From: Candidatus Kapaibacterium sp.
Lineage (GTDB): Bacteria > Bacteroidota > Ignavibacteria > Kapaibacteriales > UBA2268
Length of the DNA stretch: 64,000 nt
Assembly: GCA_963665665.1 (NCBI GenBank)
Contig: OY762428.1
Location: 1,733,200 to 1,797,199 of the forward strand
Reading direction: 5' to 3'
Shown: positions 1 to 64,000 of the stretch, piece after piece
How the letters are laid out: every line of letters begins with the position of its first letter
How positions within the stretch are numbered: the stretch's first letter is position 1
Notes under the pieces: generated by a model
Told to the model about the DNA's origin: nothing
Seen by the model: the letters and a program-made list of their open reading frames with translations, nothing else
Database searches by the model: none
Program-made: the position numbers and the translations under genes

Positions 1-167
1 GGTATTGGTTAGAGAATGTTTTGGCTTTTCCGGACCGGATATTTGGTTTTTTGTAGAAAATATTCGGTAAAAAGAAGTGTGTAAAGCATCAAAGCTATGT
101 TGTTTTTGTTCTCTGATGAAGAATGTCCGGACATTAATATCTGCTTAAAAGCTATACTAATCAAATA

Positions 168-3100
168 CTACCTATATATTGTAACCATTGCGGAATGAAG
201 GGATTCCGGCCCGCTGTAACGGAAAATATATATGCCGTCAGGCAGCTGACCGAAGTTAAGTTCTGTTGATTTTTTATCAAGATTATATTTCTCAATTTCC
301 CGGCCCTCGATGGTAAATACGGACAGGATGCCCCCGGTATTCGATGCGGAAATTTCCACACTGCCAATTGAGTTAACAGGATTTGGAGTAATGTTCAGCC
401 CGGGTTCCCCGAATATAATATTGTTTACCAGGCCGTAAGCGCAGGATTGTATCTCTATACTTCCCGAACGTAAGCTCGTTTTTATCAGTTCGCTTTCAAT
501 TTCAGCCGAATATATTTCAAGCGGGAAAATCCTGACATCATTCAATAGCGACTTACCGGGAATTTCGAATAGTAAATATTTCCCCCTTCGTACAGTATCA
601 ATCATGCCTTCCTTTTTAAGGTAAGCAAATTTGCTGTCCGATCGGTAATCAAATCCTGCCGGTTCGGCAAGGAAGGATTCCAGCGGGTAGCGTATCACGA
701 TTGAATATGGAAGTTTGTACAGAACAGTATCAAAATCAAAATCCGCGTAAACAGGTATCTTTATGATTTCTCCAATATTGGCAAGTGTGTCGGGACAGGA
801 TACCAGGCAGGGAAGCCCGACACCAGTTCCGGCAAGAGTGAAGACAGGTATATTAACAAGTTCAGACGAATAAAATTCCAATGCCGCCCCGGTACGGCCA
901 AATTCTAATGGAGAAAATCTGAAATTCATATCTTTGGTTTCCCCGGCGGCCAGAAGAAAGGCGCCGCCACCGGAATTTATTGAAAAATAATCTTTTCCGA
1001 AGCCTGTAATCTTAATGCTGTCAATCAGCAGGTTGGTATTGCTGATATTTTCAATCACGGGGTTGATGCTGTCTATATGGTTAGCTACCGGAACCAGCCC
1101 GAAATCGAGAATATCAACGGCAAGACGTATCTTGTTCTGTGAGCCAGTCCCACGGATACTGCATTCTACGCTGTCGCATGAAGTTAAAAATATAATTTGC
1201 GCGTTCCTGGCGCCGATATCGGAAGGAGTAAACCATATTTCCAGAGGAAATGTGCCGCCCGGAGGAATTACAAGCGGCGGCTGCACGTTTGTAATAGCGA
1301 AATCGGCTGCGGCTGACCCTGTGATTTTTACTCCATTAATTGTAAGTGGAAAAATATCGTCGTTATTTATCATTATATTGTTAATAAGAGTGTCCTTCCG
1401 AACCCCTTTATAGGATTCTCCTATATCAATATTATCAACAGCAAGTTCAGGGCAGCGTATTTCCCAAACATCATCGGAAACATCTTCGATATATCTGTTC
1501 CCCGATATCTTCCACACAAAAGCGCTGCTGTCCCTTTTGGTTATCAGGGTATCTTCTCCGAATGCCGCCTTATCCGAGAAATAACCGCATGAATAAATAC
1601 TGCCATCCATATCTGTAAAAATATTGGTTATTAGGTCAACTCCGCGGGCTCCGGCAGTTTTAGCGAAACTATCATTCCCCAGGGGATCAATTTTTGCAAT
1701 AAATGCATTGGGCCCCTGCGATGTCCAGTGGGTAACAGACCCAAGACTGAGACCGGATTTGAACCAGCCGCCAAGAATAAGATTCCCGAGATCATCTTTC
1801 GCAAAATATGTTGTCGCATCGTCTCCTATGCCCCCGTTATTCTCCGTCCACTCAACATTTCCGTCTGCATCTAATTGAATGTAATAACCGTCGCGGGCAC
1901 TATTGGAATACCTTACTGTTTCGCCAAATTGAGTTTTTTTATCATAATCGCCGGACATCAGAAGCTTGTCTCCGTAGGTAGTCAGGGAAAATACTCTTTC
2001 ATTGTACTCGTGCCCGTAGGATTTCAAAATCCTTATTTGATCGCTTTCATCGAAGGAAAGGAGAAAGATATCTCCGTTGCCCCAGGAGTTAACTCCCTTG
2101 CCGTTAATGAAAAACAGATCCCCATAGTGGCCGGCAACATAAACATCTCCGCCGTCGATTGCAGCCATCCTTACTGCTTCGTCAAAATAATGCCCGCCTC
2201 CCCCGCTGATGCCAAACATTACATTCAAATCCCTATCATATTTTATTATTAGCGCGTCGCCGGAACCGATACTGTACAGGATATCGCCCCCAATTGTTAT
2301 CCGCTCGGTGAATGAACCCGCAGCCCAGATGTTCCCGTTGCTGTCCCTGCACATACAGTTAAAAATTTCGAACCCTATGCCGTCCGGATTATTAAAACCT
2401 GTAAAATCCATACCCGGATCAACTCTGGCGATAAATGCGTCTCCCTTTTCAGAGGCGTTCTTCGGAAGGCTGCCAAAATCAACATCGCCTGTAAATGAAC
2501 CACAGATCAGCGCGTTGCCATTGCCGTCCGACATTATCTCCCCGGCAAGTTCCGCGCCCGGGCCGCCAATTGTTATAAGGGTGTCCAGCGATCCGGATTC
2601 ACTAAGCCTTGCCAGGAACAGGTCTGTTTCTCCTGCCGAATTAACAATCTTTCCCATAAAATCCGCGCTGCCCTCGAACTGCCCGAAAACCCATACGCCG
2701 CTGTTGTCAACCATAATATCCGTAGGAGTAATTACTTCATTGCCGCTAAACCCGCGGGCCCAGTTCGATTCGGAGAATGTTCCGGCCTTCAGCAGACACT
2801 GTTCGGAACTGACAGACGGTACTTTCCACTGGTAATTATAGCCGTAAACCTTATCGATATCTGTCCAGTTTGAGCCATTATTTAGGCTGAATTTTAAATC
2901 CACCAATTCCGAAGCCCTGTTGCCTGACCATTCCAGCGTGGTGTCGCTGCCTGCAAGAAGAACTTCACCTCCGTTTGGTTTTAACACTTTGATTCCGTCT
3001 TCTCCGGCAATGGCGCCGCCGCTCAGGTACAGAGTATTGCCAAGGCATGCATTTGTAATTAATTTCAGGTATGCTCTAACGTATTGTGAATCCACGGGAT

Positions 3101-4217
3101 TGAACGATACTCTCAGGTTCTTCTGCCTGCCTTCTTCAATTAAAAGCGGCAGCTCGGATACCGTTGGTTGCTCCACACGGAAGCGGCTGTCGGAAAAATC
3201 AAACCCGTATATCTCTACATCGCCGTTAACTGCCGTCATTGTTATGTCTTGATAGTCGCTGGCGCCGGGAAGTATCAGCCCGAAATCCAGGTAAGACGAA
3301 GGTGAAAGGCTCAGCCTTGGTTCAAGTTTAGTCGGCGGGAAAAATGTTAGCTCATAAGTATAATTGTAGGGCAGAAGTTTTATCTCTGTTCCCGGATCAA
3401 AACTACAAACTGATGATACCCATTCAATTGTGCAGCTTCCGTCAGTAAATATATCGGAAAACAAGGCCCCGGCAATTTCCTCGGAAGTTGATTCGTTTGC
3501 ATTTCCATATACCCGGCCACCTGTGGAAGATGCGATCATTCTCAGATTATAACCCACCGACATATTGATGACAACAGGATAGATTGATGCATCAATATTA
3601 TTTGCACGGGTTACAACATCATTTACATCGGCATCTCCCGCTCCGTCAGTAAGCAGAATAATTGCAGGTTTATTAACTGCATTTTCAGCTATATTCAAAG
3701 CGCCGAACTGAAGCTCTGTAAGAGCAGCGTTGAAAGAAGTACCGCCGTTAGCGCTGATATTATCGAGCCTGTCGGTAATTTCAGATTTCTCATTTGTAAA
3801 ATCTTTTACAATATAGTTTTTTGAATTAAATGTTATAAGTGCATATTCGGCCATACCCTCGGGAACATAATCCAAAATGCCCGTTATTATTTTTTTAGCT
3901 ATGCTTAGCCCTGAAGTAGCCATTGAACCGGATACATCAAGTGCGAATACCACTGATGCCGGTTGGAACTGACCGCTCCCGGTACAGCCGGCATAAAGAA
4001 CTTCCTTTATGCCGCCCCGGTCTGTAATTTCAAAATCATTTTTTGAAAGATTGGTTAACATCTTGTTGTTATGGAAAGCTTTAAACTGTGCCTTGACAAC
4101 CGGAAATTCGCTCATATCCGGATTGTAAACCAGAAGTTGGGCGCTAATGGTTTCAAATCCTAAAAAAATTATAATTATTAGAAGTATTTTGTTTAAGTTT
4201 TTCATTATTATCTCCAA
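168..4217 (-). CDS. Large secreted protein: N-terminal signal peptide, vWA domain (MIDAS DVSGSM), beta-propeller-like repeats, C-terminal T9SS sorting domain
   Basis: 1349-aa ORF. The vWA motifs are VVFALDVSGSMATSG...LLTDGAGD. The C-terminus (DGIYIFRYSGPESLHSAMVTIYR) resembles a T9SS CTD. The N-terminal MKNLNKILLIIIIFLGFETISAQ is a signal peptide. Confidence 0.6.
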   Translation of the reverse strand: MEIIMKNLNKILLIIIIFLGFETISAQLLVYNPDMSEFPVVKAQFKAFHNNKMLTNLSKNDFEITDRGGIKEVLYAGCTGSGQFQPASVVFALDVSGSMATSGLSIAKKIITGILDYVPEGMAEYALITFNSKNYIVKDFTNEKSEITDRLDNISANGGTSFNAALTELQFGALNIAENAVNKPAIILLTDGAGDADVNDVVTRANNIDASIYPVVINMSVGYNLRMIASSTGGRVYGNANESTSEEIAGALFSDIFTDGSCTIEWVSSVCSFDPGTEIKLLPYNYTYELTFFPPTKLEPRLSLSPSSYLDFGLILPGASDYQDITMTAVNGDVEIYGFDFSDSRFRVEQPTVSELPLLIEEGRQKNLRVSFNPVDSQYVRAYLKLITNACLGNTLYLSGGAIAGEDGIKVLKPNGGEVLLAGSDTTLEWSGNRASELVDLKFSLNNGSNWTDIDKVYGYNYQWKVPSVSSEQCLLKAGTFSESNWARGFSGNEVITPTDIMVDNSGVWVFGQFEGSADFMGKIVNSAGETDLFLARLSESGSLDTLITIGGPGAELAGEIMSDGNGNALICGSFTGDVDFGSLPKNASEKGDAFIARVDPGMDFTGFNNPDGIGFEIFNCMCRDSNGNIWAAGSFTERITIGGDILYSIGSGDALIIKYDRDLNVMFGISGGGGHYFDEAVRMAAIDGGDVYVAGHYGDLFFINGKGVNSWGNGDIFLLSFDESDQIRILKSYGHEYNERVFSLTTYGDKLLMSGDYDKKTQFGETVRYSNSARDGYYIQLDADGNVEWTENNGGIGDDATTYFAKDDLGNLILGGWFKSGLSLGSVTHWTSQGPNAFIAKIDPLGNDSFAKTAGARGVDLITNIFTDMDGSIYSCGYFSDKAAFGEDTLITKRDSSAFVWKISGNRYIEDVSDDVWEIRCPELAVDNIDIGESYKGVRKDTLINNIMINNDDIFPLTINGVKITGSAAADFAITNVQPPLVIPPGGTFPLEIWFTPSDIGARNAQIIFLTSCDSVECSIRGTGSQNKIRLAVDILDFGLVPVANHIDSINPVIENISNTNLLIDSIKITGFGKDYFSINSGGGAFLLAAGETKDMNFRFSPLEFGRTGAALEFYSSELVNIPVFTLAGTGVGLPCLVSCPDTLANIGEIIKIPVYADFDFDTVLYKLPYSIVIRYPLESFLAEPAGFDYRSDSKFAYLKKEGMIDTVRRGKYLLFEIPGKSLLNDVRIFPLEIYSAEIESELIKTSLRSGSIEIQSCAYGLVNNIIFGEPGLNITPNPVNSIGSVEISASNTGGILSVFTIEGREIEKYNLDKKSTELNFGQLPDGIYIFRYSGPESLHSAMVTIYR

Positions 4218-4292
4218 CCCATAAATGTTTAAATCCTTTAAATATTAATGTGATTTCCCGTTCTGATCTTCCAAAAATACAGCCTTTTGAGA

Positions 4293-4424
4293 ATGTCATT
4301 CCCCGACACGCCGGGGCCGGCTTCCGGAGCGAAGCGACTGAAGAATCCGGATTTCTTTTCAAATACTATTTATGAATCTAATAACTTTTATTACAATGGA
4401 TTCTTCACTTCGTTCAGAATGACA
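4293..4424. repeat. MITE/REP-like palindromic element (GTCATTCC...GAAGAATCC family), intergenic
   Basis: The arms gtcattccccgacacgccggggccggcttccggagcgaagcgactgaagaatcc and ggattcttcacttcgttcagaatgaca form an imperfect inverted repeat. Related copies occur at 38845, 41470, 41741, 43137, 44547 and 49677. Confidence 0.55.
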
Positions 4425-4633
4425 AATCTCAAAAATTCAGGCTTTCGAGACAACCCCGTTGCAAGGGTCGCCATTATGTGATTTGAGAATGTACCAAAAA
4501 TTTTCGTTTCATATCAGATTCTGCCCATAATATATAAAATATTATCTACATCGATTATTAAAATAACAAACTGAAATATGAAAAGTGCCCTGCCTAAATT
4601 GAAGAAAAATTGAAACTATTATAAGAAAAAAAT

Positions 4634-6025
4634 ATGAAATTCGAACATCACAGCCCTTCGTGGCTGGCTTATACACATTCCTGTGGGGCATGGATACCGG
4701 CCCGCCATATAATGCATATCGAGAAAAGCATACTGAAAGAGCTTGCCATGGGTGGGGGCAGGATAATAGTAAATATGCCGCCCCGCCACGGCAAATCGGA
4801 GTATATATCAAAATATTTTCCGGCATGGTTTCTTATCTCCAACCCCGGCAAGCGGGTTATCCTTTGCTCCTACGAGGCCTCCTTCGCGGCGGAATGGGGC
4901 AGGAAGGTCAGGGATATTATATCGGGGATGGCTGATAGCACAGGCATCGGGATAAATCCATCCAAAAAGGCAGCGGATAACTTCCTTATAAAAGATCATG
5001 GCGGTAGTATGATCTGCTCCGGCGCCGGAGGCTCGATTACCGGCAGGGGCGCCGACCTGATAATTATAGACGATCCGGTGAAAAACGATGCCGAGGCAAA
5101 CAGCCGTACAATCCGGGACAATATCTGGAACTGGTTCCGAGCTACCATCTATACACGGCTGGAACCCGGCGCCACCCTGATACTGCTGATGACCCGCTGG
5201 CACGAGGACGACCTCTGCGGACGCCTGCATAAGTATTTCCCGGACGAGTGGAAAAGAATTTCGCTTGCCGCTTTTGCAGGGGAAAACGACCCGCCTGGCA
5301 GGAAAGCCGGCGAAGCGCTCTGGCCGGAACGCTTCCCCGCGGACAAGCTTGGGGAGATAAAAAAAGGCATAGGCTCCTTCTGGTTCAACGCCCTTTACAT
5401 GCAGAAGCCCACGCCGCCGGGCGGTTCGGTATTCAGGGCGGCATACTTCCGCTACTACCATCAAAACGGGAAGATATTCGAATTGCAGAACGGCGGCAGA
5501 ATAGCGGAATACAAGCTGCGCACATTTGCCGTGGCAGACCTTGCCTCCACCATCAGCGAAAAATCCGATTTCACTGTTGTACTGGTATTTTCTGCAGCGC
5601 CGGGCAATATCGTACTTGTAAGGGACATAATCAGGGAGCGGATTGAAGGCGCGGGGCACGCCGATCTGATAAAAACAGTTTTTGCCAGGTGGCGGCCCCT
5701 GCAAATAGGCATTGAATCGGTGCAGTACCAGGCATCACTTGTTCAGGCATTATCGCGTGACGGGCTGCCAGTTCGCCCCCTGAAACCGGACAGGGACAAG
5801 CTGTCCCGTGCCCTGCCCATGGCCGCCCGCGTGGAGTCCGGCGATGTTTACTTCCCGGCGGAGGCCCCCTGGCTCGCGGATTTCGAATCCGAGCTGCGCC
5901 AGTTCCCCAACGCCGAGCACGACGACCAGGTTGACGCTTTCGCCTATATCTGGCAGATGATGCAGGGCGGCGGCGGCATTATGCCCGCCTCGGCTGGAAG
6001 GAAACGGGAGTGGCGGTTTATATAG
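4634..6025 (+). CDS. Phage terminase large subunit (ATPase + RNaseH-like nuclease domains)
   Basis: Walker A-like MPPRHGKSEY and Walker B LIIIDDPV. The motifs LILLMTRWHEDDL and C-terminal AEHDDQVDAFAY are typical of terminase large subunits. The gene is GC-rich relative to its neighbours. Confidence 0.75.
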   Translation: MKFEHHSPSWLAYTHSCGAWIPARHIMHIEKSILKELAMGGGRIIVNMPPRHGKSEYISKYFPAWFLISNPGKRVILCSYEASFAAEWGRKVRDIISGMADSTGIGINPSKKAADNFLIKDHGGSMICSGAGGSITGRGADLIIIDDPVKNDAEANSRTIRDNIWNWFRATIYTRLEPGATLILLMTRWHEDDLCGRLHKYFPDEWKRISLAAFAGENDPPGRKAGEALWPERFPADKLGEIKKGIGSFWFNALYMQKPTPPGGSVFRAAYFRYYHQNGKIFELQNGGRIAEYKLRTFAVADLASTISEKSDFTVVLVFSAAPGNIVLVRDIIRERIEGAGHADLIKTVFARWRPLQIGIESVQYQASLVQALSRDGLPVRPLKPDRDKLSRALPMAARVESGDVYFPAEAPWLADFESELRQFPNAEHDDQVDAFAYIWQMMQGGGGIMPASAGRKREWRFI

Positions 6026-6114
6026 CTGTTACATCCATTTATTTTTGTAAATAAATAATTTTTAAAGTTATGCGTAATTTGATAAACTGCATCGAACTGA
6101 AATGGAATGACATT

Positions 6115-7143
6115 ATGAAAATAAAACAAATAAAACGTATATTCAGGATCGTATTTATTATTGCCGGCATAAGCTCCTTATACTTCGTACCATGGATTTT
6201 AGTGAGAGCATGGATAATGCCACTGCCTGATACGGTTCAAGAACAACTCAACGAAGGAATAAATTACGGATTTGACGGAATGATTGTTTATGTGGACGAA
6301 GCAGGAAAGCCGCCGAAGTTTTATGCCTCAGGCTGGCATAACCGAAAAAAGAGAATTCCTGCTTACCCTCAGGCATTATTCAAAATTGCGAGTATTACAA
6401 AGTTATATATCGCTGTGGCCACCACAAAATTGGTTAAAGAAGGGCGTTTGTCTTTGGATAAAACACTTGCTGAATACTTCCCGGAACTTACGAAACGAAT
6501 TGAATATTCAGACAAGATAACTTTGAGAATGATGGTGCAGCATCGGAGTGGAATTCCAAATTTTGTTGACCATCCTGATTATTGGACAAAACCTCCAAAA
6601 AACAGGCAGGAAACACTTGAATACGCCCTGGATTTGCCCGCCGACTTTGAGCCGGGTGAAGATTATGGTTATTCAAATACCAATTATATGTTGATTGAGA
6701 ACCTCATTGATAAAACTTTGGGCTATCCCCGCCAACAATATATTAAGGAGAGAATATTGATTCCACTCGGGCTGAATCACACTTTTGGTTCGCTTGGCGA
6801 AGTGAATATGGGCGATGTGATGAGTGGCTATTATGTTGGCGTTGAAACCGATTTCAAGTATGAAAATACCGGCTTAATGCTGGCTACTGCAGAAGACGTG
6901 GGCTTATTCCTGCGGGCGTTAAACGATGGTTCGGCGTTTGATGAAGGTGAGCAGGAAATTTATGCTTCAATTTACGTTTATGAACATACAGGTCTGCTTC
7001 CCGGCTACCAGAGCATTGCAAAATACTACAAAGATACGGACATGGTTGTTGTTCAATTCAATAATACAACTAATTTTGATGGATATGACTGGAATTTAGC
7101 GGAAATCATTTATAACCGGATTGTCAAAATATTAAAGAAATAA
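6115..7143 (+). CDS. Serine hydrolase, beta-lactamase/transpeptidase family (class C-like); membrane-anchored
   Basis: S-x-x-K motif (ASITKLY) and Y-x-N motif (GYSNTNY). There is an N-terminal TM/signal segment. An alternative upstream start at 6070 is possible. Confidence 0.65.
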   Translation: MKIKQIKRIFRIVFIIAGISSLYFVPWILVRAWIMPLPDTVQEQLNEGINYGFDGMIVYVDEAGKPPKFYASGWHNRKKRIPAYPQALFKIASITKLYIAVATTKLVKEGRLSLDKTLAEYFPELTKRIEYSDKITLRMMVQHRSGIPNFVDHPDYWTKPPKNRQETLEYALDLPADFEPGEDYGYSNTNYMLIENLIDKTLGYPRQQYIKERILIPLGLNHTFGSLGEVNMGDVMSGYYVGVETDFKYENTGLMLATAEDVGLFLRALNDGSAFDEGEQEIYASIYVYEHTGLLPGYQSIAKYYKDTDMVVVQFNNTTNFDGYDWNLAEIIYNRIVKILKK

Positions 7144-7392
7144 AGCACATAACATGTTGTATAAGTAATGGCAGGGAATGTGGTAAACATCAAGGTTTGC
7201 ATTCCGCTTCAACTGCGTAGCTATAGAAAAAATTATTAACATACCCCCCACCCTTATTCCAAAACCGGAGCAAAAGATTGATATGAAAAAGATAGAAGAT
7301 AAAAACACAAGATACTGAACGGCTTCCTTTAAAAAAAACAGCGATTTAAGGTGAAATAATCTTAACTTGCAAAAAATCAAAAGGAGCATCAA

Positions 7393-7680
7393 ATGGCAAA
7401 CAAACGAAGAAATTACAGTTCAAAATTCAAAATGCAGGTAGCCCTGGAGGCAGTCCAAGAGAGAAAAACAATAACCGAGCTGGCATCGGAGTACGGGGTT
7501 CATCCAAACCAGATAAGCATGTGGAAAAAGCATTTAAAAGAAAGTGAAAAGGAAGTATTTGAAAACAAGCGTGGGCCAGGGAAGAATAAAAAAGAAAAAG
7601 ACGAATCAGTATTATATGAAGAAATAGGCCGGCTAAAAATTGAATTAGACTGGTTAAAAAAAAAATTGGGACGTGAGTAA
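7393..7680 (+). CDS. IS3 transposase OrfA (HTH)
   Basis: 95-aa ORF. It ends after the slippery run A10 at 7656-7665 (TTAAAAAAAAAATTGGG). Confidence 0.85.
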   Translation: MANKRRNYSSKFKMQVALEAVQERKTITELASEYGVHPNQISMWKKHLKESEKEVFENKRGPGKNKKEKDESVLYEEIGRLKIELDWLKKKLGRE

Positions 7681-8518
7681 AGAAGAACGCAGGAAGATGG
7701 TAGATGCTGATAATAAAGAAATTAGCATAAGCCGGCAGTGCGAGCTTTTGGGTATTAGCAGGAGCTGTTATTATTACAAACCCAAGGGTGAAAGTGAAGC
7801 AAATATTCTATATATGAAGCTGATCAAAGAACAATTCGCGATTACTCCATTTTATGGAGCCAGAAAAATGACAGCACACTTACGTTCTTTGGGATACCAT
7901 GTTAACTATAAACGAATCAGGCGATTAATGAAATTATTGGGACTTCGGGCAATATATCCCCAACCGGACACGAGCAAACCGAACAAGGAGCACAAAATTT
8001 ATCCATACCTGTTGAGGGATATGAAAATAAGTCGTCCGGATCAGGTTTGGAGCCTGGATATAACATATATTCCGATGCGTAAAGGATTTATGTATCTTAT
8101 AGCAATTATAGATGTTTATAGCAGGTATATCGTCGACTGGGAATTATCGAATAACCTTGAGAAGGAGTTCTGCATAGATACAATAAAAAGGTCTTTGAAA
8201 ACCAGGAAACCGGAAATAACAAACACGGATCAGGGCAGTCAGTTCACGAGCAATGATTTTGTGAAAACGATTCTGGATGCTGATGTTAAGGTAAGCATGG
8301 ACGGCAAGGGCCGCGCCTTGGACAATGTTTACATAGAACGCTTCTGGCGGAGCTTTAAATACGAAGACCTGTATCTGAAGTCTTACGAAGACGGAAAAGA
8401 GCTCTATGGCGGTATAAAGGCTTATGTCGATTGGTATAACAACACGAGGCCGCACGCAGGAATTGAATACCAGATTCCGGCTGAAAAATATATGAACGAA
8501 CAGCGGTTCGTTAATTGA
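7673..8518 (+). CDS. IS3 transposase OrfB (DDE/RNaseH-fold), expressed as OrfAB by -1 frameshift
   Basis: DDE-type motifs VWSLDITYIPM, NTDQGSQFTS and YIERFWRSFKYE. It lies in the -1 frame relative to orfA. Confidence 0.85.
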   Translation: MSKEERRKMVDADNKEISISRQCELLGISRSCYYYKPKGESEANILYMKLIKEQFAITPFYGARKMTAHLRSLGYHVNYKRIRRLMKLLGLRAIYPQPDTSKPNKEHKIYPYLLRDMKISRPDQVWSLDITYIPMRKGFMYLIAIIDVYSRYIVDWELSNNLEKEFCIDTIKRSLKTRKPEITNTDQGSQFTSNDFVKTILDADVKVSMDGKGRALDNVYIERFWRSFKYEDLYLKSYEDGKELYGGIKAYVDWYNNTRPHAGIEYQIPAEKYMNEQRFVN

Positions 8519-8755
8519 AAACTTTGTTGGAAAAGTGAAAAAATGCAATCCGGTAAGCAATTGATAAAAAAAGAAATAGAAAGGAGAGTGAAAGTTATCC
8601 ACAATTTCCAGGTTGTTAACAAAAAGAAAAAAAAGTAGCAAAAAAAAGAAAAATTAATATTATTACATATTTTTTTCTTATTTTATTAGAGAAGAAGTAT
8701 AGATTAATAAACACCATAAACTATACTTTTATTTGTCTAAGCAATAGGGAGCATT

Positions 8756-9673
8756 TCACTTTTCTTCTATATATTTTAATGTTTCATCAATATGTTTTTG
8801 AGGATATTTATCAATTATTTCTTGGGCTTGATTTGGTGTTAAGCAAAAATAATTAATCAATTTATTGTAATGCTCGTAATTATAATTATCACTCAATAAT
8901 AATTCAGCTTTATCTTCTTCCAGTAATATATTATTTGATTTAATATGAAATACTATCTCAACTACTTTTCTTCCCTGTTTCCTTTCAGAAAATGTAAAAT
9001 TTATATCAGTTGTTTCATTTATTTCTCTCTGAGCCTGTTGTAATACTTTTATTTTGAAATTTGAATAATTAGGATATTGACCATCTTTTATCCATATTTT
9101 CTTTTTTAAATCCTCAACCGATATCCTCCTTTTAGCAATTCTTTCATACTGTTTCAGCATTTCATATAATCGTATACTGTAGGTACTTCTTAATCTCAAT
9201 ACATATTTCAATGTAAATTTTGTAAATTTTTCTTTCAATTGTAAAAAATACTTTTGTACATCATTTCCCAATTCTATTACTAAATATCCTTTGTTATTAA
9301 CGTATTTACATTTATTCACCCAATGAAGTTGATAATGATTTTCCCCGTCATCATATTCTATTACTCTGGTCATTAACTGCCGTGATATAGTTCTCATTTC
9401 ACTATAATTATTTTTACTCTTAGTACCTAATATTTCATTCAAATCTTTAATATTTAAGTGGTATTCCTGAAATTTTGTATCACCTTTTTCAATTAATGAT
9501 GCTACAATCAACAATAATCTTTGTTCCTGTAAAGATAACTTATAAGGCATTTCAATTAATTCATTATGCTTTATAATAGTTCGTCTATCATCAATAATTT
9601 TCATTTTAATGACTTTTTTCATATTATTCATTATGTTATAAGACAATATTATCATAAAACAAATTAAATGCAA
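8756..9673 (-). CDS. Plasmid replication initiator protein, Rep_3 family
   Basis: The N-terminus IKHNELIEMPYKLSLQEQRLLLIVASLI matches the Rep_3 signature. The gene is AT-rich and sits directly upstream of the iteron array. Confidence 0.65.
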   Translation of the reverse strand: MHLICFMIILSYNIMNNMKKVIKMKIIDDRRTIIKHNELIEMPYKLSLQEQRLLLIVASLIEKGDTKFQEYHLNIKDLNEILGTKSKNNYSEMRTISRQLMTRVIEYDDGENHYQLHWVNKCKYVNNKGYLVIELGNDVQKYFLQLKEKFTKFTLKYVLRLRSTYSIRLYEMLKQYERIAKRRISVEDLKKKIWIKDGQYPNYSNFKIKVLQQAQREINETTDINFTFSERKQGRKVVEIVFHIKSNNILLEEDKAELLLSDNYNYEHYNKLINYFCLTPNQAQEIIDKYPQKHIDETLKYIEEK

Positions 9674-11030
9674 CTACATTTTATCCACAGTTGCATTTAA
9701 TTTGCCCCAAATTGGTTGCACTTAAAAAAACTCAATCCGGTATGTATACCCCAATGTATAGGTAAAATATTTATTATAATATCTGTAACATATTATATTT
9801 TCACGTATATAACTATTGTTATTTATGAATTCCCCAACTGCAACCAATTTGGGGTGAAACCACTTGCTTTTTTCATTTTCGAGGAATATTTTGGAAAATT
9901 ACTATCATATTCCATATAAAAACGACCTATAACAGACCCAGGTCGCATTAAAATGTCTGCTATACCCCAAATCGGTTGCATTTCGCCCCAAATCGGTTGC
10001 ATTTATTTTTTTATTTCCTTGTTTTAAAAGGGTTTTCTGCATCCTAAAATATATAAAATAATTAAAAGATATAAAACAACAACAACAGAGCATCATCACC
10101 CCAAATCGGTTGCATTTAAAATATTATTCGTTGTTGTTGATTCTTTTTTTCAGAATTAAAATAAGAATAAGAATACTAACTATATAAATATCAACTACTA
10201 CATAAGCCTGTACATAGTATTATAAACACCCGGTATGTATACCCCAATGTACAGACAGAAAGTACGACTAAGTTATTGCTAACAGCAATGATATAACTAT
10301 TTCCCCCGCGCCGGTCGCAAGCTCCCGACTCCCCTCCTTTTCCTGACGGCTCCGCTAACGCTCCGGAGCAAAGTCTAACGACATATTGCCAAAAGGAGGG
10401 GAGCCGGAAGCACGTGTTTGCAAACCGCTCGCTGTCGCTCACGGGCAAGCCACGGCACCGGCGCGGGGGAACTTGTTTAACCCAGTCAGGAAAAGGATTT
10501 CCTTCCCCAATATCCAAATGCAACTAATTTGGGGTCAGGTCGAATATTTAGGCAAGCCTAAACCAAAAATTATTACATCCGAATTCTCAGGCAACAATGT
10601 GATGAAGAAAAGAAAAACAAGAAAAAAAACGAAACCCGACCCACCAAAAAGGTCGCATTATAATCCCGTCGTTCATTATATATTCATTATTAATATTCTA
10701 TGTCTAATTGATTCAATAGTTTAATATGTTTCTATTTTCTTCCTTTCCCCAACTGCAACCAATTTGGGGTGAAACCACGGACAAAAGGATGATCTGCGAC
10801 CAAAAACCAGGCAAACAGTGGCAAACAGGCAGAAAAACAGCAGGAATATTAACAAAAACTAATAAAACTACCAATTTGACCCCAAATCGGTTGCATTTCG
10901 CCCCAAATTAGTTGCATTTAACGTAAAAATCTAAAAAATGACCCCAAATCGGTTGCATTTCGCCCCAAATTAGTTGCATTTAACGCAAAAATGTAAAAAA
11001 TGACCCCAAATCGGTTGCACTTAGAGAAAA
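9665..11030. repeat. Iteron array: at least 12 copies of the 19-bp CCCCAAATCGGTTGCATTT (and variants) in both orientations
   Basis: Copies near 9705, 9838(rc), 9963, 9984, 10099, 10518(rc), 10751(rc), 10882, 10903, 10943, 10964 and 11005. A second repeat, CCGGTATGTATACCCCAATGTA, occurs at 9738 and 10230. Confidence 0.75.
10304..10469. repeat. GC-rich nested long inverted repeat (cruciform/hairpin candidate) within the iteron region
   Basis: CCCCCGCGCCGGT (10304-10316) pairs with ACCGGCGCGGGGG (10457-10469). The inner arms CTCCCCTCCTTTT (10330-10342) and AAAAGGAGGGGAG (10391-10403) also pair. Confidence 0.6.
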
Positions 11031-11049
11031 ATATTACTATTTTAATATC

Positions 11050-12381
11050 GTGAGCCCGGCGAAGCCGGGTCCGGACGCCAGACATTTTAATAAAAAAAAG
11101 AAATTATTTCCCGGCAGAGCCGGGAATAAAACATTTTGTTATAAAAAAGCATCGGGAGATGAGCCTTTGAGGTGGTTTTCTCTAATAACATCGCTTATAG
11201 CGGCGGTATTTTTCTTATACATGTTCCTCCGGGGCATGGCATACTCCGAGATAGAGGAGGCAAGGGCAGAGAAAAGGGCAACCGACAGTATCCTTAACTC
11301 GGAATCAATTCCGGCGCCAGTGGAAGAGGAAAATGTCCCGGAGGGTTTCTTTCGCGTAAGGGGAGGGGCATATAATAACATAAGCATTCTGCGGGGAAAG
11401 ATTGACGGCATGCTGATCGGAAATGCCTGGACAATGACGGACAAGGAAAGGATAACGTCCTTCTGTTACTACTGCGATATCGATACGGACATAAAGCTTC
11501 TTGTAAGCTATTCGCGTTTTCAGCAGTATGAAACAAACGACGCTAAAGTAAAAAAAAGAAAAAAACCGTCTTACCCTTTGTTTACCTGGCTGGAAAAATC
11601 CGATTATTCCTATGTCGGATATAATATGAAAAAGGGCATGGCCCTTATTCTTCCTCCGCAACCGGAATTATATTATATAAGCCGCAGGGACGCTTCGGGA
11701 AGCGAGGACAACATATTAATGCCTGCCATGCGCGACGACAGGAATACGAAGATATACCGTTCCTTCGGCAGTGAGAGAATATCGTTTTTTGCCGCAGAGA
11801 AGGATTTTATGTTCCGCATTAACGAGGCTCCCTGCCGTGAGACGATGAAGTTTATGGATGAGGAAAGAAAATCGGTTTACCTGCTTCCCGGGGAAACTTA
11901 CGATACGGGGCTTTGGACAGACAGGGGGGATCAACTGATAATATTCTTTACAGGAAGCATAAAGGTAAGCTCGTTAAACTACGGGGAAAGGACATACTGG
12001 CCCTGCCATGACGCCGACAATTACCGTTGCAGTCATTATTACTGCCGGGAGGGTCAGGAAGGCTTTATAAGCCTGCACGCCCTTGATTCGTCGGCTCTCC
12101 TTTCAATAGAAATAAAGAGGGGATACGGCGAGAAACTGGACCTTGAACCAGGCAAAGCCGCTTACATGGATTTGTTCGAGGGCGACGAGTTTGTGTTTTT
12201 CTCTAAGTCAAGGTTTTATCTTAACGGCAAATTGCAGGATCCGATATACGGCCATTACAGTGACGCCCTGTGGAGCGGCAAAGGCCGCTTTACCGCCGAC
12301 AGCAACTGCACGGTGGAGATAAGGGCTTCGGTCAATCCTAAAACAATATACATCAGGTCAATAAAAAGAAGGGGTTACTGA
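11050..12381 (+). CDS. Hypothetical membrane-anchored protein, first gene of the GC-rich plasmid operon
   Basis: 443-aa ORF. The true start is probably an internal Met (MFLRGMAYSE...). There is an N-terminal TM segment and no recognisable family. Confidence 0.4.
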   Translation: MSPAKPGPDARHFNKKKKLFPGRAGNKTFCYKKASGDEPLRWFSLITSLIAAVFFLYMFLRGMAYSEIEEARAEKRATDSILNSESIPAPVEEENVPEGFFRVRGGAYNNISILRGKIDGMLIGNAWTMTDKERITSFCYYCDIDTDIKLLVSYSRFQQYETNDAKVKKRKKPSYPLFTWLEKSDYSYVGYNMKKGMALILPPQPELYYISRRDASGSEDNILMPAMRDDRNTKIYRSFGSERISFFAAEKDFMFRINEAPCRETMKFMDEERKSVYLLPGETYDTGLWTDRGDQLIIFFTGSIKVSSLNYGERTYWPCHDADNYRCSHYYCREGQEGFISLHALDSSALLSIEIKRGYGEKLDLEPGKAAYMDLFEGDEFVFFSKSRFYLNGKLQDPIYGHYSDALWSGKGRFTADSNCTVEIRASVNPKTIYIRSIKRRGY

Positions 12382-12382
12382 T

Positions 12383-12697
12383 ATGTTTTTTACGGTATTA
12401 TTCCTTGCCCTCGGGGTATGGATTTTTGACTTAATAACGGGAACGCTGGACTATTATATATTTATAATTTACGCTTTCATGTCCGTTTACCTCGGCATTT
12501 TCTACTTTGCCCGTTATACCACGAGCCGGTCAGAAAAGGCCATATACAACAAATTCACGAATATGGTGGAGGATTTGAGCGACAGGGCTGATTACCTCGA
12601 GGCGAGGAGACAGGGCAGAAACAGGGCGAGAGCCGAGAGCATGTCCGAGATGATAGGCAGACGAAGATTATCGGAGGGAAAAAGATATGAGCGATAA
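12383..12697 (+). CDS. Small membrane protein (2 TM + charged tail)
   Basis: The gene is tightly coupled (2-bp gap) to the upstream gene. It has a hydrophobic N-terminus and an R/E-rich C-terminus. Confidence 0.4.
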   Translation: MFFTVLFLALGVWIFDLITGTLDYYIFIIYAFMSVYLGIFYFARYTTSRSEKAIYNKFTNMVEDLSDRADYLEARRQGRNRARAESMSEMIGRRRLSEGKRYER

Positions 12698-13445
12698 AAA
12701 GTATATAGTAAAGCTTGATCAGGGCGAGTACGATGCCTACCTGAAGATGAGGGAAAGGGGAGACATTCCCTCCGGACTGGTAAGCTCAAGGCGCGGCCCC
12801 TCCGGAGGGCAGCTTATGATAAACATGCCTCCTCCGGAGCCGTCAGGAACGATTATGGGGAACAATTACCAGGGAAAGAGGCTGGACTCCTACAACAGCC
12901 TTTTGAACAGGTACATGAACCTTATAAACGGTTTTATGAAGCTTGAGAGGCTTTATCACAAGTATGAGAATATAGAAAAATATTTCTACAGCGACGACCT
13001 TGATATAGAGATAGAAATAAAACATAAGGAAAATTATTTAAACAGCCTTACCGAATCATATAAAACAACGGTAAGCGACGAGGAGCTTAAAAGAAAAATG
13101 AACTCCTATAAGATGGAACTGGCAGACATAAGGCTTGAGGAAAGACGCCTTAAACTACAGGCAAAGGGGGAGAAAGAGGAAATGACTGCTGCCGAGAGTT
13201 ACCGTCGCGAGCAGGAGGAAAAGCTTGAACTGGAAGCCATAAAGGCAGAGTACAGCCGCAAAAGGGAGAGGATGAAGCTTGAGGAAAGGCTGGCAAACAG
13301 GAGGGAGCTTGACGAATATTTTATGAAGATGTCGGAGAGTATTTTAAAGGGCAGGACAGCGGAGGAATTAAGCCCGAGGGAAAGAACCGATTACGAGAAC
13401 CTTGAGGACGAGTATAATGCCTGCTTCGGAAGGGATTTTGAGTAG
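12687..13445 (+). CDS. Charged coiled-coil protein
   Basis: The start overlaps the upstream gene. The E/K/R-rich heptad-like C-terminal half indicates a coiled coil. Confidence 0.45.
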   Translation: MSDKKYIVKLDQGEYDAYLKMRERGDIPSGLVSSRRGPSGGQLMINMPPPEPSGTIMGNNYQGKRLDSYNSLLNRYMNLINGFMKLERLYHKYENIEKYFYSDDLDIEIEIKHKENYLNSLTESYKTTVSDEELKRKMNSYKMELADIRLEERRLKLQAKGEKEEMTAAESYRREQEEKLELEAIKAEYSRKRERMKLEERLANRRELDEYFMKMSESILKGRTAEELSPRERTDYENLEDEYNACFGRDFE

Positions 13446-13448
13446 TTT

Positions 13449-15215
13449 ATGAAAAAAAGCGGAATAGTTCTCGGAAAGGACAATAATGGCAATGATGTAT
13501 TCATGCCTGCCAAAACCAGGTCAACGCACATGCACGTGATAGGATCCACGGGAACGGGAAAATCAAAATTTTTCGAGAGCATGATAAGGCAGGATATATT
13601 AAACCGCCAGGGGCTTTGCCTTATAGACCCTCACGGTTATCTTTTCCATGACATAATAAGGTGGTGCGAGACCATGGGCCTGAGGAACGGCAGGCTTGCA
13701 AAGAACATTGTTTTGCTGGATCCGTCTGCCGACGGATGGGCCTTCGGTTTTAATCCGCTTCGCGGAGGAAGCTGCGAGATAAGCTATCACGTGGATACTA
13801 TGGTAAAAGCCGTAAGCAAGGTATGGGGAGGAGAGAACTCCGACAGGACGCCGCTTCTTAAAAGAGCTTTAAGAAGCATCTTTCACGTTCTTGCCGAGAA
13901 CGAGCTTTCATTGCTCGAGGGGAGGTTTTTAATCGATCCCGTACATGCGGAAACAAGAAAGAAACTGACGGAAAACATCAGCGACCCGGTAATAAAACAG
14001 CAGTGGGATTATTTTAACGAGCTTAAGCCCAAGCCTTTTTACGACGAGTTTGGCTCGACCATTAACAGGCTCATGGAATTTTTTTCATCTCCCCTTATAC
14101 GGGCAATGATAGGGCAGACCGAAAAAGTCATAGACTTTCGGTCAGTAATGGACGAGGGAAAGGTAGTCCTTGTAAACCTGTCGTCCTCCGACCGCGTTTC
14201 CCCGGACAATGCCCGTCTGCTCGGCTCTCTGATTGTTAACGACCTTTTTATGAGGGCTATGGGAAGGCCCGAGGGAAGCAGGCCTTTTTATTTGTACATT
14301 GACGAGTGCAGCCTTTTTGTAAACGAGGATATAGAGCGCATACTCAACGAGGGACGTAAGTTCGGCCTTCACCTTATCCTTGCCCACCAGCAGCTTAAGC
14401 AGTTAAAGAAACAGGCCGGGGAGGGCGTCTATGACGCCGTTATGGGAAGCGCAAAGACAAAGGTGATATTCGGAGGGCTGTCTTATGAAGACGCCGAGGT
14501 CATGGCCAACCAGGTATTCCTCGGTGAGATAGACCTCGAGGAGGGTAAGAAATCCCTTCGCAGGAAAGCCGTCACTGGCCAGGTAAGGATATGGATGAAA
14601 AGCATGTCTGAGGGTGAGAGTGAAAGCACGGGCAGGGGGGAGGCAGACTCCTGGTCGGAGACGGAGACGACAAGCACAGGGGATTCTTCTTCTGCATCAT
14701 TGACTTTCCATGAATCGGGCCTTGTAAGAAGCCAGGGAAGCGGCATGAGCAGCGGGGAGAGCTTTTCCACGTCAAGCTCAAAGAGCGTCAGCAGTTTTAG
14801 TTCCGAGGGGAAAAACAGGAGTAATGGCATAAGAGAGAGTTTTCAGAATGTATATACCGAGCAGGAGGGAGGCCTGTTTTCTTTAGAGGAGCAGAGGTAT
14901 AAGAAGATGGCGGTAATGGTAAACCAGGAGCCGAGGCAGGCGGTGGTAAAACTGCCTGCAAAGAGGAGTAATGTCATAGAAACGCCTTTTGTAAGGGAGG
15001 GCATAGCAAGGCGTGAGAGGGTGGAAAGATTTAAGCGCGAATGCTTCGGGAGCGAGGATTTTGCCATGACGCGAAAGGACGCTGAAAGGCTTATTGACGA
15101 GAGGCATGGCAGGCTTACAGCCGGGGAAGCGCCGGAAAACGAGGAGGAAATCACCGGGCTGACGGATTTTGAGATAGTGGACGATATTCCGGATAGCTGG
15201 AAAGATCTGAAATAA
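13449..15215 (+). CDS. T4CP-like (TraD/TrwB/VirD4, FtsK-HerA superfamily) P-loop ATPase with Ser/Glu-rich C-terminal tail
   Basis: Walker A (IGSTGTGKS) is followed by LIDPHGY, as in the coupling-protein DPKGE box. Walker B is YLYIDECSLF. There is no N-terminal TM segment. Confidence 0.55.
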   Translation: MKKSGIVLGKDNNGNDVFMPAKTRSTHMHVIGSTGTGKSKFFESMIRQDILNRQGLCLIDPHGYLFHDIIRWCETMGLRNGRLAKNIVLLDPSADGWAFGFNPLRGGSCEISYHVDTMVKAVSKVWGGENSDRTPLLKRALRSIFHVLAENELSLLEGRFLIDPVHAETRKKLTENISDPVIKQQWDYFNELKPKPFYDEFGSTINRLMEFFSSPLIRAMIGQTEKVIDFRSVMDEGKVVLVNLSSSDRVSPDNARLLGSLIVNDLFMRAMGRPEGSRPFYLYIDECSLFVNEDIERILNEGRKFGLHLILAHQQLKQLKKQAGEGVYDAVMGSAKTKVIFGGLSYEDAEVMANQVFLGEIDLEEGKKSLRRKAVTGQVRIWMKSMSEGESESTGRGEADSWSETETTSTGDSSSASLTFHESGLVRSQGSGMSSGESFSTSSSKSVSSFSSEGKNRSNGIRESFQNVYTEQEGGLFSLEEQRYKKMAVMVNQEPRQAVVKLPAKRSNVIETPFVREGIARRERVERFKRECFGSEDFAMTRKDAERLIDERHGRLTAGEAPENEEEITGLTDFEIVDDIPDSWKDLK

Positions 15216-15230
15216 TGTATTATAATTTAA

Positions 15231-16208
15231 TTGTTATTTATAATATTTTATTTATTAATAATATTTATGGCGGAAAGAAGAAGAAAAAAATTTAAGCCGG
15301 ATCCATCTGTATCCTTCCAGTTGCAGGAAAGGGACGTTGACATTATTCACGACGTTTATACTCACCGCTTCTTAGACACTTCCCTTATCACTCTCAAGAC
15401 GGGCGCAAGCCGCCAGGCAGTGCAACGCCGCCTTAACAAGCTCTATCATAATGGCTACCTGTCCCGTCCCGGAACGCAGAGGACGCGCCAGGGAAACAAC
15501 AGCATGGTCTATGCCCTCGGCAACGAGGGGGCGCGCCTGCTTGCCCGGCGCTATGACTATGACATAGAGCGTCAGAACTGGGCGTGTAAGAACAGGGAGA
15601 GCAAGAACGACTATCTTGACCACAGCCTTATGACGGCGCGTTTTCTTATCCTTGCCGAAGTGTTTTGTAAGACATACGCCAATAAGATTGATTTTATTCC
15701 CGCCCGTGAAATGATAAGCAAAAGGCCCGTTCCGGCTAAGGAGAGGTTTAACCCCCTGTCCTGGAGAGTGGAGGGAAAGGCTTTTCCGGAGTACAAGGGT
15801 TCTGTCGTTCCCGACGGAGCCTTCGGGCTTAAGTATGCCCTGAAGGACGGCAGGAAGATGGAGAAGTATTTTTTTATCGAGGCAGACCGTTCCACAATGC
15901 CTGTTAAGAGGAATAACCTTAACAGGTCTTCATATTTTAAAAAGCTTATTGCCTATTGGGAAAGCTTTGACCAGGGACTTTTTGAAAAGTACTGGGGTTT
16001 TAAGTCAGCAAGAGTCCTGACCCTTACCCTGTCTGTCGAGCGTTCCCGCAATATCCAGGCTGCCTGCCGGGAGCTTGACAGGAAAGGCCGCGGCCTGGGG
16101 CTTTTCCTCTTTGCTCCCGAAGCGGTCTTCAGGCATGAAGATGTTAAGACCTTTATAGGAAGGAACTGGATATCAGGTGCAGGGAAACAGGTCTCGGTCG
16201 TGGAGTGA
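15231..16208 (+). CDS. Replication-relaxation family protein (putative relaxase-like/DNA-processing wHTH protein)
   Basis: The N-terminal wHTH-like region (DVDIIHDVYTHRFLDTSLITLKTGASRQAVQRRLNKLYHNGYL) resembles the Replic_Relax family. The gene is adjacent to a T4CP-like ATPase. Confidence 0.45.
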   Translation: MLFIIFYLLIIFMAERRRKKFKPDPSVSFQLQERDVDIIHDVYTHRFLDTSLITLKTGASRQAVQRRLNKLYHNGYLSRPGTQRTRQGNNSMVYALGNEGARLLARRYDYDIERQNWACKNRESKNDYLDHSLMTARFLILAEVFCKTYANKIDFIPAREMISKRPVPAKERFNPLSWRVEGKAFPEYKGSVVPDGAFGLKYALKDGRKMEKYFFIEADRSTMPVKRNNLNRSSYFKKLIAYWESFDQGLFEKYWGFKSARVLTLTLSVERSRNIQAACRELDRKGRGLGLFLFAPEAVFRHEDVKTFIGRNWISGAGKQVSVVE

Positions 16209-16360
16209 ATATTTGCCTGAAGCGCTATGTTCCTGCTTTTCCTTTGCTCCTGTTAAGACATATTTTGCTTTTATCATGCTGAAATTTGATATGATTTTGA
16301 GTTGTAAGTTGTAATTCCGGCCTGTTTCTGACCGTTTATGGCTATGCACATATATGTAAC

Positions 16361-16439
16361 ATTAATTGCACTGTTATTGCACTGTTATTGCACTGTTATT
16401 GCACCGTTATTGCACCGTTATTGCACTGTTATTGCACTG
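16361..16439. repeat. Tandem repeat of 11 bp, TTATTGCAC(T/C)G, 7 copies
   Basis: Read directly: ttattgcactg x3, ttattgcaccg x2, ttattgcactg x2. Confidence 0.85.
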
Positions 16440-16699
16440 GTTGTTCTTTGTCTGTGTCGTGATATGTATCCGGTATTTGACAATCACTGAACAATCACTG
16501 CAAACAGTATCGCATAGCAGAAAACAGGCAGATTAATACAATGCAAAAGGCAATAAACAAGCAAATAATTGTTTCCCGGATCAATATGGAGCATCAATAT
16601 ACGATCAGACAAGTACCCGAAAACATCAATTTTTTACATTTTTTAATTATGTGCGGGCTAATTTTGTAAGCTGTCGCAACCATGTACCGCCGGGCGTAA

Positions 16700-16969
16700 T
16701 TATCGTTTGTTTTTCCATTCTTCCGGTTTATAATCCAGGTTGATGAATTCCTCTGCTTTTTCTTTATTGAAACTGTAGAGCTTAGAATATCCTTTGTCAC
16801 CGACGGGCCTTGTGCCGCTTACAAGCATCCACGAAGGCTTATATTCTTCTATCCATGCCATTTCCTCGTCGGTAAACAGGTTGTTATTCCGGCAAAGGCT
16901 GCATTTTCTTTTAAACTTATTGAATTCTCTTATGTTCATAGATAAAAACCCTGTAAAATATAATGTCAT
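16700..16969 (-). CDS. Hypothetical small protein
   Basis: 89-aa ORF in an AT-rich region with no recognisable domain. Confidence 0.2.
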   Translation of the reverse strand: MTLYFTGFLSMNIREFNKFKRKCSLCRNNNLFTDEEMAWIEEYKPSWMLVSGTRPVGDKGYSKLYSFNKEKAEEFINLDYKPEEWKNKR

Positions 16970-17394
16970 TAACGTTTGAAAGAAATATTATTGAATAATA
17001 ACAATCGAAAATATGCTTTTGTTTCAGATAGTAATTGAATGATTGTATTAATTATCAACAGAATATATTTAAGGCATTGAAAAATATTCCTTAATGTTAT
17101 ATAATTTTCATGCCGCGCGCCGCCGATGCCACGCCGGATAAAAAACACCTACCAGGGGGCTGCCTTAGGACAGGGGCGGCCCCGAATAAAAGTTTTTTCC
17201 AATAAGCGGCGGCTCTCCCTGACGGGTTCCCTGCCAAAAAAAAAGGCGGGAGGGTAGCCGGGCTTATCCGCTCCTTGACGAACCCGCCTGTATAATGGGC
17301 GATAGGCCGGTATCACCACTAAAAGGCCGCGGCAAAAAGAAAAACGGCATCCTGCATCAAAATAATGCGGGGCGCCGTTTTAATTGCCCGGAAA

Positions 17395-18444
17395 TCATAT
17401 TCGGAGCAACTTTTTAATATCCTCATCTTTTAAAAGGTGAGGTTTTTTTGCGTAAGGCATTGGCGTTATCGCCCTGACAAAGAAATGCTCCGAGAGCTCC
17501 TGCGTCCACTGTTTTCGGGCTTTAAGTCCGGGTTCGTCGTGATCGGCTATAATTAGAACTCTTGCCGAGGGGCTCAAAACAGCCCTCAGGAGGCTTTTTT
17601 GTTCAATTGCAAGGTTTGTACCCATCAGAGCCGCAACGTCCCTGTATCCCGCCCTGGCGAGCCTCAGGACGGACATAAAGCTCTCTGTGAGGATCAGTTT
17701 TTCGGCTCCGTCTTTGATCTTATGGATGTTATAGATTTCCGCATTCTTTTTAAAGCCCTCAGGAAACTTGTATTTTCCTTCCAGTTCGGCCTGCTCACGT
17801 GTCACGGCCCTGCCGCAGTAAGCGACAAGCTCGCCTTTCCTGTTTCTTATCGGTATGACAATTCTGCCGGACATAAGGCCTTTATTGCAGAAACCAAGCC
17901 CAAACTCCCTGATGATATTTTTGGGTATTCCTCTTTCGCTAAAGAATGGATGTTTATTGTCTAAGTTTTTCAGTTCGAATGTCAGGGGCTCGTTAGAGCT
18001 TGTTTCCGCTTTTTCTTCACTGGTTTGAGTATTGTCCTCCTGTGGCGCATTCATGAACCATCCCTGCAGGAGCAGGGCAGCTTCATGAAAGCTTATTCTT
18101 TCCATGTTCTTTACGAAGTCGATTACGTTGCCGCCGCCCTTACACTTGCCGAAGCAATTGTATATTCCTTTGTCAATGTTTACGGAGAACTGCCTGTCAT
18201 TGCTTCCCCCGTGTACGGGGCAGCAACCGGTCAGGTTTTGTCCTGATTTTTTTAACTTTTCAAGGAGGCCGTAGCGGGAGAGAACATCCCTAAAGTTTAC
18301 GGTCGCTTTTAGCTCGCGGTAGTCAACCCATTGTTTCTTTTCTGTCATGATTATGCCTTTCTTTTTTTTAAAGGAACTTTTTTCTTTAATACTAGCCCGG
18401 TAAGTGATTTTAGTAAAGGGCAGGCCTTCAGGCTGATAATGCAT
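17395..18444 (-). CDS. DNA primase, DnaG-like (CHC2 zinc finger + TOPRIM)
   Basis: CHC2 zinc finger (CCPVHGGSNDRQFSV...CFGCKGGG) and TOPRIM motifs (LILTESFMSVL, VLIIADHDEPG). The true start is probably the internal Met at 18348 (MTEKKQW). Confidence 0.75.
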   Translation of the reverse strand: MHYQPEGLPFTKITYRASIKEKSSFKKKKGIIMTEKKQWVDYRELKATVNFRDVLSRYGLLEKLKKSGQNLTGCCPVHGGSNDRQFSVNIDKGIYNCFGKCKGGGNVIDFVKNMERISFHEAALLLQGWFMNAPQEDNTQTSEEKAETSSNEPLTFELKNLDNKHPFFSERGIPKNIIREFGLGFCNKGLMSGRIVIPIRNRKGELVAYCGRAVTREQAELEGKYKFPEGFKKNAEIYNIHKIKDGAEKLILTESFMSVLRLARAGYRDVAALMGTNLAIEQKSLLRAVLSPSARVLIIADHDEPGLKARKQWTQELSEHFFVRAITPMPYAKKPHLLKDEDIKKLLRI

Positions 18445-18453
18445 TTTAGCGTC

Positions 18454-18516
18454 AGCTTAGCCATGTCAACCTCGTACAAGTCTCCAAATTGACAAAGGCC
18501 ACAGCGATCAGCCGCT
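18454..18516. repeat. 63-bp direct repeat, copy 1 (partner at 19033-19096, about 90% identical)
   Basis: The sequence agcttagccatgtcaacctcgtacaagtctccaaattgacaaaggccacagcgatcagccgct contains the inverted hexamers TGTCAA...TTGACA. Confidence 0.7.
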
Positions 18517-18593
18517 TTGTATGTCTTATCATCCTGAAGCTCAGAGCGCCGTTTCAGTCATGATTTTTTAATTAAAGGCGTTCAAAAAAAAAT

Positions 18594-18902
18594 ATGAGTA
18601 ATCTTAAAAATTACTTTCCGGGAGTTTTTATCACTACCGGAATACATGAACTTGCGCGATCAAAGGAATGTTTCTGGCTCCTTGACCTTATCGTGTCTTA
18701 CCAGGCACATCCCGTTGTCGGTAAAGAACCATTTCAGTCTTACAGGCTAAAGGTCAATCCGGACGAATCCGCAACGCTTACCGTTACCGACGGCAATGAC
18801 AATGTCCTTGCCGAAAGGAAAATACCCTGGACTGATTTTGCGGGTTCTGCGCTTACCGTCTGGTGCGTTGATAAAATCATTTTGTTGCCTTCTGAATACT
18901 GA
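18594..18902 (+). CDS. Hypothetical protein
   Basis: 102-aa ORF flanked by the 63-bp direct repeats. Confidence 0.3.
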   Translation: MSNLKNYFPGVFITTGIHELARSKECFWLLDLIVSYQAHPVVGKEPFQSYRLKVNPDESATLTVTDGNDNVLAERKIPWTDFAGSALTVWCVDKIILLPSEY

Positions 18903-19032
18903 AGGCAACATTTTCTTTTTTTTATAAAGGCAGCTCAATGGAGCTTTTTGTTAATTATTCCGGGGAGCGCAAGTCTTTACTTTATGCTTTTATAACCCCT
19001 TTTGTGCCCGTCGGAATCCTCATTATAGCGGC

Positions 19033-19096
19033 AGCTTAACCGTGTCAACCTCGTACGGAGTCTCCAAATTGACAAAGGCCAGAGCGATCAGCCGCT
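19033..19096. repeat. 63-bp direct repeat, copy 2
   Basis: agcttaaccgtgtcaacctcgtacggagtctccaaattgacaaaggccagagcgatcagccgct. Confidence 0.7.
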
Positions 19097-19366
19097 GTAT
19101 TCGGGGCTTGCCGACAGGTAACAAACACGGCGTTACCGGCAGGCGGATATAAATAAAAGCCGTGAACAATAACTTTATGAACAAAGTTCAAAAAGAGAAG
19201 CATGAAAATGTTTCCGAAGCAAAACAGGATTTTCTGAAAAAACAGGAGATCATCAGAAAGCAGATCAAAGCCCGATGGGGCGAAAGGGATGAACGGCTTC
19301 CTTTAAAAAAAACAGCGATTTAAGGTGAAATAATCTTAACTTGCAAAAAATCAAAAGGAGCATCAA

Positions 19367-19654
19367 ATGGCAAACAAACGAAGAAATTACAGTTCAAAAT
19401 TCAAAATGCAGGTAGCCCTGGAGGCAGTCCAAGAGAGAAAAACAATAACCGAGCTGGCATCGGAGTACGGGGTTCATCCAAACCAGATAAGCATGTGGAA
19501 AAAGCATTTAAAAGAAAGTGAAAAGGAAGTATTTGAAAACAAGCGTGGGCCAGGGAAGAATAAAAAAGAAAAAGACGAATCAGTATTATATGAAGAAATA
19601 GGCCGGCTAAAAATTGAATTAGACTGGTTAAAAAAAAAATTGGGACGTGAGTAA
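19367..19654 (+). CDS. IS3 transposase OrfA
   Basis: Protein identical to copy 1 OrfA. Confidence 0.85.
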   Translation: MANKRRNYSSKFKMQVALEAVQERKTITELASEYGVHPNQISMWKKHLKESEKEVFENKRGPGKNKKEKDESVLYEEIGRLKIELDWLKKKLGRE

Positions 19655-20492
19655 AGAAGAACGCAGGAAGATGGTAGATGCTGATAATAAAGAAATTAGC
19701 ATAAGCCGGCAGTGCGAGCTTTTGGGTATTAGCAGGAGCTGTTATTATTACAAACCCAAGGGTGAAAGTGAAGCAAATATTCTATATATGAAGCTGATCA
19801 AAGAACAATTCGCGATTACTCCATTTTATGGAGCCAGAAAAATGACAGCACACTTACGTTCTTTGGGATACCATGTTAACTATAAACGAATCAGGCGATT
19901 AATGAAATTATTGGGACTTCGGGCAATATATCCCCAACCGGACACGAGCAAACCGAACAAGGAGCACAAAATTTATCCATACCTGTTGAGGGATATGAAA
20001 ATAAGTCGTCCGGATCAGGTTTGGAGCCTGGATATAACATATATTCCGATGCGTAAAGGATTTATGTATCTTATAGCAATTATAGATGTTTATAGCAGGT
20101 ATATCGTCGACTGGGAATTATCGAATAACCTTGAGAAGGAGTTCTGCATAGATACAATAAAAAGGTCTTTGAAAACCAGGAAACCGGAAATAACAAACAC
20201 GGATCAGGGCAGTCAGTTCACGAGCAATGATTTTGTGAAAACGATTCTGGATGCTGATGTTAAGGTAAGCATGGACGGCAAGGGCCGCGCCTTGGACAAT
20301 GTTTACATAGAACGCTTCTGGCGGAGCTTTAAATACGAAGACCTGTATCTGAAGTCTTACGAAGACGGAAAAGAGCTCTATGGCGGTATAAAGGCTTATG
20401 TCGATTGGTATAACAACACGAGGCCGCACGCAGGAATTGAATACCAGATTCCGGCTGAAAAATATATGAACGAACAGCGGTTCGTTAATTGA
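19647..20492 (+). CDS. IS3 transposase OrfB
   Basis: Protein identical to copy 1 OrfB. Confidence 0.85.
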   Translation: MSKEERRKMVDADNKEISISRQCELLGISRSCYYYKPKGESEANILYMKLIKEQFAITPFYGARKMTAHLRSLGYHVNYKRIRRLMKLLGLRAIYPQPDTSKPNKEHKIYPYLLRDMKISRPDQVWSLDITYIPMRKGFMYLIAIIDVYSRYIVDWELSNNLEKEFCIDTIKRSLKTRKPEITNTDQGSQFTSNDFVKTILDADVKVSMDGKGRALDNVYIERFWRSFKYEDLYLKSYEDGKELYGGIKAYVDWYNNTRPHAGIEYQIPAEKYMNEQRFVN

Positions 20493-20857
20493 AAACTTTG
20501 TTGGAAAAGTGAAAAAATGCAATCCGGTAAGCAATTGATAAAAAAAGAAATAGAAAGGAGAGTGAAAGTTATCCACAATTTCCAGGTTGTTAACAAAAAG
20601 AAAAAAAAGTAGCAAAAAAAAGAAAAATTAATATTATTACATATTTTTTTCTTATTTTATTAGAGAAGAAGTATAGATTAATAAACACCATAAACTATAC
20701 TTTTATTTGTCTAAGCAATAGGGAGCATTTCACTCAGCAGATCTGTGGAATTTCATTACAAAAGATAATTTAACAGCAGAAGATTCTTTTGGATTTACAA
20801 CACCAAGGAGCCTATCAAAATCAATTAGAAAAAAAGATTAGAAAAGGATAATCGAAA

Positions 20858-21232
20858 ATGATATCAAAAAAAATTATATTTTGTATAATATTCATCATAG
20901 TAAATATGGCAAAATTAGCATCAACAGATAATCTTAATGAAGATTACATTGGTATTTGTAAAATATCAAAAGACACAATCAGAATTGATTATTTTAGTTC
21001 TGTGCATGGTATTTCAAAAGTTTGTACTAAAATTAACGGTGATACACTAAACCTTAATCTTTTAGTAAGAGTTGGCAAGAAGCAAGATAGTCATTTCATT
21101 AAAATAAATGAAAATATAAAAGTTATATCAACTGGAAATATTAAATATTATGTTAATGATTTGGATTCATGTGGACAATTATATGAGGGAATTGATGCAA
21201 TAGAATATCTAAAAAAGCAAAGAACTGAATAA
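20858..21232 (+). CDS. Small secreted hypothetical protein
   Basis: 124-aa ORF with an N-terminal hydrophobic signal-like segment. Confidence 0.35.
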   Translation: MISKKIIFCIIFIIVNMAKLASTDNLNEDYIGICKISKDTIRIDYFSSVHGISKVCTKINGDTLNLNLLVRVGKKQDSHFIKINENIKVISTGNIKYYVNDLDSCGQLYEGIDAIEYLKKQRTE

Positions 21233-21417
21233 TTTATTATCCACTTTATCCCCCCGCCCTTCGGGGCGGGGATATATAAAGATCAATAACTGATGTATCC
21301 TTAATCATAAGAAAAAAGAGTTAAGGAATGGAGGATTGTTAAGGTTAAATGTTAGAGTTAACATCCACTGCTAAATCATTGGTTATTTTAATTTACTAAT
21401 TAATTTTGGAGGTTGCC

Positions 21418-22023
21418 ATGAAATCAGGCAAAGGAATTTTTATTGTTCTTGCAGTAATTTTGTTTTCGTATTTAAACATGCAGGCTGACTGTTATTATCC
21501 CTACCAGCAGTATTCATTCACCGGAAATTATGACGGTTGTGAATATATCTGCTACATTTGTTCAAAAACTGATTCGACATATCCGTTTGATCAGACATCA
21601 TATATCGATAGGATCGAAGTTTTGAATATTAACTGTTCCGACATGTTTGAAGATCCCTTATTCTGGGAAGAAGTAAATGAGAATGTTCTGTTAACTTTAA
21701 TGAATGATGCAAGCTGGCCGCCCTGCAGTAATGAAACTTATGAGTTTCTTATAAAAAGCGCACGATGCTGGAAGATTATTCATGACCATGTCGATAATAT
21801 GCTCACAATGAAAAATTGCGGGTATGATGCTTATTGCCTCAGTACTTATGAAGTATGTACCGATTATAACAAAAATCCGCCGGAAAACAAATGGACAATG
21901 ATTGGTAAATCAGTTATTAGTACTCCGGGATGTTCCGGAAACGGAGTTCCCGATTTACCTCCTTCGGGCAAAACCTGGAGTCAGGATTGGGAAACAGACT
22001 GCTTTATATTAGATTGCTATTAA
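21418..22023 (+). CDS. Cysteine-rich secreted hypothetical protein
   Basis: ATG at 21418 is preceded by GGAGG. The protein has a signal peptide and many Cys residues. Confidence 0.4.
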   Translation: MKSGKGIFIVLAVILFSYLNMQADCYYPYQQYSFTGNYDGCEYICYICSKTDSTYPFDQTSYIDRIEVLNINCSDMFEDPLFWEEVNENVLLTLMNDASWPPCSNETYEFLIKSARCWKIIHDHVDNMLTMKNCGYDAYCLSTYEVCTDYNKNPPENKWTMIGKSVISTPGCSGNGVPDLPPSGKTWSQDWETDCFILDCY

Positions 22024-22092
22024 TTTATTAATTTTCGTCATCCATCCGTATATTTGTACGGATGGATGATTTATTATTATTTTGGTTAGACT

Positions 22093-24327
22093 ATGAAAAG
22101 ATTAATCCTTTTATTCGCTTCGATTATTTTTATTACATCGCAAGCACAATCTGAACTTGTATTTGACTATCAAAGATTGGATATCAATTACACCGCAGTT
22201 ATTCATAAATACAATAATGTTTTCTTCTCAGGAAATTCGAATATCATAACGAGATATAACAAAGCATTACAGAAATGGAATCATATTAAAGTTGGGAAAA
22301 AAGATATTGATATTATAACTATAAAGGATTCTGATCAATCTCTTTACGGAATCTTCAAGCACCAATATATTTTTAAACTTGATATTAATGGAACGCCCCT
22401 GCAAATTGAAAATATTTCGGATACATCGACTAAGTTTTTAGATGTTCAATATCACTTAGGCAAATACTATATATTATGCAGGGATAAACTTATTGAACTT
22501 GATTCCGGATTTTCGTTTGTTCGGGATATTGAATTGCCTGAGGAAATAGAAGTATTGGAACTAACAGTGTTCGATGAAGCAATGATTATCGGAACAACTA
22601 ATGGTAAACTGCTTGTTTTTGAAGGGCAGGTTAACAGCAGTCCTGATATAATCGATTTAAATAGTATGCAATTATGCGAGCCTGATGCCAGGGTACATAA
22701 ATTTATTGAAAGTGATAACGAGCTTTACCTGATAATTGGTTCAAAGATATATTCAAGCGGCGATCTGGAATCTTTCAGGCCGCATGAAACCAATAATTTG
22801 AACTATAATGTTAATCATGGCAAAGTTTTTACTTTTTCAGTTGGTGGAAACGAGTTAAATCAATGTTCCTTTCACGTGTATGAAAATCAGGAACCTGTCC
22901 TGGTTAACAGGGGAAAGCTTGACAGATATGTAGAACAAATAAACGTATTGAACTTCTACTTTGTTGATTATAACATTATTTATGCTGTTGGCTCCAATAA
23001 CCTGATCCTGCGTTCAACGGACAGGGGAGGAACCTGGAAAGTAATATCATTTCTGAAACCTTATTACAAGTCTTCCTGGATAAGTGATGAAACAGGTTTT
23101 ATATATGCTGATGACGGTATTTTCATAAAAACGACAAACGGCGGTATTACATGGCAGCCACAATTAAATACATGGGTAAGCCTAAAGAAATTTAACCGCA
23201 AAACAACCTGCAACTTTGACCAGGATGGTAGATGTGTGATGTTCAGAGGATATGTTCAGGGTAGCGATCCGCATGCAGTTATTTCAAAAGACAGCTGTAA
23301 TACTTTTGAATACAAGAGAATTAATGAAATATCATCCTATGGGTTTGTTGATTTGCAGGCTCCGATAGTCAGAACAGAAGATGAATATAAGCTTTTTTAT
23401 CCCGGAAGGCACGGGCAAATGACTTATACTCTTATTTATACTCTTGACCTTGAGTTGAATTATAAAAACAAAGAGTTACTGGATGCAATCCATATCTTTG
23501 ATATTAAAAGCTATAAAGACGGTTGGCTTGCATTAGCCAAGGATTTTAAATATACAGACCTATACAGTCCTGATACAAATGTATACCATGTTATGTATTC
23601 TGATTACCCGGGCGTGGAATGGGATACCCTTCTGACGGTTAATCTTATGGATACTATTGCCCGAAATATAAACATTTTTGGTGATCAGGTTTTTCTGAAT
23701 GGTCATGTATTTAATCCTCTCCCTGATACATCAAGATATGTCCTTTATTTGCTTGATCCGGAGTATTCCACATATAAATCAATTCGTGTTGATTATGAAT
23801 CAACTTATAATAAAGTTTTTAAAACAGGCAATTATTATGTAACCGGCGGAAATAATTGCCTGTTGTATTGCGAGGATATTGAGAATAACCCTGAACATTG
23901 GGAAAAAACCACGGTAGAAGGGTATAATATCTTTTATTTAATGGGTAAAGGCAACAATTCAATGTACGCCTATACTTATGATGGGCATTATTTAAAATTC
24001 ACTTTCCAAAAGGAAACCTCGGTTGAAGATATAAGTGTTGAAAAAGTCAAAATGTATAGCTATCCTCCCTATCCTCAACCGGCGAATTATTCCGTGAAAT
24101 TTGAAATTTTCTGGGACAGCCGCTATAATCTTGAAAATGCAGCAATCGCAGTTCATGATTACATGGGCAGGGTTGTAAGCCGCCCCGGTGAAATTAGTAT
24201 TGATAAGTTAAACAATTACCAGGGCTATCTAAATTGGAACTGTTCCAAAACGTCCAACGGCGTATATTTCATTACTATTAATAATGCAGGTACTGTAAAG
24301 ACTGTTCCTGTTGTTGTTGACAGATAG
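22093..24327 (+). CDS. Secreted BNR-repeat protein with T9SS C-terminal sorting domain
   Basis: BNR motifs STDRGGTWKV and TTNGGITWQP, a signal peptide, and a C-terminus (NGVYFITINNAGTVKTVPVVVDR) typical of a T9SS CTD. Confidence 0.6.
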   Translation: MKRLILLFASIIFITSQAQSELVFDYQRLDINYTAVIHKYNNVFFSGNSNIITRYNKALQKWNHIKVGKKDIDIITIKDSDQSLYGIFKHQYIFKLDINGTPLQIENISDTSTKFLDVQYHLGKYYILCRDKLIELDSGFSFVRDIELPEEIEVLELTVFDEAMIIGTTNGKLLVFEGQVNSSPDIIDLNSMQLCEPDARVHKFIESDNELYLIIGSKIYSSGDLESFRPHETNNLNYNVNHGKVFTFSVGGNELNQCSFHVYENQEPVLVNRGKLDRYVEQINVLNFYFVDYNIIYAVGSNNLILRSTDRGGTWKVISFLKPYYKSSWISDETGFIYADDGIFIKTTNGGITWQPQLNTWVSLKKFNRKTTCNFDQDGRCVMFRGYVQGSDPHAVISKDSCNTFEYKRINEISSYGFVDLQAPIVRTEDEYKLFYPGRHGQMTYTLIYTLDLELNYKNKELLDAIHIFDIKSYKDGWLALAKDFKYTDLYSPDTNVYHVMYSDYPGVEWDTLLTVNLMDTIARNINIFGDQVFLNGHVFNPLPDTSRYVLYLLDPEYSTYKSIRVDYESTYNKVFKTGNYYVTGGNNCLLYCEDIENNPEHWEKTTVEGYNIFYLMGKGNNSMYAYTYDGHYLKFTFQKETSVEDISVEKVKMYSYPPYPQPANYSVKFEIFWDSRYNLENAAIAVHDYMGRVVSRPGEISIDKLNNYQGYLNWNCSKTSNGVYFITINNAGTVKTVPVVVDR

Positions 24328-24390
24328 AGTAGTGATAAGCAGGACGTTCCAGAAATAAATATTAGTTTACATAAGATAGATTATAATGCA

Positions 24391-24420
24391 AAATCCGGGA
24401 AGATTTTTCCGGATTTTGTT
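24391..24420 (+). terminator. Rho-independent terminator
   Basis: Hairpin tccgggaagatttttccgga followed by a T-run, downstream of the 744-aa gene. Confidence 0.6.
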
Positions 24421-24988
24421 CGTTTTGTGGCCGCCGTTGACGCATGCCGACGGCCAGCGGCAGCCAACTACGAAAAATGACGAGCTGCGACGCAAAAATT
24501 ACTCTCCGGAGAGAATTCCTTCATAAATTAGTCGTTTTCAGGAAAAATTTCCGGAAATTGTCCCATCCCAGAGGCTATTTCTAAAAACGACCGCCATAAA
24601 TCGCTTCTAAGGGGTTTTTATTTTTAGATTCGGTTGATGTATGGTAATTTTTGAAACGAGGCATCGCTTGACAACAATCTTATAATGATGTAATGTTTGC
24701 TAATGTTCTTTTTACAATAATATAATAGGTGTACAATGTATTCTAAAAATAATTCTCAATCAAATTCAAATTATGGCATTTGGTTTGTGATAATAGCATT
24801 AGTTTCAATAAACATCATTGCTTTTGGTTTTTTATCCTATTACCTTTCTTACTGGTTTATTGTTTTAGTTTCAATCCAATTTCTTTATTTTTCTTTTTTT
24901 AAAAGGAAATCTGAACGGCTTCCTTTAAAAAAAACAGCGATTTAAGGTGAAATAATCTTAACTTGCAAAAAATCAAAAGGAGCATCAA

Positions 24989-25276
24989 ATGGCAAACAAA
25001 CGAAGAAATTACAGTTCAAAATTCAAAATGCAGGTAGCCCTGGAGGCAGTCCAAGAGAGAAAAACAATAACCGAGCTGGCATCGGAGTACGGGGTTCATC
25101 CAAACCAGATAAGCATGTGGAAAAAGCATTTAAAAGAAAGTGAAAAGGAAGTATTTGAAAACAAGCGTGGGCCAGGGAAGAATAAAAAAGAAAAAGACGA
25201 ATCAGTATTATATGAAGAAATAGGCCGGCTAAAAATTGAATTAGACTGGTTAAAAAAAAAATTGGGACGTGAGTAA
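24989..25276 (+). CDS. IS3 transposase OrfA
   Basis: Protein identical to copy 1 OrfA. Confidence 0.85.
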   Translation: MANKRRNYSSKFKMQVALEAVQERKTITELASEYGVHPNQISMWKKHLKESEKEVFENKRGPGKNKKEKDESVLYEEIGRLKIELDWLKKKLGRE

Positions 25277-26114
25277 AGAAGAACGCAGGAAGATGGTAGA
25301 TGCTGATAATAAAGAAATTAGCATAAGCCGGCAGTGCGAGCTTTTGGGTATTAGCAGGAGCTGTTATTATTACAAACCCAAGGGTGAAAGTGAAGCAAAT
25401 ATTCTATATATGAAGCTGATCAAAGAACAATTCGCGATTACTCCATTTTATGGAGCCAGAAAAATGACAGCACACTTACGTTCTTTGGGATACCATGTTA
25501 ACTATAAACGAATCAGGCGATTAATGAAATTATTGGGACTTCGGGCAATATATCCCCAACCGGACACGAGCAAACCGAACAAGGAGCACAAAATTTATCC
25601 ATACCTGTTGAGGGATATGAAAATAAGTCGTCCGGATCAGGTTTGGAGCCTGGATATAACATATATTCCGATGCGTAAAGGATTTATGTATCTTATAGCA
25701 ATTATAGATGTTTATAGCAGGTATATCGTCGACTGGGAATTATCGAATAACCTTGAGAAGGAGTTCTGCATAGATACAATAAAAAGGTCTTTGAAAACCA
25801 GGAAACCGGAAATAACAAACACGGATCAGGGCAGTCAGTTCACGAGCAATGATTTTGTGAAAACGATTCTGGATGCTGATGTTAAGGTAAGCATGGACGG
25901 CAAGGGCCGCGCCTTGGACAATGTTTACATAGAACGCTTCTGGCGGAGCTTTAAATACGAAGACCTGTATCTGAAGTCTTACGAAGACGGAAAAGAGCTC
26001 TATGGCGGTATAAAGGCTTATGTCGATTGGTATAACAACACGAGGCCGCACGCAGGAATTGAATACCAGATTCCGGCTGAAAAATATATGAACGAACAGC
26101 GGTTCGTTAATTGA
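25269..26114 (+). CDS. IS3 transposase OrfB
   Basis: Protein identical to copy 1 OrfB. Confidence 0.85.
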   Translation: MSKEERRKMVDADNKEISISRQCELLGISRSCYYYKPKGESEANILYMKLIKEQFAITPFYGARKMTAHLRSLGYHVNYKRIRRLMKLLGLRAIYPQPDTSKPNKEHKIYPYLLRDMKISRPDQVWSLDITYIPMRKGFMYLIAIIDVYSRYIVDWELSNNLEKEFCIDTIKRSLKTRKPEITNTDQGSQFTSNDFVKTILDADVKVSMDGKGRALDNVYIERFWRSFKYEDLYLKSYEDGKELYGGIKAYVDWYNNTRPHAGIEYQIPAEKYMNEQRFVN

Positions 26115-26614
26115 AAACTTTGTTGGAAAAGTGAAAAAATGTAATCCGGTAAGCAATTGATAAAAAAAGAAATAGAAAGGAGAGTGAAAGTTATCCACAA
26201 TTTCCAGGTTGTTAACAAAAAGAAAAAAAAGTAGCAAAAAAAAGAAAAATTAATATTATTACATATTTTTTTCTTATTTTATTAGAGAAGAAGTATAGAT
26301 TAATAAACACCATAAACTATACTTTTATTTGTCTAAGCAATAGGGAGCATTTCATACTATATCGAGATTGATATAAAAACAATGAAGATCATCAATTATG
26401 ATTACGACCAAAAAGAAAATTTTGACCTAAACCAGTTAAACAAAGGGCCGACTCAAATAATATTTTTAACAAAAGGCCAGTACAACAAATTTGTTGGCCG
26501 CCTTGCAGAATAATATCCGCAACCAAATCGAAAGATTAAATAATTATATAACTACTGATTTTACTGCCAATATCGCTTTGGGCTCAGGCTATCAATAAAA
26601 TTTCTCCTTTTTTT

Positions 26615-26729
26615 GGGTTACTTTTATTATGAGGCAACGATATTTTTTCTATTTTGATGGGTTACATTTTTTATGAGGCAACGACATTTTTAAAAAATAT
26701 TTATGGTTACATTTTTTATGAGGCAATTC
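26615..26729. repeat. Three direct repeats of about 26 bp (GGTTACATTTTTTATGAGGCAACGA) at about 44-bp spacing
   Basis: Repeat units at 26615, 26658 and 26703. Confidence 0.7.
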
Positions 26730-26774
26730 GTCCTCTAACCAAATCCACCTCCCCCCCTCTTTCCTATTCCAAAA

Positions 26775-26792
26775 TATTTTGTATATTCAGGA
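26775..26792 (+). promoter_or_regulatory. Conserved island motif ATATTTTGTATATTCAGG (copy 1 of 4)
   Basis: The same 15-18-mer recurs at 28006, 30234 and 31327, each time upstream of a gene unit. It resembles the Bacteroidetes -7 element TAnnTTTG. Confidence 0.4.
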
Positions 26793-26829
26793 GTGATTCT
26801 GGAATTGCTTTTCGGCTGCATTTAATCCT

Positions 26830-27525
26830 GTGGGCAATTACAGGCAAATATATAATATGAGTTTGATTAAATTTGCGGATCAAAAAATGGAAAAATCTGA
26901 AAAATTTGAAGATATTTACTCCTCGCCGAATAATGCGCCGTGGACATACCCGGAAATCCCCGCTGAGTTTTACGATCTGATCGAAAAGAAGATAATCACG
27001 CCGCCGGGAAAAGTCCTTGAGATGGGCTGTGGCGAAGGACACATCTCAATTTTCCTGGCAAAACTCGGATTCGATGTTACCGCCATCGACCGCTCCGCTA
27101 ATGCAATCAAATTTGCCATGCAGAATGCAAACGCTCAGGACGCAACAGTCGATTTCAGAACCGGGGAATTTCATGAAATAGATCATTATAATGAAAGATT
27201 TGATTTTATCTTTGACTGGAGATTCCTGCACGAGATTTGCGATGAGCCCCTGCGTGAAAAGTATATTCAATCAATAACTAAGCTGCTTAAGCCGGAAGGG
27301 ATATATCTATCTGTATCATTTAGTGGTGATTCCGATTTCATGGGTTCCGGCAAACTCAGGACGTCGCCTGCAGGAATCGAGATATATTTCTCACCCCTTA
27401 CCGATTTACAGAGTTTAGTTGGAAATTATCTTCAGGTTCTGGATTCAGGAATAATCATTGTACCCCAGAAACCCGACCTAAAGATAAAATCAAACTATAT
27501 TCTTGCTAAGAAGGTAAAATATTGA
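26830..27525 (+). CDS. Class I SAM-dependent methyltransferase (TPMT/TehB-like)
   Basis: Motif I is VLEMGCGEGHISIFLAKLGFDVTAIDRS. The start is probably an internal Met (MSLIKF or MEKSEKF). Confidence 0.6.
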   Translation: MGNYRQIYNMSLIKFADQKMEKSEKFEDIYSSPNNAPWTYPEIPAEFYDLIEKKIITPPGKVLEMGCGEGHISIFLAKLGFDVTAIDRSANAIKFAMQNANAQDATVDFRTGEFHEIDHYNERFDFIFDWRFLHEICDEPLREKYIQSITKLLKPEGIYLSVSFSGDSDFMGSGKLRTSPAGIEIYFSPLTDLQSLVGNYLQVLDSGIIIVPQKPDLKIKSNYILAKKVKY

Positions 27526-27558
27526 AGAATTGGAGGATGATTTATTTAATGAGAATTA

Positions 27559-27903
27559 TTGAATGGTAATTATATGGCAAATCGTTGGGGAATACCAAAG
27601 GATGTTGAAGAAATTGTAAGAAAAAGAGATACTGCATGTGTTTATTGCGGAGTAAAATTTTCGAATGATAACACTACTCGGGCAAGCAAACCATCATGGG
27701 AACATATAATAAATGACATTAGAATAAATGGTACAGATAATATTGCTCTTTGTTGTATATCCTGTAACGCAAGTAAGGGCGCTAAATTGCTTGAGGATTG
27801 GCTTGCATGTGATTACTGCAAGAAAAAAAATATTACGGTTGATTCTGTTGCAGAAGTAGTAAGAATGGCATTACTGCAACCACCAGGATTGAAAAACAAA
27901 TAA
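27559..27903 (+). CDS. HNH endonuclease
   Basis: Motifs CVYCGVKF...WEHIINDIRINGTDNIALCCISCNASKG (C-x2-C...H...N...C-x2-C). Confidence 0.65.
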   Translation: MNGNYMANRWGIPKDVEEIVRKRDTACVYCGVKFSNDNTTRASKPSWEHIINDIRINGTDNIALCCISCNASKGAKLLEDWLACDYCKKKNITVDSVAEVVRMALLQPPGLKNK

Positions 27904-28005
27904 ACCCAACACAAGATATAGTTAACAAGGGTTTAAGCGGTTAGCGCAATTTTATCTCCCGCTTTAGCTTTATCGTATAGAGCTGATATTTTTACAATTA
28001 TTTTT

Positions 28006-28023
28006 ATATTTTGTATATTCAGG
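28006..28023 (+). promoter_or_regulatory. Conserved island motif (copy 2)
   Basis: atattttgtatattcagg lies 96 bp upstream of the 28119 gene. Confidence 0.4.
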
Positions 28024-28118
28024 GGGTTGATAAATAGAAGTTGCTTTAATCGGGTCAACTAATTATTTCTGTTATCGATATTTGTTTCGTTTTTAAAACA
28101 ACTGGAGAATCATAGATT

Positions 28119-28592
28119 ATGAATTATTTAATAATCACAATTTTGTTATTCAGTTTAACTGTTGGAGCTTTTGGGCGGGAAGAAACCATTGAAATTAAAC
28201 TAAATGAAAATTACGTCCTGATTCTAACAAAAATACCCTTTGACCCCCAGAAACATTCCATCAGGGATATCGGTAATTATACTTACATCATCGACGAAAA
28301 ACCGATATTTGGAAACGACGGGCATTTGCCGAGATTTGAATTGATTAATGCTCAACTTCAATTTGACGGAAAAAGTGTGAAATTGGATACAGATTCAATG
28401 TTCGAACCCTGGTTTGAAAAAAATATCAAAAAAGAAAGCTTTAAAATTAAATACGATGAGGCAGGACTAAAACTTTCAGGTTTATTTTCTGACGGAGCAG
28501 GTCTTTATGGGGCTGAATGGTTGATAGTTGACACTGTAAGTATTAGAACGATTATTACCAAAGATGAAGAAGTTTTGTTTGAATATTTTTAA
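28119..28592 (+). CDS. Secreted hypothetical protein
   Basis: 157-aa ORF with a signal peptide. A hairpin (ctcagtttac...gtaactgag) lies downstream. Confidence 0.4.
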   Translation: MNYLIITILLFSLTVGAFGREETIEIKLNENYVLILTKIPFDPQKHSIRDIGNYTYIIDEKPIFGNDGHLPRFELINAQLQFDGKSVKLDTDSMFEPWFEKNIKKESFKIKYDEAGLKLSGLFSDGAGLYGAEWLIVDTVSIRTIITKDEEVLFEYF

Positions 28593-28689
28593 CAATATTC
28601 TCAGTTTACTATATTGTAACTGAGATAATGCAACCGATGTTCGAGTTGGAAAAACAGCAAATAATATTTAATCAATTTGAAATATATAC

Positions 28690-29364
28690 GTGAAAGAAGA
28701 AATTACTCAATATTACAATGATTTGGCAAAAGACTATGATAATAATAGATTTAGTAATACTTATGGGCAATATATTCATAAGCAAGAGGACGAAATATTA
28801 ATTAGGTATTTGGGCAAGAAAAATACTGAGTTCAATTTAGATATTGCATGTGGAACAGGGAGATTCTTGAAATACACAGATTATGGCATTGATATCAGTA
28901 AGGAAATGGTGAAAATATCAAGGAAGAAATTTCCTAAAAAGAGAATCTCAATTGAAGATGCAGAATCTTTATCATTTGAAGATTCATTTTTTGACAATGT
29001 TATCTCGTTTCATTTATTCATGCATCTAAATATTGTTTCATTCAAAACAATACTTATTGAAGTTTATAGAATCTTAAAAACTGGAGGATATTTTATTTTT
29101 GATATACCTTCAGAAAAGAGAAGAAAACTTTCAGGATACCACAGTTCCAATTGGCACGGAGGCAATCAAATGAGTGTTAAATCAATAAGAAGCCTAATCG
29201 ATCCAGAATGGGAATTGGTTTCTTTTCACGGTATAGCATTTTTTCCTATTCATCGTATACCTAATAAACTCAGAAAAAGAATTGTAATTTTGGATAGTTT
29301 TATGAGTAATTCATTCCTAAAAGAATATAGTTCACATTTAATTTTTATTCTCAAGAAAAAATGA
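28690..29364 (+). CDS. Class I SAM-dependent methyltransferase (Methyltransf_11-like)
   Basis: GTG start. Motif I is LDIACGTGRFL. Confidence 0.6.
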   Translation: MKEEITQYYNDLAKDYDNNRFSNTYGQYIHKQEDEILIRYLGKKNTEFNLDIACGTGRFLKYTDYGIDISKEMVKISRKKFPKKRISIEDAESLSFEDSFFDNVISFHLFMHLNIVSFKTILIEVYRILKTGGYFIFDIPSEKRRKLSGYHSSNWHGGNQMSVKSIRSLIDPEWELVSFHGIAFFPIHRIPNKLRKRIVILDSFMSNSFLKEYSSHLIFILKKK

Positions 29365-30068
29365 TAAACAGGATTATTCCATACTTCATAAAAGTTAGGC
29401 TTCAATTAATTAAAAGAAGAATATATGACATAATTATGGGGTATCATTATAACTATGCGAAAAAATTGAATTACAAAAACAATTTACCAAAAACTTTAAC
29501 AATTAAACAGGAATTAAAACCAAATAAATCAAAAATGAAAAATCTGGAAATAGCAATAAAAAGTATTGAATCTGTCCAAATAAATCCAAATGAAATATTT
29601 TCTTTTTGGCATATTTTAGGTAGACCATCACAAAAGAAAGGGTTTGTAAAAAGTCGTTCTTTGGTTAATGGTAAACTGGACAATTCTTTTGGTGGTGGTT
29701 TGTGCCAATTATCAGGTTTAATATATTTTATTAGTTTATTTGCCAACCTTGAAATACTAGAAAGACATAATCATTCCATGGATATTTATACTGATGAAAC
29801 TCGTTTTACTCCATTGGGTTCTGATGCTACTGTTGCTTATGGTTACAAAGATTTAAAGATAAGAAACACATTAACTAGTCCAATAAGATTTGAATTTTCT
29901 ATAGAGGAAAATAACATAATAATTTACCTTAGGCACGAATGTTTAATAGAAAAAAATAAAGTTGAGTTTATAATAAATGAGATTGATAGTACTGTTATTG
30001 AAGTTGATACAAAAATCAATAATGTACTCATAAATAAATCGAAATATCAAAGACTTCAGTTAAGCTAG
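29361..30068 (+). CDS. VanW-family protein
   Basis: GGGLCQLSGLIYFISLFANLEILERHNHS matches the VanW core (GGGxCQxS...ERHNHS). The start overlaps the upstream stop (ATGA). Confidence 0.65.
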   Translation: MINRIIPYFIKVRLQLIKRRIYDIIMGYHYNYAKKLNYKNNLPKTLTIKQELKPNKSKMKNLEIAIKSIESVQINPNEIFSFWHILGRPSQKKGFVKSRSLVNGKLDNSFGGGLCQLSGLIYFISLFANLEILERHNHSMDIYTDETRFTPLGSDATVAYGYKDLKIRNTLTSPIRFEFSIEENNIIIYLRHECLIEKNKVEFIINEIDSTVIEVDTKINNVLINKSKYQRLQLS

Positions 30069-30233
30069 ATAATATGCATCCTAAAAAGCTGAAACAGTCT
30101 TAATTTATTGCAGTTAAACCTATTAATACAACAGCAATTCGCTTTGCAAGCACAGGTTTATTAAAAATTAGCCGTTATTTAAGCTCTGTATTTCCCTATC
30201 CAAATCATTCCACATGACTTTACTGTTAACCAT

Positions 30234-30251
30234 ATATTTTGTATATTCAGG
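30234..30251 (+). promoter_or_regulatory. Conserved island motif (copy 3)
   Basis: atattttgtatattcagg lies 34 bp upstream of 30285. Confidence 0.4.
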
Positions 30252-30284
30252 TATTGATAATCCTGCTGAAGGAGGAAGATTTTA

Positions 30285-31313
30285 ATGAACACAGCTATGC
30301 AAAAATTCGAGAATGATTTTTATAATAAAGTTGCCGATTTATTGAAAGAAGCGCGGCAGAACGTTGTTCAAACAGTCAATAAAACTATGGTTCGCGCTTA
30401 TTATGAAATTGGGCGAATGATTGTTGAAGAGGAACAAAACGGAAAAGAACGCGCAGAATATGGCAAATCTCTATTGAAGGGACTATCCCAAAAATTGATA
30501 TCTGAGTTTGGAAGGGGGTTCTCGGTTACAAATCTCCAACAAATGAAGAATTTTTATGCTATTTATGGAAAACAACAGACACTGTCTGTTAAATCTGAAC
30601 ATAAAGATATGAGTTTTCGGCTAAGCTGGTCTCATTATTTGTTTTTAATGCGAATAGACAGTATTGAAGAAAGAAAGTTCTATGAGATTGAAGCAATAGA
30701 TAACAATTGGAGTTTGCGCGAGCTTCGCAGGCAATTCGATGCCTCGCTATACGAAAGGCTTGCATTAAGTCGGAACAAAAATGGAATAAAAGAACTTTCT
30801 GAAAAAGGACAGGTAATCGAAAATGCAAGGGATAGTTTGAAAGATCCATATATTCTTGAATTTATCGGTCTGCCGGAAACGAACAAATATTCCGAAAGTG
30901 AATTGGAACAAAAGTTAATCGATAAATTGGAACATTTTCTCCTTGAATTGGGAAAGGGCTTCACATTTGTTGGCAGGCAGGTTAGATTTACATTTGATGA
31001 GGAACATTTCAGGGCAGATTTGGTTTTTTACAATCGACTTTTGCAATGTTTTGTTGTTATTGATTTGAAAATCGGAAAATTAACACATCAGGATTTGGGT
31101 CAGATGCAGATGTATGTTAATTATTACGACAGATTTGTAAAACTTGATTCGGAAAATAAAACTATAGGGATAATTTTATGTAAAGACAAGAAAGATACGC
31201 TTGTGGAAATAACTTTGCCGGAAAATAATGACCAGATATTTGCGAGCAAGTATCAGACAGTATTACCCAGTAAAAAAGAATTAAAGAAATTGATTGAGAA
31301 TAAAGAAGATTAG
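30285..31313 (+). CDS. DUF1016/YhcG-family PD-(D/E)XK nuclease
   Basis: The N-terminus (YYEIGRMIVEEEQNG...EFGRGFSVTNLQQMKNFY) is typical of YhcG. PD-(D/E)XK-like motif ADLVFY...VVIDLKIGK. Confidence 0.7.
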   Translation: MNTAMQKFENDFYNKVADLLKEARQNVVQTVNKTMVRAYYEIGRMIVEEEQNGKERAEYGKSLLKGLSQKLISEFGRGFSVTNLQQMKNFYAIYGKQQTLSVKSEHKDMSFRLSWSHYLFLMRIDSIEERKFYEIEAIDNNWSLRELRRQFDASLYERLALSRNKNGIKELSEKGQVIENARDSLKDPYILEFIGLPETNKYSESELEQKLIDKLEHFLLELGKGFTFVGRQVRFTFDEEHFRADLVFYNRLLQCFVVIDLKIGKLTHQDLGQMQMYVNYYDRFVKLDSENKTIGIILCKDKKDTLVEITLPENNDQIFASKYQTVLPSKKELKKLIENKED

Positions 31314-31326
31314 CAAAACTTAAATT

Positions 31327-31341
31327 TTTTGAATATTCAGG
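31327..31341 (+). promoter_or_regulatory. Conserved island motif (copy 4, variant TTTTGAATATTCAGG)
   Basis: Located 107 bp upstream of 31448. Confidence 0.35.
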
Positions 31342-31447
31342 AGTTAGATGTAGTAATTATTGAGTTTATGTATGGAATATTTAATCGATTATGTTTAATT
31401 GAAAGACTTATGATTGAAATTTCTCAAATTCTAAAGGCCGGATACCA

Positions 31448-31744
31448 ATGGGTAAGACAAAATTAAAAGTTAATGAGTTAGAAATTGTTCTTTATAAACT
31501 AAATGAGGAAGAATATATCTCATTGACTGATATGGCAAAATTCCGCGACTCTGACAGAACAAATTATATCATTCAGAACTGGATGAGAACCAGAAACACA
31601 ATAGAATTTCTGGGACTTTGGGAACATCTGCATAATACTAATTTTAAAAGCATCGAATTCGATGCTTTTAGAAATGAATCAGGTGCAAACAGTTTTTCTC
31701 TTACTCCAAAGAAATGGATTGATGCTACAAAAAAGGCCTGGTAA
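31448..31744 (+). pseudogene. KilA-N domain protein, truncated/degraded
   Basis: ISLTDMAKF...NWMRTRNTIEFLGLWEHLHNTNFKSIEFDAF...GANSF matches the KilA-N N-terminal half. Full-length homologues are about 250 aa. A frame-shifted remnant of the C-terminal part (MHKEGMKFYLPANGVWLTEF) lies at about 31840-31940. Confidence 0.45.
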
Positions 31745-31978
31745 AATAGAGCCTAAGCAACGGCAAGATAATTTTTTAAATTTTTGGGTATGTAATAATA
31801 AGGCTGCAATCCGTTTCAATTCTCAGGCTTAATGCACAAAGAAGGAATGAAATTTTACCTACCCGCAAACGGAGTCTGGCTGACTGAATTTGTAGCACAT
31901 AGATTTATTGCAGAAGAGTAGAATTTAGTTTTATTATCAAATAATTATTTGTTTCAAAATTTATAAAGGGTTGTTTCA

Positions 31979-32428
31979 ATGAAAAGATTGATTTATTCAG
32001 CATTTGTGATTGGCGTATTTGTAATGTTTGGCTCGTCGGTAATAGCAAAGAATGCAATGAATATCGATGAATTTACCAAGGAAATCAGCAAGGCTGTTCC
32101 AAAGGAGTTCAAGTTTGATGAAAAAGGAACGGATAAAGGTAACCTGTACGTGGTTTATAAGAAAAGTCCGCAGGAAGTAATGACGGTGAATTGGCAAAAA
32201 GAATATGATATTGAGTTCCCGGACCAGGAAACAACAACTGTTAAAGGCCATAAAACAATTTTTTATTATATGGGATTCAAAAAAAGCGCGGGGATTGTTG
32301 TATTTTTAAAAAATAACGCAGGATATCTTGTGGTTGGATTCAACAAACCCTATATGGGCGAAGAGATAGTGAAAAAGGAAGAGCTTATTGACATCGTAAA
32401 GAAATTGGATTTAAGCAGGTTTGAGTAA
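31979..32428 (+). CDS. Secreted hypothetical protein
   Basis: 149-aa ORF with a signal peptide. Confidence 0.4.
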   Translation: MKRLIYSAFVIGVFVMFGSSVIAKNAMNIDEFTKEISKAVPKEFKFDEKGTDKGNLYVVYKKSPQEVMTVNWQKEYDIEFPDQETTTVKGHKTIFYYMGFKKSAGIVVFLKNNAGYLVVGFNKPYMGEEIVKKEELIDIVKKLDLSRFE

Positions 32429-32920
32429 AAAAGAAGAAGACATGCGCTTCAGAGCAAATACTTTGGAGCGCATGTTTTGTTTGAAAACCGATTCCAATAT
32501 TTCGAGTATTTATGATTTGTTTAGATAATTTGTGTTTTTATGGTGCTGTAAAATAAGTAGAAGAACAAAAAACAAAAAATGCAAATAACAACTAATCTAT
32601 GTTTATTGCATTTCGACTATTGAGTGCGCCCGCTTGTAGTCTCAAATTAACTATATGCCTCCGGCAGACTTTGAAAATTTGCGGCTTTAACCTCCAAAGG
32701 TTTGGTAAAATAGCTCCGTAGGAGCGACACAAAAAGCGATATGCCGCAGCTACGGGGCTTATACATGTGATTGGGTAATAAATTCTACAAAAATGACGCA
32801 GCTACGCTGCTTGAGAATTGTTGAATTTTATTGAAATATAAGGTTTGGATACCCTTTTTCACTGCAAAGAATCGGCATCGGCTGGCATTATCTGCGTGAT
32901 TTGATGCAGATGAAAATTAT

Positions 32921-33193
32921 TTGTATATTATTACGTATAGGAAAGTAACAAAGAAAAGGCATATTATCATGGAAACAATTTCAATTTCAAAGGAAGAATA
33001 TTTGTCTCTTAAAAAAGAGAATGAATTGCTTAAAGACCAGGAGCTTTTGAACAAAATGAATATTCTTATTGATATATTGTTCGAGAAAAAATATGGCCTT
33101 TATCTTGGCGATGACACCAGGGATTTAACTGAAGCTTTATTAGATAACCTGCCTGAGTGGAAAACCGACAGCGAGGCATGGGATGGAGTTTAA
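32921..33193 (+). CDS. Putative antitoxin of a MazF/PemK toxin-antitoxin pair
   Basis: Small ORF overlapping the toxin gene by 11 nt. The likely start is the internal Met (METISISKEEY). Confidence 0.5.
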   Translation: MYIITYRKVTKKRHIIMETISISKEEYLSLKKENELLKDQELLNKMNILIDILFEKKYGLYLGDDTRDLTEALLDNLPEWKTDSEAWDGV

Positions 33194-33536
33194 GCAGAGA
33201 GATGTAGTATTAGTTCCATTCCCGTATTCCGACCTCACTTCTGTCAAAAGAAGGCCGGTTCTAATTATTTCTAATGATTCCTATAACAATAAAAGGGAAG
33301 ATGTTATTGTATGTATCCTTACAAGTAATACCTTTATTGATGAATATTCTATCCCGATATCAAATGATTCTCTGGAATACGGGCTTTTGCCGGAACCATC
33401 GGTAATCAAAGCCGCAAAGTTGTTTACAATTCATAAGGCAATGATATTGAAGAAATTTAGCGTGGTTAACAAGGAAACTTTTAAAGAGGTGGTTTCGAGA
33501 TTGTCAAAAATATTCAAAAACAATGGCAAAAAATAA
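33183..33536 (+). CDS. MazF/PemK-family toxin (mRNA interferase)
   Basis: RDVVLVPFPYSDLTSVKRRPVLIISNDSYN...VIVCILTSN matches the PemK/MazF signature. Confidence 0.7.
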   Translation: MEFKQRDVVLVPFPYSDLTSVKRRPVLIISNDSYNNKREDVIVCILTSNTFIDEYSIPISNDSLEYGLLPEPSVIKAAKLFTIHKAMILKKFSVVNKETFKEVVSRLSKIFKNNGKK

Positions 33537-33754
33537 TCTTATCAGTTCTTTGAAATTACGCATCCATCCCAGGGAAGATTTTGCATTCAGCTCCGTAGGA
33601 GCGATATTTTTGTAGAAAACATAAATCCCAAACGCATTCCCCAAGCTCCGTAGGAGCGACACAAAAACGACATATCCCAGCTACGCTGCTGATGTATTAT
33701 TAAATTTTTGGAATTTTTGATATTAACTCCGAAAGGTTTTGGCAGGTGGATTTT

Positions 33755-36700
33755 TTACTCTACTATCAGCCTTTGGGAATAAATATCTGTTCCGGTTTTT
33801 AATAATAGCATGTAAATTCCCGACGGGAAATCAGTTAAGTTCAGGATGTAATCCCCGTTGGTTTCTATATCGATATTTTTTATACAGTTGCCAAGTAGGT
33901 CATAAATACCGAGAATGGTATTATTTATATTTGTTGAATTTATGGATATAGTCGCCCGGGCGTTTGCCGGATTCGGCGAAATAGTTAGCGGAGGAGCCGA
34001 AAACACTACTCCCCTTAAATCCGGGGCGCAGTATTCTTCTATCGTAAGCGAACCGGGCTGACGTGTTACTGTTGCTGTTGGAAAAAAGTTTACCGCATCG
34101 ATATTAACAACATTATTCATGGTGTTAAAAAGTAATAATTTACCCGATATTTTCGCAAGTATGGTATTCTCATTGCTCAGTTTGCCCTGCGATCCACTGA
34201 ATCTGATGATTCTATCGTAACCTTCTATACTATTCGAAAGTTCGTCGGCGCCCGATATAGTTAAAGGCAAAAACATAGATGCATCGTAGCTTATTGTACA
34301 TTCGTAGTTAATATCTGTTATAACAGTATTTTCATTTTTTGTCCTGGCATATACGGGAATTTCAAAATTGTCAGTTCCGGGCTTTCCTTTCAAATCCGGA
34401 ATACTGACGATAATTTCGTTATTTACAGCCTTTCCCGTGCCGCTTATCTCCGCGGAATATTTTCTTTCGCAAGGCGAGCTTACGTAAATATACACGCTGT
34501 CGGTATATTCCTGCTCCAGATCGGGCGAAAAAACAATATCAAAATCCAGCCCTGCGCCTGAAGCTATCGCTCCGGGTTCATTCCCTTCAAGCGTAAATAC
34601 ATTTCCTGATAATCCTTTCAGGCTGATCGATCCCACTACGATTTCAGTATCTCCGGTATTTGTGATATTGACTGTTTTTCTGTCGCTTAGGCCGATATCA
34701 GCGGAGGGGAAATTATAATCGCTCAGGCCTTCAACTGAAATAAGCGTTTTCTTTGTAGTAAATTCTGTGCGGCCTTTGCAGCCGCTTGAATTTGTAACTT
34801 CCACCCAGAAATTGCCTGAATCGTCCATTAATATCGAAGGCGTGGTTTCGCCTGTGCTCCAGAGATAATCTTCATATACTTTTTCTAATTTTATTTCTAT
34901 CTGGCCTCCTTCGCAGAAAGGAATATTACCCGTAACTTCAGGTTGCGGTTTGGGCGATTCTGTAATCCGAAAAATATCAGAAGTCCCGTCGCATCCGGAA
35001 GCGCCGCTTACTCTGACGCTGTAATCTCCGGCTTTGTCAACAATAATTTCTCTGACTGTCTCTCCTGTTGACCAAAGATATGTGTCATATTCCTGTTCTG
35101 TTTTCAGCGTTATACCCGGCCCGTCTTCGCAAATAATATCAGAGCCGATTATTTTCGGATGCAGGCTGTCGGCTATTTCAACATAAAGAGTATCCGAAGC
35201 CGCGCAGCCTGTAACAGGGTTGGTTTTAGTTGCTATCAGTTCGCCAAGGCCTTTCTGTGGCCAGTCTGTTGCAACATTGTCTTTATCGCTGTCCGAAGTT
35301 ATATTGCCGAAATTACAAGTCCATTCCACTAAACAATTATCGCTATTATCGATAGTATAAATATTACCTTCGCTTACGCAAACTTCCCGAGGGCCGCTGA
35401 TTTTAATTTCCGGAAGGGGAAGGAAATTAATCTCTACTTCATCGGATACGCCTTCGCAGCCCTGCGAGGAAATTACAGAAACGTAATATATGCCGGATTT
35501 ATTTACTTTTATCGCAGCCGAGGTTTCGCCTGTGCTCCATTTATAACTATCGTAATTTCCATTTACTTTCAGTTCAATTTCTTCGCCTTCGCATTTATCA
35601 TTGTCGCCGATAATTAGTATTTCAGGTTCGGGAGCAGGATAAACCGCCAGGCTGACGCTATATTCGTCGCTGCATCCTTGATTATTAGTGATTTCTACCG
35701 TGTATTTGCCGGATTCCTTTGCATAAATTTCTTTTGTTTTTTCCCCGGTTGACCAAAGGTATGAATTATCCGGATCATCCGGAATACTGTAGGCAGTAAG
35801 TTTCAGGCTGTCTCCTTCGCAAAAAGCATTATCTCCGCCATTATCAATTTTAGCCGTAGGCTGCTTTCCAACAATAACATATACGGAATCCCCGACGGTA
35901 AAATTATCATTTGTTGCATTAACGTGGTACCAACCGGAGAAAGAAGTAATACAATTTTTTCTGACAGGCGACGCTTTTTCCGATTCAAAATAATCCGGGC
36001 CGGTCCATGAATAGCGCATATCTCCTATAGGCCGCGATAATTGCCCGGACAAAAGCAAGTCCTCGCCTTCGCAGATTTTAATTGTATCTCCGGCATCTAT
36101 TGAAACATGATAATCGCTGTTTAAAAACCTTGGATAAGAATAATTACCAACTTTTGTCGAACCAATATTTATTGTGTCAAGTTTGCATTCTGAAATATCA
36201 AAATTCGGTTTATCTATACATCCCAGATAATAAGGTTTAACATAACCATTTTCTGTTAGAACCTGACCTGTTGATAAATGAAAATATAACTGTCCGTCAG
36301 GTCCCATTAAATTATAATGAAACTCCAAATATTTAGAAAATTCCGGCGGAATCATAATTACTTCAGTATCTCCCAACGATAGTTCATCCGGGGTCACATT
36401 CATATCTATTTGTGTAATACAATTATTATTAATAAAAAACCATAGTTTGTTTCCGTCCGGAGAAAAATCCAACAGTTCTACCGCATCATGTATTTTATAT
36501 TCCTTCTTCAGTTCCATCTCTGCCGTTTCGGGATTTAAATCATAAATCGCTATTTTTGCTATTTTCTTATCCATATCTTCTCCCAATAAGGTCGCATATT
36601 TGTTTCCGTCAAGAGAAACAATATCATTATTAATTATCCAATATCCCCAATGTTTAGGGGATGCAAATTCTCCATTAATTGAATGCGAATAGCTTATCGA

Positions 36701-37285
36701 ATTTTTTGTTACATTGTAAATACAAAGAGAGTCATAACTATATGAAGAAGATTGGTTGGAATCATATCTAATAAGGCAGAAAAGCCAATAATTATCACTA
36801 TCAGGTCTATTAACAGGAGTCAATTTTAATAGCAGTGCATTTTCCTCCAATATCTTTATTTCTTTAATATCGCCAAGTCCTCCATCAAGGTCTATATCAA
36901 TAACAGCACAGGCAAATTTATGATGATTATTTTCATCCTGTTCATAGAAGAGATAATATTCATTATCACTTCCGGGTTTTTTGTGCGCAAAACAAGCGTT
37001 ATAATCTGTACTTGGATATAAAATGTTACTATTTGGCATTATTTCAAATTTTTTGTTATAAACATAATTCCCATCAAAATAAAATAGTATTTTTCCTTCA
37101 GAATCTGAAATGATTGCATGCCTTCTGCTACCATAGGAATTAATCATTATAGGCTTTGGATTTACACCATTGGGATTAAATGTAATGCCAATATTTTCTG
37201 CAATACTCCAATTATAGGTTTCTTTTTGTGCAAAAGAAGCGGACAGGCTGAATAAAATCAGAAAGGCAGTAATACAATATTTCAT
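33755..37285 (-). CDS. Large secreted protein with tandem Ig-like repeats (Y-x-W-S-T-G-E-T motif x4) and T9SS C-terminal sorting domain
   Basis: 1176-aa ORF with a signal peptide. The module C-E-G...Y(K/L)WSTGET...SG.Y.V....GC recurs four times. The C-terminus is SGIYMLLLKTGTDIYSQRLIVE. Confidence 0.6.
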   Translation of the reverse strand: MKYCITAFLILFSLSASFAQKETYNWSIAENIGITFNPNGVNPKPIMINSYGSRRHAIISDSEGKILFYFDGNYVYNKKFEIMPNSNILYPSTDYNACFAHKKPGSDNEYYLFYEQDENNHHKFACAVIDIDLDGGLGDIKEIKILEENALLLKLTPVNRPDSDNYWLFCLIRYDSNQSSSYSYDSLCIYNVTKNSISYSHSINGEFASPKHWGYWIINNDIVSLDGNKYATLLGEDMDKKIAKIAIYDLNPETAEMELKKEYKIHDAVELLDFSPDGNKLWFFINNNCITQIDMNVTPDELSLGDTEVIMIPPEFSKYLEFHYNLMGPDGQLYFHLSTGQVLTENGYVKPYYLGCIDKPNFDISECKLDTINIGSTKVGNYSYPRFLNSDYHVSIDAGDTIKICEGEDLLLSGQLSRPIGDMRYSWTGPDYFESEKASPVRKNCITSFSGWYHVNATNDNFTVGDSVYVIVGKQPTAKIDNGGDNAFCEGDSLKLTAYSIPDDPDNSYLWSTGEKTKEIYAKESGKYTVEITNNQGCSDEYSVSLAVYPAPEPEILIIGDNDKCEGEEIELKVNGNYDSYKWSTGETSAAIKVNKSGIYYVSVISSQGCEGVSDEVEINFLPLPEIKISGPREVCVSEGNIYTIDNSDNCLVEWTCNFGNITSDSDKDNVATDWPQKGLGELIATKTNPVTGCAASDTLYVEIADSLHPKIIGSDIICEDGPGITLKTEQEYDTYLWSTGETVREIIVDKAGDYSVRVSGASGCDGTSDIFRITESPKPQPEVTGNIPFCEGGQIEIKLEKVYEDYLWSTGETTPSILMDDSGNFWVEVTNSSGCKGRTEFTTKKTLISVEGLSDYNFPSADIGLSDRKTVNITNTGDTEIVVGSISLKGLSGNVFTLEGNEPGAIASGAGLDFDIVFSPDLEQEYTDSVYIYVSSPCERKYSAEISGTGKAVNNEIIVSIPDLKGKPGTDNFEIPVYARTKNENTVITDINYECTISYDASMFLPLTISGADELSNSIEGYDRIIRFSGSQGKLSNENTILAKISGKLLLFNTMNNVVNIDAVNFFPTATVTRQPGSLTIEEYCAPDLRGVVFSAPPLTISPNPANARATISINSTNINNTILGIYDLLGNCIKNIDIETNGDYILNLTDFPSGIYMLLLKTGTDIYSQRLIVE

Positions 37286-37374
37286 AACATATCCTCATTT
37301 ATAAATTCTCCTTACCTCAATGACACTAAAAAGTGAAAAAGGTCTCAGGGAATTGAAAAATTAACAGGATATGA

Positions 37375-37905
37375 TCAATCTATATCTATCTTTTTTCTCA
37401 GGCGGAAAAGCATTGTGAATATGGCTATCACAGTGGTATATGAGGATATGGCGATGCCGTATTTCATAACGAATGCCAGGTAGTCAATCTCGCTTGGTTT
37501 TATGTAGAAGAAGAAGTAAACGATATTATGGAAAAATGAGGCAAGGAAAACAATGTACAGGAAACGGTAGCGGCCTATTTTGTGCTCAAGGCTGCCCTCG
37601 CGGCAGAAAAGCCCGGCAATATAAACTGCAACCGTTTTGGCAAGAGCGTTGGTGCCAATCACGTCGGCGGATATGATATCAAACATTATACCCACCAGGA
37701 AACCGGCAAAAAGCCCCTTCAGGCGCCCCTCGGCAAGAGTAAACCATACGCAGAATATCAGCAGCAGGTCCGGTGTGATGTTCTGCACGGAAATGAAACG
37801 CAGGAATACGATATGCAAAATAACAAGGAATAACGCTGTTATGGCGTATTTAATATATTTTATTATTGCATCTCTTGTGCCTTTTGGCGTATCGAATTTT
37901 ACCAT
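37375..37905 (-). CDS. mreD: Rod shape-determining protein MreD
   Basis: Polytopic membrane protein immediately downstream of mreC. Confidence 0.65.
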   Translation of the reverse strand: MVKFDTPKGTRDAIIKYIKYAITALFLVILHIVFLRFISVQNITPDLLLIFCVWFTLAEGRLKGLFAGFLVGIMFDIISADVIGTNALAKTVAVYIAGLFCREGSLEHKIGRYRFLYIVFLASFFHNIVYFFFYIKPSEIDYLAFVMKYGIAISSYTTVIAIFTMLFRLRKKIDID

Positions 37906-37909
37906 GCCG

Positions 37910-38764
37910 CTATCTCCTGCCCGTTCTTGCTTTTAATCTTTGTTCCATCTCTTCTATCAGCTGCTGCCGCTCGGGGTCGGGCGTGTGCAATATCACAAAA
38001 ACTTCTTCAATTGTATTGAAATCAACAAATGGCTTTACTTTTATTTTCAGAAACAGTGAGGATTTATCTTCTTCAATCAAAATAATCTGCCCGATGGGAA
38101 TGCCTTCAGGAAATTTATTACTGAAATTCGAGGTCATAACAATGTCGCCTGTCTGAACGTCGAATGATCCCGGGATGTTTTTCAGCAGGAAGTTATTGCC
38201 TCCTTCCCATGCCAGTATGCCGTTAATATCAGTTCTCTGGATTTTAGCCGAGATTTTAATATTCCGGTTGGCGATAAGCTCCACTAAGGAATAATTTTCA
38301 CTTACGCCTACCACCACTCCGCAAAGCCCCGCATCGGACCTTACGGTCATCCCGCGCCTGACACTGTCCGCGGCACCCGAGGCAAGTGTGAAATACTGAC
38401 GCATTTCCACGGTAGTTTTGCCGACAATTTCCGATGTGATATATGGTCTTTCCTGCGCCTCTTCAAGCTCCATCAGCTTACGCAGCTCCTTGTTTTCTAT
38501 CAGGGCATGGCGCATCCTTGTAACTTCGGATGATAACTTAAGGTTGAGTTCCCTAAGCGCTTTGTTTTCGCTTTCCAAAGCTCCCGGGTTGGGAACCCAT
38601 GAAAAAAGCTCCTGCAGCCAGCCTGTAGCGCCGATAACCACGGTGCGGAAACCGCCTATCTGAGATACATTGCCCATGGAAATAAGAGACAAACTAATGA
38701 TAATCAACGCTGCAAACGTTATCATTTCCTTGAATCTGACTATCAGCTCAATTAGTCTCTGCAT
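37910..38764 (-). CDS. mreC: Rod shape-determining protein MreC
   Basis: N-terminal TM segment followed by a coiled coil (ENKALRELNLKLSSEVTRMRHALIENKELRKLMELEE). Located downstream of mreB. Confidence 0.75.
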   Translation of the reverse strand: MQRLIELIVRFKEMITFAALIIISLSLISMGNVSQIGGFRTVVIGATGWLQELFSWVPNPGALESENKALRELNLKLSSEVTRMRHALIENKELRKLMELEEAQERPYITSEIVGKTTVEMRQYFTLASGAADSVRRGMTVRSDAGLCGVVVGVSENYSLVELIANRNIKISAKIQRTDINGILAWEGGNNFLLKNIPGSFDVQTGDIVMTSNFSNKFPEGIPIGQIILIEEDKSSLFLKIKVKPFVDFNTIEEVFVILHTPDPERQQLIEEMEQRLKARTGRR

Positions 38765-38844
38765 AGGGTAAGTTTAAATAAATAATATAATTTGTAATTA
38801 TGTTTCACTGAAGAATTTTTCAATTTTCAACTTTATCAATGTTT

Positions 38845-38973
38845 GTAATTCCCCGACAGGTCACCGATAAATCGGTGCAGGCAGGGGCAGGCTTCAGGAG
38901 CGAAGCGACTGAAGAATCCATTTCCTACTTTCTTTATCAGAAGAATAAACTCTTCGCTCGGCTCAGAGTGACA
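38845..38973. repeat. MITE/REP-like palindromic element inside the mreB-mreC intergenic spacer
   Basis: gtaattccccgacaggtcaccgataaatcggtgcaggcaggggcaggcttcaggagcgaagcgactgaagaatcca...ctcttcgctcggctcagagtgaca belongs to the same family as 4293 and 49677. Confidence 0.55.
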
Positions 38974-39142
38974 ACATCATCAGCTTATGAGACAGCCTCC
39001 TTTTGCTCTTAGCCATCCCCTTCGGGAAGACGACAGTCTTTTCGAGGGTTTGGGAGGGATCAAGTGTAAGAGACTTATTAAATTTTCAAAAATTTCAATA
39101 CAATTTCTATAAACCTTCGGAAGGTTAATCTAAAAATTTCTA

Positions 39143-40168
39143 TCAATATCTTGTATTCTTGATCAATACCGAGGAATAATCATTCAGAGATTCCAGGGCT
39201 TTTCCTGTTCCGCGAGCAACGGCAAAGAGTGGTTCTTCGGCAACATTTACCGGAAGGCTGGTTTCGCGCCTGAGCCTTTCGTCAAGTCCTTTCAGCAATG
39301 CACCGCCGCCGGAAAGCATAATACCGCGGTCGAAAATATCAGCCGATAGTTCCGGTGGAGTTTTCTCCAAAAGGCTGCGAACGGCATCAACTATCTCTGA
39401 AACTGCCTCGGAAAGGGCTTCCCTGATATCAACCGATGTAACCTGGATCATTCTCGGGAAACCTGAAACCAGGTCGCGTCCCTTCACTTCAATCTCGATT
39501 TCTTCTTCCAGTTCCACAGCCGAGCCAACTTCACATTTTATCATCTCGGCAGTTCTGTCGCCGATCAGGATATTGTGCTGCCTGCGGAAATACTGCACGA
39601 TAGATTCCGTCATCTCGTCGCCGGCCACCCTGATGGATTTGTCGCTGACTATACCGGAAAGAGCAATCACGGCAATTTCTGTTGTACCGCCGCCGATATC
39701 AACTATCATGTTGCCAATCGGCTCATGCACGTTCAGCCCGATACCGATTGCAGCAGCCATAGGTTCCGCAATCAGGTGTACTTCTTTGGCACCGGCATGC
39801 TCGCAACTGTCCCTTACAGCGCGTTTTTCCACCTCGGTAAGCCCCGAGGGAACGCAGACCACAACCCTGCGCGCGGGCTGCCAGCTAAGCGATACCTTGC
39901 GGATAAAAGCCCTGAGCATACCTTCTGTAATTTCGAAGTCGGCGATAGCGCCGTCCCGTAGGGGACGAATAATTTTAATATCTTTATGTGTTTTACCCAC
40001 CATAGCCTGCGCTTCGCGCCCGATAGCGATAATATGCTTGCTGGAACGGTCGAAAGCAACAATGGATGGTTCGTTCAATACTATATTTTTCCCTTTCATC
40101 CAGATAAGGGTATTGGCGGTGCCAAGGTCAATTGCTACGTCATTGGAGAAGAATCTGAAAGAAGCCAT
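39143..40168 (-). CDS. mreB: Rod shape-determining protein MreB (actin homologue)
   Basis: N-terminus DVAIDLGTANTLIWMKGKNIVLNEPSIVAF and the motif DIGGGTTEIAVIALSGIV are typical of MreB. Confidence 0.9.
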   Translation of the reverse strand: MASFRFFSNDVAIDLGTANTLIWMKGKNIVLNEPSIVAFDRSSKHIIAIGREAQAMVGKTHKDIKIIRPLRDGAIADFEITEGMLRAFIRKVSLSWQPARRVVVCVPSGLTEVEKRAVRDSCEHAGAKEVHLIAEPMAAAIGIGLNVHEPIGNMIVDIGGGTTEIAVIALSGIVSDKSIRVAGDEMTESIVQYFRRQHNILIGDRTAEMIKCEVGSAVELEEEIEIEVKGRDLVSGFPRMIQVTSVDIREALSEAVSEIVDAVRSLLEKTPPELSADIFDRGIMLSGGGALLKGLDERLRRETSLPVNVAEEPLFAVARGTGKALESLNDYSSVLIKNTRY

Positions 40169-40869
40169 GAATTTATCGTTTCGTTATTATGTTTCAAAAA
40201 TGCTTTTATTCCATTTACAAAAATAACAGAATTATGAGAGTTTTTTTAATCTAAATACAATATAAATGAAAAAATTTATAATAATAAGTGATAATCAAGA
40301 ATTGTGGAGCTATAGTTTAGGCAAAAGAAAGGATTTTTAAAGAAATAAGGCATGGGAGGTTTGGAGTAAATTCGGATTTTACATCTGAATGGTTTTGATT
40401 GAAATTTAATATTCCGAATTGTTCATTGAATAGAATATTGATGTCAATAATTATTAAATTCGGATCAATTTTTCTCGAGATTATCTTATATGTATTCAAA
40501 TAACCTGAATCTGAAGTAACAAAATAAAAAATTGATTCATCGCAATCGGATTGAGCAAAAAGTATAGAATCATTGGGAATTATAGCTCGGAATTGCTTCA
40601 ACACAGGCCATCCTGCTCGATCCAGGAATGCCTACTAATACTTTCACGGGTATTCTCTCTTTGTTGTTTCTGTCTGTCAGCTACAAATGCTTTCCGTTAT
40701 AGTCAACATACATCTTATCGCCGTCCTTGTGCTAAAAATGCGTTACCGACTGCTTCTTTTGCAGTTTGTTGTTCAGGTGTGCAGAACCGGGTATAGTTAT
40801 AGCCTCCGGGGATTTCCTTTTTATATTCTATCCATTATAAGAATTTGTTCACGCTCGTTTTTGTCAGCC

Positions 40870-41118
40870 CTATCCCAAATACATGAAAATTATTTGCAGG
40901 GTCGGCATAGCTATCTTCAGGGGGCATATCTGCTTATGGAATAAATTAAATAATTCGTCATTGCTCATATTACTTATGCCAGAATAGTTTATTCCTGCCG
41001 AACCTGCCAGTACCAGGCAGCGGCTCAATGTTTTCCTCGATACTCCTGCTATAGTTGATGTTTTACTTTTACTTACCTTCACTCTGCCGAGCCTTAATAT
41101 CTGTCTTATATCAATCAT
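40870..41118 (-). pseudogene. IS21-family IstA-like transposase N-terminal HTH fragment (remnant)
   Basis: MIDIRQILRLGRVKVSKSKTSTIAGVSRKTLSRCL resembles the IstA N-terminal HTH. The ORF is only 82 aa with no DDE domain downstream. Confidence 0.3.
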
Positions 41119-42220
41119 ACTGAAACTCGTTTTAGCAATAATTGTTTCCTGTTATGTGAATTGTTTTTTTATCATGGGGATTAGCATTATTCGTGCAATT
41201 TTTGGCTAAAAAAAACGGGCCTTTACTGCGAAATAAACATAGAACATCCTCCGAAACAAGGTTGGACTTTGAAGCGAAATATACAGCTAAACCCTCCTTT
41301 CTTCTTCATACCCCCGTGCCCTCTCATTCATAAGCCGTGGACAGCCATAGTTTCAATTTCCTGCTTCCCGGGTTGCACTTTGGAATTCTGAAGCTCATAT
41401 CCAAAGTAGAACTTTGCAGGAAATATTCCTTCCCAGGTACAACTTGGGAAGGAGGCTTTAAGGGTGTATTGTCATTCTGAGCGCCAGCGAAGAATCCATT
41501 CTTAATACCTAATCTGCAAAGAAAGATGGATTCTTCGGTCGCTTCGCTTCGTCAGAATGACGGATGGAAATGTCCCCCGCTGGCGGGGGTGGATTCTTAA
41601 AATTCCCCTCGTTGAGGGGTGGCGAGCGCAGCGAGTTCCCGACACGTCGGGACAGGCAGGGGTGGATTCTTTTTCCGTAACCTCCCTTATCCACGAGCTA
41701 AAGCACGTGGCTATTGAATTTGACGATTATAAGGCTGGGATGTCATTCTGAGCGCCAGCGAAGAATCCATTCTTAATACCTAATCTGCAAAGAAAGATGG
41801 ATTCTTCACTTTGTTCAGAATGACGGATGGGAATGTCCCCCGCTGGCGGGGGTGGATTCTTAAAATTCCCCTCGTTGAGGGGTGGCGAGCGCAGCGAGTT
41901 CCCGACACGTCGGGACAGGCAGGGGTGGATTCTTCACACACTATCTGCAAAGAAAGATGGATTCTTCGGTCGCTTCGCTCCGTCAGAATGACAACATAAC
42001 ACCTCATTCTTTTGCTCAGTTTACCCGTTCTTCCACCCAAATGAACAGGCCGCCGGCCTTAATTCCCCAACCTGTGGTTTCAATGAATCGGATAATTTCC
42101 TTATTTCAATGCTGTTTTTAATCAAAACCATGATGTTTGGGCTAATTGCTTTGTTGGCAGGGCTTTAAACTGCCTTGGCCGGAGTTATTGAACTACTGTT
42201 TGGCCTTAATGTAGTGAAAT

Positions 42221-42865
42221 TTGGCCTCATTGAACACTTGGTTGACCTTATTGAACACTTGGTTGACCTTACTGAACACTTGGTTGACCTTATTGAACAC
42301 TTGGTTGACCTTACTGAACACTTGGTTGACCTTACTGAACACTTGGTTGACCTTACTGAACACTTGGTTGACCTTACTGAACATGTTCTTTGCCTCCGAC
42401 CAAGAGTTCAATGACTTCGACCAAGGCGTCAATAAAGCAAAACATTGCTGCAATAGTGTCGACCAAGAGTTCATTATCTTCAAACATCAGTACAATGATT
42501 TGAAACAAGGCAGCAATAACTTCGAACAAGGCAGCAATGACTCCGACCAAGGCATCAATGACTTCAACCAAGGCGTCAATAACTTCAACCAAGGCATCAA
42601 TAACTCCAAACAAGGCATCAATGACTTCGACCAAGGCATCAATAACTCCGACCAAGGCATCAATAAAGCAAAACATTGCTGCAATAGGTGCAAACAAGAG
42701 TTCATTATCTTCAAACAAGGCGGCAATAAAGCAAAACATTGGTGCAATGACTTCAACCAAGGCAGCAATAAAGCAAAACATTGCTGCAATAGTGTCGAAC
42801 AAGACCTCAATACCTCTGACCCCTCCCAAACCCTCCCCGAAGGAGAGGGCTTTGAAGAAGAATAA
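42221..42865 (+). CDS. Candidate heptad-repeat / Q-N-rich repeat protein (frame uncertain; all six frames open across the 21-bp arrays)
   Basis: 214-aa ORF spanning both arrays: MASLNTWLTLL x7 followed by DQGINNF-type 7-aa repeats and NKAKHCCN x4. It may be non-coding satellite DNA. Confidence 0.25.
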   Translation: MASLNTWLTLLNTWLTLLNTWLTLLNTWLTLLNTWLTLLNTWLTLLNTWLTLLNMFFASDQEFNDFDQGVNKAKHCCNSVDQEFIIFKHQYNDLKQGSNNFEQGSNDSDQGINDFNQGVNNFNQGINNSKQGINDFDQGINNSDQGINKAKHCCNRCKQEFIIFKQGGNKAKHWCNDFNQGSNKAKHCCNSVEQDLNTSDPSQTLPEGEGFEEE

Positions 42866-43616
42866 GGCGGCAATGAGTTAGAACATCAGTGCAATAACTT
42901 AGACCAAGGCAGTAATAGGTTAAACCATTGGTGCTTTGCTTTCGACACTTTCTACCTCCCCCCGCCCCCCTCCTTCAAAAGGAGGGGGAGTTAATTCTAT
43001 GATATTTAACTTCTTATCCCCTCCTCGGGGAGGAGGGGAATAAAGGGGTGGTTTTCTTGCTTTGCTTTGGGTCAGGGCACATTTATCCACGCGCTAAAGC
43101 ACCTGGCCATTGAATTTGACGATTATAAGGCTGGGATGTAATCCTGAGCACCAGTGAAGAATCCATTCTTAATACCTAATCTGCAAAGAAAGATGGATTC
43201 TTCACTTTGTTCAGAATGACGGATGGGAATGTCCCCCGCTGGCGGGGGTGGATTCTTAAAATTCCCCTCGTTGAGGGGTGGCGAGCGCAGCGAGTTCCCG
43301 ACACGTCGGGACAGGCAGGGGTGGATTCTTCACACACTATCTGCAAAGAAAGATGGATTCTTCGGTCGCTTCGCTCCGTCAGAATGACAACATAACACCT
43401 CATTCTTTTGCTCAGTTTACCCGTTCTTCCACCCAAATGAACAGGCCGCCGGCCTTAATTCCCCAACCTGTGGTTTCAATGAATCGGATAATTTCCTTAT
43501 TTCAATGCTGTTTTTAATCAAAACCATGATGTTTGGGCTAATTGCTTTGTTGGCAGGGCTTTAAACTGCCTTGGCCGGAGTTATTGAACTACTGTTTGGC
43601 CTTAATGTAGTGAAAT

Positions 43617-44282
43617 TTGGCCTCATTGAACACTTGGTTGACCTTATTGAACACTTGGTTGACCTTACTGAACACTTGGTTGACCTTATTGAACACTTGG
43701 TTGACCTTACTGAACACTTGGTTGACCTTACTGAACACTTGGTTGACCTTACTGAACACTTGGTTGACCTTACTGAACACTTGGTTGACCTTACTGAACA
43801 TGTTCTTTGCCTCCGACCAAGAGTTCAATGACTTCGACCAAGGCGTCAATAAAGCAAAACATTGCTGCAATAGTGTCGACCAAGAGTTCATTATCTTCAA
43901 ACATCAGTACAATGATTTGAAACAAGGCAGCAATAACTTCGAACAAGGCAGCAATGACTCCGACCAAGGCATCAATGACTTCAACCAAGGCGTCAATAAC
44001 TTCAACCAAGGCATCAATAACTCCAAACAAGGCATCAATGACTTCGACCAAGGCATCAATAACTCCGACCAAGGCATCAATAAAGCAAAACATTGCTGCA
44101 ATAGGTGCAAACAAGAGTTCATTATCTTCAAACAAGGCGGCAATAAAGCAAAACATTGGTGCAATGACTTCAACCAAGGCAGCAATAAAGCAAAACATTG
44201 CTGCAATAGTGTCGAACAAGACCTCAATACCTCTGACCCCTCCCAAACCCTCCCCGAAGGAGAGGGCTTTGAAGAAGAATAA
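43617..44282 (+). CDS. Second tandem copy of the candidate repeat protein (221 aa; one extra heptad)
   Basis: Identical to 42221-42865 except for one additional 21-bp unit. Confidence 0.25.
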   Translation: MASLNTWLTLLNTWLTLLNTWLTLLNTWLTLLNTWLTLLNTWLTLLNTWLTLLNTWLTLLNMFFASDQEFNDFDQGVNKAKHCCNSVDQEFIIFKHQYNDLKQGSNNFEQGSNDSDQGINDFNQGVNNFNQGINNSKQGINDFDQGINNSDQGINKAKHCCNRCKQEFIIFKQGGNKAKHWCNDFNQGSNKAKHCCNSVEQDLNTSDPSQTLPEGEGFEEE

Positions 44283-44765
44283 GGCGGCAATGAGTTAGAA
44301 CATCAGTGCAATAACTTAGACCAAGGCAGTAATAGGTTAAACCATTGGTGCTTTGCTTTCGACACTTCCTACCTCCCCCCGCCCCCCTCCTTCAAAAGGA
44401 GGGGAAGTTAATTCTATGATATTTAACTTCTTATCCCCTCCTAAAGTAGGAGGGGAATACAGGGGTGGTTTTCTTGCTTTGCTTCCGGTCAGGGCACATT
44501 TATCCACGCGCTAAAGCACCTGGCCATTGAATTTGACGATTATAAGGCTGGGATGTAATCCTGAGCACCAGTGAAGAATCCATTCTTCACACACTATCTA
44601 ACTAAAGAAGATGGATTCTTCCGTCGCTTCGCTCCGTCAGAATAACAGATGAAGAGTACGCTGCTGCCATGCAGAAAATGTGATGGAATATTATCATTAC
44701 ATAATCATCTTATAATCTATTACCTGCTTACAATTATATATTACATTGAACCGTTCATAGTTATT

Positions 44766-46202
44766 ATGAAAATATTAGTAACCGGCGCTACAGGATATAT
44801 CGGAAAAAGGCTGATCCCTATTTTATTACAAAAGGGACATAATGTGATATGTGCTGTCAGGAATGTATCCAGATGGATTAAATATGATATGCCTGAGGGA
44901 AATATAACACCTGTTGAAATTGATTTTCTTGATTCTCCCGAAAACTATCCCGAAATTGAAGCTGATGCTGCTTATTATCTGATTCATTCCATGAGCAGTT
45001 CACTGAATGAATTCCGGGAAATGGAAGAACGAACAGCACGCAATTTCAAACAATTTGCTGTTAAAGGCAGGGTTCGACAGGTAATTTACCTGAGCGGTAT
45101 TGCAAATGAGAACGAATTATCAGAACACCTGCAATCACGAAAAAACACAGAAGACATTTTAAAATCTGATAAATACTCTTTGACGGTACTTCGTGCAGGA
45201 ATAATTGTCGGGTCGGGTTCCGCCTCTTTTGAAATAATCCGCGACCTGGTAGAGAAACTGCCGTTTATGATAACACCAAAATGGCTGAACACAAAAATAC
45301 AGCCAATTGCCATCAGGGATGTGCTGAAATATTTAGTTATGACGATTGAAAATCCGGAATTCAAAAACAGAACCCTGGATATTGGCGGGCCGGATATTAT
45401 GACATATAAAGAAATGCTGATGGGATTCGCAGAAGTCAGGCAGTTGAAAAGAATGATCATAACATTGCCTGTTATGACTCCGAGATTATCTTCCTACTGG
45501 CTTTATTTTGTCACGTCAGTTTCGTACAAGCTTGCCGTGAACCTTGTTAAAAGTATGAAAATAGAAGTTGTATGCCGTGATAACACTGCTGCGGAACTAT
45601 CCGGATTCGAACATATTTCTTATAAAGACTCGGTAAAGCTGGCATTCACAAAAATCGAAAATCATGAAGTTCCGTCCAGTTGGAAGGATTCGCTTGTAAG
45701 CAGTTCTGCCAATCCCTCATTTATGAACAGGGTATCGGTTCCCAGGCATGGCTGTTTTAAGGATATTCAAAGTATAAGGATAATTGACAGAGAAAAAACT
45801 ATACAAAACATCTTCTCCATTGGCGGTGATAATGGCTGGTACTACCTGAATTTTCTATGGTCAATAAGAGGATTCTTAGATAAACTTCTTGGCGGCGTCG
45901 GGTTGAGAAGGGGCCGGACTGATACTGAACATATCTCGTCAGGTGATGCACTTGATTTCTGGCGTGTACTTTATGCAGACAAACAGGCAGGCCGGCTTTT
46001 ACTCTATGCTGAAATGAAACTACCCGGCGAGGCCTGGCTGGAATTCAGAATTGAAGGCGAGGGCAAACGGCAATATCTGGTTCAGGAAGCAACATTTCGC
46101 CCGAAGGGATTATCGGGCAGAATGTACTGGTATTCTATGCTACCGTTTCATTTTTTTGTTTTCTCGGGTATGGCAGCTGCTATTGCTTCAGAAAAAAATT
46201 AA
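44766..46202 (+). CDS. NAD(P)-binding epimerase/dehydratase-like (SDR superfamily) protein with C-terminal DUF2867 domain
   Basis: MKILVTGATGYIGKRLIPILLQKGHNV is a Rossmann GxxGxxG motif. The C-terminus (LLLYAEMKLPGEAWLEFRIE...GLSGRMYWYSMLPFHFFVF) resembles DUF2867. Confidence 0.65.
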   Translation: MKILVTGATGYIGKRLIPILLQKGHNVICAVRNVSRWIKYDMPEGNITPVEIDFLDSPENYPEIEADAAYYLIHSMSSSLNEFREMEERTARNFKQFAVKGRVRQVIYLSGIANENELSEHLQSRKNTEDILKSDKYSLTVLRAGIIVGSGSASFEIIRDLVEKLPFMITPKWLNTKIQPIAIRDVLKYLVMTIENPEFKNRTLDIGGPDIMTYKEMLMGFAEVRQLKRMIITLPVMTPRLSSYWLYFVTSVSYKLAVNLVKSMKIEVVCRDNTAAELSGFEHISYKDSVKLAFTKIENHEVPSSWKDSLVSSSANPSFMNRVSVPRHGCFKDIQSIRIIDREKTIQNIFSIGGDNGWYYLNFLWSIRGFLDKLLGGVGLRRGRTDTEHISSGDALDFWRVLYADKQAGRLLLYAEMKLPGEAWLEFRIEGEGKRQYLVQEATFRPKGLSGRMYWYSMLPFHFFVFSGMAAAIASEKN

Positions 46203-46410
46203 AGCCATCTCATACTAAAACCGGAATGTATCAATTTATAATTACAGATTAATAAGCTGAATTATTAATAATTCAGCCTGCAGCCTGAAATAATTATCTG
46301 ATCTACTATATAATTGCAGCAAGCATCATTCCTGGAAAATCAAAGCTGAAATTACACGTCAAAAAGTATTAAGTAGTTTGTTATTAAATTTTTACAAATA
46401 AGGATAATAT

Positions 46411-47004
46411 ATGAACGATTTTTGGAACAAAAGATATTCAGATAAAAATTACGCTTATGGCAAAGAACCGAATAAATATTTTAAAAAGTTTATTGACAAA
46501 CTCAGCCCGGGTAAAATACTGCTCCCCGCAGATGGCGAAGGCAGGAATTCTGTATATGCTGCCGAACGTGGCTGGGATGTATATGCTTATGACGGCAGCA
46601 GCGAAGGGCAAAAAAAAGCATTGCTGCTTGCCGAAGAAAAAAATGTGAAAATTGAATATAAAGTATCAGATGTACAGGATTATAAAACAAATGAAACCTT
46701 TGATGTCATTTCCACTGTGTTCCTGCACCTCCCACCGGATACCAGGGCGGGATTCCATTCAACGCTGCCATCGTTTATAAGGCCCGGCGGTGAAATTCAT
46801 ATACTTGGATTTTCAAAAAAACAAATTGAAAACAATACAGGTGGGCCAAAGAATATTGATTGGCTCTATTCATCTGAAATGTTGACCCGGGACTTCCAGG
46901 ATCTGAAAATAATTAAATGCATTGATTTTGAAGATCCAATCAGCGAAGGGCCACATCATTCCGGGCCTGCCGCAATGATTGAATTTATTGCCGTGAAGCA
47001 ATAG
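46411..47004 (+). CDS. Class I SAM-dependent methyltransferase
   Basis: LLPADGEGRNSVYAAERGWDVYAYDGS motif I-like and FDVISTVFLHLP motif II-like. Confidence 0.5.
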   Translation: MNDFWNKRYSDKNYAYGKEPNKYFKKFIDKLSPGKILLPADGEGRNSVYAAERGWDVYAYDGSSEGQKKALLLAEEKNVKIEYKVSDVQDYKTNETFDVISTVFLHLPPDTRAGFHSTLPSFIRPGGEIHILGFSKKQIENNTGGPKNIDWLYSSEMLTRDFQDLKIIKCIDFEDPISEGPHHSGPAAMIEFIAVKQ

Positions 47005-47389
47005 TAAAAAGCATTTTAAAAATATTTTCAACGTTTTGTGATCCTCAAAAAGGGAGTAGTATGAAATACAAGATAATTTTAATTGAATTTTATATTATAA
47101 TACCCTTTCTAATTCAAATCAGTTACACGAATCCCAAAGCAATATTCAGGAACAGATTCCGCAGCAGTCAGAGTTCCTTTTTTCGTGGATTCGCCCCGCA
47201 ATGTTAGCCTGATAAATATCTTGTGGTTTTGCTCATAAAAACCAGGCCTAACGAATTCATGCCTTGATGTTTTTCAATAACAGCTGTTCGGGATCAACTA
47301 AATGCCCGGGGATTTTTATATTATTGCAAAATAATATCTTTACTTTTTCAATTCTTTTTTTTAATATTAGCAATCTTTAATTGTGATAA

Positions 47390-49570
47390 TTGAAAGGTAT
47401 CCCTATGAGAATTCCCTTACGAACTTCGAAATGTATATTCCGGATTATTCCTTTTTTACTTTTTTTCATCCATATCAGCTTGTCGGCACAGGATCCGAGA
47501 TATATCAACACCAAAGACCATTCTGTTCTGATAAATGCCTTAGCGAATGAAGCGGACAATTCAATAACCCTGAGTTGGCTGGAGAATGACCTGGAACTGG
47601 GATATAAAATTGAAAGAAGAAAGCTCGGAGCCTCCTATTTCCCGATATCGCCACTGGCAGAGCTGGAAGGAAAGATTCATGAATTTGTTGATAATGGTGT
47701 TGAACCTGGGCAAATTTATGAATATAAGATTACCGGCCTTCGCAATGGCTCTGTATCTCTTACCTTTGAAAGACAGGACGGAACTGAATTCGATTCGGCT
47801 GTTGCATTTAATTTCAATTCCTACGGCTATATTCTTGCAGGAGTAAAAGCAGTTAGCGATAATCAGACTGGCAGGCTGCTTTTGCTTGTTGATGAAACAA
47901 TTGCCGAACCTTTGCAAGCTGAAATTGAACGATACAAAATTCAGGCAGCCAACGAAGGCTGGGATGTTGTCAGCCGTGAAGTCCCGAGAACTGAAAAATT
48001 TGACGGGAACGCCGTTGTTCAGGTAAAATCAGTGATACTGGATGTATATACTGAATATCAGGATCTTAGCCATATATTTATTCTCGGCAGGGTGGCAGTC
48101 CCCTATTCGGGCAGAATCAATCCCGACGCACACAAAAATCATATTGGTGCCTGGCCTGCTGATGTTTATTACGGAATTGCCTACGACAACAACTGGAAAG
48201 ATCAGACAATATATGATACTTCCGCTTCACGCCAACAAAACAGGAACATACCCGGCGACGGAAAATTCGACATATCAATGCTTAGTACCGCGATAGTTAA
48301 TTTCGCCGTGGGCAGGGTTGATTTTTATGACATGCCGGAGTTTGAAGAAAATGAGATCGAACTTCTCCGGAACTATCTTGACAAGAACTATCAATACAGA
48401 ACCGGTAATACCGCTTATCAGACACGCGGCCTTGTTGATGACAACTTCGGTGCCAAAAAATATCTGGAAGGCTTCGGATCAAGCGGCTGGAGAAATCTTG
48501 CGTCTCTTTGCGGAAAAGACAATGTAGTTTCGCTTGACTGGTTTACTACACTTGAAGAACAGTCATATCTGTGGGCTTACGGTTGCGGTGGCGGCACATA
48601 TATTAAAGCCGGAGGAATAGGATTTACGGAGAACTTTGCAAACGCCCCCGCCGTGAATGCTGTTTTCACTATGCTTTTCGGATCTTATTTCGGAGACTGG
48701 GATTCTCAGAACAATTTTCTAAGGGCATCACTTGCATCGAAACCTTCGATTCTGACATGTGCCTGGGCCGGTAGGCCGCCCTGGTATTTTCACCACATGG
48801 CAGCTGGTATGAATATTGGTTTTTCTACTGTGCTTTCGCAAACAAATTCCACTGAATACCTGCCAAATGGTTACTTCCTGAATGGCCCGAATGGAAATGC
48901 AAGCGTTCAGCAATACGGCACTAAGCAGGTACACGCAGCCCTGATGGGCGACCCTACACTGAGAATGTTTATGGGAAATAAAGCCCCGGAAAATTTCAAA
49001 GTTACTAGCAATGAAAACGGTACTGCTCTTCTTACCTGGAACAGCCCCGATGGTGTTTCTGATGATCACTATTTTGATGTTTACCAGGACTATCTGCCTG
49101 ATAACGAAAGTTTTGAAAAAATTAATATTGAACCTGTCAGAACAAATAGCTTTGATATTGGTTATGAAACCGACGGAGACTATAAATTCAAACTTGTACT
49201 GATGGAACTTAAGGAAACCAATACCGGATCGTTCTACATGCAGGGAGAATGCAGCACAGTGCAGGCCACCCTGCTTGACGTGCCTGAAGACGAGAGGGCA
49301 AACAGCCTGATATCCCAACCTAATCCTGCCACGGATAATTCTACAATTACAATAAGCATGGCCAATCCCGCCGAACTAAGGGTTGTGGTTTATGATATTG
49401 CGGGTTTGCCTGTAAAAACACTGTTCGGCGGCAGGAAAGCGGCAGGAAGCCATAGTATAGCCTGGTCTCTTACTGATGATGGCGGACACAAGCTTCCCGC
49501 AGGAGTTTACTTTATACATTATTCAATCGGAAGCCAAAGCGGTTCTGAAAAGATAGTAATATTAAGGTAG
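47390..49570 (+). CDS. T9SS-sorted secreted protein with N-terminal FN3 domain; possible C25 (gingipain-like) peptidase-like middle region
   Basis: Signal peptide, FN3-like region (ITLSWLENDLELGYKIERRK...IYEYKI), and a C-terminal T9SS CTD (VVVYDIAGLPVKTLF...GVYFIHYS...KIVILR). The peptidase assignment is weak. Confidence 0.45.
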   Translation: MKGIPMRIPLRTSKCIFRIIPFLLFFIHISLSAQDPRYINTKDHSVLINALANEADNSITLSWLENDLELGYKIERRKLGASYFPISPLAELEGKIHEFVDNGVEPGQIYEYKITGLRNGSVSLTFERQDGTEFDSAVAFNFNSYGYILAGVKAVSDNQTGRLLLLVDETIAEPLQAEIERYKIQAANEGWDVVSREVPRTEKFDGNAVVQVKSVILDVYTEYQDLSHIFILGRVAVPYSGRINPDAHKNHIGAWPADVYYGIAYDNNWKDQTIYDTSASRQQNRNIPGDGKFDISMLSTAIVNFAVGRVDFYDMPEFEENEIELLRNYLDKNYQYRTGNTAYQTRGLVDDNFGAKKYLEGFGSSGWRNLASLCGKDNVVSLDWFTTLEEQSYLWAYGCGGGTYIKAGGIGFTENFANAPAVNAVFTMLFGSYFGDWDSQNNFLRASLASKPSILTCAWAGRPPWYFHHMAAGMNIGFSTVLSQTNSTEYLPNGYFLNGPNGNASVQQYGTKQVHAALMGDPTLRMFMGNKAPENFKVTSNENGTALLTWNSPDGVSDDHYFDVYQDYLPDNESFEKINIEPVRTNSFDIGYETDGDYKFKLVLMELKETNTGSFYMQGECSTVQATLLDVPEDERANSLISQPNPATDNSTITISMANPAELRVVVYDIAGLPVKTLFGGRKAAGSHSIAWSLTDDGGHKLPAGVYFIHYSIGSQSGSEKIVILR

Positions 49571-49676
49571 CTCATCTTTCCGATATTGATACAATTTTAT
49601 CAGGATTATGTATGTATCGTAACCATTCGGACTGTGTTAAACTAATTGAATATTTTACAAAATAACAGCTGAAAAG

Positions 49677-49784
49677 TGTCATTCCCCGATAAATCGGGGC
49701 AGGCTTCCGCATTTTGCGAGTGAAGAATCCACGTAATATGCAGAATATGTTGAAGAATGGATACTTCGCTTTGCTCAGTATGAC
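49677..49784. repeat. MITE/REP-like palindromic element
   Basis: gtgtcattccccgataaatcggggcaggcttccgc...gagtgaagaatcc...ttgaagaatggatacttcgctttgctcagtatgac. Confidence 0.55.
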
Positions 49785-49912
49785 TGCTTTCTACAATTTA
49801 TCAGATTTATATTGTTCAGCTGAACAGCAACAATGATTTTAATAATATAGCTTGCATATTTGATCATGATAATTATATTTTGCAGGAATATTTTATTAAA
49901 GGATAAAAATAC

Positions 49913-50983
49913 ATGACTGAACTTATAAAACTTCTTTCCATTTCAGATTTAAAATGGGTTAACGCACCTATTGTTCTGGCACTTTATGTTGTTATTGCAA
50001 TAATTATCGACCTGATTATACGCAAAGTACTGATAAAACTTACAAAATTTACCAAATCGAATATCGATGATAAAATTGTAATGCTCCTACGCAAGCCGAT
50101 ATTCTATTCAATTTTAGCAACAGGCCTGCTTGGTGCTTTAAAGATCCTTGAGCTGTCGGGAAATTATGAACTAACTTCAAGAAGAGTGATTTATTCCATT
50201 GTTGTTCTTATCTGGATAATAGTAATTATCAGGGCTTTGAAGCATGTAATCAGCGAGGCTATATATAAACTATCCGACCATACCGGCCTTGGGAAGGACA
50301 TTGTTCCGCTGATAACGAATATTGCCAAAATTGCAGTAATAATTGCCGGTGTAATGACGCTGCTTGCAGTCTGGCATGTGGATATCACACCTATATGGGC
50401 ATCGGCAGGTATAGCCAGCGCTATTATTGCCCTGGCAGCAAAAGATACCCTGGCAAATTTCTTTGGCGGTATAAGTGTCTATTTCGACAAGCCTTATAAA
50501 GTGGGCGACTATATTGAACTGGATCAGAAGGAACGCGGCGAGGTTGTTGAAATTGGTATCCGCAGCACAAGAATAAAAACCAGGGATGATATTTTGATTT
50601 CCATCCCGAACAGCATTATTGCCAATTCAAAAATAGTAAACGAAAGCGCACCTGTTGAACATTTCCGCGTTAGAATACCTATTGGCGTTGCTTACGGATC
50701 GGATATTGATAAAGTGGAAACATTGCTATTGAGCGTAGCATTAGAAAATGATAATATTATAGAAGACCCCGAGCCGCGTGTGCGTTTCAGAAATTTCGGA
50801 GACTCCAGCCTGAATTTCGAGCTGCTCTGCTGGGCCAAGGAGCCTGCCCTGCGCGGCCTGACAATACATGAAATGAATAAAAAAATCTATAAACTTTTTG
50901 CAGAAGAAAATGTTACAATACCCTTCCCGCAAAGAGATCTGCACATTATCAGCCATAAGCGGGACAAAAGCGATAATAATTAG
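49913..50983 (+). CDS. mscS: Mechanosensitive ion channel, MscS family
   Basis: TM helices followed by the MscS beta-domain (DTLANFFGGISVYFDKPYKVGDYIELDQKERGEVVEIGIRSTRIKTRDDILISIPNS). Confidence 0.8.
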   Translation: MTELIKLLSISDLKWVNAPIVLALYVVIAIIIDLIIRKVLIKLTKFTKSNIDDKIVMLLRKPIFYSILATGLLGALKILELSGNYELTSRRVIYSIVVLIWIIVIIRALKHVISEAIYKLSDHTGLGKDIVPLITNIAKIAVIIAGVMTLLAVWHVDITPIWASAGIASAIIALAAKDTLANFFGGISVYFDKPYKVGDYIELDQKERGEVVEIGIRSTRIKTRDDILISIPNSIIANSKIVNESAPVEHFRVRIPIGVAYGSDIDKVETLLLSVALENDNIIEDPEPRVRFRNFGDSSLNFELLCWAKEPALRGLTIHEMNKKIYKLFAEENVTIPFPQRDLHIISHKRDKSDNN

Positions 50984-51008
50984 AAATATTTCTTTTGGGA
51001 TAAAAATG

Positions 51009-51044
51009 AAAAGCCGTCCAAACTGTTTAAGTCCGGGCGGCTTT
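51009..51044. terminator. Bidirectional terminator hairpin between the convergent mscS and Yip1-like genes
   Basis: AAAGCCGTCC...GGGCGGCTTT stem followed by an A/T-rich tail. Confidence 0.45.
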
Positions 51045-51070
51045 GCAATATTTATTCAATATCAATCAAA

Positions 51071-51940
51071 TTACATCATCGTAAGAAATGACAAAAATGG
51101 CACTGCCTGGGCCAAAGCAAATAAAATAAGGCCAAATCCAAGCCATGTTGCAAATACTGCAATAATAAACTTTGTTGAATTTTCAGACCTGTACATCTTG
51201 GCAAGGCCTAATCCAAGAACCCAATAGAACCAAATCCTTAACGGGTCGAGTTTTGATGTAATAAAGAAAGTGAAATCTCCGGGTTCAGAACCCATTACGG
51301 CAGCAACACTTGTGCCCATAATAAATTTACCGGCTATCATAGTAATAAGCAAAATAACAAGTAGCTGAATACTTGTGATAAGTGTGGCTAACCCGTACAC
51401 GGAAAGAGCCGAAGAATACGATCCTTCTCCCCTTAATATAAATCTTGCTAAAATAAACCAAACCAGCCCAAGCAGGAATACCTGCAGGAATGCCCAGATA
51501 ACAACTCCTATCATATTCATTATCGGGCCGGCCTCAAATTGTTTTTCCACCTGGGCATAAGCAGCATCCATTGCACTGTCTGCCTGCTCTTTTGTTAAAA
51601 AGCCTGCTTCCACCTGTTTGTCGATAGATTGCTCTGCCTGGTCCAAACCGAATTCTTTCAGTTGCTGTTTTATCTCAGGGCTTGAATACATCATAAATGT
51701 TGAAACAAAACTAACAGCAATCATTATTATAACGGGAATCAGCCAGTCAACAGCTTTTGGCTGGTATTTTGCCATTTTACCAAATGTTGCCGAGGGCGAA
51801 CTGATAACACCGACCAGTTTATCGGCAAGCGACGGTTCGTCTTCAGGGTTTGCAAATGGCGGGATATCCTGAGTTTCAGGCATTTGAGTATCATTTTCAG
51901 TCATATTTTCTCCATGATATTGCGAAAATTGTTTCTTCAC
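51071..51940 (-). CDS. Yip1-domain family membrane protein
   Basis: Cytoplasmic N-terminus followed by 5 TM helices, with a composition typical of Yip1/DUF1282 proteins. Confidence 0.5.
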   Translation of the reverse strand: MKKQFSQYHGENMTENDTQMPETQDIPPFANPEDEPSLADKLVGVISSPSATFGKMAKYQPKAVDWLIPVIIMIAVSFVSTFMMYSSPEIKQQLKEFGLDQAEQSIDKQVEAGFLTKEQADSAMDAAYAQVEKQFEAGPIMNMIGVVIWAFLQVFLLGLVWFILARFILRGEGSYSSALSVYGLATLITSIQLLVILLITMIAGKFIMGTSVAAVMGSEPGDFTFFITSKLDPLRIWFYWVLGLGLAKMYRSENSTKFIIAVFATWLGFGLILFALAQAVPFLSFLTMM

Positions 51941-52144
51941 CGGAATACGTAAAATAAAAAAAATTGTTCTACGGACAAATTGATAATAAAAAATGGGGCG
52001 CTCTATTCTCGGAAAAGTTAGCAGAAGCTTTAATATTTTTTACACAAATATAAGAGTCATAAATAATCAACAATATTATTTTGAATATTTGAAATATTTT
52101 TATATGTTGTTATTATTGAATTACAATCAAATAGCGAGGAAATT

Positions 52145-53770
52145 ATGCCCAAATTTATCTTATTTTGTATTATTGCTTTTAGCTTTGTCTCATCGCCTCA
52201 TCTTAAAGCTGACGAGGATTCCCGTGAAGGAGATTCTCTGGCCCTGGTAGCACTGTATAATTCAACAAACGGCCCGGAATGGTATGATAGCAGAAACTGG
52301 CTCAGCAATGAACCTATTGACAAATGGGAAGGAATTGAAGTTCGTAATAACAGAGTTTTCTGCATCGATTTAATACGTAATGATTTGGTTGGTGAATTAC
52401 CTGATGAGATTGGCAACCTAAAGTGGGTGCACTATTTTGCTTTGGCATTTAATCGCCTGGAAGGATCAATACCTGAAACTATTACAAATATTGGAAATTG
52501 CCAACTTCTTTATCTTAATGCTAATTGCCTGACTGGGCATATTCCAGATTCAATTTCTAAACTACAAAATCTTTTATGGCTTGATCTTAGTAATAATCGC
52601 CTGACTGGAAAGATTCCGAATTCTATATGTAGTATGAAAAAACTATCATCCATAGACCTTAGTCACAATATCATTTTTGGCGAATTGCCTGAAAAATTGT
52701 ATGAAATGGAAAATTTATCGAAATTAATATTAAGTGATAATAAAATAAGCGGCAATTTTATCGAACCCCTGCAAAATGCAAAAGAACTAAAGGAATTGTA
52801 TTTGAACAATAATGACATGATTGGAAGTTTAACTGATGATCTGTCTGGTTTTACCCGATTAGAAGTTTTAAATATCAGCTATAATAATTTTAGCGGATCA
52901 ATAACAAATAATCTTTCCGCTTTTTCAAAATTGAAAATCCTTGATATTAGTAATAATTATTTTTCAGGGACTATCCCGTCCGGGTTAAGTGCTTTAAAGG
53001 ATTTAGAAAAGTTTGATATATCAGGAAATAATTTTTCGGGCCAAATACCGAAGGAATTAACTGAATTACCTGAACTATCAGTTCTAAATCTGTCTTATAA
53101 TATGTTTCAGGAAAAGTTTGACTTTGAATTAGATTCTCTGAAAAATTTAGACTATCTATATCTCGGAAATAATAAATACCAGTTTGATATGTTCGAAGAG
53201 ATTTATTCAGTTTTCGATCGACTGGACTATTATTGGATATCTCCTCAGGACTCAATCGGAGAAGCCCAAACCATTATAGCTGATCTGTATGATAATATAA
53301 TCCTATCGGCAGAATGCAGGGGGCTAAATAATATTTATCAATGGTATAAAGATAGAAAAGCTTTCAGTGAAAAATCGGATAACCCATTTCTTGAAATAAA
53401 TAATTTTTCTAAAATTGATACAGGTGTATATATTTGTAAAATAACCAATTCTTTAATTAAAGGTTTAAGAATCTATAGTAAACCACAGGTATTAAAATTA
53501 CCTCCTATGGGAATAAACGAAAACAATCAGGTTGTTAAGGATGATTTTGAAATATTTTTGGATTCTGAAAACCATTTGGCCGCAAAGTGGAACAATTTTC
53601 TTAGGGATGTGATTTTATATATTCACGATATTCGGGGCAGCAAAATATATGAAATCAATCCAGAAGGCAATTGTACAAATATCCCTGTGAATAACTTTTC
53701 ACCGGGAGTTTATATCTGTACAATTTCCGATGGCCTTAAATCATTTTCTAAAAAATTCATTGTCAGGTAG
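52145..53770 (+). CDS. Leucine-rich repeat (LRR) protein with T9SS C-terminal sorting domain
   Basis: Repeated LxxLxxLDLSNNxLTGxIP units, a signal peptide, and C-terminus PGVYICTISDGLKSFSKKFIVR. Confidence 0.75.
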   Translation: MPKFILFCIIAFSFVSSPHLKADEDSREGDSLALVALYNSTNGPEWYDSRNWLSNEPIDKWEGIEVRNNRVFCIDLIRNDLVGELPDEIGNLKWVHYFALAFNRLEGSIPETITNIGNCQLLYLNANCLTGHIPDSISKLQNLLWLDLSNNRLTGKIPNSICSMKKLSSIDLSHNIIFGELPEKLYEMENLSKLILSDNKISGNFIEPLQNAKELKELYLNNNDMIGSLTDDLSGFTRLEVLNISYNNFSGSITNNLSAFSKLKILDISNNYFSGTIPSGLSALKDLEKFDISGNNFSGQIPKELTELPELSVLNLSYNMFQEKFDFELDSLKNLDYLYLGNNKYQFDMFEEIYSVFDRLDYYWISPQDSIGEAQTIIADLYDNIILSAECRGLNNIYQWYKDRKAFSEKSDNPFLEINNFSKIDTGVYICKITNSLIKGLRIYSKPQVLKLPPMGINENNQVVKDDFEIFLDSENHLAAKWNNFLRDVILYIHDIRGSKIYEINPEGNCTNIPVNNFSPGVYICTISDGLKSFSKKFIVR

Positions 53771-53777
53771 GAAATTG

Positions 53778-53810
53778 CAGCCTCCCCGATAAAAGGAGGC
53801 TGTTTAAATT
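53778..53810. terminator. Terminator hairpin between the convergent LRR and PPIase genes
   Basis: CAGCCTCC ccgataaaa GGAGGCTG followed by TTTAAATTTT. Confidence 0.6.
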
Positions 53811-54566
53811 TTACGGACTTTCTATCCTTACAGACTGCACTATCTGGTTCTGCCACATTGAATATAGCGTAGTTTTTATCTCTTCTTTCAATTTGTCATT
53901 AAGTTCCGGTTCATGTCGTTTTTGTACTTTGTATAAAGAATATTTATCAGCCTCCTGAATTGGTCCGACAATCTCACCTTCGTCGGCAGTAAATACTTTT
54001 CCTTCAATTTCCGGCGCAAGCATTCCCCTGCGTATATTACCGATATTTCCACCTGACATCTTCAGGCCCGGATCTTCGGAATACTTAGTGGAAAGCCCGG
54101 AAAAATCCTTGCCGTCGTCACGTGCTTCCATCAGCAGTTCCTCGGCCTCTCCTTTTTTTGAAACTAAAATCTTCAGCAGGTCCACGGTAAGGTAGAGCAT
54201 TTTATTCTGAATAAAATACTGCTCAATTTTATCATCGCCAATGATTGTTTTTTTTACCTTGGTTTCAAGAAATTCAAATTCTATGCTATCTATCCACTGG
54301 TCAGAGGTAATTCCCATCTGGGAAAAATACTGCTGCGTTTCCTTCGCTGATATTAGTCCGAGTTTTTTTCGTTTATCATTAACGTAATTTTGCAACTCAT
54401 CATCACTAACTTCAATTTTCTGATGCTTGGCAAAATCCTGGATAGCCCTGATTCTGATCAGATCCTGAAGGGCCTGGCGAAACTTCCCCTGTGTTTTCAG
54501 CAGGATAAGTATGTCATTCTGGGTAACCTCAGCATCATTTACTTTAATAATTACATTGTTTTCCAT
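53811..54566 (-). CDS. Peptidyl-prolyl cis-trans isomerase, parvulin-type (SurA/PrsA-like)
   Basis: C-terminal parvulin region GGNIGNIRRGMLAPEIEGKVFTADEGEIVGPIQ. The N-terminal region resembles the SurA N-terminal domain. Confidence 0.55.
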   Translation of the reverse strand: MENNVIIKVNDAEVTQNDILILLKTQGKFRQALQDLIRIRAIQDFAKHQKIEVSDDELQNYVNDKRKKLGLISAKETQQYFSQMGITSDQWIDSIEFEFLETKVKKTIIGDDKIEQYFIQNKMLYLTVDLLKILVSKKGEAEELLMEARDDGKDFSGLSTKYSEDPGLKMSGGNIGNIRRGMLAPEIEGKVFTADEGEIVGPIQEADKYSLYKVQKRHEPELNDKLKEEIKTTLYSMWQNQIVQSVRIESP

Positions 54567-54638
54567 ATTCGGAATCCTGTTTAAATAAAAAAAGCTGCCC
54601 CGAATTCTTTCCGGGACAGCCTGTAATTTAGTTTGGAT

Positions 54639-55925
54639 TTACAATGAAGCAGCATAGTTTTTAAATGCAGCTTCTTTCACCATGCTCATGAAAGCCTCAT
54701 TTTCATTAAGGAATTTCATAATATCGTCAGCGCCGGTTTTCGCCTCATAGAATTTATTTATTGTTGCGCCTTTTTCGCACATATCAGCCCATGTATCTTC
54801 GCAAATTGCATGAGCATCAAGCCATGCGCCGGTTTCTGCAGCGTTGTGCAGTCCGTTCATTCTGCGCAGGTTGTCCGAAAAATCATTTATTTCTTTATCA
54901 GTTGCTTTAATACCTTCAGTACCGGCAGCATTGAAGAGTTTAGCATAAGTTACCATATCGTTCAGGGCAGCTGCAAATTCTTTTGAAGCCAGAACAGCTT
55001 TCACGATTTTCTCATCATTGAAAAGTTCAATACCGTCTTTGGCAAATTTGCGTTTCAAAAGCTCGGTAACTACCATGTACTCGAATTCATCCATGCTGAG
55101 CCCTGTGGAATTCAGCCATGTTTCGAAAGTAGCAACAGAGTGAAGTTTCATTATCCTGCGGAAATTATCTACAAATTCCTGGATTTCGTTTTCTTCAATG
55201 TCAATATTGTTTTTCTTTGCTTTTGCATGGATAATCTGGCCGAAGAGCATATCGGAAATCAGGCTGTTCAGCACGGGATACTTCTGTAATGCATTAGCAA
55301 TCTCATTCCTGAAGAATTCTTCCAGGTTTTCATCCTGAAGCTGATTAAGTACAATACCAGAATGTACATGTTTTTCCCAGTCGTCTTCATTCATACGTAC
55401 AGCCGCAAGGAATGTCTGAAATTCTTCCAGGCTGTGCATACCCATAATCCTGCGAATATCGTCGGATGTTTCCTGAAGAATTTTGTCATCGGCTGCAATA
55501 CCTTTTGCTTTGGCCTTATTGATAATTTCATCAGTAATATGATTTCTAACTTCAGGAATACCTTTTACAAGTTTCCATGCATCAGCCATTACAACTGAAT
55601 TACCAATAGCAGCACGGGCTTTTTCCCTGAACAATTCATTTTCCAGGGTTTCTTCCCATTCGTCAAGAGTAATTCCCAGCGCTTCAAAGAAATTATTTGT
55701 TTCATTTGCATTGTGCAGCCCGAGTTCCAGCCGCCTGAGATCGGAATATGCCTGCAAAGTTTCGTCGCTTATCTGCAAACCGCCATGAACCGCGTGGTCC
55801 CTGATAACTTCGTTCATAACGACAGTTCTGCGAGCATTGTGGTAAGAGCCGTTCATTTTCATAAATGCCAAAACATCTTTTGCTGTGATTTTGGTTCCGG
55901 CTATGTCGCATAAAGTTTTGTCCAT
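54639..55925 (-). CDS. Protein with four internal SurA-N-like repeats (periplasmic chaperone-like)
   Basis: Four repeats of about 100 aa, each carrying a (L/M)H(N/S)x..(F/W)..LGI(T/S)(L/M)(D/E)(E/D)WE motif. Confidence 0.35.
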   Translation of the reverse strand: MDKTLCDIAGTKITAKDVLAFMKMNGSYHNARRTVVMNEVIRDHAVHGGLQISDETLQAYSDLRRLELGLHNANETNNFFEALGITLDEWEETLENELFREKARAAIGNSVVMADAWKLVKGIPEVRNHITDEIINKAKAKGIAADDKILQETSDDIRRIMGMHSLEEFQTFLAAVRMNEDDWEKHVHSGIVLNQLQDENLEEFFRNEIANALQKYPVLNSLISDMLFGQIIHAKAKKNNIDIEENEIQEFVDNFRRIMKLHSVATFETWLNSTGLSMDEFEYMVVTELLKRKFAKDGIELFNDEKIVKAVLASKEFAAALNDMVTYAKLFNAAGTEGIKATDKEINDFSDNLRRMNGLHNAAETGAWLDAHAICEDTWADMCEKGATINKFYEAKTGADDIMKFLNENEAFMSMVKEAAFKNYAASL

Positions 55926-56105
55926 TGTCTCTCCGGGTGAATGTGTATAATGTATTTTCTACTTGGATAGCCATTTTTTGAATTTACATATAGTGAATAT
56001 AAAAAAAAACTTTATATGATAAAAAAAATTTATTATCTTTTCCTAAGAAAAATTATACATTCAGAACCTATTCAAGATTTTTTCATCATATCAGGGATAA
56101 AAATT

Positions 56106-56573
56106 ATGGCAAAGATTAAAATCAATGACCTGGAACAAAATTCCGAACTTGATGCCAAAGCAATGAAATCAGTAGTTGGCGCAGGCCTTATTGATCAAAG
56201 CAGCGGAATAAGCGGCAATACCGGACACAAAACCGGGGGCTCGGCAACAAACCAGGGCGACCAGACAGGTGGTGCCGGCGGAGCAGGCGGAAGCTCATTT
56301 GGTATTAATGATACAGATAACTTCGGAGGCCACGGCGGAGGTGCAAGCCAATATACCGGAGGCGGCCATCACGACTGGTGGGGCTGGGGTTGGGGCGGCG
56401 GTGGCTCTATTACCGGTTCGAACGCTACCGGCGGAGCAGGCGGCGGTGTAACAAGCATTGGCGCAGTTGGCGGAGCAGGTGGTGCAGGCGGTGCTGCAGT
56501 AGGAGCAATGGGTGGCGCTGTTTCTGATAATGTATCAACATCCATCTCAATGCCCGTTACCATGAATATTTAA
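56106..56573 (+). CDS. Glycine-rich peptide with double-glycine-type leader (candidate bacteriocin/RiPP precursor)
   Basis: The leader MAKIKINDLEQNSELDAKAMKSVVGA|G fits the LSxxELxxIxGG spacing. The core is Gly/Ala/Ser-rich and contains HHDWWGWGWGGGG. Confidence 0.5.
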   Translation: MAKIKINDLEQNSELDAKAMKSVVGAGLIDQSSGISGNTGHKTGGSATNQGDQTGGAGGAGGSSFGINDTDNFGGHGGGASQYTGGGHHDWWGWGWGGGGSITGSNATGGAGGGVTSIGAVGGAGGAGGAAVGAMGGAVSDNVSTSISMPVTMNI

Positions 56574-56593
56574 TTAATCCGGTTATTGGAACT

Positions 56594-56626
56594 AAAAAAG
56601 GCAGGATTTTCATCCTGCCTTTTTTA
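56594..56626. terminator. Bidirectional rho-independent terminator between the Gly-rich gene and yidC
   Basis: AAAAAA GGCAGGA ttttca TCCTGCC TTTTTT. Confidence 0.7.
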
Positions 56627-56628
56627 AT

Positions 56629-58572
56629 TTATTTTTTCTTTTTACCGCCCTGTTTCGGAGATGATTTTTTTACATCTTTTTTCTTGGGTGGAATATATCC
56701 TTTTCTTTCAGTTCCGCCCGAACCGGCCTTCTTGCCCGGAACAGTCTTGCCCTGGGAAGCAGCTACTTCCTGTGCCTCGCGGAGTTTTTTCTGGAACCAG
56801 CCTTCCTTCTTAGGTGCTTTTTTAAGATCATCCAGGGTAAGCTGATTTTTTGAAAACTTATTAATATAAACCTGCTGAATAATACCTACCAGGTTGAACA
56901 TGAAATAATAAAGGTTCAAACCTGACGGGAAGCTTGAGAAAAGAAGGGTGAACATGACAGGCATCATGTAAACCATTGCTTTCTGCCTCGGGTCGGTTAT
57001 TGTCAGTTTCTGCTGGATAAACATTGTTACGCCCATGGCAAGGGCCAGCCCGCTGAACTGGTCGATATTAAAAAGCGGTATCCTGAACGGCAACGAAACA
57101 AGTACATCCGGTACCGAAAGGTCATTAATCCACCAGATAAATTCCGTCTGCCTGAGATCAATGGCCGAGCGGAGGATTGACCATAGCGAATACAGGATTG
57201 GCATCTGCAGCAATAACGGCAGGCAGCCGCCGGCGGGGTTTACTCCGTACTCGGAATAAAGTTTCATAGTAGCCTGCTGCTGTTTTGTGTTGTCGTCCTT
57301 GTATTTCTCCCTCAATTTCTCCATTTCCGGCTGGAGAAGCTTCATTTTGTTGGCGCTTCTCATCTGTTGGATGGATAGGGGATAGAGAAGAATTTTTATC
57401 AGAATAGAGAACAGAATTATTGCCACGCCGTAATTGGGTACAAAATCATGTATGAACTGAAGGATCGGCAGCATGAAGAACTCGCCTATTGGCCTTACCA
57501 GCCATTTCCAGCCCATATCAATAGTTTCACTCAACCCGTATTCCGAAAGAATATCATATTCCATCGGGCCGATATAAACCATAAATTTATTGGTGCTGGA
57601 AGCATTCCTGTAAGGAATTCTGTAGGACATATTGTATTTTTCTACAAGGCCTTCGTTTCTAACTGCTTTTTGCCTGCCACTCAAATCGATAGTGCCATCA
57701 AAATCTCCCTGTGGCCGGGGCATAATAGCAGCAACAAAATACTTCAGCTTTATGGCAGTATAATCCACGATGCCTGTAGGTGAAATACGCTGCTCTTCGG
57801 ATTCATCGGCGTTCAGGTATTCAATTTCCCCGTTCATCGAGGCCATGGCTTCTGCGGAATTGGATTCATCAACAGAATTCTTTTCCTGGTAGCTCAGGCC
57901 GTCGGACCATATAAAATTGTAACCGCGTTCAGGTATAAAAGACTGCATATTCTGAAGGCTGATATCCGTATTTATATGATATTTATCGGCGTAAATAACA
58001 AAAGTTTTATTGATATACTTATCAGGAGCAACATTCAGCCGTGCATTAAGCAGAATGGAGTCTTTACCTGATATTTGATAATAATCTTTATCAAGATTAA
58101 AATCGAAGAACAGGTCGCGGGAATCAATTTTCTTGCCTTCATAAGTAAGGAATTCAAGGAAAAGTTCACCTTTCTTATCAGAGATAAGCTGTGTTGGTTT
58201 CTTATCCCATTTTTTATAATTTTTCAATTCCCATTTTACCAGGTCGCCACCCATTGTAGAGAACTTTGCAGTAACAAGGTCAGTTTCAATAGTAATAACT
58301 TTCCTGTTACCATTGGCAAATGGTGCAAAAGTTTTTCCGAATTTGAGCTCATTGACGTTACTTGCGTTTGCTGAAGTTGCAGAATCGCTAAGGATATCGT
58401 CAGCTGAATCAGCAGAAGCAGTGTCGGTCTGTGCTTTTTGCTCAACAAGTGTTGAATCATTAATATTTTGATTTTTTTCGGGCAGGTCCGGCGCTGTCAT
58501 CTGATTATAAATGAGCCATGCCGCAACTATCAGCGTAATTAGCAGAATTGCCAGTAAATTATTTCTGTCCAT
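56629..58572 (-). CDS. yidC: Membrane protein insertase YidC (long Bacteroidota form)
   Basis: Conserved TM2/TM3 region [44 protein letters not shown] and a K-rich C-terminus. It is preceded by yidD, rnpA and rpmH. Confidence 0.9.
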
Positions 58573-58831
58573 GCCGCTTTAATTTTTTAATTATGAAATT
58601 ATTATTGTCATTATCCGGTTCCGGTACCGGATCAAAACCACCCGGGTGCAGGGGATTACACTTCACGATTCTTTTGGCTGCCAATAACGAACCTTTGGCT
58701 GCCCCGTGTTTTTCAATAGCTTCGTAAGCATAGTGTGAACATGTGGGATAAAATCGGCAGGAATCGGGAAACATTGGCGAAACTCCAACCTGATAAAGCC
58801 TTATTATATTCTTTAATATGTGTTTCACCAT
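58559..58831 (-). CDS. yidD: Membrane protein insertion efficiency factor YidD
   Basis: [56 protein letters not shown]. The start is assumed at MVKHILK. Confidence 0.85.
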
Positions 58832-58832
58832 T

Positions 58833-59309
58833 TTATTTTTCCCCCGTTTCATTTACGGGTTTAGCGCTATCCGGTTTGCGTCTTTGTTTTCTGATAAAAA
58901 CGTTCGTGTAATAATCCAGAGCATTGTAAATCAGTTTTTCCACAGTTGGCTGAATGTCCTGAAGCGATATCATACGTGGAAGCTTCGGAGCTTTTCTCCA
59001 ACTGATAACCAGCAGGTGAAGCGGAAACTGATCGTCAAAATCAAGTTTATTCAATGTAATCCGGACGCTTTCGCGCAGTAGTCTTTTCACCCTGTTGCGG
59101 GTAACAGCTCTTTTTGCTGATTTTTTTGATATTGTAACAGCAAGATATGTAATGCTGGCAGCAGGATGTTTCTTTTTGATCAAAACTTTTTTGCATGGCC
59201 TGAAGCAGGCGGCAAGAGTAGCCTCGGGACATGTAAACCTCCTGCCGTACCTGAAGACGGCAGGAATGGTTTTATATCCTTTTATGCTTTTTAGCCTTTT
59301 TTTAATCAT
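58833..59309 (-). CDS. rnpA: Ribonuclease P protein component
   Basis: Basic protein with RnpA motif [21 protein letters not shown], located between rpmH and yidD. Confidence 0.8.
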
Positions 59310-59352
59310 ACCGCTGTGCGGCCGGTTAATTCAAAGAACATATTTATTTTGC

Positions 59353-59500
59353 TTACATGGAATCGCTTACAGAAAGCCTCATGCGGCCTTTTGCCCTGCG
59401 GCGGGCAATTGTTTTACGTCCGTTTTTAGTAGCCATTCTTGCCCTGAAACCATGCTTGTTTTTCCTTTTACGCCTGCTTGGCTGAAATGTTCTTTTCATC
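59353..59500 (-). CDS. rpmH: 50S ribosomal protein L34, with an apparent +1 frameshift in an A6 homopolymer
   Basis: Reverse-complement translation gives [13 protein letters not shown], then, after dropping one A of the A6 run, [29 protein letters not shown]. The ORF as written is 148 nt (not a multiple of 3). Confidence 0.65.
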
Positions 59501-59823
59501 TTGTTACTCCTTGCATTTAATATTATAAATTATATATTATTACTTATTTACAAATATCTATTCCAAAGAACTACAAAGATAGAAATAATTTTTCAATTTT
59601 TAAATAATAATAGTATTATAACATGATTTTTTTTGGGCCAGGGGAACTTTGATTTGCTAAAGAAAAATCAAATAAAGCCGATTTTATAATTAATGAAATA
59701 TTTTCTATTTTAACAAGTTAATAATTTTAGATATAATAAATGATGAATAAAATTAAATTTTATTACTATTTAGAAAAAAATTTCTATTTTAGCGACGAGA
59801 GCATTTAACAGTATTGGTGTAAT

Positions 59824-61026
59824 ATGAGCATAAAAGTTCCTTTTATAATAGTTGCTGACGACGACTCAGTGTCAGCTCAGTTTAAGGGTTTGATTCAAAA
59901 AGTATTCCCGGATGCTAACGTATATAAATATTACGATGGTATTGAAGCATGGGAACACATCCGTTCGATGAAAAGACGCAGCATCATTATTTCAGAATAT
60001 TTCATTCCAAAATTTTCCGGGCTTCAAATACTCAAAAATTTGAGGAAAGACAAACACGCCGCGGATTCCTACTTTATTATGGTTTTTGATGATAAAGATG
60101 AAGACAGCGAGATCGAGATCCTGCAAAAGGGGGCCGACGACGTAATGAAAAAGCCCCTGAACATTGCCCGGATGATCACAGCATTAAGGAACAGCCACAG
60201 CGTTTATTCTTTGAAGGAAAGCCTGGAAATTGAAACTGCTAATATCAGGCAGCTTGAAAAAGAATTATCCTCGTTTGTGGACAAAGTAAGAGAAGTTCTG
60301 CAAATTACGATTAAATCCAGAATACCCAAATCCCTTGTCCCGAGCGATAAAGTTGTGAAAGCTTCCGCCTGGGTTGCATCACGTTTCCAGAATATGGATG
60401 CAGTAAAAATGAAAACAATAATCACCGCTGCTGAACTTTGCCACCTGGGCAGACTGGCTCTATCGGATGAAGATATCAGCAAACCTCATCTGAAAAATGG
60501 AATGGTGTATAGGGAACTGATGTCGAAATCACCAAAATACGCAAGTGAAATTCTTTCCCGGATCAGCGGGCTGGAAGAAATCGGCCAGATACTGCGTCAT
60601 GTATATGAAAATCATGACGGTAGCGGCATGCCAGACCAGTTCAGAGCATCACAAATACCTCTTGGCTCTAAAATTCTCCGGGTGATTTTAGATTTCGAGG
60701 AAAAAATGGATGAAACCCGTGGGCGGGTAAAAAAATCAATGGAACACATCTATTTAGAGTCAAAACGCCTTTATGATTATCATGTTGTTGCTCTTTTCGA
60801 CCAGTACCTGGCTGAAAACAGGATTAATGACGGGAATTACCGCGAAGAAGGACTTGAACTGGATAAATTAGTTAAAGGAATGACAATTTCCCGGCATATT
60901 ATTACCCGTTCGGGGCATAAAATGCTTTCCGGCGACCAACAGCTTGACGACGATAAGATCAATAAACTTAAATCCCTAAATAAAAGAGATCCGATTATTG
61001 GCAAAGTATATATCCGGAAAAAATAG
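59824..61026 (+). CDS. Response-regulator-like protein: receiver domain (acceptor Asp replaced by Glu) + HD-GYP-like domain with degenerate HD/GYP motifs
   Basis: The receiver region IIVADDD...IIISEYFIPKFSGLQIL has Glu where the phospho-Asp is expected. HD-GYP core: CHLGRL (HD to HL), HVYENHDGSGMPD (GYP to GMP), QIPLGSKILRVILDFEE. Confidence 0.55.
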   Translation: MSIKVPFIIVADDDSVSAQFKGLIQKVFPDANVYKYYDGIEAWEHIRSMKRRSIIISEYFIPKFSGLQILKNLRKDKHAADSYFIMVFDDKDEDSEIEILQKGADDVMKKPLNIARMITALRNSHSVYSLKESLEIETANIRQLEKELSSFVDKVREVLQITIKSRIPKSLVPSDKVVKASAWVASRFQNMDAVKMKTIITAAELCHLGRLALSDEDISKPHLKNGMVYRELMSKSPKYASEILSRISGLEEIGQILRHVYENHDGSGMPDQFRASQIPLGSKILRVILDFEEKMDETRGRVKKSMEHIYLESKRLYDYHVVALFDQYLAENRINDGNYREEGLELDKLVKGMTISRHIITRSGHKMLSGDQQLDDDKINKLKSLNKRDPIIGKVYIRKK

Positions 61027-61220
61027 TCATAATAATATTAAATATTCCAACTCATCCGGTTTGATATATCGGGTGAGTTTTTTAATTATGCAAATTCAGG
61101 TAAATCATTTATTATTATTGGAATTTATAACAAATTATCATCAACTGCTGTTTGTTTCCCAAAATAATAATATTTTTGTGTCGTTGGTTTTAACGGATTG
61201 AAAATAATAAAGACGGAAGA

Positions 61221-62480
61221 ATGAAATTTATCAAAATTATAGCACTAATGATATTATTCAGCGGAACTGTGCGGGCATCTAAAATCCTTATACCAATGGA
61301 TCTTGCCCAGACAGACCATCTGAAAGCTTACGGGCTTGTTTACTGGGTACTGACCCAGGGAGCTCAGGCAGACTGGCTGCTAAATTACAGGGGCGGTGCA
61401 TTCATGACGGATGGTTCCGACCTGATAGCTGCAGAATGCCGTATCAGGGGAATATATTTTGAATCAATTGACGGTGCTACGGCAGCCTCGATATACAGCC
61501 AGGCAAAAAGCGAAGATGAGAACATGGATGTGGTCAGGCTGGAGAAAGCACCGAAAATTGCTGTTTATGCCCCTCCGGGTTCCCAGCCATGGGATGATGC
61601 TGTAAGGCTCGCGCTGGAATATGCTGAAGTGAAACATGAAATTATCTGGGACGAAGAAGTAGTTTCCGGCAAACTATCGGAATATGACTGGCTTCATCTT
61701 CATCATGAAGATTTCACCGGACAGTACGGAAAGTTTTATGCAAATTTCCGAAACCAGCCATGGTATATTCAGCAGGTACAACTTAACGAAGCTATGGCAA
61801 AAAAACTTGGTTTTCCAAAAGTATCACTATTGAAATTAGCCGTTGCCAAGAAGATTAAGGAATATGTGGCAAACGGCGGATTCCTCTTTGCTATGTGCAG
61901 CGCCACTGATTCTTACGACATTGCACTTGCAGCCGAAGGCGTGGATATTTGCGAAACTATGTTCGACGGCGACCCTGCCGACCCAAATGCAAATAAAAAA
62001 CTTGATTTTTCGAAAACTCTTGCATTCGAGAACTTCCAGTTGAAGATGAATCCTTACGAGTATGAATTCTCGGATATTGATGTCCGCCCGGAAAACGGAA
62101 TGGGAAACCCCGACACTGATTATTTTACCTTATTTGATTTTTCTGCCAAATATGATCCCGTACCAACAATGCTTACCCAGTGCCATGTTAATGTGATTCG
62201 TGGATTCCTGGGGCAGACTTCAGCCTTCCACAAAAAATTTATCAAAAAATCTATAATAACAATGGGTTTAAGGGATGGAACCGACGAAGTGAAATATATA
62301 CACGGGAATTTCGGGCGCGGAACTTTTACCTGGTTCGCGGGGCATGACCCCGAGGACTACCGCCATGCAGTAGGCGACCCCCCAACGGAATTGAAACTGC
62401 ACAGAAACTCTCCGGGATACAGGCTGATTTTAAATAATATCCTTTTTCCGGCTGCAAAAAAGAAAAAACAAAAAACTTAA
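61221..62480 (+). CDS. Secreted hypothetical protein (possible ThuA/class-I glutamine amidotransferase-like fold)
   Basis: Signal peptide present. The region KIKEYVANGGFLFAMCSATD suggests a GATase1-like nucleophile elbow. No confident family. Confidence 0.35.
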   Translation: MKFIKIIALMILFSGTVRASKILIPMDLAQTDHLKAYGLVYWVLTQGAQADWLLNYRGGAFMTDGSDLIAAECRIRGIYFESIDGATAASIYSQAKSEDENMDVVRLEKAPKIAVYAPPGSQPWDDAVRLALEYAEVKHEIIWDEEVVSGKLSEYDWLHLHHEDFTGQYGKFYANFRNQPWYIQQVQLNEAMAKKLGFPKVSLLKLAVAKKIKEYVANGGFLFAMCSATDSYDIALAAEGVDICETMFDGDPADPNANKKLDFSKTLAFENFQLKMNPYEYEFSDIDVRPENGMGNPDTDYFTLFDFSAKYDPVPTMLTQCHVNVIRGFLGQTSAFHKKFIKKSIITMGLRDGTDEVKYIHGNFGRGTFTWFAGHDPEDYRHAVGDPPTELKLHRNSPGYRLILNNILFPAAKKKKQKT

Positions 62481-62584
62481 TATTGCTTATTTTTGTAAAA
62501 AAATTATTTTATGGTTTGATTAGCAACCGTTGATATGCTATATTTGCCATAACATTAAATAATTAACCGGAGAAGAATACCCTG

Positions 62585-63415
62585 ATGAAAATATCCAAGT
62601 TATTGATTATTTTTTCAATATTATTTCTTTCAACAGCAATCTCTGTTTTAGCTCAGCTAAGTATTGAAATTGCTGATACCACACTACAAAGAGGAGAAGA
62701 CAATAAAATTCTACTCCCTGTAAAAATCAACCTGCCCCCCGGTGATATAAATTCAGTAACTATAAAATTCAAATACGATGCGAGGATAATTGATATTAGT
62801 TCCGTTTCCGGCGGTACTGACTATATTATGCTCAGCCAGGCCCCTGATATTAAAAAAAGCTTTTCAGTTCTTGAGGAAGCTGACATAACTGTTAGTGACA
62901 ATACAATAGCGCCGGACAATGGCAATATTCTTTGTGTTTTTGAAATTGAAGGCCTTGCCGCCGAAGATTCAATAGCTTATATCGAACCGGTCGAGCTATA
63001 TATCGATAATGAATTAAAAGAAGAGGCTGAATTGGCCAGAGCCACGATAAAAGTTACCGGGGATGCGATTATCAGGATTCTGCCAGAGGGCCTTGGGGAT
63101 AATTACCCCAACCCCTTTTACCAGAACACCAGGGTAATTTTCAATATCAAAAAAGAAACAAATGTAACGTTTTCACTTTTCTCTGTTATTGGTGAAAAAG
63201 TAGCCGATTCGGAAAGCTCCACTGAAGAGATAAAATTTGAATTTTTTACAAAAGACGGTACACCACTTGATGTAGAGAGCAACCCCAGGCTGCAACCCGG
63301 AAAATATGAACTCCTTCTGACTCCCCTAAACTGGAAATTTGCAAGCGGCCCTTATTACCTGCTACTGGAAACCGGTAGCGGAGCTTACAACAAATCAATA
63401 TTATATCATAAGTAA
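62585..63415 (+). CDS. Secreted protein with T9SS C-terminal sorting domain
   Basis: Signal peptide. The C-terminal domain begins LGDNYPNPFYQNTRVIFNI (NYPNPF hallmark) and ends YYLLLETGSGAYNKSILY. Confidence 0.6.
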   Translation: MKISKLLIIFSILFLSTAISVLAQLSIEIADTTLQRGEDNKILLPVKINLPPGDINSVTIKFKYDARIIDISSVSGGTDYIMLSQAPDIKKSFSVLEEADITVSDNTIAPDNGNILCVFEIEGLAAEDSIAYIEPVELYIDNELKEEAELARATIKVTGDAIIRILPEGLGDNYPNPFYQNTRVIFNIKKETNVTFSLFSVIGEKVADSESSTEEIKFEFFTKDGTPLDVESNPRLQPGKYELLLTPLNWKFASGPYYLLLETGSGAYNKSILYHK

Positions 63416-63421
63416 TGAAAA

Positions 63422-64000
63422 AATGAAAAACTTCAAATATATACTGCTGTTTACTATATTACTAACCTGCTGCCGGGTTGATGTCGTTGCACAGGAAGAC
63501 AGCAGCGATGTTGTCAATAAATTGTTGAAAGTTAAGAATCCCGAGGGCGTTGACTTCTGGTTGTGCTTTATGAAAAACTTCAAAGAGCCGAAAACTATTA
63601 CTACATCCAACGCACTGCATCTTGAATTATTTATTACCGGTGATGAAGATGCGAATGTTGTAATTGAAGCAAAAAATATTGGCCTCAAAGAAGAATTGTT
63701 TGTTCCTGCCAGAACAATTAAAAGTATTAAAATTGACCCTAAAGCTCAAATCCAAAGTTCGGAGATACTTGAAAAAAGTGCTGCTGTTCACATTACATCA
63801 GACAATCCAATATCTGTATACGGCCTGAACCGCAGATTCCAGACAACCGATACTTACCTGGGCCTGCCCAAACGGGTGCTTGGCAATGATTACCGTGTTA
63901 TGTGTTATTCCGTATCCGACGGGCTTATGGCACAATTTGCAATTGTGGCAACAGAAAACAACACTATTGTAAAAATTGATCCGGCTGCAAATACCACAAT
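63422..64000 (+). CDS. Secreted protein, 5' partial (runs off the window end); IgGFc-binding-like N-terminal domain typical of Bacteroidota T9SS cargo
   Basis: Open frame from the ATG at 63422 (MKNFKYILLFTILLTCC...) to the end of the window. Signal peptide present. Confidence 0.4.

Follow-up and report, generated by a model that had tools for sequence, protein, structure and literature searches.

How did three insertion sequences and two unrelated passengers come to lie within what looks like one chromosomal target site? We addressed this question for an array found in the 64-kb window (the whole stretch of DNA analysed here), which also contains mreBCD, yidC and surA, a chromosomal context. 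The array and the small open reading frame (ORF) that it interrupts are laid out as follows.

7283–7315 (+): codons 1–11 of a 62-aa ORF; the last of these, TAC (7313–7315), is the left target duplication
7316–8758 (+): IS copy 1, 1443 bp, ends TGAAC...TTTCA
8759–19289: segment 1, 10.5 kb, between copies 1 and 2
19290–20732 (+): IS copy 2, same sequence as copy 1
20733–24911 (+): segment 2, 4179 bp, 34% GC
24912–26354 (+): IS copy 3, one SNP (C to T) at 26142
26355–26513 (+): right TAC (26355–26357), then the rest of the 62-aa ORF (51 codons and stop)

The IS copies and their target site

Comparison within the window confirmed the three near-identical 1443-bp copies of the initial annotation, all in direct orientation. 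No differences were found between copies 1 and 2. Copy 3 carries the single SNP reported before, a C-to-T substitution at position 1231 of the IS, within its non-coding right end, although its window position is 26142 and not "near 26141". Past the IS ends, the identity shared by the copies runs on for at most 1–2 chance bases. The flanks read TAC[IS1]CTT, GGA[IS2]CTC and ATC[IS3]TAC. When all nine pairings of a left with a right flank were compared, the left flank of copy 1 and the right flank of copy 3 were the sole 3-bp match, and no inner pair formed a duplication longer than 1 bp. The inner flanks are unmatched, as had been annotated, but the GAT then given to the left of copy 2 reads GGA.

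The outer TAC pair had been proposed to be the target duplication of a single insertion, with a chance match put at about 1 in 64, and a search for an empty site in related genomes had been suggested. Such a site was found in a related contig, L005, in which the flanks of the array are contiguous, with a single TAC (L005 8355–8357) inside a 62-aa ORF. L005 and the window are 98% identical over 1445–6016 and 97.7% identical over 30187–33667; an intact gene of 62 aa is called at L005 8325–8513, and the ORF rejoined from the window is identical to it at 58 of 62 residues. Because L005 carries the uninterrupted site with one TAC, we conclude from the comparison that the outer TAC pair represents a true 3-bp duplication of one insertion site, and the chance-match argument no longer matters.

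The coding capacity of the element, given for copy 1, is as follows.

7393–7680 (+): orfA, 95 aa, HTH_Tnp_1
7656–7665: run of ten A residues (A10)
7673/7697–8518 (+): orfB, rve DDE; the 7673 start overlaps orfA

With 274 bits, OrfB exceeded the cut-off of 160 for NCBIfam NF033516, and Pfam detected rve, rve_3 and HTH_21, with HTH_Tnp_1 in OrfA, in agreement with the earlier assignment to the IS3 family. The terminal inverted repeats are imperfect and of the TG...CA type (TGAACGGCTTCCTTT... and ...AGGGAGCATTTCA), complementary at 11 of their first 15 positions. The TAC duplication falls within the 3–4 bp characteristic of the family, although it surrounds the whole array rather than a single copy. 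Elements of this family have orfB in the −1 frame, with programmed −1 frameshifting at an A6G-type motif. Here, in contrast, orfB lies at offset 1 from orfA, the +1 frame, as compared with offset 2 in E. coli IS3, IS150 and IS2. The overlap between the two genes sits on the A10 run, and deletion of one A fuses the ORFs. The +1 frame together with the A10 run constitutes an expression signal that is atypical for the IS3 family; a precedent for slippage at an A run is IS1447 (PMC6211511).

We regard the element as a new IS3-family insertion sequence. Its closest named relative is ISPpy1 of Psychrobacter maritimus pKLH80 (OrfB about 52% identical), which belongs to a separate subgroup of the family according to Petrova et al. 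(2013), as cited in PMC6211511. The two elements have a similar OrfA end (..DWLKKK..) and TG..CA termini, but 52% identity makes them separate ISs, and orfB of ISPpy1 lies in the −1 frame instead of the +1 frame across an A10 run. The source genome contains at least one further copy elsewhere, with a 1-aa OrfA variant, so that partners for recombination exist.

The passengers

The features of segment 1 are listed below.

8759–9631 (−): rep′, truncated Rep3 initiator, codons 1–291 of 442 (Pfam Rep3_N and Rep3_C)
9678–11033: iteron region, putative oriV, upstream of rep; at least 12 copies of the ~19–21-nt CCCCAAATCGGTTGCATTT in both orientations
11050–13445 (+): three plasmid backbone genes (443, 104 and 252 aa), syntenic in L003 and L004
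13449–15215 (+): type IV coupling-protein-like ATPase, 588 aa (TrwB_AAD_bind, TraG-D_C)
15231–16208 (+): Replic_Relax (PF13814) protein, putative relaxase or replication-relaxation protein (E 3.5e-21)
16365–16439: tandem repeat, 11 nt × 6.8, ATTGCACTGTT, downstream of the Replic_Relax gene
17395–18444 (−): DnaG-type primase, zinc ribbon and Toprim (profile match)
18594–18902 (+): DUF6876 protein, 102 aa (profile match); 100% the same protein on L003
19177–19289 (+): 5′ part (37 codons) of a plasmid gene for a 91-aa protein, interrupted by IS copy 2

In related metagenomes, this segment has relatives on two distinct plasmid contigs, L003 (whose name has a "c" label, for a putatively circular molecule) and L004/L012. 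L003 526–8887 corresponds to window 19289–10939 at 98.5% identity, and L004 and L012 match 8758–19289 at 94–99.8%, with homology ending at both IS edges. The 443-, 104- and 252-aa proteins, for which no match was found in Pfam or NCBIfam, are 96–99% identical in L003 and L004, and the 588-aa ATPase falls in the same 90% cluster as the proteins of both contigs. The product of rep′ is identical at 291 of 291 residues to the first 291 of P0121, the 442-aa Rep of L004, and its stop codon comes from the end of IS copy 1 (8756–8758). At the other edge, the 91-aa protein is intact at L003 363–638 (−), and homology ends exactly at 19289. The junctions are base-precise, rep being cut at codon 291 of 442 and the 91-aa gene at codon 37. 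Neither gene has its remainder in the window, which also lacks the partner half-sites ...ATTATTATACTT[IS] and [IS]GGAAGCCGAAAGC...; the relatives also bear ParA, a resolvase and further genes that the window lacks.

As judged from these junctions, segment 1 comes from the interior of a Rep3/iteron plasmid and is cut on both sides. Of the "plasmid-like module" annotated initially, the plasmid DNA stands; a complete module is rejected, since the 10.5-kb segment is chromosomal, has both edges cut and codes for only 291 of the 442 Rep residues. Like Rep3 (iteron) plasmids, the segment has the Rep3_N (WH1) and Rep3_C (WH2) domains and an adjoining iteron array, but the whole initiator gene and the autonomous circular molecule of such a replicon are missing: this copy is truncated and chromosomal. 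Its Rep also differs, being 38–45% identical to named Reps, the nearest of which are from Bacillaceae (Priestia, Niallia). The backbone (coupling-protein-like ATPase, Replic_Relax protein, primase and DUF6876 protein) had no near match among 72,556 PLSDB plasmids. The ATTGCACTGTT repeat might serve as an oriT or have a regulatory role.

Segment 2 had been described as secreted-protein cargo, and its three genes agree with this.

20858–21232 (+): 124-aa secreted protein
21418–22023 (+): 201-aa secreted protein
22093–24327 (+): 744-aa secreted protein, BNR-like, with a T9SS C-terminal sorting domain

For all three, a collection of 15 billion proteins contained no relative at 90% identity or more. 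A small ORF starting at 24736 reads into IS copy 3.

Formation of the array

Because no inner flank pair forms a duplication, transposition alone is insufficient to produce the TAC-flanked array, and one or more IS-by-IS recombinations must have taken place. With junctions TAC|CTT, GGA|CTC and ATC|TAC, simple or composite transpositions alone never give three ISs and two passengers within one duplication. The flanks thus uphold the earlier suggestion that recombination between IS copies expanded the locus, for at least one event.

We would give an even chance to an account in which a solo IS came first and the passengers were then added by recombination between IS copies. The IS would have inserted once into the small chromosomal ORF of a Kapabacteria-like bacterium, duplicating TAC. 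Circles, each with one IS copy and a passenger, would have integrated into the resident IS, every integration adding one passenger and one direct IS copy and leaving the outer TAC duplication unchanged. Integration could have occurred by RecA-dependent homologous recombination or, alternatively, by transposase-driven insertion beside the resident copy, in the manner of a translocatable unit or "megacircle". Passenger 1 would be a 10.5-kb arc of a mobilisable Rep3/iteron plasmid between two IS insertions (rep codon 291; codon 37 of the 91-aa gene), and passenger 2 the 4.2-kb secreted-protein block, also bounded by two IS insertions at another place. The SNP is in the rightmost copy, at its far right end, and this placement is weakly consistent with persistence of the resident IS sequence to the right of the crossovers. 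The parts of this account that we infer are the order of events and the recombination machinery.

As to the machinery, insertion of an IS-plus-passenger circle beside a resident IS has been shown experimentally for an IS3-family element (Ocasio and Cotter, 2019; PMC6350997). We think it unlikely that an ISPpy1-like element builds multi-passenger arrays in this way, by transposase-driven, RecA-independent insertion of circles; if it did, a branch of the IS3 family would in general have the capacity to build such arrays. To our knowledge, array building by circle insertion has so far been a matter of IS26 and, within the IS3 family, of the B. thailandensis megacircle alone.

The earlier proposal of one ancestral insertion holds for the duplication of a single site, empty in L005; a solo-IS ancestor does not follow, because insertion of a composite gives the same outer duplication. 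It is possible, if rather doubtful, that a composite (copy 1, segment 1 and copy 2, or the whole array prebuilt in a donor plasmid) was pasted into TAC, where no solo IS ever stood. A passenger between two IS copies, with a target duplication around the whole unit, is exactly the pattern of a compound transposon; both inner edges of segment 1 are IS insertions in a plasmid, as expected on a donor, fewer events would be needed for passenger 1, and IS3-family composites with very large passengers are documented (PMC6350997). Yet three ISs and two unrelated passengers would still need one IS-by-IS recombination, here or in the donor. Moreover, neither L003 nor L004 has an IS at the rep or 91-aa gene positions or, on its contig, an OrfA copy at 90% identity or more, and an IS within rep might cripple a free donor plasmid. 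No solo-IS allele was found at the TAC site; the related sequence showed the empty site only.

It seems improbable that the array is an assembly chimera, with six real IS junctions misthreaded through the 1.44-kb repeat and a true state of a solo IS plus separate IS-bearing circles or plasmids. The repeats are identical, so that connectivity rests on reads longer than ~1.5 kb, the source is apparently metagenome-derived (a single 5.46-Mb contig), and free plasmid relatives occur in related samples. A wrong path, however, would have to traverse exactly a 10.5-kb plasmid arc followed by another, unrelated arc of 4.2 kb, and the hifiasm-style names of the related contigs hint at long accurate reads spanning 1.4 kb. 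Even then the biology would be unchanged: the plasmid would carry IS copies and the chromosome an insertion at TAC. Three independent insertions into a pre-existing island that held both segments have virtually no chance of being the explanation. Nothing beyond the presence of three copies favours them, and they are refuted by the empty site (the outer flanks are directly contiguous in L005, with nothing between), by the flank pairings (each copy should have its own 3-bp duplication, and 0 of 3 do) and by the cut plasmid genes, which lie at the inner edges without their other halves. An integrative conjugative or mobilisable element was also considered and rejected: the ends are IS copies, profile searches detected no integrase or recombinase in 8759–19289 or 20733–24911, and there is no tRNA in the window.

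Known systems and consequences

The array is not a new kind of system; it is an ordinary, well-documented case in which ISs bring cargo genes and DNA from a plasmid into a chromosome. In Hfr-type integration, the F plasmid enters by recombination between plasmid and chromosomal copies of IS2 or IS3. As there, plasmid DNA lies in the chromosome between direct IS3-family copies and transfer genes are kept, but here only a 10.5-kb arc of a plasmid of roughly 40–48 kb is present, with rep truncated, and a second, non-plasmid passenger follows. The IS2-like megacircle of B. thailandensis E264 (PMC6350997) also involves direct IS3-family copies that bound a passenger, and its circle of one IS plus passenger re-inserts beside an existing IS copy, the kind of step that formation of the present array calls for. 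It differs in having a 210-kb passenger and two IS copies, as against three copies and two small, unrelated passengers, and in belonging to another IS subgroup (OrfB here is 21% identical to E. coli IS2 InsD); its dependence on transposase was established experimentally, whereas the mechanism here is deduced.

The topology resembles that of the pseudo-compound transposons and translocatable-unit arrays of IS26 (IS6 family), in which neighbouring passengers share direct IS copies, new units join at an existing IS, and a duplication is found at the outer ends of the array only. The sharing of direct copies without inner duplications is found here as well. IS6 elements, in contrast, have a single ORF and an 8-bp duplication instead of OrfA/OrfB and 3 bp, and an IS26-type transposase was rejected (25.8 bits against the IS6 model NF033587, cut-off 125). 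The locus is thus a natural IS3-family multi-passenger array with a topology usually tied to IS26. What is new is the IS, with its +1 frame and A10 signal, and a plasmid backbone without a close DNA match in PLSDB. Little is known of the host's lineage, which is uncultured and Kapabacteria-like and for which the databases searched contained no named plasmid or IS relative; all stages (empty site, free plasmid relatives and captured fragment) are visible in related samples.

Formation of the array disrupted the 62-aa ORF and left rep truncated and the iterons in place. Through the 1443-bp direct repeats, it is plausible that the passengers delete or amplify as circles of 11,974, 5,622 or 17,596 bp. 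Possibly, the retained iterons and the truncated Rep, identical to that of the co-occurring plasmid, keep that plasmid out through incompatibility.

The IS copies and their insertion site

Direct comparison upheld the initial annotation in its description of three near-identical 1443-bp copies of an IS3-family element lying in direct orientation. Copies 1 and 2 show no difference, and the only substitution in copy 3 is C to T at position 1231 of the IS (window 26142).

Features of the array
7316-8758, IS copy 1 (IS1), 1443 bp, direct orientation
7393-7680, orfA of copy 1, 95 aa, HTH_Tnp_1
7673-8518, orfB of copy 1, HTH_21, rve and rve_3 domains
8759-19289, segment 1, 43% GC
19290-20732, IS copy 2 (IS2), 1443 bp, direct orientation
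20733-24911, segment 2, 34% GC
24912-26354, IS copy 3 (IS3), 1443 bp, direct orientation

With the NCBIfam model of the IS3 family, OrfB scored 274 bits (cut-off 160), and the IS termini (TGAAC...TTTCA) are complementary at 11 of the first 15 positions. The element is new: PLSDB DNA matches were weak and short, the best covering at most 11% of it, and a search with its right-end pattern gave no match in genome, metagenome and viral contig collections. The closest named relative is ISPpy1 (OrfB identity about 52%), which PMC6211511 cites as founding a separate IS3 subgroup. OrfB is only 27%, 28% and 21% identical to the E. coli K-12 proteins InsF (IS3), InsK (IS150) and InsD (IS2), respectively, and the element therefore falls outside the IS3, IS150 and IS2 groups. 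Four of the five defining features of the IS3 family are present, the canonical -1 frameshift arrangement being the one that is absent: relative to orfA, the frame of orfB is +1 (offset 1), as compared with offset 2, the -1 frame, in IS3, IS150 and IS2. The two ORFs overlap on an A10 run (7656-7665), and removal of one A fuses them; copies 2 and 3 share this arrangement (window 7656-7680), as does the IS copy of the related contig L001. The +1 frame, the A10 run and the fusion upon loss of one A suggest that OrfAB may be made by transcriptional slippage on the A run, if not by +1 recoding. Slippage on an A run has been reported for IS1447 (PMC6211511).

At least one further copy, with an OrfA variant R80Q (P0123), is present in the 5.46-Mb source contig outside the window. 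The copy in L001 (ENA ERZ21869602 ctg93447l, 9660-11366) is 97.4% identical, and its flanks (GCGC|CGGG) show no target duplication; directly adjoining its left end is an 89-aa C-terminal remnant of a T9SS sorting-domain gene, which suggests another IS-associated deletion or rearrangement.

The flanks of the three copies read TAC[IS1]CTT, GGA[IS2]CTC and ATC[IS3]TAC (GGA had been misread as GAT in the initial annotation), and among the nine pairings of a left with a right flank only the outermost (L1/R3) matches over 3 bp. The proposal that this outer TAC is a target duplication was confirmed by comparison with a related genome. L005, a 72,777-bp contig of ENA sample ERZ21869602, shares 98.1% identity with window 1445-6016 and 97.7% with 30187-33667, and in it the counterpart of 7194-7315 is joined directly to that of 26358-26897 (...GATAAAAATACAAGATAC|TATATCGAGATTGAT...), with a single TAC at 8355-8357. 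Since the flanks are contiguous there with one TAC, the 19,039-bp array fills a single insertion site with a 3-bp duplication. In L005 the site falls inside a predicted 62-aa gene (8325-8513); when the two halves in the window were rejoined, the resulting ORF was identical to it at 58 of 62 residues, and the insertion would thus have disrupted this ORF. The exact empty-site pattern AAACACAAGATACTATATCGAGATTG had no match in genome contigs and JGI metagenome contigs, as expected, because one base is different in the L005 site (AAATACAAG) and L005 is an ENA contig, not a JGI one. An allele with a solo IS at this site would read ...AAGATAC[IS]TACTATATCG.... Within the small interrupted ORF, the insertion site has the 10-mer AGATTGATAT on either side (7277-7286 and 26366-26375). 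The second copy reads AGATTGATTT in L005, and the pair is probably due to chance or a small internal repeat of the 62-aa gene.

The passengers

Segment 1 encodes a Rep3 initiator, a T4CP-like ATPase, Replic_Relax, a DnaG-type primase, DUF6876 and several unknown proteins, and carries an iteron field (9678-11033) with at least 12 copies of CCCCAAATCGGTTGCATTT. PLSDB held no near DNA match to the segment, and the iteron pattern had no match in the viral contig collection. The same backbone was found, in synteny, on two plasmid contigs from related metagenomes: L003 (ERZ21831104 ctg95346c, 48,347 bp), whose 'c' name suffix suggests that it may be circular, and L004/L012 (ERZ21869602 ctg85232l, 40,819 bp). 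Homology to both ends exactly at the right edge of IS1 and the left edge of IS2. The IS1 edge truncates rep after codon 291, the IS terminus supplying a stop codon; the 442-aa Rep of L004 begins with exactly the same 291 residues (100% identity). The IS2 edge interrupts a 91-aa gene after codon 37. The missing partner half-sites would read ...ATTATTATACTT[IS], with the 3' end of rep, and [IS]GGAAGCCGAAAGC, with the remaining part of the 91-aa gene. In the plasmid relatives, the sequence goes on to ParA, a resolvase, a further DUF6876 gene, TPR proteins and other genes, all of them absent from the window. That homology stops at the IS edges, that genes are cut there and that these plasmid genes are missing indicates that segment 1 is an arc of a plasmid of about 40-48 kb that once lay between two IS insertions, and not a complete replicon. 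The chromosome would as a consequence have gained plasmid transfer genes together with an iteron array and a truncated Rep.

The donor plasmid is, judging by identity levels, a mosaic. L012 4926-15829 matches window 8758-19289 at 94-96%, rising to 99.8% for rep and its upstream region (8759-10003), a stretch only about 70% identical to L003. The remaining backbone (10745-19289), conversely, is nearer to L003 (98.5%, the value for L003 526-8887 against window 19289-10939) than to L004 (96.1%). The closest named relatives of Rep are those of Bacillaceae plasmids (38-45%), despite the Kapabacteria-like host. An 11-nt tandem repeat (ATTGCACTGTT, 6.8 copies, 16365-16439) follows the Replic_Relax gene, and a direct repeat of about 76 nt, also present in L003 and L004, lies on either side of the DUF6876 gene (18442-18516 and 19021-19096). 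These repeats may be oriT or regulatory sites.

The three proteins encoded by segment 2 have N termini that resemble signal peptides, and one of them is a 744-aa BNR-like T9SS substrate. None of the three had a relative of 90% identity or more in a collection of 15 billion proteins, and the readable parts of the plasmid relatives contained no homologue of them. When the 744-aa protein was used as query, the homology search found nothing but the protein itself; only local tblastn detected a paralogue, 38% identical, in L001.

Assembly of the array

After any transposition, simple or composite, the 3-bp flanks at the two ends match. Here, all four inner junctions are orphan half-sites, a single target duplication surrounds three ISs, and the plasmid genes are cut to the base at the IS ends. 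Because the inner flanks do not match, transposition alone cannot give IS-segment 1-IS-segment 2-IS within TAC...TAC. We conclude that two IS copies must have been joined by recombination on at least one occasion; the IS-IS recombination put forward in the initial annotation is thus needed at least once to explain the observed flanks. Joining the inner flanks as hypothetical circles (L2+R1, L3+R2 and L3+R1) restored no gene, which fits with rep and the 91-aa gene being present without their other halves. Three independent insertions into a pre-existing island are refuted by the contiguous empty site of L005, by the flanks and by the cut plasmid genes.

With middling confidence, we favour the order envisaged initially, in which a solo IS would first have inserted at TAC and IS-bearing circles would then have integrated one after another. 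The recombination could have been a RecA-dependent exchange between identical 1443-bp repeats, or a transposase-driven insertion of a circle, made of the IS plus its passenger, beside a resident IS. The latter process is well known for IS26. Within the IS3 family, an IS2-like element of Burkholderia thailandensis has also been shown to behave in this way (PMC6350997). The array itself is not an IS26-type element, because its transposase is not of that family. Somewhat less probably, a composite unit (IS-segment 1-IS or the whole array) arrived and itself made the TAC duplication, which for passenger 1 would require fewer steps. It is unlikely that the identical repeats led to an assembly chimera, and in that case too the sample must contain all six junctions. 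Circles of 11,974, 5,622 or 17,596 bp could be released or amplified through recombination between the perfect direct repeats; the corresponding joints would be L2-IS-R1, L3-IS-R2 and L3-IS-R1, respectively.

The topology is that of a compound or pseudo-compound transposon, and the array can be likened to Hfr-like plasmid capture combined with translocatable-unit-like growth. It belongs to known kinds and is of modest interest, with good support from the comparative evidence.

Chromosomal setting

The window, which is chromosomal, includes mreBCD (37.4-40.2 kb), yidC and surA-like genes, encodes several T9SS C-terminal sorting-domain proteins, and was placed by exact protein look-ups on a single 5,458,198-bp contig in both NCBI and ENA. 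The best named relatives of YidC are from Candidatus Kapaibacterium/Kapabacteria (62% identity). No tRNA and no Rfam match were found in the window, and the array is thus not a tRNA-targeted island; nor is it an ICE or IME, since no integrase was found.

A variable cassette adjoins the insertion site (window 6016-7194 versus L005 4575-8238), with a beta-lactamase-fold gene (6070-7143) in the window and an N6_Mtase and Eco57I-type restriction-modification pair plus a 221-aa gene in L005. The region at 27.5-30.2 kb is also unlike L005. A lone large-terminase gene (Terminase_6N/6C; 4634-6025, 58% GC amid a region of about 40% GC) is intact in the window and split into three ORFs in L005, with no other phage genes recognised nearby. 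Further along, window 41416-44600 contains units duplicated at a spacing of 1396-1417 bp, each carrying long arrays (42158-42947 and 43554-44364) of a 21-bp tandem repeat. This region also has four occurrences of a conserved motif of about 45 nt (..GTCATTCTGAGCGCCAGCGAAGAATCC..), and ORFs are open in several frames.

Follow-up and report, generated by a model that had tools for sequence, protein, structure and literature searches.

The 64-kb window, by which we mean the whole stretch of DNA analyzed, contains an IS-trapped plasmid fragment (8759–19289) that probably carries a MOB_C-type DNA-transfer module. The captured contents are a cut rep gene, an iteron field, a structured element, a five-gene operon, a DnaG-like primase gene, and a DUF6876 gene. 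Although the insertion itself is ordinary, it brings to light an unstudied but widespread branch of a known transfer system, as well as a folded DNA element that is conserved and has no counterpart in Rfam.

A plasmid fragment bounded by two IS copies

Judged by its gene content, the window represents a chromosome: it encodes MreB, MreC, YidC, a SurA-like protein, MscS, and several Por_Secre_tail proteins, with many T9SS cargo proteins. The host is an FCB-group bacterium, likely a diderm, and 8759–19289 is fixed in its chromosome. Three 1443-bp copies of an IS3-family element were located, namely copy 1 (7316–8758, + strand; orfA, 7393–7680; orfB, 7673–8518), copy 2 (19290–20732, + strand), and copy 3 (24912–26354). 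Copy 1, which has the ends TGAACGGCTTCC.../...GGGAGCATTTCA and matches the Pfam families rve, HTH_21, and rve_3, shares 100% identity with copy 2 and 99.9% with copy 3. Copies 1 and 2 flank the fragment as direct repeats and form its left and right junctions, respectively. No target-site duplication was found at copy 1, whose own flanks are TAC and CTT.

Free relatives of the fragment were found as two metagenome contigs of 48 kb (L001, 48,347 bp) and 41 kb (L098, 40,819 bp), which are 96–99.8% identical to it. L001 showed 98% identity over window positions 10044–19289, and L098 showed 99.8% identity over 8758–10003 (L098 4926–6171) and 96% identity over 10745–19289. The homology to L098 begins at the last base of IS copy 1 (8758), and the similarity to both contigs ends at 19289, the base before IS copy 2. 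The two junctions coincide exactly with IS ends, which makes capture by the IS the natural route, as a previous sequence-only reading of this DNA had proposed; its claim that the element has no integrase was also supported. These comparisons indicate that 8759–19289 is a collinear fragment of about 10.5 kb from a 40–48-kb iteron-type (Rep_3) plasmid. The earlier description of a captured mobilizable plasmid thus held for an iteron-type Rep_3 replicon segment integrated in the chromosome but not for a whole plasmid, only about 10.5 of 40–48 kb being present. The fragment lacks the partition ATPase of the ParA type that L001 carries outside the part common with the window, and it lacks the resolvase that L001 and L098 both encode beyond the shared part, where each also has a second DUF6876 gene. 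Between the window and L001, 59 synonymous and 13 nonsynonymous codon differences and no indels were counted in eight genes. The genes of the captured piece are still intact, and the chromosomal piece is most likely a stranded remnant.

All of the ORFs and features listed by the sequence-only reading were present where it had placed them, and the features passed their profile tests. The sharp GC step that it described was confirmed, with about 25–30% GC at rep and the iterons versus 44–52% in the operon. However, free L001 shows the same mosaic of a low-GC rep adjoining a high-GC operon; integration therefore did not create the mosaic, which cannot serve as the mark of a chimera made at that step.

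Rep_3 initiator and iteron field

In a profile search, the rep ORF (8756–9673, − strand) matched Rep3_N (1.3e-37) and Rep3_C (3.7e-20), in agreement with its earlier assignment as a Rep_3 initiator. The gene is truncated at its 3′ end, having lost about 150 codons to IS copy 1, and its TGA stop codon is the terminal TGA of that copy. The truncated Rep has 305 aa, compared with 442 aa in L098 (gene at 4471–5799) and 440 aa in L001, and its WH1 and WH2 domains are intact despite the truncation. It is 43% identical to the L001 Rep, the alignment stopping at residue 288 of 440. The adjacent iteron field (oriV; 9705–11022), likewise recognized before, contains a 19-bp unit, CCCCAAATCGGTTGCATTT, that occurs 12 times and in both orientations (0.06 expected by chance) and corresponds to repeat families D3–D5. 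The unit is absent from the rest of the 64-kb window, and its final copy ends 28 bp upstream of the 443-aa ORF that opens the operon. In about 20 related loci, 21–22-bp arrays occupy the matching position.

A coupling protein–like ATPase and a MOB_C-type relaxase-like protein

The last operon gene (15267–16208, + strand) is predicted to encode a relaxase of the pAD1 TraX/CloDF13 MobC family, with an N-terminal winged helix and a PD-(D/E)XK-type nuclease domain. The ORF is readable over 15231–16208, and the likely start, 12 codons downstream, yields 313 aa. The protein matched Replic_Relax (PF13814) at 3.5e-21 (76.6 bits; cut-off 25.3), as had been anticipated. PF13814 is the MOB_C relaxase family, which has a restriction endonuclease–like fold, and this ruled out the ATPase–relaxase pair as an unclassified oddity. 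In hhalign comparisons, the relaxase family aligned with pAM373 TraX at a probability of 83% (E 8.5e-6) and with a Geobacillus replication-relaxation protein at 97%, and its His, PD, and ExD motifs align with those of the prototypes; pairwise BLASTP against TraX was not significant. Residues H131, P194–D195, and E217 are invariant, and D219 and K238 are nearly so. The AF2 model had a pLDDT of 93.9, and its wHTH was matched by Foldseek.

The preceding gene (13449–15215, + strand) appears to encode a dedicated type IV coupling protein (T4CP)-like P-loop ATPase of the VirD4/TrwB/TraD type. The T4CP-like character noted previously was borne out by matches to TrwB_AAD_bind (3.8e-14; 52.8 bits, cut-off 20.5) and TraG-D_C (7.9e-8, above cut-off). 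Less clear-cut are the NCBIfam results, in which every T4CP model fell far short of its curated cut-off, and the matches of the ATPase to defense-associated profiles (mad8, DndH, and HerA). Across 34 homologues the Walker A and B residues do not vary, and TrwB and DotL are the top-ranked PDB matches. The ATPase has no transmembrane domain (TM segments in 0 of 34 family members), its Walker A motif begins at about residue 32, and its C-terminal tail is Ser/Thr-rich and acidic. T4CPs without a transmembrane domain (TMD) that are paired with a separate membrane protein form a recognized class. The order of a T4CP followed by MOB_C is known from CloDF13 and pAD1/pAM373, and the same order was observed here.

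Three upstream proteins as possible anchor and adaptor

The three upstream operon genes had been reported to belong to no known family, and no family was found for them in Pfam, NCBIfam, or PHROG; the only PADLOC match was that of p104 to HmaA (0.007). The first ORF is readable from 11050 (p443), but its likely start lies 39 codons downstream, which gives a protein of 404 aa (p404; 11167–12381, + strand) and coincides with the database gene call P0121 (404 aa, start 11167). This protein is predicted to be membrane-anchored and all-beta, with one TM segment; its AF2 model (pLDDT 81) consists of a TM helix and beta domains and gave no meaningful fold match in a structure search. Only about 30 remote homologues were found among 1.84 billion representatives, and positional homologues occur in three related loci (L002, L017, and L018). 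The small protein p104 (12383–12697, + strand) has two predicted TM helices and a charged tail. Its positional equivalents in the same three loci have 141–156 aa and two TM segments and are homologous to the C-terminal part of multi-TM proteins of 336–529 aa, which hold this position in 12 other loci; the similarity of p104 itself to the membrane family is not detectable (E 0.25), and its equivalence is by position only. The coiled-coil protein p252 (12687–13445, + strand) is, on the evidence of gene order, a conserved ATPase partner, its family lying directly 5′ of the ATPase gene in 37 loci with conservation confined to the C-terminal ~90 residues. Positional counterparts or homologues of the three genes accompany the ATPase–relaxase pair in other plasmids.

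We propose that p104 may be a detached membrane anchor of the TMD-less ATPase and that p404, p104, and p252 together probably supply its anchor and adaptor. Precedents for this arrangement are the pIP501 TraJ/TraI pair and the split "DNA translocation operon" that has been proposed in phage 0305phi8-36.

Conservation of the module across loci

The order of membrane protein(s), coiled-coil protein, ATPase, and relaxase is kept in about 90 loci from many phyla, in which it adjoins oriV. Of the 92 loci with an ATPase match, 75 also yielded the relaxase, and most of the remainder stop at a contig edge. In the majority of these 75 loci the relaxase gene immediately follows that of the ATPase; across the whole set, most loci encode a membrane protein upstream. 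The operon adjoins iterons with either type of initiator, Rep_3 or RPA. It represents a deep, unstudied branch of the known T4CP–MOB_C arrangement.

A conserved structured element within the iteron field

New here is a conserved three-helix element of about 170 nt with strong covariation (10301–10471, + strand), which sits within the iteron field. Its helices are an outer stem (P1), P2 (GCTCCCGAC...GTCGGGAGC), and a second hairpin (P3), and its DNA fold has a z score of −6.6. The consensus comprises 48 pairs, 33 of them with compensatory changes, and 89% of cells are paired, compared with 69% in shuffles and 40–54% when the alignment is slid. The element was found in 34 loci, always 5′ of the operon and on the operon strand, and it is 100% identical across three close relatives (the window, L001, and L098). 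The sequence-only reading had not singled it out; the 11-bp array that it listed is present, but the conserved cis element is 10301–10471. We consider the element probably to be either an oriT or a single-strand initiation site for the primase. The known MOB_C oriT of pAM373 consists of direct repeats and a ~145-nt inverted repeat, and here, likewise, repeats accompany a folded element.

The position of the element and operon would fit equally well with an origin-processing or maintenance module that serves replication or partition and not transfer, in which the nuclease nicks or resolves the element at oriV, the primase primes there, and the ATPase and its partners translocate or segregate DNA. 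The operon always adjoins iterons and a Rep_3 or RPA initiator, the structured element lies inside the iteron field, and a PHROG search gave a weak match to "replication initiation by nicking." Two known cases count for such a role: in the IncQ oriV, iterons occur together with a large inverted repeat carrying primase sites, and sites of the G4 type consist of several hairpins in ssDNA. The element also occurs in 11 of 12 loci with a primase versus 1 of 5 without, but the relatedness of the loci confounds this correlation: the ATPases are on average 50% identical where the element is present and 37% identical where it is absent. Moreover, the plasmids already encode a full initiator, a ParA-type ATPase (L001), and a resolvase (L001 and L098), the ATPase comes closest to coupling proteins in both profile and structure searches, and those PF13814 prototypes that have been studied experimentally are conjugative relaxases. 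A maintenance role is unlikely.

Proposed transfer route

Under the favored explanation of a MOB_C-type transfer module, the relaxase of the free plasmid would bind and nick oriT, for which the element at 10301–10471 is the best candidate. An ATPase hexamer would then dock the nucleoprotein complex to the conjugative pore of another element, and the plasmid primase would prime the complementary strand. MOB_C1 mobilizable plasmids encode their own T4CP and need a helper pore, and we infer the same dependence here. No helper pore was found in the window or near the relatives, a search that covered all but about 26 kb of L001. Among 47 large neighboring proteins (±10 kb per locus), there was no strong VirB4-type match, as expected for mobilizable, not conjugative, elements.

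The same result could point to a self-sufficient minimal apparatus that translocates DNA from cell to cell without a classical type IV secretion system (T4SS), comparable with the FtsK-like TraB system of Streptomyces plasmids. The four-component order kept across so many phyla, the lack of a strong T4SS ATPase match near any locus, the conserved and uncharacterized membrane partners, and the inclusion of Patescibacteria among the hosts named for MAGs are in line with this idea. However, the neighborhood survey covered ±10 kb per locus and, of 49 Pfam families, the 25 that occurred most often; mobilizable plasmids that bring their own T4CP and rely on a helper pore are already known as a class; and no gene for an outer-membrane component is present although the host is likely diderm. 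In addition, conservation of the membrane partners is poor, and from locus to locus they are even split or replaced, so an anchor fits better than a channel. We regard such an apparatus as quite improbable. An anti-phage or anti-plasmid defense cassette, with a HerA/DndH/mad8-like ATPase and a PD-(D/E)XK nuclease effector, is very improbable: the ATPase matches PADLOC mad8 (2.5e-20, over most of the profile), DndH, and HerA, its partner is nuclease-like, and related loci have many restriction-modification and defense genes in the neighboring cargo, but the other window proteins scanned match no mad, Dnd, or other defense-system profile, the pair is a backbone feature beside oriV with a cis element and not variable cargo, the nuclease is a Pfam relaxase-family member with a DNA-binding wHTH, and TrwB and DotL remain the closest solved structures.

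Downstream array and genes

The DnaG-like primase (17395–18444, − strand), described before as a CHC2-TOPRIM protein, has a CHC2 zinc ribbon and a TOPRIM domain. It matched Zn_ribbon_DnaG, DNAG_N, and Toprim in Pfam, dnaG in NCBIfam (8.8e-45), and DNA primase in PHROG (1.4e-52), and it lacks the helicase-binding domain. Primase genes occur in 29 related loci, mostly downstream and on the opposite strand.

The 11-bp tandem array of ATTGCACTGTT (16365–16439, + strand; ~7 copies) was scored by TRF at 6.8 copies with a 96% match, and its copy number is seven in the window, eight in L001, and six in L098. It was not found 3′ of the relaxase in loci other than these three close relatives, and no significant folding was seen in its region (z = +0.5). 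The array may serve to bind a protein. An 89-aa ORF (16700–16969, − strand) matched no family in Pfam, NCBIfam, or PHROG and has a homologue, 99% identical, in L001 only. The DUF6876 protein (18594–18902, + strand) matched PF21781 at 1.3e-30.

The IS-bounded segment is a stranded plasmid fragment

Outside the segment, the window encodes MreB, MreC, YidC, a SurA-like chaperone, MscS, and many type IX secretion sorting-domain proteins, indicating that it is the chromosome of an FCB-group bacterium. The sequence-only reading had placed a mobilisable Rep_3 plasmid with an iteron field between two IS copies of this chromosome. In a Pfam profile search, the ORF at 8756–9673 (−) matched Rep3_N (1.3e-37; 129.8 bits, cut-off 22.4) and Rep3_C (3.7e-20; 72.4 bits, cut-off 21.1), with full profile coverage for both. 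The iteron field was recovered as 12 copies of a 19-bp unit, CCCCAAATCGGTTGCATTT; every copy in the window fell within 9705–11022, and shuffled sequence gave 0.06. The ORFs lay at the positions predicted, and the profile searches for the predicted families all gave matches.

Two metagenome contigs represent free relatives of the plasmid, namely L001 (ena:ERZ21831104:ctg95346c; 48,347 bp), whose suffix "c" we take to denote a circular contig in hifiasm output, and L098 (ena:ERZ21869602:ctg85232l; 40,819 bp). L001 matched 10044–19289 of the window at 98% identity, and L098 matched 8758–10003 at 99.8% and 10745–19289 at 96%. The similarity to the free relatives extended from the last base of the first IS copy up to the base preceding the second, indicating that the entire interval is one collinear piece of an L098-type plasmid. 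The plasmid origin proposed earlier was thus upheld, but the capture of a whole plasmid was not, since only about a quarter was captured and rep is truncated. Beyond the shared part, both L001 and L098 carry a serine recombinase gene and a second DUF6876 gene, and L001 carries a ParA-type ATPase gene. A megablast search of PLSDB with the whole segment gave no match.

The initiator has 305 aa in the window and 442 aa in L098, and its TGA stop is the terminal TGA of the IS. Both winged-helix domains are complete, and the C-terminal ~150 residues are gone in comparison with L098 and L001; with these ~150 codons absent and the ORF ending in the IS, the initiator gene is incomplete, and the segment is chromosomal. 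Eight genes compared with their L001 counterparts showed no indels, and of the codon differences, 59 were synonymous and 13 non-synonymous, indicating that the captured genes are intact. What the chromosome holds is a stranded piece in which rep is truncated and the other genes are intact, and as an insertion, an IS-bounded plasmid fragment is ordinary. The synonymous differences from L001 were concentrated in the relaxase-like (26) and primase (27) genes, and p404, p252, and the DUF6876 gene were identical. The uneven divergence among the window, L001, and L098 suggests patchwise recombination among plasmid variants.

The previously noted change in GC content from the rep region to the operon was present. 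Its explanation as a chimera formed at integration was ruled out by L001, in which a low-GC rep likewise lies beside a higher-GC operon; the shared pattern shows that the mosaic is a property of the plasmid lineage and did not arise on integration.

The flanking IS copies proved to belong to a set of three IS3-family elements of 1443 bp (7316–8758, 19290–20732, and 24912–26354) that are 99.9–100% identical. The segment is bounded by identical, directly oriented copies with junctions at the IS termini, in agreement with the proposed IS-mediated insertion. When the flanks were read, none of the three copies had a target-site duplication of its own, and the outer flanks of the composite formed by the first two copies differed (TAC on the left of the first, CTC on the right of the second). 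The left flank of the first copy and the right flank of the third are both TAC, a 3-bp match expected by chance about 1 in 10 times over the possible comparisons, which hints faintly that everything between these two copies arrived by IS–IS recombination. The block 7316–26354 also holds a 744-aa type IX-sorted BNR-repeat protein, with 20733–24911 lying between the second and third copies, and may have arrived or been rearranged as a single IS-bounded unit.

A 102-aa protein of the segment was assigned to DUF6876, a family of which we found no mention in the literature. The region of its gene is flanked by a 75-bp direct repeat (18442–18516 and 19021–19096; 89–97% identity), which lies just ahead of the start of the primase gene and close to the junction with the second IS copy. 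This repeat is also present in L001 and L098.

The relaxase-like protein probably belongs to the MOB_C class

The operon of the segment ends in an ATPase gene (13449–15215) followed by a relaxase-like gene (ORF 15231–16208, 325 aa; 313 aa from the likely start at 15267). More than 1500 ATPase homologues were found, typically ~50% identical and mostly on small metagenome contigs, and loci were collected from species-representative genomes (10) and metagenomes (79). The hosts with named metagenome-assembled genomes were Patescibacteria, Deltaproteobacteria, Competibacter, Caulobacteraceae, Ignavibacteriales, Roseobacter, Acetothermia, and Binatia. The ATPase match was accompanied by a relaxase-like gene at 75 of the 92 loci, on the same strand and directly downstream in most, and most loci without it end at a contig edge. 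Restriction-modification and defence genes and RPA initiators made up most of the cargo among the matches listed.

The replication-relaxation assignment of the 325-aa protein was borne out by its match to Replic_Relax (PF13814; 76.6 bits, gathering cut-off 25.3), and the same domain was found in 39 of 39 homologues. PF13814 has been placed in the PD-(D/E)XK nuclease superfamily and is the MOB_C domain of CONJscan; the prototypes that have been studied are pAD1 TraX and CloDF13 MobC. TraX of pAD1 combines an N-terminal winged helix with a restriction-enzyme-like active site; its binding sites are five direct repeats at a distance of 70–120 bp from nic, and a covalent intermediate with DNA was not detected. 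The relaxase-like sequences of related loci (58) were combined into a profile, which aligned in hhalign with TraX of pAM373 (83%, E 8.5e-6, 186 columns) and with a Geobacillus replication-relaxation protein (97%, E 7.7e-11), and pairwise BLASTP of the relaxase to TraX gave no significant similarity.

Among the 58 sequences, H131, P194-D195, and E217 were invariant, D219 was present in 56, and K238 was nearly invariant. The conserved acidic residues fall on a PD...ExD motif in the alignment with the Geobacillus protein. The AF2 model (pLDDT 93.9) has a secondary-structure order compatible with a PD-(D/E)XK fold. Its N-terminal wHTH matched ArsR/MarR-type proteins and the centromere-binding AspA of pNOB8 in Foldseek, with target-normalised TM-scores of 0.55–0.70, and Sta1 and Lrs14 HTH matches were obtained in NCBIfam; beyond the wHTH, the model gave no Foldseek match.

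Downstream of the relaxase gene, the 11-bp tandem array reported before was found at 16365–16439 (6.8 copies), and its copy number varied among the window (7), L001 (8), and L098 (6). As a conserved relaxase-binding site, the array was rejected, because 55 of 57 loci lack it in the region following the relaxase gene. The 349-aa protein predicted to be a CHC2-TOPRIM primase matched the CHC2 zinc ribbon, DNAG_N, and Toprim profiles. Genes for a DnaG-like primase occurred in 29 loci and for the most part lay on the opposite strand, a few kb downstream.

A covarying DNA element accompanies the operon

In the middle of the AT-rich iteron field lies a GC-rich patch (10301–10471, +) that folds into a long hairpin (z = −6.6 versus shuffles). 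It had not been singled out in the sequence-only reading. The architecture recurs in related loci as three helices over ~170–250 nt, comprising an outer stem (P1, CCCCC..GTCG / CGAC..GGGGG), a hairpin that starts with GCTCCCGAC and ends with GTCGGGAGC, of which the stem differs between loci with complementarity kept (P2), and a hairpin formed by CGATTTTG...CAAAATCG (P3). Copies lie, among others, at L009 7223–7404, L019 7740–7942, L046 6756–6975, L057 5634–5821, L063 7195–7361, and L066 4113–4307. In the three close relatives (the window, L001, and L098), the element is 100% identical.

RNAalifold analysis of 12 loci gave 48 consensus pairs, of which 33 showed compensatory double changes. Standard pairs occupied 89.1% of cells, compared with 69.2% in shuffles and 40–54% when the partners were slid, and changes on both sides were seen in 111 cells versus 34 in shuffles; none of 500 shuffles reached any of these measures. 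Wobble pairs were rare (~4% of cells) and mostly T-G on the + strand, suggesting that the + strand is the folding strand. With a sequence HMM, nhmmer located a single copy of the element in each of 34 loci, invariably upstream of the operon and on its strand, and mostly 1.9–3.2 kb ahead of the ATPase start. It occurs with Rep_3-type as well as RPA-type initiators; it travels with the relaxase operon and not with a particular initiator. A primase was present in 11 of 12 loci with the element versus 1 of 5 without it (loci with enough flank), a difference confounded by relatedness.

No match to the element was found in Rfam, and in the literature, its motif strings appear in unrelated papers alone. 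In a viral collection, the pattern GTCGGGAGCN{55,85}GCTCCGAC gave 106 matches, none of which was confirmed by the HMM, and these were attributed to chance. A GC-rich patch at 17110–17330 was rejected as a second copy, having no HMM match and a fold that was not significant (z = −2.0). This patch (17110–17400) is situated between an 89-aa ORF and the primase gene, with a terminator-like hairpin just past the primase stop.

Two functions were considered for the element. In pAM373 and pAD1, the MOB_C oriT is made up of some five short direct repeats beside a ~145-nt inverted repeat, and the window likewise has direct repeats of short period and a large, conserved structure of the inverted-repeat type. 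On the basis of this likeness and of the co-travel with the relaxase operon, the element is a candidate oriT, a reading that we place slightly ahead of the other. Its position inside the oriV, the co-occurrence with the primase, and the precedents of IncQ and G4-type sites make it also a candidate primase single-strand initiation site. In IncQ plasmids (RSF1010), the oriV carries ssiA and ssiB, with iterons beside a large structured inverted repeat and a primase of the plasmid's own, and G4-type sites are comparable. However, the primase of the window is of DnaG type (CHC2 and TOPRIM), compared with the RepB'-type primase of IncQ, and the element has no sequence relation to known sites.

The four-part module (membrane protein or proteins, coiled-coil protein, coupling-type ATPase without a transmembrane domain, and MOB_C-like nuclease) and this ~170-nt element could be taken for a distinct, widespread DNA-processing system of plasmids in uncultivated bacteria (Patescibacteria, Ignavibacteriales, Binatia, Acetothermia, and several proteobacterial groups), equipped with a transfer or priming origin of a new type and perhaps able to move DNA without a classical T4SS; we regard this as unlikely. 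A role of the module in replication or maintenance, which could draw on the oriV position of the element and on the primase, appears similarly unlikely. The module is probably a deep, under-recognised branch of the known MOB_C and T4CP kind, distinguished by a motor that lacks a transmembrane domain (TMD), conserved unclassified partners, and a new covarying cis element.

The T4CP-like ATPase has no predicted membrane domain and is encoded beside conserved partners

The T4CP-like character attributed to the 588-aa ATPase was supported by its matches to TrwB_AAD_bind (52.8 bits, cut-off 20.5) and TraG-D_C (32.7 bits, cut-off 22), and the T4SS-DNA_transf score of 18.6 bits was just under the cut-off of 20.1. 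The closest solved structures to the ATPase profile were TrwB and DotL, with DptH and HerA ranking behind. Walker A and B were invariant among the aligned homologues. No TM segment was predicted in the ATPase or in any of 34 aligned family members, and Walker A begins at about residue 32. Against the curated TraD/VirD4/TraG models of NCBIfam, the ATPase remained far under every cut-off (best, TIGR03743, 51.5 bits versus 366). T4CPs without a TMD are a recognised subclass that relies on a separate membrane protein, as in TraJ/TraI of pIP501.

The three genes upstream of the ATPase gene, p443/p404 (11167–12381), p104 (12383–12697), and p252 (12687–13445), had been described as having no recognisable family, and the partner proteins indeed had no Pfam match. 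The coiled-coil p252 family is encoded directly upstream of the ATPase in 37 loci, with conservation restricted to the C-terminal ~90 residues. Upstream of p252, 12 of 15 loci encode a single multi-TM protein of 260–530 aa. In three loci (L002, L017, and L018), the membrane protein is split into a ~400-aa single-TM protein of the p443 family and a two-TM protein of 141–156 aa, the latter a homologue of the C-terminal portion of the long multi-TM form. In the window, p104 holds the two-TM position and has two TM helices, with no detectable similarity to the two-TM family. For p404, only ~30 remote relatives were found among 1.84 billion representatives; its predicted structure has a TM helix and beta domains, and a Foldseek search with the model gave no meaningful fold match.

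A separate observation concerns a Patescibacteria single-cell genome (SAG AM-312-K06, JBHPIX010000020.1; L003/L007) with an ATPase homologue that is 55% identical. Only a 98-aa C-terminal part of the p252 family precedes this ATPase, and the relaxase, primase, and element are absent; this locus, in a chromosomal setting, may hold a copy that has decayed or been repurposed.

No T4SS genes were seen in the window or within ±10 kb of the ATPase in related loci, and among 47 large ATPase-neighbour proteins, none had a strong T4SS ATPase match (25 of 49 matched families listed). That the module, with its own motor and membrane proteins, is a self-sufficient minimal translocation apparatus seems to us quite improbable. 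A defence cassette, as the matches of the ATPase to mad8 (2.5e-20), DndH, and HerA profiles might imply, is very improbable and much less likely than a replication, maintenance, or translocation role, because no partner gene of the mad/Dnd systems is present: the other scanned window proteins matched no mad or Dnd profile.

Comparison with known MOB_C systems and proposed mechanism

The branch represented by the window shares its gene order with pAM373, a plasmid typed as MOBC by MOB-suite, in which the T4CP TraW is followed by TraX, a "replication-relaxation family protein". The pAD1 and pAM373 systems, with oriT2, are those of Enterococcus faecalis. As in their relaxases, the window protein has a winged helix at its N-terminus, followed by a putative catalytic domain of restriction-endonuclease-like type. 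However, similarity to the window proteins was detectable by profile methods only. TraW (737 aa), as most T4CPs, bears an N-terminal membrane domain, whereas the window ATPase has no TM segment. Furthermore, pAD1 and pAM373 are self-transmissible with a full Gram-positive T4SS, and none was seen for the window module. The repeats and the inverted repeat of pAM373 are adjacent and lie between both genes, whereas in the window the element precedes the operon, with the 11-bp array located 5.9 kb away.

CloDF13 belongs to a rare class of mobilisable plasmids with a coupling protein of their own. By description, it follows the logic proposed here for the free relatives of the segment, being non-conjugative, with a MOB_C (MOB_C1) relaxase, MobC, a dedicated T4CP, MobB, and a foreign pore. 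The three-helix TMD of MobB is essential for mobilisation, whereas the window ATPase lacks such a domain, and genes upstream of it encode distinct membrane proteins. The replicons also differ, that of CloDF13 being ColE1-like and that of the window Rep_3 with iterons.

In the TraJ/TraI pair of pIP501, a soluble VirD4-like ATPase is attached to the membrane through another protein, as is proposed for the window ATPase. A "DNA translocation operon" has been proposed for phages 0305phi8-36 and SPO1, comprising a MobC-type relaxase, a TMD-less VirD4-like ATPase, and putative membrane anchors, with its role inferred. These precedents indicate that the split architecture is a variant and not a new principle. 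The p404, p104, p252, and multi-TM families are unrelated to TraI or to the phage 0305phi8-36 proteins and belong to no family.

In the most likely mechanism on the free plasmid, the wHTH-nuclease relaxase would recognise and nick the transfer origin. The soluble coupling ATPase, held by the membrane protein or proteins and the coiled-coil adaptor, would bring the complex to a pore that a different element encodes, and the plasmid primase would then prime the complementary strand.

Implications for plasmid typing

In PLSDB, a detectable relative of the relaxase was found in one plasmid only. MOB-suite typed 47 of 50 PLSDB plasmids with a distant ATPase relative as "non-mobilizable"; among the 50 is Geobacillus pGspE55-1, in which a replication-relaxation gene adjoins the ATPase gene. 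Standard plasmid typing may under-call this MOB_C-like class. Should the module prove to be a functional MOB_C mobilisation system, a large number of environmental plasmids now regarded as non-transmissible would in fact be mobilisable. The MOB_C field has yet to explain how these relaxases pass DNA to the pore in the absence of a covalent intermediate, and a compact family with a separable putative anchor, adaptor, motor, and nuclease, together with a sharply defined covarying cis element, offers a tractable study system. For this genome, the segment exemplifies how IS copies can strand a plasmid fragment in the chromosome; the fragment keeps intact transfer genes and the candidate oriT and could, in principle, drive Hfr-like mobilisation of the adjoining chromosome.

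Other features of the window

A ~1.5-kb tandem duplication with 97% identity is present at 41687–43203 and 43083–44621. Each copy holds an ORF of ~214–221 aa without a Pfam family, and extra ~200-bp repeats lie near the duplication (41470–41671, 41741–41934, and 43137–43330). In addition, an isolated phage terminase large-subunit gene (4634–6025, +; TIGR01630 2.2e-18, T7-type 7e-14) is located in an island of 58–59% GC, compared with ~40% for the window, just left of a beta-lactamase-family gene and the first IS copy; this island may be a prophage remnant.

Follow-up and report, generated by a model that had tools for sequence, protein, structure and literature searches.

A recurrent 18-nucleotide motif as the probable core of a reused promoter in a low-GC island of Candidatus Kapaibacterium sp.

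In a low-GC island of Candidatus Kapaibacterium sp., the same short sequence recurs upstream of several unrelated gene units. Does this sequence drive the expression of the units, or does it mark their boundaries? The original prediction left both options standing, i.e., a promoter specific to a dedicated sigma factor or regulator and a recombination site between cassettes. We addressed this question in the whole 64,000-nucleotide stretch of DNA that was analyzed, here called the window. A motif search of the window found the exact 18-mer ATATTTTGTATATTCAGG three times on the + strand and a fourth copy, ATTTTTTGAATATTCAGG, with two mismatches (Table 1). The predicted recurrence is thus real, with its first coordinate off by one (26774), and the identity of three copies, announced as 15/15, extends to 18/18. 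Five matches with at most three mismatches were observed versus 0.19 expected by chance, and five matches were reached in 0 of 100 shuffles; the remaining match is AT-only and lies at positions 4542-4525 (-). A position-weight-matrix scan scored the motif copies at 33.5-38.4 bits and the next best site in the window at 18.8 bits, and it gave no further site in L180 and L170-L179. Moreover, the full 18-mer is absent from about 95 kb of non-island DNA of two strains, and within the DNA scanned (the window, L180 and L170-L179), the full motif was seen in the island only. A scan of IMG/VR returned single, chance-like matches only.

The identity is confined to a short block. Flanks of non-orthologous copies are alike at a random level (6-16 of 40 positions upstream and 9-16 of 40 downstream; 15-40% identical), and the shared sequence amounts to 18-19 nt, with sharp edges against these flanks. 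Copies 2 and 3 show slight extra similarity, with TTTAC upstream and TTGATAA downstream. No convincing dyad symmetry was found in the motif, the sole arms being 4-5 bp of AT. All copies in the window and in L166, part of a related metagenome contig (L166/L176) that carries the same island, are intergenic and oriented like the next gene (8/8, four in each), and the next ORF begins 34-217 nt downstream. None of them lies at a junction inside an operon, and there is no motif between the methyltransferase and HNH genes of unit 1. The distances to the start codons in the window agree with the 34-107 bp reported earlier (Table 1), and an AGGAGG ribosome-binding site lies between copy 3 and the DUF1016 ATG.

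The composition of the units was borne out by Pfam: the copies precede a methyltransferase with an HNH endonuclease, a hypothetical protein with a methyltransferase and VanW, a DUF1016 PD-(D/E)XK nuclease and a KilA-N fragment, with MazF further on. The genes behind the copies belong to different Pfam families and are non-paralogous; the two methyltransferases (units 1 and 2) are unrelated to each other (E = 0.19), and the closest homologues of the hypothetical 157-aa protein are just 36-52% identical to it. The island has a GC content of 33% (A+T 67%) versus 40-44% in the flanks. Together with the PADLOC matches (PDC-S02 and PDC-S22), the mazEF pair and the strain-variable gene content, this makes the proposed defence or mobile island a reasonable description: the island is horizontally acquired, and its units are defence-candidate genes. 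Three IS3-family copies were confirmed in the window. Phage remnants, namely, a lone terminase, the HNH gene and the KilA-N fragment, adjoin the modules.

Table 1. Motif copies, gene units and other features of the island, in window coordinates
Feature	Position	Strand	Remarks
Whole island	26354..33700	+	all genes on + strand; GC 33%; gene content variable (two strains)
Three direct repeats, 44-45 bp (GGTTACWTTTWTTATGAGGCAA...)	26614..26736	+	just upstream of copy 1; two in L166
Copy 1 -35-like hexamer TTTCCT	26760..26765	+	16 nt upstream of TATATT; L166 orthologue TTTACT at 17 nt
Motif copy 1, ATATTTTGTATATTCAGG	26774..26791	+	exact match; 66 nt upstream of methyltransferase ATG
Unit 1: SAM methyltransferase (26857-27525) and HNH endonuclease (27574-27903)	26857..27903	+	Pfam; PHROGs HNH matches
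Copy 2 -35-like hexamer TTTACA	27991..27996	+	17 nt upstream of TATATT; sigma-70 consensus match 10/12
Motif copy 2	28006..28023	+	exact match; 96 nt upstream of ATG of hypothetical 157-aa gene
Unit 2: hypothetical 157-aa protein, second SAM methyltransferase, VanW	28119..30068	+	Pfam; GC 28.8%
Copy 3 -35-like hexamer TTTACT	30219..30224	+	17 nt upstream of TATATT
Motif copy 3	30234..30251	+	exact match; 34 nt upstream of DUF1016 ATG
Unit 3: DUF1016/YhcG PD-(D/E)XK nuclease	30285..31313	+	Pfam; PADLOC PDC-S02
Copy 4 -35-like hexamer TTAGCA	31310..31315	+	overlaps DUF1016 stop codon; spacing 17 nt in L166
Motif copy 4, degenerate, ATTTTTTGAATATTCAGG	31324..31341	+	two mismatches; 107 nt upstream of ATG; L166 orthologue TTATTTTGTATATTCAGG
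Unit 4: truncated KilA-N gene, 98 aa	31448..31744	+	Pfam; covers N-terminal third of PADLOC PDC-S22
Promoter-like site before mazEF: TTGATG, 17 nt, TATATT	32901..32929	+	core ATTTGTATATT present, without CAGG

The internal organization of the motif and its immediate upstream region is promoter-like. TATATT (motif positions 9-14) is present in every copy, and in four of five independent putative promoters, a TTGACA-like hexamer (at least 4/6 positions) is found exactly 17 nt upstream of it (TTTACA, TTTACT, TTTACT in L166 copy 1, and TTAGCA), with a background probability of 0.046 per site. The spacing is 16 nt in two window copies, and the hexamers of window copy 1 and of the degenerate L166 copy are poor. 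Primary-sigma promoters of Bacteroidetes/Chlorobi consist of a -33 TTTG or TTG, 17-23 nt and a -7 box TAnnTTTG; for Chlorobaculum RpoD, the -7 consensus is TA[ATC][ATC][AT]T with TTG 17-23 nt upstream (bioRxiv 10.1101/172254), and Flavobacterium has a TAnnTTGY variant, a class attributed to non-sigma-A control in Flavobacterium psychrophilum (PMC9723704). The motif shares with these promoters the two-box geometry, i.e., a TTTAC-type element 17 nt upstream of TATATT, as well as a co-oriented position upstream of genes. It differs from them in not containing an exact TAnnTTTG. The overlap with this element that had been proposed is thus inexact, since ATATTTTG lacks the TA; what does fit is TATTTTGT for TAnnTTGY and TATATT for the Chlorobi-type box. 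These two overlap inside the motif, which makes the register ambiguous. Housekeeping genes of the same organisms carry TAnnTTTG boxes, which the motif matches imperfectly.

The 11-nt core TTTTGTATATT (at most one mismatch) is enriched in the window (16 versus 5.8 expected) and in L176 (11 versus 2.4), and cores of this type precede mazEF, a restriction-modification unit of L176 and, both here and in a related genome, some genes outside the island, so that the core resembles the general promoter signal of the lineage. In addition, the core TTTTGTAnAT is common to other promoter-like sites in the organism and its relatives. In contrast, ATA on the 5' side and TCAGG on the 3' side, which do not belong to the generic core, are island-specific and absent from other promoter-like sites. 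The motif has 18 invariant positions versus about 8-10 in a sigma consensus, and 18/18 identity exceeds what a sigma factor alone normally imposes.

Comparison with L166/L176 separates the motif from its surroundings. Copy 1 and the next 7 nt are identical in L166 (25/25), whereas the 28 nt directly upstream are about 50% identical. Between the motif copies, L166/L176 has different gene units: in L166, other genes take the place of window segment 27512-30187, including copy 2, and homology resumes at 30187. One unit of L166 is headed by a degenerate fifth copy, and the variable segment of each strain has its own copy of the motif, exact in the window and with four mismatches in L166. Units thus turn over between strains. 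A comparison of homologous islands had been suggested as a way to detect gain or loss of cassettes at the motif, but 0 of 7 strain-to-strain junctions (window versus L166/L176) fell in it; the two that come closest lie 47 nt before copy 3 and 109 nt past copy 1. In other phyla, homologues of DUF1016 are 83-85% identical but differ in their upstream region, which holds a canonical TAnnTTTG promoter, TTTCG-N19-TATCTTTG, and no motif. Because these homologues have a different promoter, the motif belongs to the island rather than to the DUF1016 gene and was acquired in the island.

We therefore favor, with a probability of about 0.6, the reading that the 18-mer is the core of a single promoter, reused in front of every one of the unrelated units. 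Its position, its orientation, the -35-like hexamer at fixed spacing, the -10/-7-type box, the conservation between strains against a diverged flank and the similarity of the core to other promoter-like sites all support a putative promoter. That transcription starts here, which of the boxes is used and why the ATA... and ...TCAGG ends are conserved are points that we infer from this layout. The promoter core would comprise a spacer-proximal TTTTG, the TATATT -10/-7 box and CAGG preceding or including the start site. Binding of RNA polymerase holoenzyme to the TTTAC-type -35 element and to the TATATT 17 nt downstream would lead to initiation a few bases past CAGG; in promoters of the Bacteroidetes/Chlorobi type, a start is expected about 5-8 nt downstream of the box. 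As the low-GC island was assembled horizontally, every independent transcription unit would have come to begin with this promoter, followed by a 5' leader and genes unrelated to those of the other units. The copies would thus descend, as paralogues, from a single ancestral promoter. Their flanks would have drifted to random similarity, while selection for the same protein contacts, possibly together with short-tract conversion among the copies, would have kept the core identical.

The conserved bases might instead be recognized mainly by a dedicated factor, either a repressor or activator encoded by the island or an element (with an operator overlapping the promoter) or an alternative sigma factor, and the units would then be one co-regulated set. 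We consider this possible but rather unlikely. The sharp-edged 18/18 block, the ATA and TCAGG ends missing from other promoter-like sites, the confinement of the full motif to the island in the DNA scanned and the match of TATTTTGT to the TAnnTTGY class argue for it, as does the repeat array adjoining copy 1, whose 44-45-bp repeats could be putative regulator binding sites. However, among the ORFs tested in the window and L166, Pfam identified no sigma factor or DNA-binding regulator except the truncated KilA-N and MazE; the lack of convincing dyad symmetry and the sharing of the core with non-island promoter-like sites also speak against such a factor. A somewhat more doubtful extension makes the motif the common promoter-operator of an island-wide regulon, in which unrelated defence-candidate units would stand behind copies of one control element and be switched together by a putative factor. 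These would be the methyltransferase-HNH, VanW, DUF1016/PDC-S02 and KilA-N/PDC-S22 units and, in other strains, different ones; the shared element and leader would provide short homology for unit exchange, as a "promoter-per-cassette" counterpart to the integron's single Pc.

The remaining readings are less likely. A site-specific recombination or attachment site marking cassette boundaries in the manner of attC/attI, at which units are gained and lost, would suit the one-directional array of small unrelated units with a toxin-antitoxin pair, the unit content that differs between two strains and the junction just 47 nt from copy 3. It is nevertheless improbable, given that all seven junctions avoid the motif and that no tyrosine/serine recombinase or Phage_integrase domain was present in any ORF tested in the window and L166, the only rve-type matches being IS3 transposases. 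Single-strand folds of the four intergenic regions gave z values of +0.6 to -1.4 in 7 of 8 cases and -2.3 in one, no RYYYAAC...GTTRRRY pair brackets the units, and Rfam had no match even at E <= 1. Moreover, the units hold 1-3 genes, and the motif is on their 5' side with a -35 element. This half of the original alternative is thus not supported (0/7 junctions, no recombinase gene, no attC-like structure), while the promoter half finds support in position, orientation, -35/-10 boxes and footprint. We give even less credence to a role at the RNA or translation level, as a conserved transcript 5' end, a processing site or a short upstream ORF from the TTG in the motif (M-Y-I-Q...). TTG-TAT-ATT-CAG does open a frame of 5-45 codons in every copy (e.g., ORF 31329-31466), and with TATTTTGT as the -7 box, the transcript would begin with TCAGG; yet it is the nucleotide sequence that is identical, synonymous positions and the 8 nt before the TTG included, there is no ribosome-binding context at the TTG, the peptides diverge in length and sequence after four residues, and the leaders have no common structure (z of -1.8 to +1.2) and no Rfam match. 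Least credible of all is a neutral remnant that recent local duplications left behind and that has no function of its own, or a chance recurrence in AT-rich DNA. The AT-richness of the island and the closer likeness of copies 2 and 3 would fit it, but shuffling predicts 0.19 matches against five observed, neutral decay does not produce a perfect core beside random flanks, and the core is kept across strains next to a diverged flank.

Returning to the promoter reading, we compared the island with known systems. Phage morons are independent promoter-gene modules in prophages, and promoters across a phage regulon are near-identical. The island resembles morons and phage-type promoter sets in its self-contained modules of promoter-like site and gene, its GC content unlike that of the surroundings, its near-identical promoter-like cores and its adjoining phage remnants; it differs in that a prophage backbone is not recognizable, the window holds neither a phage polymerase gene nor a sigma gene, and the units are not followed by clear terminators. 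A promoter set of a phage single-subunit RNA polymerase was rejected, since the window ORFs scanned contain no cognate polymerase domain. With integron cassette arrays and integrase-less attC clusters, the island has in common small unrelated accessory units in one direction, a toxin-antitoxin pair and strain-variable content. Unlike in integrons, there are no integrase, attC hairpin or core sites in the island, and the junctions lie off the motif; furthermore, the promoter-like motif is 5' of each unit, whereas integron cassettes are mostly promoterless. The class of putative mobile promoters requires an identity of 80% or more across 50 nt or more (Matus-Garcia, Nijveen, van Passel 2012; PMC3575422). 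As in these, near-identical upstream sequences precede non-homologous genes in one genome with no associated IS/MITE, but the motif copies share 18-19 nt only, the rest being random, which falls short of that identity threshold. A MITE, REP or IS terminus was likewise rejected: the conserved block of 18 nt has no inverted partner and is unrelated to the IS3 ends and the REP-like GCTCCGTAGGAGC elements.

The motif is real and tidy but fairly ordinary; at present, it amounts to a modest regulatory element restricted to its lineage rather than to a system of a new kind. If the promoter reading is correct, it provides a concrete testable promoter for Ignavibacteria/Kapabacteria, a lineage without start-site maps in the literature searched, in which we found no transcription start site papers for Ignavibacteria. 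It would also be a clean natural example of promoter reuse, in which acquired genes are refitted with a local expression signal, as exemplified by the DUF1016 nuclease, with its own canonical promoter elsewhere and the local signal here. Finally, if a dedicated factor reads the motif, several unrelated defence-candidate genes would be under one switch, which would bear on the regulation of defence islands.

Searching the window with up to three mismatches recovered three exact copies of ATATTTTGTATATTCAGG, identical over all 18 nt, together with a fourth copy carrying two mismatches and one further, AT-only match carrying three (Table). The four-fold recurrence of the original prediction was thus confirmed, and the 15 of 15 identical positions that it had reported for three copies were exceeded. 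Only 0.19 matches were expected from shuffled sequence, and five were reached in none of 100 shuffles. The flanks of non-orthologous copies shared 6 to 16 of 40 bases upstream and 9 to 16 of 40 downstream, no more than expected at random in DNA this AT-rich; sharp block edges were also evident when all copies were aligned. Every copy was intergenic and on the coding strand, and none was found at intra-operon junctions such as methyltransferase-HNH or methyltransferase-VanW.

The island has a GC content of 33%, compared to 40 to 44% on both sides, and the predicted gene calls were upheld by Pfam. The methyltransferases of units 1 and 2 are mutually unrelated, and homologues of the 157-aa protein reached at most 52% identity. 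In PADLOC, DUF1016 corresponds to the defence candidate PDC-S02 and the KilA-N fragment to the N-terminal third of PDC-S22. Relatives of the island proteins with at least 90% identity occurred only in the two island-bearing genomes, and the island is known from two strains in the collections searched; it was not found beside mreBCD in the three closest retrievable relatives (synteny via MreB). Three copies of a 44-45-bp direct repeat (GGTTACWTTTWTTATGAGGCAA...) lie directly upstream of motif copy 1, and two in the related strain; no other occurrence was detected in the window or IMG/VR. The toxin-antitoxin pair mazEF is enclosed by REP-like elements (AGCTCCGTAGGAGCGACA and CAGCTACGCTGC hairpins); the related strain has additional genes, 5.5 kb in all, at this place.

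Table. Positions of the motif copies, gene units and other elements (window coordinates unless another contig is named; hexamer spacing is counted to TATATT)
Feature	Position	Strand	Remarks
Low-GC island	26354-33700		
Motif copy 1	26774	+	Exact; TTTCCT at 16 nt (related strain: TTTACT at 17 nt)
Motif copy 2	28006	+	Exact; TTTACA at exactly 17 nt
Motif copy 3	30234	+	Exact; TTTACT at exactly 17 nt
Motif copy 4	31324		2 mismatches; TTAGCA at 16 nt (related strain: 17 nt)
AT-only match	4542-4525	-	3 mismatches
Unit 1	26857-27525; 27574-27903		SAM methyltransferase; HNH (Pfam)
Unit 2	28119-30068		157-aa hypothetical protein, second methyltransferase, VanW (Pfam)
Unit 3	30285-31313		DUF1016/YhcG PD-(D/E)XK nuclease (Pfam)
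Unit 4	31448-31744		KilA-N fragment, 98 aa (Pfam)
Genes after unit 4			149-aa protein, mazEF
Core before mazEF	32919		
44-45-bp direct repeat	26614-26736		
REP-like elements	32712-32811; 33589-33700		
Segment differing in L166	27512-30187		HNH, copy 2, unit 2
97-bp duplication	L166 3869-3965; 4703-4799		Methyltransferase leader and first 13 codons
DUF1016/YhcG homologue loci	L170 3870-5100; L174 540-1790; L175 3870-5100		Compared with unit 3
Terminase gene and variable slot	4634-7143; L176 5675-10666		
Plasmid-like module	7316-26354		
IS3-family copies (starts)	7316; 19290; 24912		Identical
Rep3 initiator	8756-9673	-	
Iteron-like repeats	9705-11042		CCCCAAATCGGTTGCATTT
11-bp tandem repeat	16365-16439		ATTGCACTGTT, 6.8 copies
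Duplicated ~1.4-kb units	41416-44646		Tandem
Repeat-built ORFs	42221-42865; 43617-44282		21-bp (7-residue) periodicity

The motif contains TATATT at positions 9 to 14, with a TTGACA-like hexamer upstream. A match of at least four of six bases at exactly 17 nt was reached by four of five independent promoters, the per-site probability from the window's background being 0.046. A generic promoter scan also detected copies 2 and 3. This arrangement shares the geometry of Chlorobaculum tepidum RpoD promoters, TTG-N17-23-TA[ATC][ATC][AT]T (bioRxiv 10.1101/172254), and closely resembles the Bacteroidetes -33/-7 promoter. TATTTTGT, also within the motif, fits the TAnnTTGY variant box known from Flavobacterium psychrophilum (PMC9723704); with two possible boxes, the sequence is compatible with either register. 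TTTTG was rejected as a -33 element, as no box followed at 19 to 21 nt, and a distal element CTCTAWCCAAATC, which copies 1 and 3 share at a distance of about 41 nt on the upstream side, was not significant (5 matches, 3.5 expected).

Type IX secretion sorting domains, and MreB, whose closest named relatives are from Candidatus Kapaibacterium and Ignavibacteria (85 to 88% identity), assign the host to the Ignavibacteria/Kapabacteria branch within the Bacteroidota-Chlorobi group. We inspected upstream regions of non-island genes both in the window and in 20.8 kb of related-strain housekeeping DNA, as well as in three related genomes. TAnnTTTG boxes were present upstream of these genes (TATTTTTG, TATATTTG, TATCTTTG, TAATTTTG), several of them preceded by TTTG or TTTA at 19 to 21 nt. 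Several boxes also run on as ...TTTTGTAAAT, and the motif's 11-nt core, TTTTGTATATT, thus resembles the general signal. With at most one mismatch the core was enriched, occurring 16 times in the window (5.8 expected) and 11 times in L176, the extended contig of the related strain (2.4 expected). It also heads mazEF (32919 in the window), the related strain's restriction-modification unit and a few non-island genes. Nothing comparable to the full 18-mer was detected elsewhere in the window by a position-weight-matrix scan (next best 18.8 bits versus 33.5 to 38.4), nor in the further related contig L180 or in related loci and others of the FCB group (Fibrobacteres-Chlorobi-Bacteroidetes), about 120 kb in total, and the motif was not found in about 95 kb of non-island DNA of the two strains.

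The second strain is known from a metagenome contig in ENA, L166, and its extension L176, found via exact-protein look-ups. The copies orthologous to 1 and 3 were exact there, and the one orthologous to copy 4 had a single mismatch; copy 4 of the window is thus the decayed form. At copy 1, the motif and the next 7 nt were identical between strains (25/25), whereas identity fell to about one half over the 28 nt directly upstream, and the repeat array beyond them was conserved again; this conserved copy beside a diverged flank is a footprint of constraint on the motif. TTTACTATTA is common to L166 copies 1 and 3, which are thereby more alike than copy 1 and its orthologue. Gene content differed at several places. 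HNH, copy 2 and unit 2 are replaced in L166 by two other genes, headed by a degenerate motif copy, TTTTTTAGTATATTCAGA. Downstream of copy 1, L166 holds a two-gene insert (738 bp; ORFs of 92 and 114 aa) between perfect 97-bp duplicates of the methyltransferase leader and first codons. The insert opens with the 8 nt ACGGAATT, and the same 8 nt span the boundary at which the first repeat copy begins, ATT being both their last three bases and the first three of the repeat; short homology is thus indicated as the route of a very recent insertion. In the left slot, a beta-lactamase-fold gene in the window stands against an Eco57I-like type IIG restriction-modification system with a 221-aa protein in L176, and gene content after mazEF also differs. 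A lone phage terminase large-subunit gene before this slot is intact in the window and fragmented in L176. In this comparison, the units of exchange appear to be whole promoter-plus-gene modules.

The DUF1016 gene has homologues with 83 to 85% identity in other phyla. Three homologue loci lacked the motif; upstream of their genes they share another conserved stretch, which ends in a canonical Bacteroidetes-type promoter, TTTCG-N19-TATCTTTG. The window's gene resembles them only from about codon 10 to just before the stop codon. The motif accordingly belongs to the island and not to the genes, and the DUF1016 gene has probably been refitted here with a local promoter, leader and ribosome-binding site. 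Across phyla, DUF1016/YhcG homologues travel as solo genes, accompanied by some 85 bp of conserved upstream sequence (GTTAGCGGCTATT...TATCTTTG), and CCGCTAA after the stop codon at two loci is the inverted complement of TTAGCGG within GTTAGCGG; the solo gene and its upstream region look like a small mobile unit.

The original prediction had offered either a dedicated promoter or a recombination site marking cassette boundaries. A recombination site is highly improbable: none of the seven placeable strain-to-strain junctions fell within the motif, the closest lying 47 nt from copy 3, on its upstream side, and 109 nt from copy 1, on its downstream side, so that the comparison of the two strains gave no indication of cassette gain or loss at the motif itself. 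Moreover, no integrase or other recombinase was detected in the ORFs searched, IS3 transposases excepted, and the four intergenic regions gave unremarkable folds as single-stranded DNA, with no attC-like folding. An RNA element found no Rfam match at the gathering threshold or at E <=1, and the four leaders had no common structure. A short reading frame (MYIQ...) does open at the internal TTG of every copy; however, identity extends to synonymous positions and to bases upstream of the TTG, and the frame is without a ribosome-binding site, and we therefore rejected an upstream ORF. Public collections returned 46 single matches of ATWTTTTGWATATTCAGG in IMG/VR and at least 119 in GTDB genomes, most inspected ones looking like chance matches in coding sequence of unrelated taxa. 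Three matches of TTTACW-N12-TTTTGTATATTCAGG in JGI metagenomes were all antisense in coding sequence, hence chance. BLAST against phages and plasmids gave coding matches only (KilA-N and DUF1016), and a literature search with the motif string only unrelated primer sequences.

Further elements were observed in the window. The three IS3-family copies bracket a plasmid-like module, which besides its Rep3 initiator and iteron-like repeats encodes a type IV coupling protein, a Replic_Relax protein, a primase and DUF6876. The related contig lacks the bracketed block in its entirety, the counterparts of window 7194-7316 and 26354 onward being directly joined; the block splits a 62-aa ORF. The relaxase-like gene of the integrated plasmid is directly followed by the 11-bp tandem repeat, which could be an origin-of-transfer or binding array. 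The two repeat-built ORFs in the duplicated units had no Pfam match.

Of the original alternatives, the promoter half is supported. TTTTGTATATT and the -35 element would be its generic part and would account for recognition by the host polymerase. The sigma consensus does not explain the extra invariant bases (5' ATA, 3' TCAGG), which may stem from common descent under strong selection, from short inter-copy conversion tracts or from contact with an additional factor. The last, a "dedicated" promoter, is rather unlikely, as no sigma factor or regulator gene was detected in the ORFs searched, KilA-N and MazE excepted. The closest concept in the literature is promoter reuse, whose formal definition asks for 80% identity or more across 50 nt or more (PMC3575422), a length that the motif does not attain. 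The best-supported reading of the sequence is a promoter core reused at the head of each unit in a horizontally assembled island of defence-candidate genes.

What the first reader, a model, noticed from the sequence alone, without database searches (positions are those of the whole stretch)
41470..44645. 3.2-kb nested repeat landscape with a ~1.4-kb tandem duplication whose 21-bp periodic arrays keep all six frames open and differ in unit number between copies
Units 41691-43086 and 43087-44503 are near-identical, and copy 2 has one extra 21-bp unit (8 versus 7 of GAACACTTGGTTGACCTTAYT). Each unit has a second 21-bp array (CAAGGCATCAATRACTYCRAC-like), GC hairpins (CCCCCGCCCCCCTCCTTCAAAAGGAGGGGGAG; CCCCTCCTCGGGGAGGAGGGG) and MITE-like palindromes. 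Because 21 = 3x7, every frame on both strands encodes heptad repeats (TWLTLLN; KVNQVFS; IDALVEV; DQGINNF), so coding status is genuinely ambiguous. One option is a recently duplicated gene for a heptad-repeat or Q-N-rich protein with slipped-strand length variation (phase- or antigenic-variation-like). Another is a satellite or structural DNA locus. Either is unusual.
Basis: seen in the sequence. Interest (0 to 1): 0.7.

Follow-up and report, generated by a model that had tools for sequence, protein, structure and literature searches.

The report
Non-coding interspersed repeat with 21-bp minisatellites
The 3.2-kb repeat landscape is one locus of a non-coding, multi-copy modular repeat element that carries fast-changing 21-bp minisatellites and was doubled here by unequal recombination; it belongs to a known kind of bacterial selfish or structural DNA and is not a heptad-repeat protein gene.

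Summary
Two units of 1396 and 1417 bp differ by 17 substitutions and one 21-bp unit (7 versus 8 copies). The claim that all six frames stay open is wrong: four of six are open in each array.

The region is one copy of a dispersed intergenic element. Its order is a 239-bp leader, 21-bp array A, array B (an inverted relative of A), a 42-nt GC hairpin, and a three-hairpin tail. It sits among independent 92-bp palindromic MITEs. Twelve related ORFs lie elsewhere in the same 5.46-Mb genome, and seven loci occur in a close relative.

At the orthologous mreB–DUF2867 locus, the relative (flanks 97.5–98% identical) has one unit, 11 A units and 8 B units. The hybrid head/MITE junction at 43083–43167 shows that unequal crossover between flanking MITEs made the duplication.

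No frame behaves as coding. There is no codon periodicity, and pN/pS is no lower in open frames than in frames closed by stops. Stops recur, and gene callers pick different frames at different copies. Variation in the tail avoids stems.

The closest analogues are the Porphyromonas BrickBuilt MITE and pneumococcal BOX elements. The strict 21-nt register across the hairpin blocks remains unexplained.

The parts
41395..41462 (+). Left-flank hairpin segment (Lfl; CAAAGTAGAACTTTGCAGG...TTCCCAGG..TTGGGAAGGAGG) shared with other copies of the element
   Evidence: blastn of components: 85-98% matches next to the element in L001, L004, L005 and L006 and in L007
41471..41562 (.). Complete 92-bp palindromic MITE (GTCATTCTGAGCG...CGTCAGAATGAC), an independent repeat family
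   Evidence: further copies at window 4325, 38899, 49716 and in several loci
41563..41671 (+). H cluster: three short GC hairpins (CCCCCGCTGGCGGGGG, CCCCTCGTTGAGGGG, TCCCGACACGTCGGGA)
   Evidence: repeat family D6, three copies in the window; found beside the element in L001, L002, L003 and L005
41687..41741 (+). 'Head' segment, left-type copy; start of tandem unit 1
   Evidence: family D5; alignment A4
41742..41992 (.). MITE with a second MITE half and an H cluster nested in its loop
   Evidence: compare the simple, un-nested MITE at 44555-44646
41993..42231 (+). Leader, copy 1: 239 bp, 86-96% identical between copies; its last 105 nt are five old, degenerate A-type 21-bp units
   Evidence: (alignment A3, mean 89% column identity)
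42232..42378 (+). Array A, copy 1: 7 units of GAACACTTGGTTGACCTTAYT
42379..42399 (.). Junction unit holding the palindrome GAACATGTTC, the centre of the inverted symmetry between arrays A and B
   Evidence: conserved in L001, L003, L005 and L007
42400..42819 (+). Array B, copy 1: 20 degenerate 21-bp units of several sub-types (CAAGGCATCAATRACTYCRAC, CAAGGCNGCAATAAAGCAAAA, CATTGCTGCAATAGTGTCGAM, CAAGAGTTCATTATCTTCAAA) forming 42- and 63-bp higher-order repeats
42820..42861 (.). G block: 42-nt GC hairpin (CCCCTCCCAAACCCTCCCCGAAGGAGAGGGC...), exactly two unit lengths
42862..42945 (+). Four post-G 21-bp units, three of them with TTAGA/TTAAA variants that put stops in the minus m2 frame
42946..43086 (+). 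T (tail) module, copy 1: outer helix enclosing three hairpins, followed by a T-rich tract
   Evidence: (z = -2.4); differs at 9 of 141 nt from copy 2
43083..43167 (+). Recombinant duplication junction: right-type head plus MITE left arm, switching to left-type MITE interior inside the shared GAAGAATCCATTCTT
   Evidence: alignment A4: all 7 diagnostic bases are right-type up to the shared 15-mer and left-type after it
43168..43388 (.). MITE interior with nested H cluster, copy 2
43389..43627 (+). Leader, copy 2 (identical to copy 1)
43628..43795 (+). Array A, copy 2: 8 units
43796..44236 (+). Junction unit and array B, copy 2 (identical to copy 1)
44237..44362 (+). G hairpin block and post-G units, copy 2
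44363..44503 (+). T module, copy 2; identical (0 of 141 differences) to the T module at the orthologous locus L007
44500..44646 (+). Right-type head plus a simple 92-bp MITE; right partner of the unequal crossover; about 120 bp upstream of the likely start of the DUF2867/NAD-binding gene (ATG at 44769)

Best explanation
The region is one locus of a non-coding, non-autonomous, modular interspersed repeat family in an uncultured bacterium of the FCB group. Its genome encodes proteins with the type IX secretion sorting domain.

Each element has the same order of parts:
- a conserved 239-bp leader;
- array A, a homogeneous and fast-turning-over 21-bp minisatellite;
- a palindromic junction;
- array B, an older and more degenerate 21-bp minisatellite that is an inverted relative of A;
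- a 42-nt GC hairpin;
- a tail of three hairpins inside an outer helix.

The element is embedded among separate 92-bp palindromic MITEs.

The arrays gain and lose whole 21-bp units, and blocks of units, by slipped-strand mispairing or unequal exchange. This step is inferred from the finding that every length difference is a multiple of 21.

The 1.4-kb tandem duplication arose by unequal homologous crossover between the head/MITE copies that flank a single unit. The hybrid junction and the single-unit state of a close relative show this directly.

The heptad ORFs are by-products. A 21-bp unit is seven codons, so any frame without a stop in one unit stays open along the whole array.

The hairpin modules are constrained at the level of nucleic-acid structure. 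The element is most likely selfish or neutral DNA. Any effect on neighbours would be through transcript structure, termination or attenuation, as proposed for BOX and BrickBuilt; this last step is inferred and was not tested.
For: Family and dispersal.
- The window comes from a 5,458,198-bp NCBI/ENA genome: MreB, MreC, MreD and others match exactly.
- Twelve further ORFs built from the same modules lie on that genome. None is encoded in this window; they are 48-72% identical to window translations.
- Seven loci in a close relative (ENA ERZ21869602) carry the same module order next to unrelated housekeeping genes such as aconitase, dnaJ, smc, trkH and dxs.

Orthologous locus.
- L007 has flanks 97.5-98.1% identical to the window.
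- It has one macro-unit instead of two, 11 A units instead of 7 or 8, and 8 B units before the G hairpin instead of 21. It also has a 189-bp B-G higher-order repeat in 2 copies.

Register.
- In all copies the distance from the end of array A to the G hairpin is n x 21 + 8.

Duplication junction.
- The hybrid is right-type then left-type, with the switch inside GAAGAATCCATTCTT.

Evidence against coding.
- There is no Pfam hit for any frame.
- The f1 ORF has no homologue.
- The only relatives of the minus-strand ORF are unnamed short ORFs of the same repeat, plus low-complexity noise.
- Unit diversity shows no 3-periodicity: A 0.62/0.46/0.69 and B 0.82/0.77/0.81 bits.
- pN/pS is 0.5-3.0 across frames. 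The lowest values occur equally in frames closed by stops.
- TTAGA stop variants recur in m2 in the window, L002, L004 and L005.
- Gene callers chose f0 at L007, m2 at L002-L006 and a mixed + frame at L001.
- An IS and a 600-bp AT-rich insert are tolerated inside elements.

Structure-level constraint.
- Across 11 T modules, 10 of the 39 variable columns fall in stems. There is no codon periodicity (12/15/12). The pair closing the loop of hairpin 3 covaries, AU in 8 copies and CG in 3.

Precedent.
- BrickBuilt has a leader, 23-nt repeats and a tail, with 19 intergenic copies (PMC4596501).
- Large BOX elements carry ORFs on both strands (PMC3049150).
Against: - The 21-nt register is kept across the G block (42 nt) and the T block (147 nt), which slippage alone does not explain.
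- The inverted A/B arrangement is kept in every copy, and the tract folds as one long imperfect hairpin (z = -9.6). These two features could reflect selection on a DNA or RNA function.
- The minus frame m2 is open through all T blocks. One paralogue gives a 471-aa ORF made of six in-frame modules (P0081).
- No terminal inverted repeats, target-site duplications or empty sites were found, so the mode of dispersal is unknown.
- No expression data could be consulted.
- The T module of copy 1 differs at 9 nt from that of copy 2, which a simple crossover does not predict. It requires a later conversion event.
Confidence: 0.76

Rival explanations
1. The element is a functional non-coding unit. One version is a roughly 1-kb transcript running leader, arrays, then a terminator-like tail, whose A and B arrays pair into a long hairpin or present about 30 repeated sites to an RNA-binding protein. 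Another version is a DNA array of binding sites phased at two helical turns (21 bp) for a DNA-binding or nucleoid protein.
For: - The strict 21-nt register is maintained even through the hairpin blocks.
- The inverted A/B symmetry is kept in all copies although A-unit sequences differ.
- The predicted long hairpin has z = -9.6.
- The leader is 86-96% conserved and has no ORF.
- The T module is a GC-rich multi-hairpin followed by TTTTCTTKCTTTGCTT on the + strand.
- BrickBuilt segments have promoter activity (PMC4596501 abstract).
Against: - Arm lengths vary independently (A 5-17 units, B 8-26), so no defined hairpin is conserved.
- There is no covariation in the leader and only one covarying pair in T.
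- There is no Rfam match.
- An IS and an AT-rich insertion inside elements are tolerated.
- Promoter-like and terminator-like sites are no more frequent than in shuffled sequence.
- Orientation relative to neighbouring genes is not consistent across the independent loci.
- Conservation between copies can equally reflect recent spread or gene conversion.
Confidence: 0.12
2. The arrays encode real heptad-repeat proteins, and the locus is a duplicated gene with length variation by slippage. The candidate frames are + f1 (LNTWLTL/QGINNFD), or convergent f0 (IEHLVDL) together with minus m2 (ALVEVID).
For: - Long open frames exist: f1 of 214 and 221 aa spanning both arrays.
- f1 is open across A and B in 6 of 7 copies.
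- m2 is open through the T blocks, with a 471-aa paralogous ORF.
- All indels are multiples of 3 because they are multiples of 21.
- Some between-copy unit differences are synonymous in f0 and m2.
Against: - f1 has no homologue in 5.8 billion proteins and no Pfam hit.
- pN/pS for f1 is 2.8 in array B. The value of 0.58 for m2 equals that of a frame closed by stops.
- There is no codon periodicity in the arrays or in T.
- Stops recur in m2 in four copies.
- There is no conserved start, and the leader TAA stop is kept in 7 of 8 copies.
- ORFs read straight through palindromic GC hairpins whose loops vary and whose stems are kept.
- Callers chose different frames at different copies.
- About four of six frames are expected to be open by chance for a 7-codon unit (inference).
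Confidence: 0.05
3. The 1.4-kb tandem duplication, and the 7-versus-8 difference, is an assembly artefact. Two strain haplotypes of a single-copy locus could have been stacked, or a repeat loop traversed twice. In that case only one unit exists in the cell.
For: - The interior 1190 bp of the two copies is 100% identical apart from one 21-bp unit.
- The unit is flanked by about 93% similar head/MITE repeats that could confuse an assembler.
- The close relative has one unit.
- Reads cannot be inspected here.
Against: - The two copies differ at 17 positions, including 9 in the T module.
- The junction is a clean hybrid with the switch inside a 15-nt identical stretch, as expected of homologous recombination.
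- Assemblers usually collapse tandem repeats rather than expand them (general knowledge).
- Tandem higher-order repeats of the same modules occur independently in L001 (295 bp in 2.7 copies), L002, L007 (189 bp in 2.1 copies) and P0081 (six modules).
Confidence: 0.07

Closest known systems
BrickBuilt MITE of Porphyromonas gingivalis (Klein et al. 2015, Mob DNA 6:18; PMC4596501)
   Same: - It is an intergenic, multi-copy element (19 copies) of restricted host range, found in a T9SS-bearing Bacteroidota genome.
- Its architecture is a conserved non-repetitive leader, a spacer-less tandem array of 1 to 22.8 units of about two helical turns, and a tail.
- Unit number differs between copies and strains.
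- Annotation pipelines predict hypothetical genes inside it.
- It lies near other MITEs.
   Different: - The unit here is 21 nt, not 23, so here frames stay open.
- Two opposed arrays (A and inverted-relative B) replace the single array.
- GC hairpin blocks (G, T) are present and can form higher-order tandem repeats.
- No IS5-like terminal inverted repeats were found. GTAGAACTTTGCA, which matches BrickBuilt's GAGACCTTTGCA at 10 of 12 positions, occurs once per element with no inverted partner.
- Overall sequence similarity could not be tested.
Pneumococcal BOX elements, boxA-boxB(n)-boxC (Croucher et al. 2011, BMC Genomics 12:120; PMC3049150)
   Same: - It is a modular interspersed repeat with a variable number of internal tandem modules.
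- It has extensive predicted secondary structure.
[quoted passage not shown]
- It is judged parasitic, with possible effects on co-transcribed genes.
   Different: - It occurs in a different phylum and has no sequence relation.
- boxB is 45 nt and the elements are shorter (up to about 650 bp).
- It has no inverted pair of arrays.
Mycobacterial interspersed repetitive units (MIRU-VNTR) (own knowledge; Supply et al. 1997, 2000)
   Same: It is a dispersed minisatellite family at many intergenic loci, with locus- and strain-specific unit numbers.
   Different: - MIRUs are 46-101 bp and sit within operons.
- They contain small ORFs phased with the flanking genes for translational coupling.
- They have no leader, tail or hairpin modules.
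REP/BIME mosaic elements of enterobacteria (own knowledge; see also PMC3733652 for REP super-families)
   Same: They are clusters of GC-rich palindromic units combined in mosaic and tandem arrangements in intergenic regions. Constraint acts on stem structure rather than on coding.
   Different: - REPs are 20-40 bp and are mobilised by RAYT transposases.
- They have no 21-bp minisatellite and no conserved 239-bp leader.
- GTAG/CGTC tags were not looked for here.
Phase-variable contingency loci (simple sequence repeats in ORFs or promoters) (own knowledge)
   Same: Both show tandem repeat number changing between close relatives by slippage.
   Different: - Contingency repeats act by shifting a reading frame or promoter spacing of a defined gene.
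- Here the unit is a multiple of 3 and no conserved ORF contains it.
- The arrays lie more than 800 bp from the next gene start, behind hairpin modules and a MITE.

Membership tests
BrickBuilt-type MITE with internal minisatellite | Leader, spacer-less tandem repeat array and tail, in that order | tested here: met
   The same module order occurs in 9 element copies (window x2, L001-L007)
BrickBuilt-type MITE with internal minisatellite | Multiple intergenic copies per genome, with unit number differing between copies and strains | tested here: met
   12 ORF-bearing copies elsewhere in the source genome. 7 loci in the relative, all intergenic. A units range from 0 to 17
BrickBuilt-type MITE with internal minisatellite | 23-nt repeat unit | tested here: not met
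   The unit is 21 nt in every copy
BrickBuilt-type MITE with internal minisatellite | IS5-like terminal inverted repeats (GAGACCTTTGCA ... TGCAAAGGTCTC) at the leader and tail ends | tested here: not met
   A 10-of-12 look-alike (GTAGAACTTTGCA) occurs once at the left flank of each element. No inverted partner was found in the window or the loci
BrickBuilt-type MITE with internal minisatellite | Sequence homology to P. gingivalis BrickBuilt | not testable with these tools
   The full BrickBuilt sequence is not held here. The array and leader patterns gave 0 hits in 185,579 species genomes and in the JGI metagenomes
Pneumococcal BOX element | boxA-boxB(n)-boxC sequence modules in mitis-group streptococci | not tested
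   The resemblance is architectural only. The host here is a T9SS-bearing FCB-group bacterium
Protein-coding heptad-repeat gene | One frame with a conserved start and stop, open in all copies | tested here: not met
   Stop maps. The leader TAA is conserved. Callers chose different frames at different copies
Protein-coding heptad-repeat gene | Codon-position periodicity of variation, and pN/pS below 1 specific to the coding frame | tested here: not met
   Entropy is flat across codon phases. pN/pS is 0.5-3.0, with minima shared by closed frames. T module variable columns are 12/15/12 by phase
Protein-coding heptad-repeat gene | Homologues outside the repeat family, or a known domain | tested here: not met
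Phase-variable contingency locus | Unit-number change alters the reading frame or promoter spacing of a defined gene | tested here: not met
   The unit is 21 nt, a multiple of 3. The arrays end more than 800 bp upstream of the DUF2867 gene start, behind the T module, head and MITE
Iteron-type replication origin or partition site | One array set per replicon, next to rep or par genes | tested here: not met
   There are many loci per genome. The neighbours are mreBCD, a DUF2867/NAD-binding protein and other housekeeping genes. There is no plasmid or phage match
CRISPR array | Repeats separated by unique spacers of similar length | tested here: not met
   The units are head-to-tail without spacers
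Known RNA family (Rfam 15) | Match at or above the gathering score | tested here: not met
   0 matches at gathering threshold. Only chance-level matches at E up to 1

The most novel reading that the evidence does not exclude
The 21-nt quantisation is selected rather than incidental. All array indels, the 42-nt G block and the 147-nt T block keep one register, and an inverted A/B arrangement is preserved in every copy. On this reading the element would be a domesticated non-coding module. It could be a phased array (two helical turns per unit) of binding sites for a DNA-binding or nucleoid protein. Alternatively it could be a roughly 1-kb repeat-rich RNA that sequesters an RNA-binding protein, analogous in logic to CsrB-type sponges. 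Array length would then act as a rapidly evolving tuning knob.
Probability: 0.1. Interest if true: 0.6.

Novelty: new member of a known kind. Interest (0 to 1): 0.3.

Why it matters
The main practical value is for annotation and assembly.
- The family generates spurious hypothetical proteins on both strands, at least 20 in public protein sets, including a 471-aa ORF. These should be masked.
- Its arrays and MITE-flanked units are hot spots of structural variation between genomes that are about 98% identical. That makes them strain markers and also assembly hazards.

Biologically it extends the BrickBuilt/BOX type of 'MITE with a minisatellite' to another uncultured T9SS-bearing lineage. It also gives a clean, junction-resolved example of MITE-mediated unequal crossover creating a kilobase tandem duplication.

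The strict 21-nt register across the hairpin blocks is a small open puzzle. If it proved to be selected, it would point to a helical-phase or protein-binding role for such elements.

Tried and rejected
- **Collection scans.** Scans of viral contigs with tail and leader motifs gave 0 hits. blastn against plasmids and phages gave no match.
- **Exact look-ups.** The look-up of encoding contigs for MreB and for P0006 found nothing on record. The source genome is in the protein collection but not in the gene-position index, so its other copies could not be read as DNA.
- **Protein searches.** The f1 ORF found nothing. The f2 frame (KAAIKQNIAAI), which recalled adhesin-stalk heptads, found only one ORF of the same repeat, so I dropped the adhesin-pseudogene idea.
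- **Weak family hits.** Pfam on eight ORFs gave only coiled-coil or low-complexity hits below the cut-offs. The top hits of the exhaustive search (P0002-P0005, P0007, P0013) are unrelated low-complexity repeat proteins.
- **Transposon-end hypotheses.** The idea that the 21-mers are transposase-binding sites was rejected: they match the ends of the window's 1,445-bp IS at no more than 11 of 21 positions. The IS5-like TIR idea was rejected because there is no inverted partner.
- **Target-site duplication around the T core.** The direct repeat TGCTTTGCTTTSGA flanks the core, but the 129-bp spacing does not fit the observed 147-bp register, so I did not pursue it.
- **Leader RNA structure.** RNAalifold found no covariation.
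- **Promoter and terminator scan.** The sigma-70 and intrinsic-terminator scan found no more sites than in shuffled sequence.
- **Taxon.** It could not be pinned below 'T9SS-bearing FCB-group bacterium', because there is no rRNA or tRNA in the window.

Full report
**1. The observation**

- TRF finds a 21-bp array of 7.3 units at 42231-42383 and one of 8.3 units at 43627-43800. Each is followed by a degenerate 21/42/63-bp array.
- The exact unit GAACACTTGGTTGACCTTAYT occurs 7 + 8 times, against 0 expected. The second unit occurs 16 times, against 0.01 expected.
- A global alignment of 41691-43086 with 43087-44503 gives 17 substitutions and one 21-bp indel. The interior 41760-42950 is otherwise identical, and the substitutions cluster at the two ends of the unit.

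Two statements need correction.
- Only four of six frames are open in each array. TGA, TAA or TAG occurs in every unit in the other two frames. Only + frame f1 (ORF 42221-42865, 214 aa; 221 aa in copy 2) spans both arrays fully.
- The periodic tract is a single 21-nt register from about 42127 to 42945. It runs through a 42-nt GC hairpin block.

I also found that array A is about 70% identical to the reverse complement of array B. The tract therefore has an imperfect inverted symmetry centred on GAACATGTTC and folds in silico as one long imperfect hairpin (z = -9.6).

**2. Context**

The window is chromosomal DNA of a T9SS-bearing (FCB-group) bacterium.
- mreB, mreC and mreD lie to the left at 37375-40168 on the minus strand.
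- A DUF2867/NAD-binding protein gene lies to the right.
- Several proteins carry the Por_Secre_tail sorting domain.
- There are no tRNAs and no Rfam families.

The 4.4-kb gap between mreB and the next gene holds only the repeats and a short ORF that resembles, from memory only, an IS21 N-terminal fragment.

**3. Relatives**

DNA pattern scans of species genomes, JGI metagenomes and viral contigs found nothing, and blastn against plasmids and phages gave no match. Protein searches on the spurious ORFs opened the way.
- The f1 ORF has no homologue.
- The f2 frame hit one 96-aa ORF.
- An exhaustive search with the minus-strand m2 ORF, followed by a profile search, recovered 16 unnamed ORFs made of the same modules.
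- Twelve of these lie on one 5,458,198-bp NCBI/ENA contig.

Exact look-ups show that the window itself comes from that contig. tblastn shows that none of the twelve ORFs is encoded in the window. The family is therefore dispersed in the source genome.

The other ORFs led to six loci (L001-L006) in ENA sample ERZ21869602. Each is intergenic and sits next to different housekeeping genes.

Component mapping shows one architecture everywhere: a 239-bp leader (86-96% identical), array A, junction, array B, G hairpin, post-G units and the T module. The element is often flanked by a 55-bp 'head' plus a 92-bp palindromic MITE, and sometimes by an H cluster of small hairpins and a left-flank hairpin.

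Variation between copies is extensive.
- Array A differs in number (0-17 units) and also in unit sequence: TGAACACTTGGTTGACCTTAC, TGAGGTCTTGTTTGGCCTTAC, TCCCACGCTTGTTTGGCCTCA and TTGCTTGCTTGTTCCGCCTCA.
- The block B-G-postG-T can itself be tandemly repeated: 295 bp in 2.7 copies in L001, two copies in L002, and six in-frame modules in P0081.
- One copy carries an IS inside a G hairpin, and another carries a 600-bp AT-rich insert.

**4. The orthologous locus**

A 90%-identity cluster-mate of the window's methyltransferase gave L007, the mreB-DUF2867 locus of the relative.
- Its flanks are 97.5% and 98.1% identical to the window.
- Between them the relative has a single macro-unit, with 11 A units, 8 B units before the first G hairpin (the window has 21), and a 189-bp B-G higher-order repeat in 2 copies.

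It shows rapid change in both copy number and unit number. Across all copies, the distance from the end of array A to the first G hairpin is always n x 21 + 8.

**5. How the duplication arose**

I aligned five head/MITE copies: the window's left, middle and right copies, and L007's left and right copies. The middle copy (43083-) carries all seven right-type diagnostic bases up to the shared 15-mer GAAGAATCCATTCTT, and left-type sequence after it.

That is the signature of unequal homologous crossover between the MITE arm to the right of a single unit and the one to its left. The T module of copy 2 is identical to that of L007. The T module of copy 1 differs at 9 of 141 positions, which I attribute, by inference, to later ectopic conversion from another copy.

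**6. Coding or not**

No frame hits Pfam above its cut-off. I ran four further tests.
- **Codon periodicity in the arrays.** Per-position diversity of 26 distinct A units and 55 distinct B units shows none: 0.62/0.46/0.69 and 0.82/0.77/0.81 bits.
- **pN/pS between similar units.** For A: f1 0.60, f2 0.65, f0 1.33, m2 0.53, m1 1.65, m0 0.70. For B: f1 2.78, f2 1.05, f0 0.58, m2 0.58, m1 1.66, m0 2.97. The lowest values are shared with frames that carry a stop in every unit. The only frame spanning both arrays (f1) looks anti-conserved in B.
- **Stop maps.** The TTAGA variant recurs and closes m2 in the window, L002, L004 and L005. The TAA in the leader that precedes f0 is kept in 7 of 8 copies.
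- **T module.** Across 11 copies, variable columns fall 12/15/12 over the three codon phases. Only 10 of the 39 variable columns lie in stems, and the pair closing the loop of hairpin 3 switches between A-U (8 copies) and C-G (3 copies) while the triloop varies.

Gene callers also chose f0 at L007, m2 at L002-L006 and a mixed + frame at L001.

With a 7-codon unit, roughly 70% of frames are expected to lack a stop, which is about four of six. This is an inference from codon frequencies. The open frames therefore carry no information about coding.

**7. Best explanation and rivals**

The locus is a copy of a non-coding modular interspersed repeat whose minisatellites evolve by slippage or unequal exchange in 21-bp steps. 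It was locally doubled by MITE-mediated unequal crossover (confidence about 0.76).

The rivals are:
- a functional phased DNA array or a long structured or sponge RNA (0.12);
- real heptad proteins (0.05);
- an assembly artefact, which would affect only the duplication (0.07).

What my account does not explain is why the G block (42 nt) and the T block (147 nt) are exact multiples of 21, and why the inverted A/B arrangement persists.

**8. Comparison with known systems**

The nearest described system is the BrickBuilt MITE of Porphyromonas gingivalis. It has a leader, a spacer-less 23-nt minisatellite of 1 to 22.8 units and a tail, with 19 intergenic copies, strain variation and hypothetical genes predicted within it (PMC4596501).

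The element here works like it but is not a member of that family. Its unit is 21 nt, no IS5-type terminal inverted repeats were found, and it has two opposed arrays plus hairpin blocks.

Pneumococcal BOX elements supply the precedent for open frames on both strands of large modular repeats, judged to be probable mis-annotations (PMC3049150).

MIRU, REP/BIME and contingency loci are more distant comparisons. They rest on my own knowledge and are marked as such.

**9. Verdict**

Interest is 0.3. That score reflects annotation hygiene, use as a strain marker, a neatly resolved duplication mechanism, and one unresolved oddity, the strict 21-nt register.

Noticed in passing
window 7316-8760, 19290-20734, 24911-26354: Three essentially identical (99.9-100%) copies of a 1,445-bp IS. 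Its 281-aa ORF has rve, HTH_21 and rve_3 domains (IS3-type), which points to recent transposition in this genome.
   Followed up: partly
window 40870-41118 (-): An 82-aa ORF (MIDIRQILRLGRVKVSKSKTSTIAGVSRKTLSRCL...) that looks like the HTH N-terminus of an IS21-type transposase. It has no Pfam hit, so the resemblance rests on memory only.
   Followed up: no
window 4325-4364, 38899-38972, 49716-49784; also L001 1214, L003 1641 and 17775, L005 13172 and 16228: Further copies of the 92-bp palindromic MITE (GTCATTCTGAGCG...CGTCAGAATGAC) lie away from the array element. One sits between mreC and mreB. It is therefore an independent repeat family.
   Followed up: partly
L003 about 10216-11810 (element coordinates 680-2070): An IS with a DDE_Tnp_1 transposase (370 aa) is inserted in the loop of a G hairpin. 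The hairpin top CCCCGAAGGGG is present on both sides, suggesting that the IS targets the hairpin.
   Followed up: no
L006 about 10430-11030 (element coordinates 400-1000): A roughly 600-bp extremely AT-rich insert of unknown origin lies between array A and array B.
   Followed up: no
window 42979-43003 and 44396-44420: Each T module carries AAGGAGGGGGAG followed 10 nt later by ATG on the + strand. This looks like a ribosome-binding site plus start codon and seeded the called ORF P0001 in L001. It is probably a by-product of the GGAGG hairpin stem.
   Followed up: partly
window 5001-6000: There is a local GC spike (0.58 against about 0.40 for the window) over ORF 4634-6025.
   Followed up: no
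L001 9524-9568: One G hairpin is 43 nt instead of 42. This shifts the 21-nt register by +1 downstream, so the register is not absolutely inviolable.
   Followed up: partly
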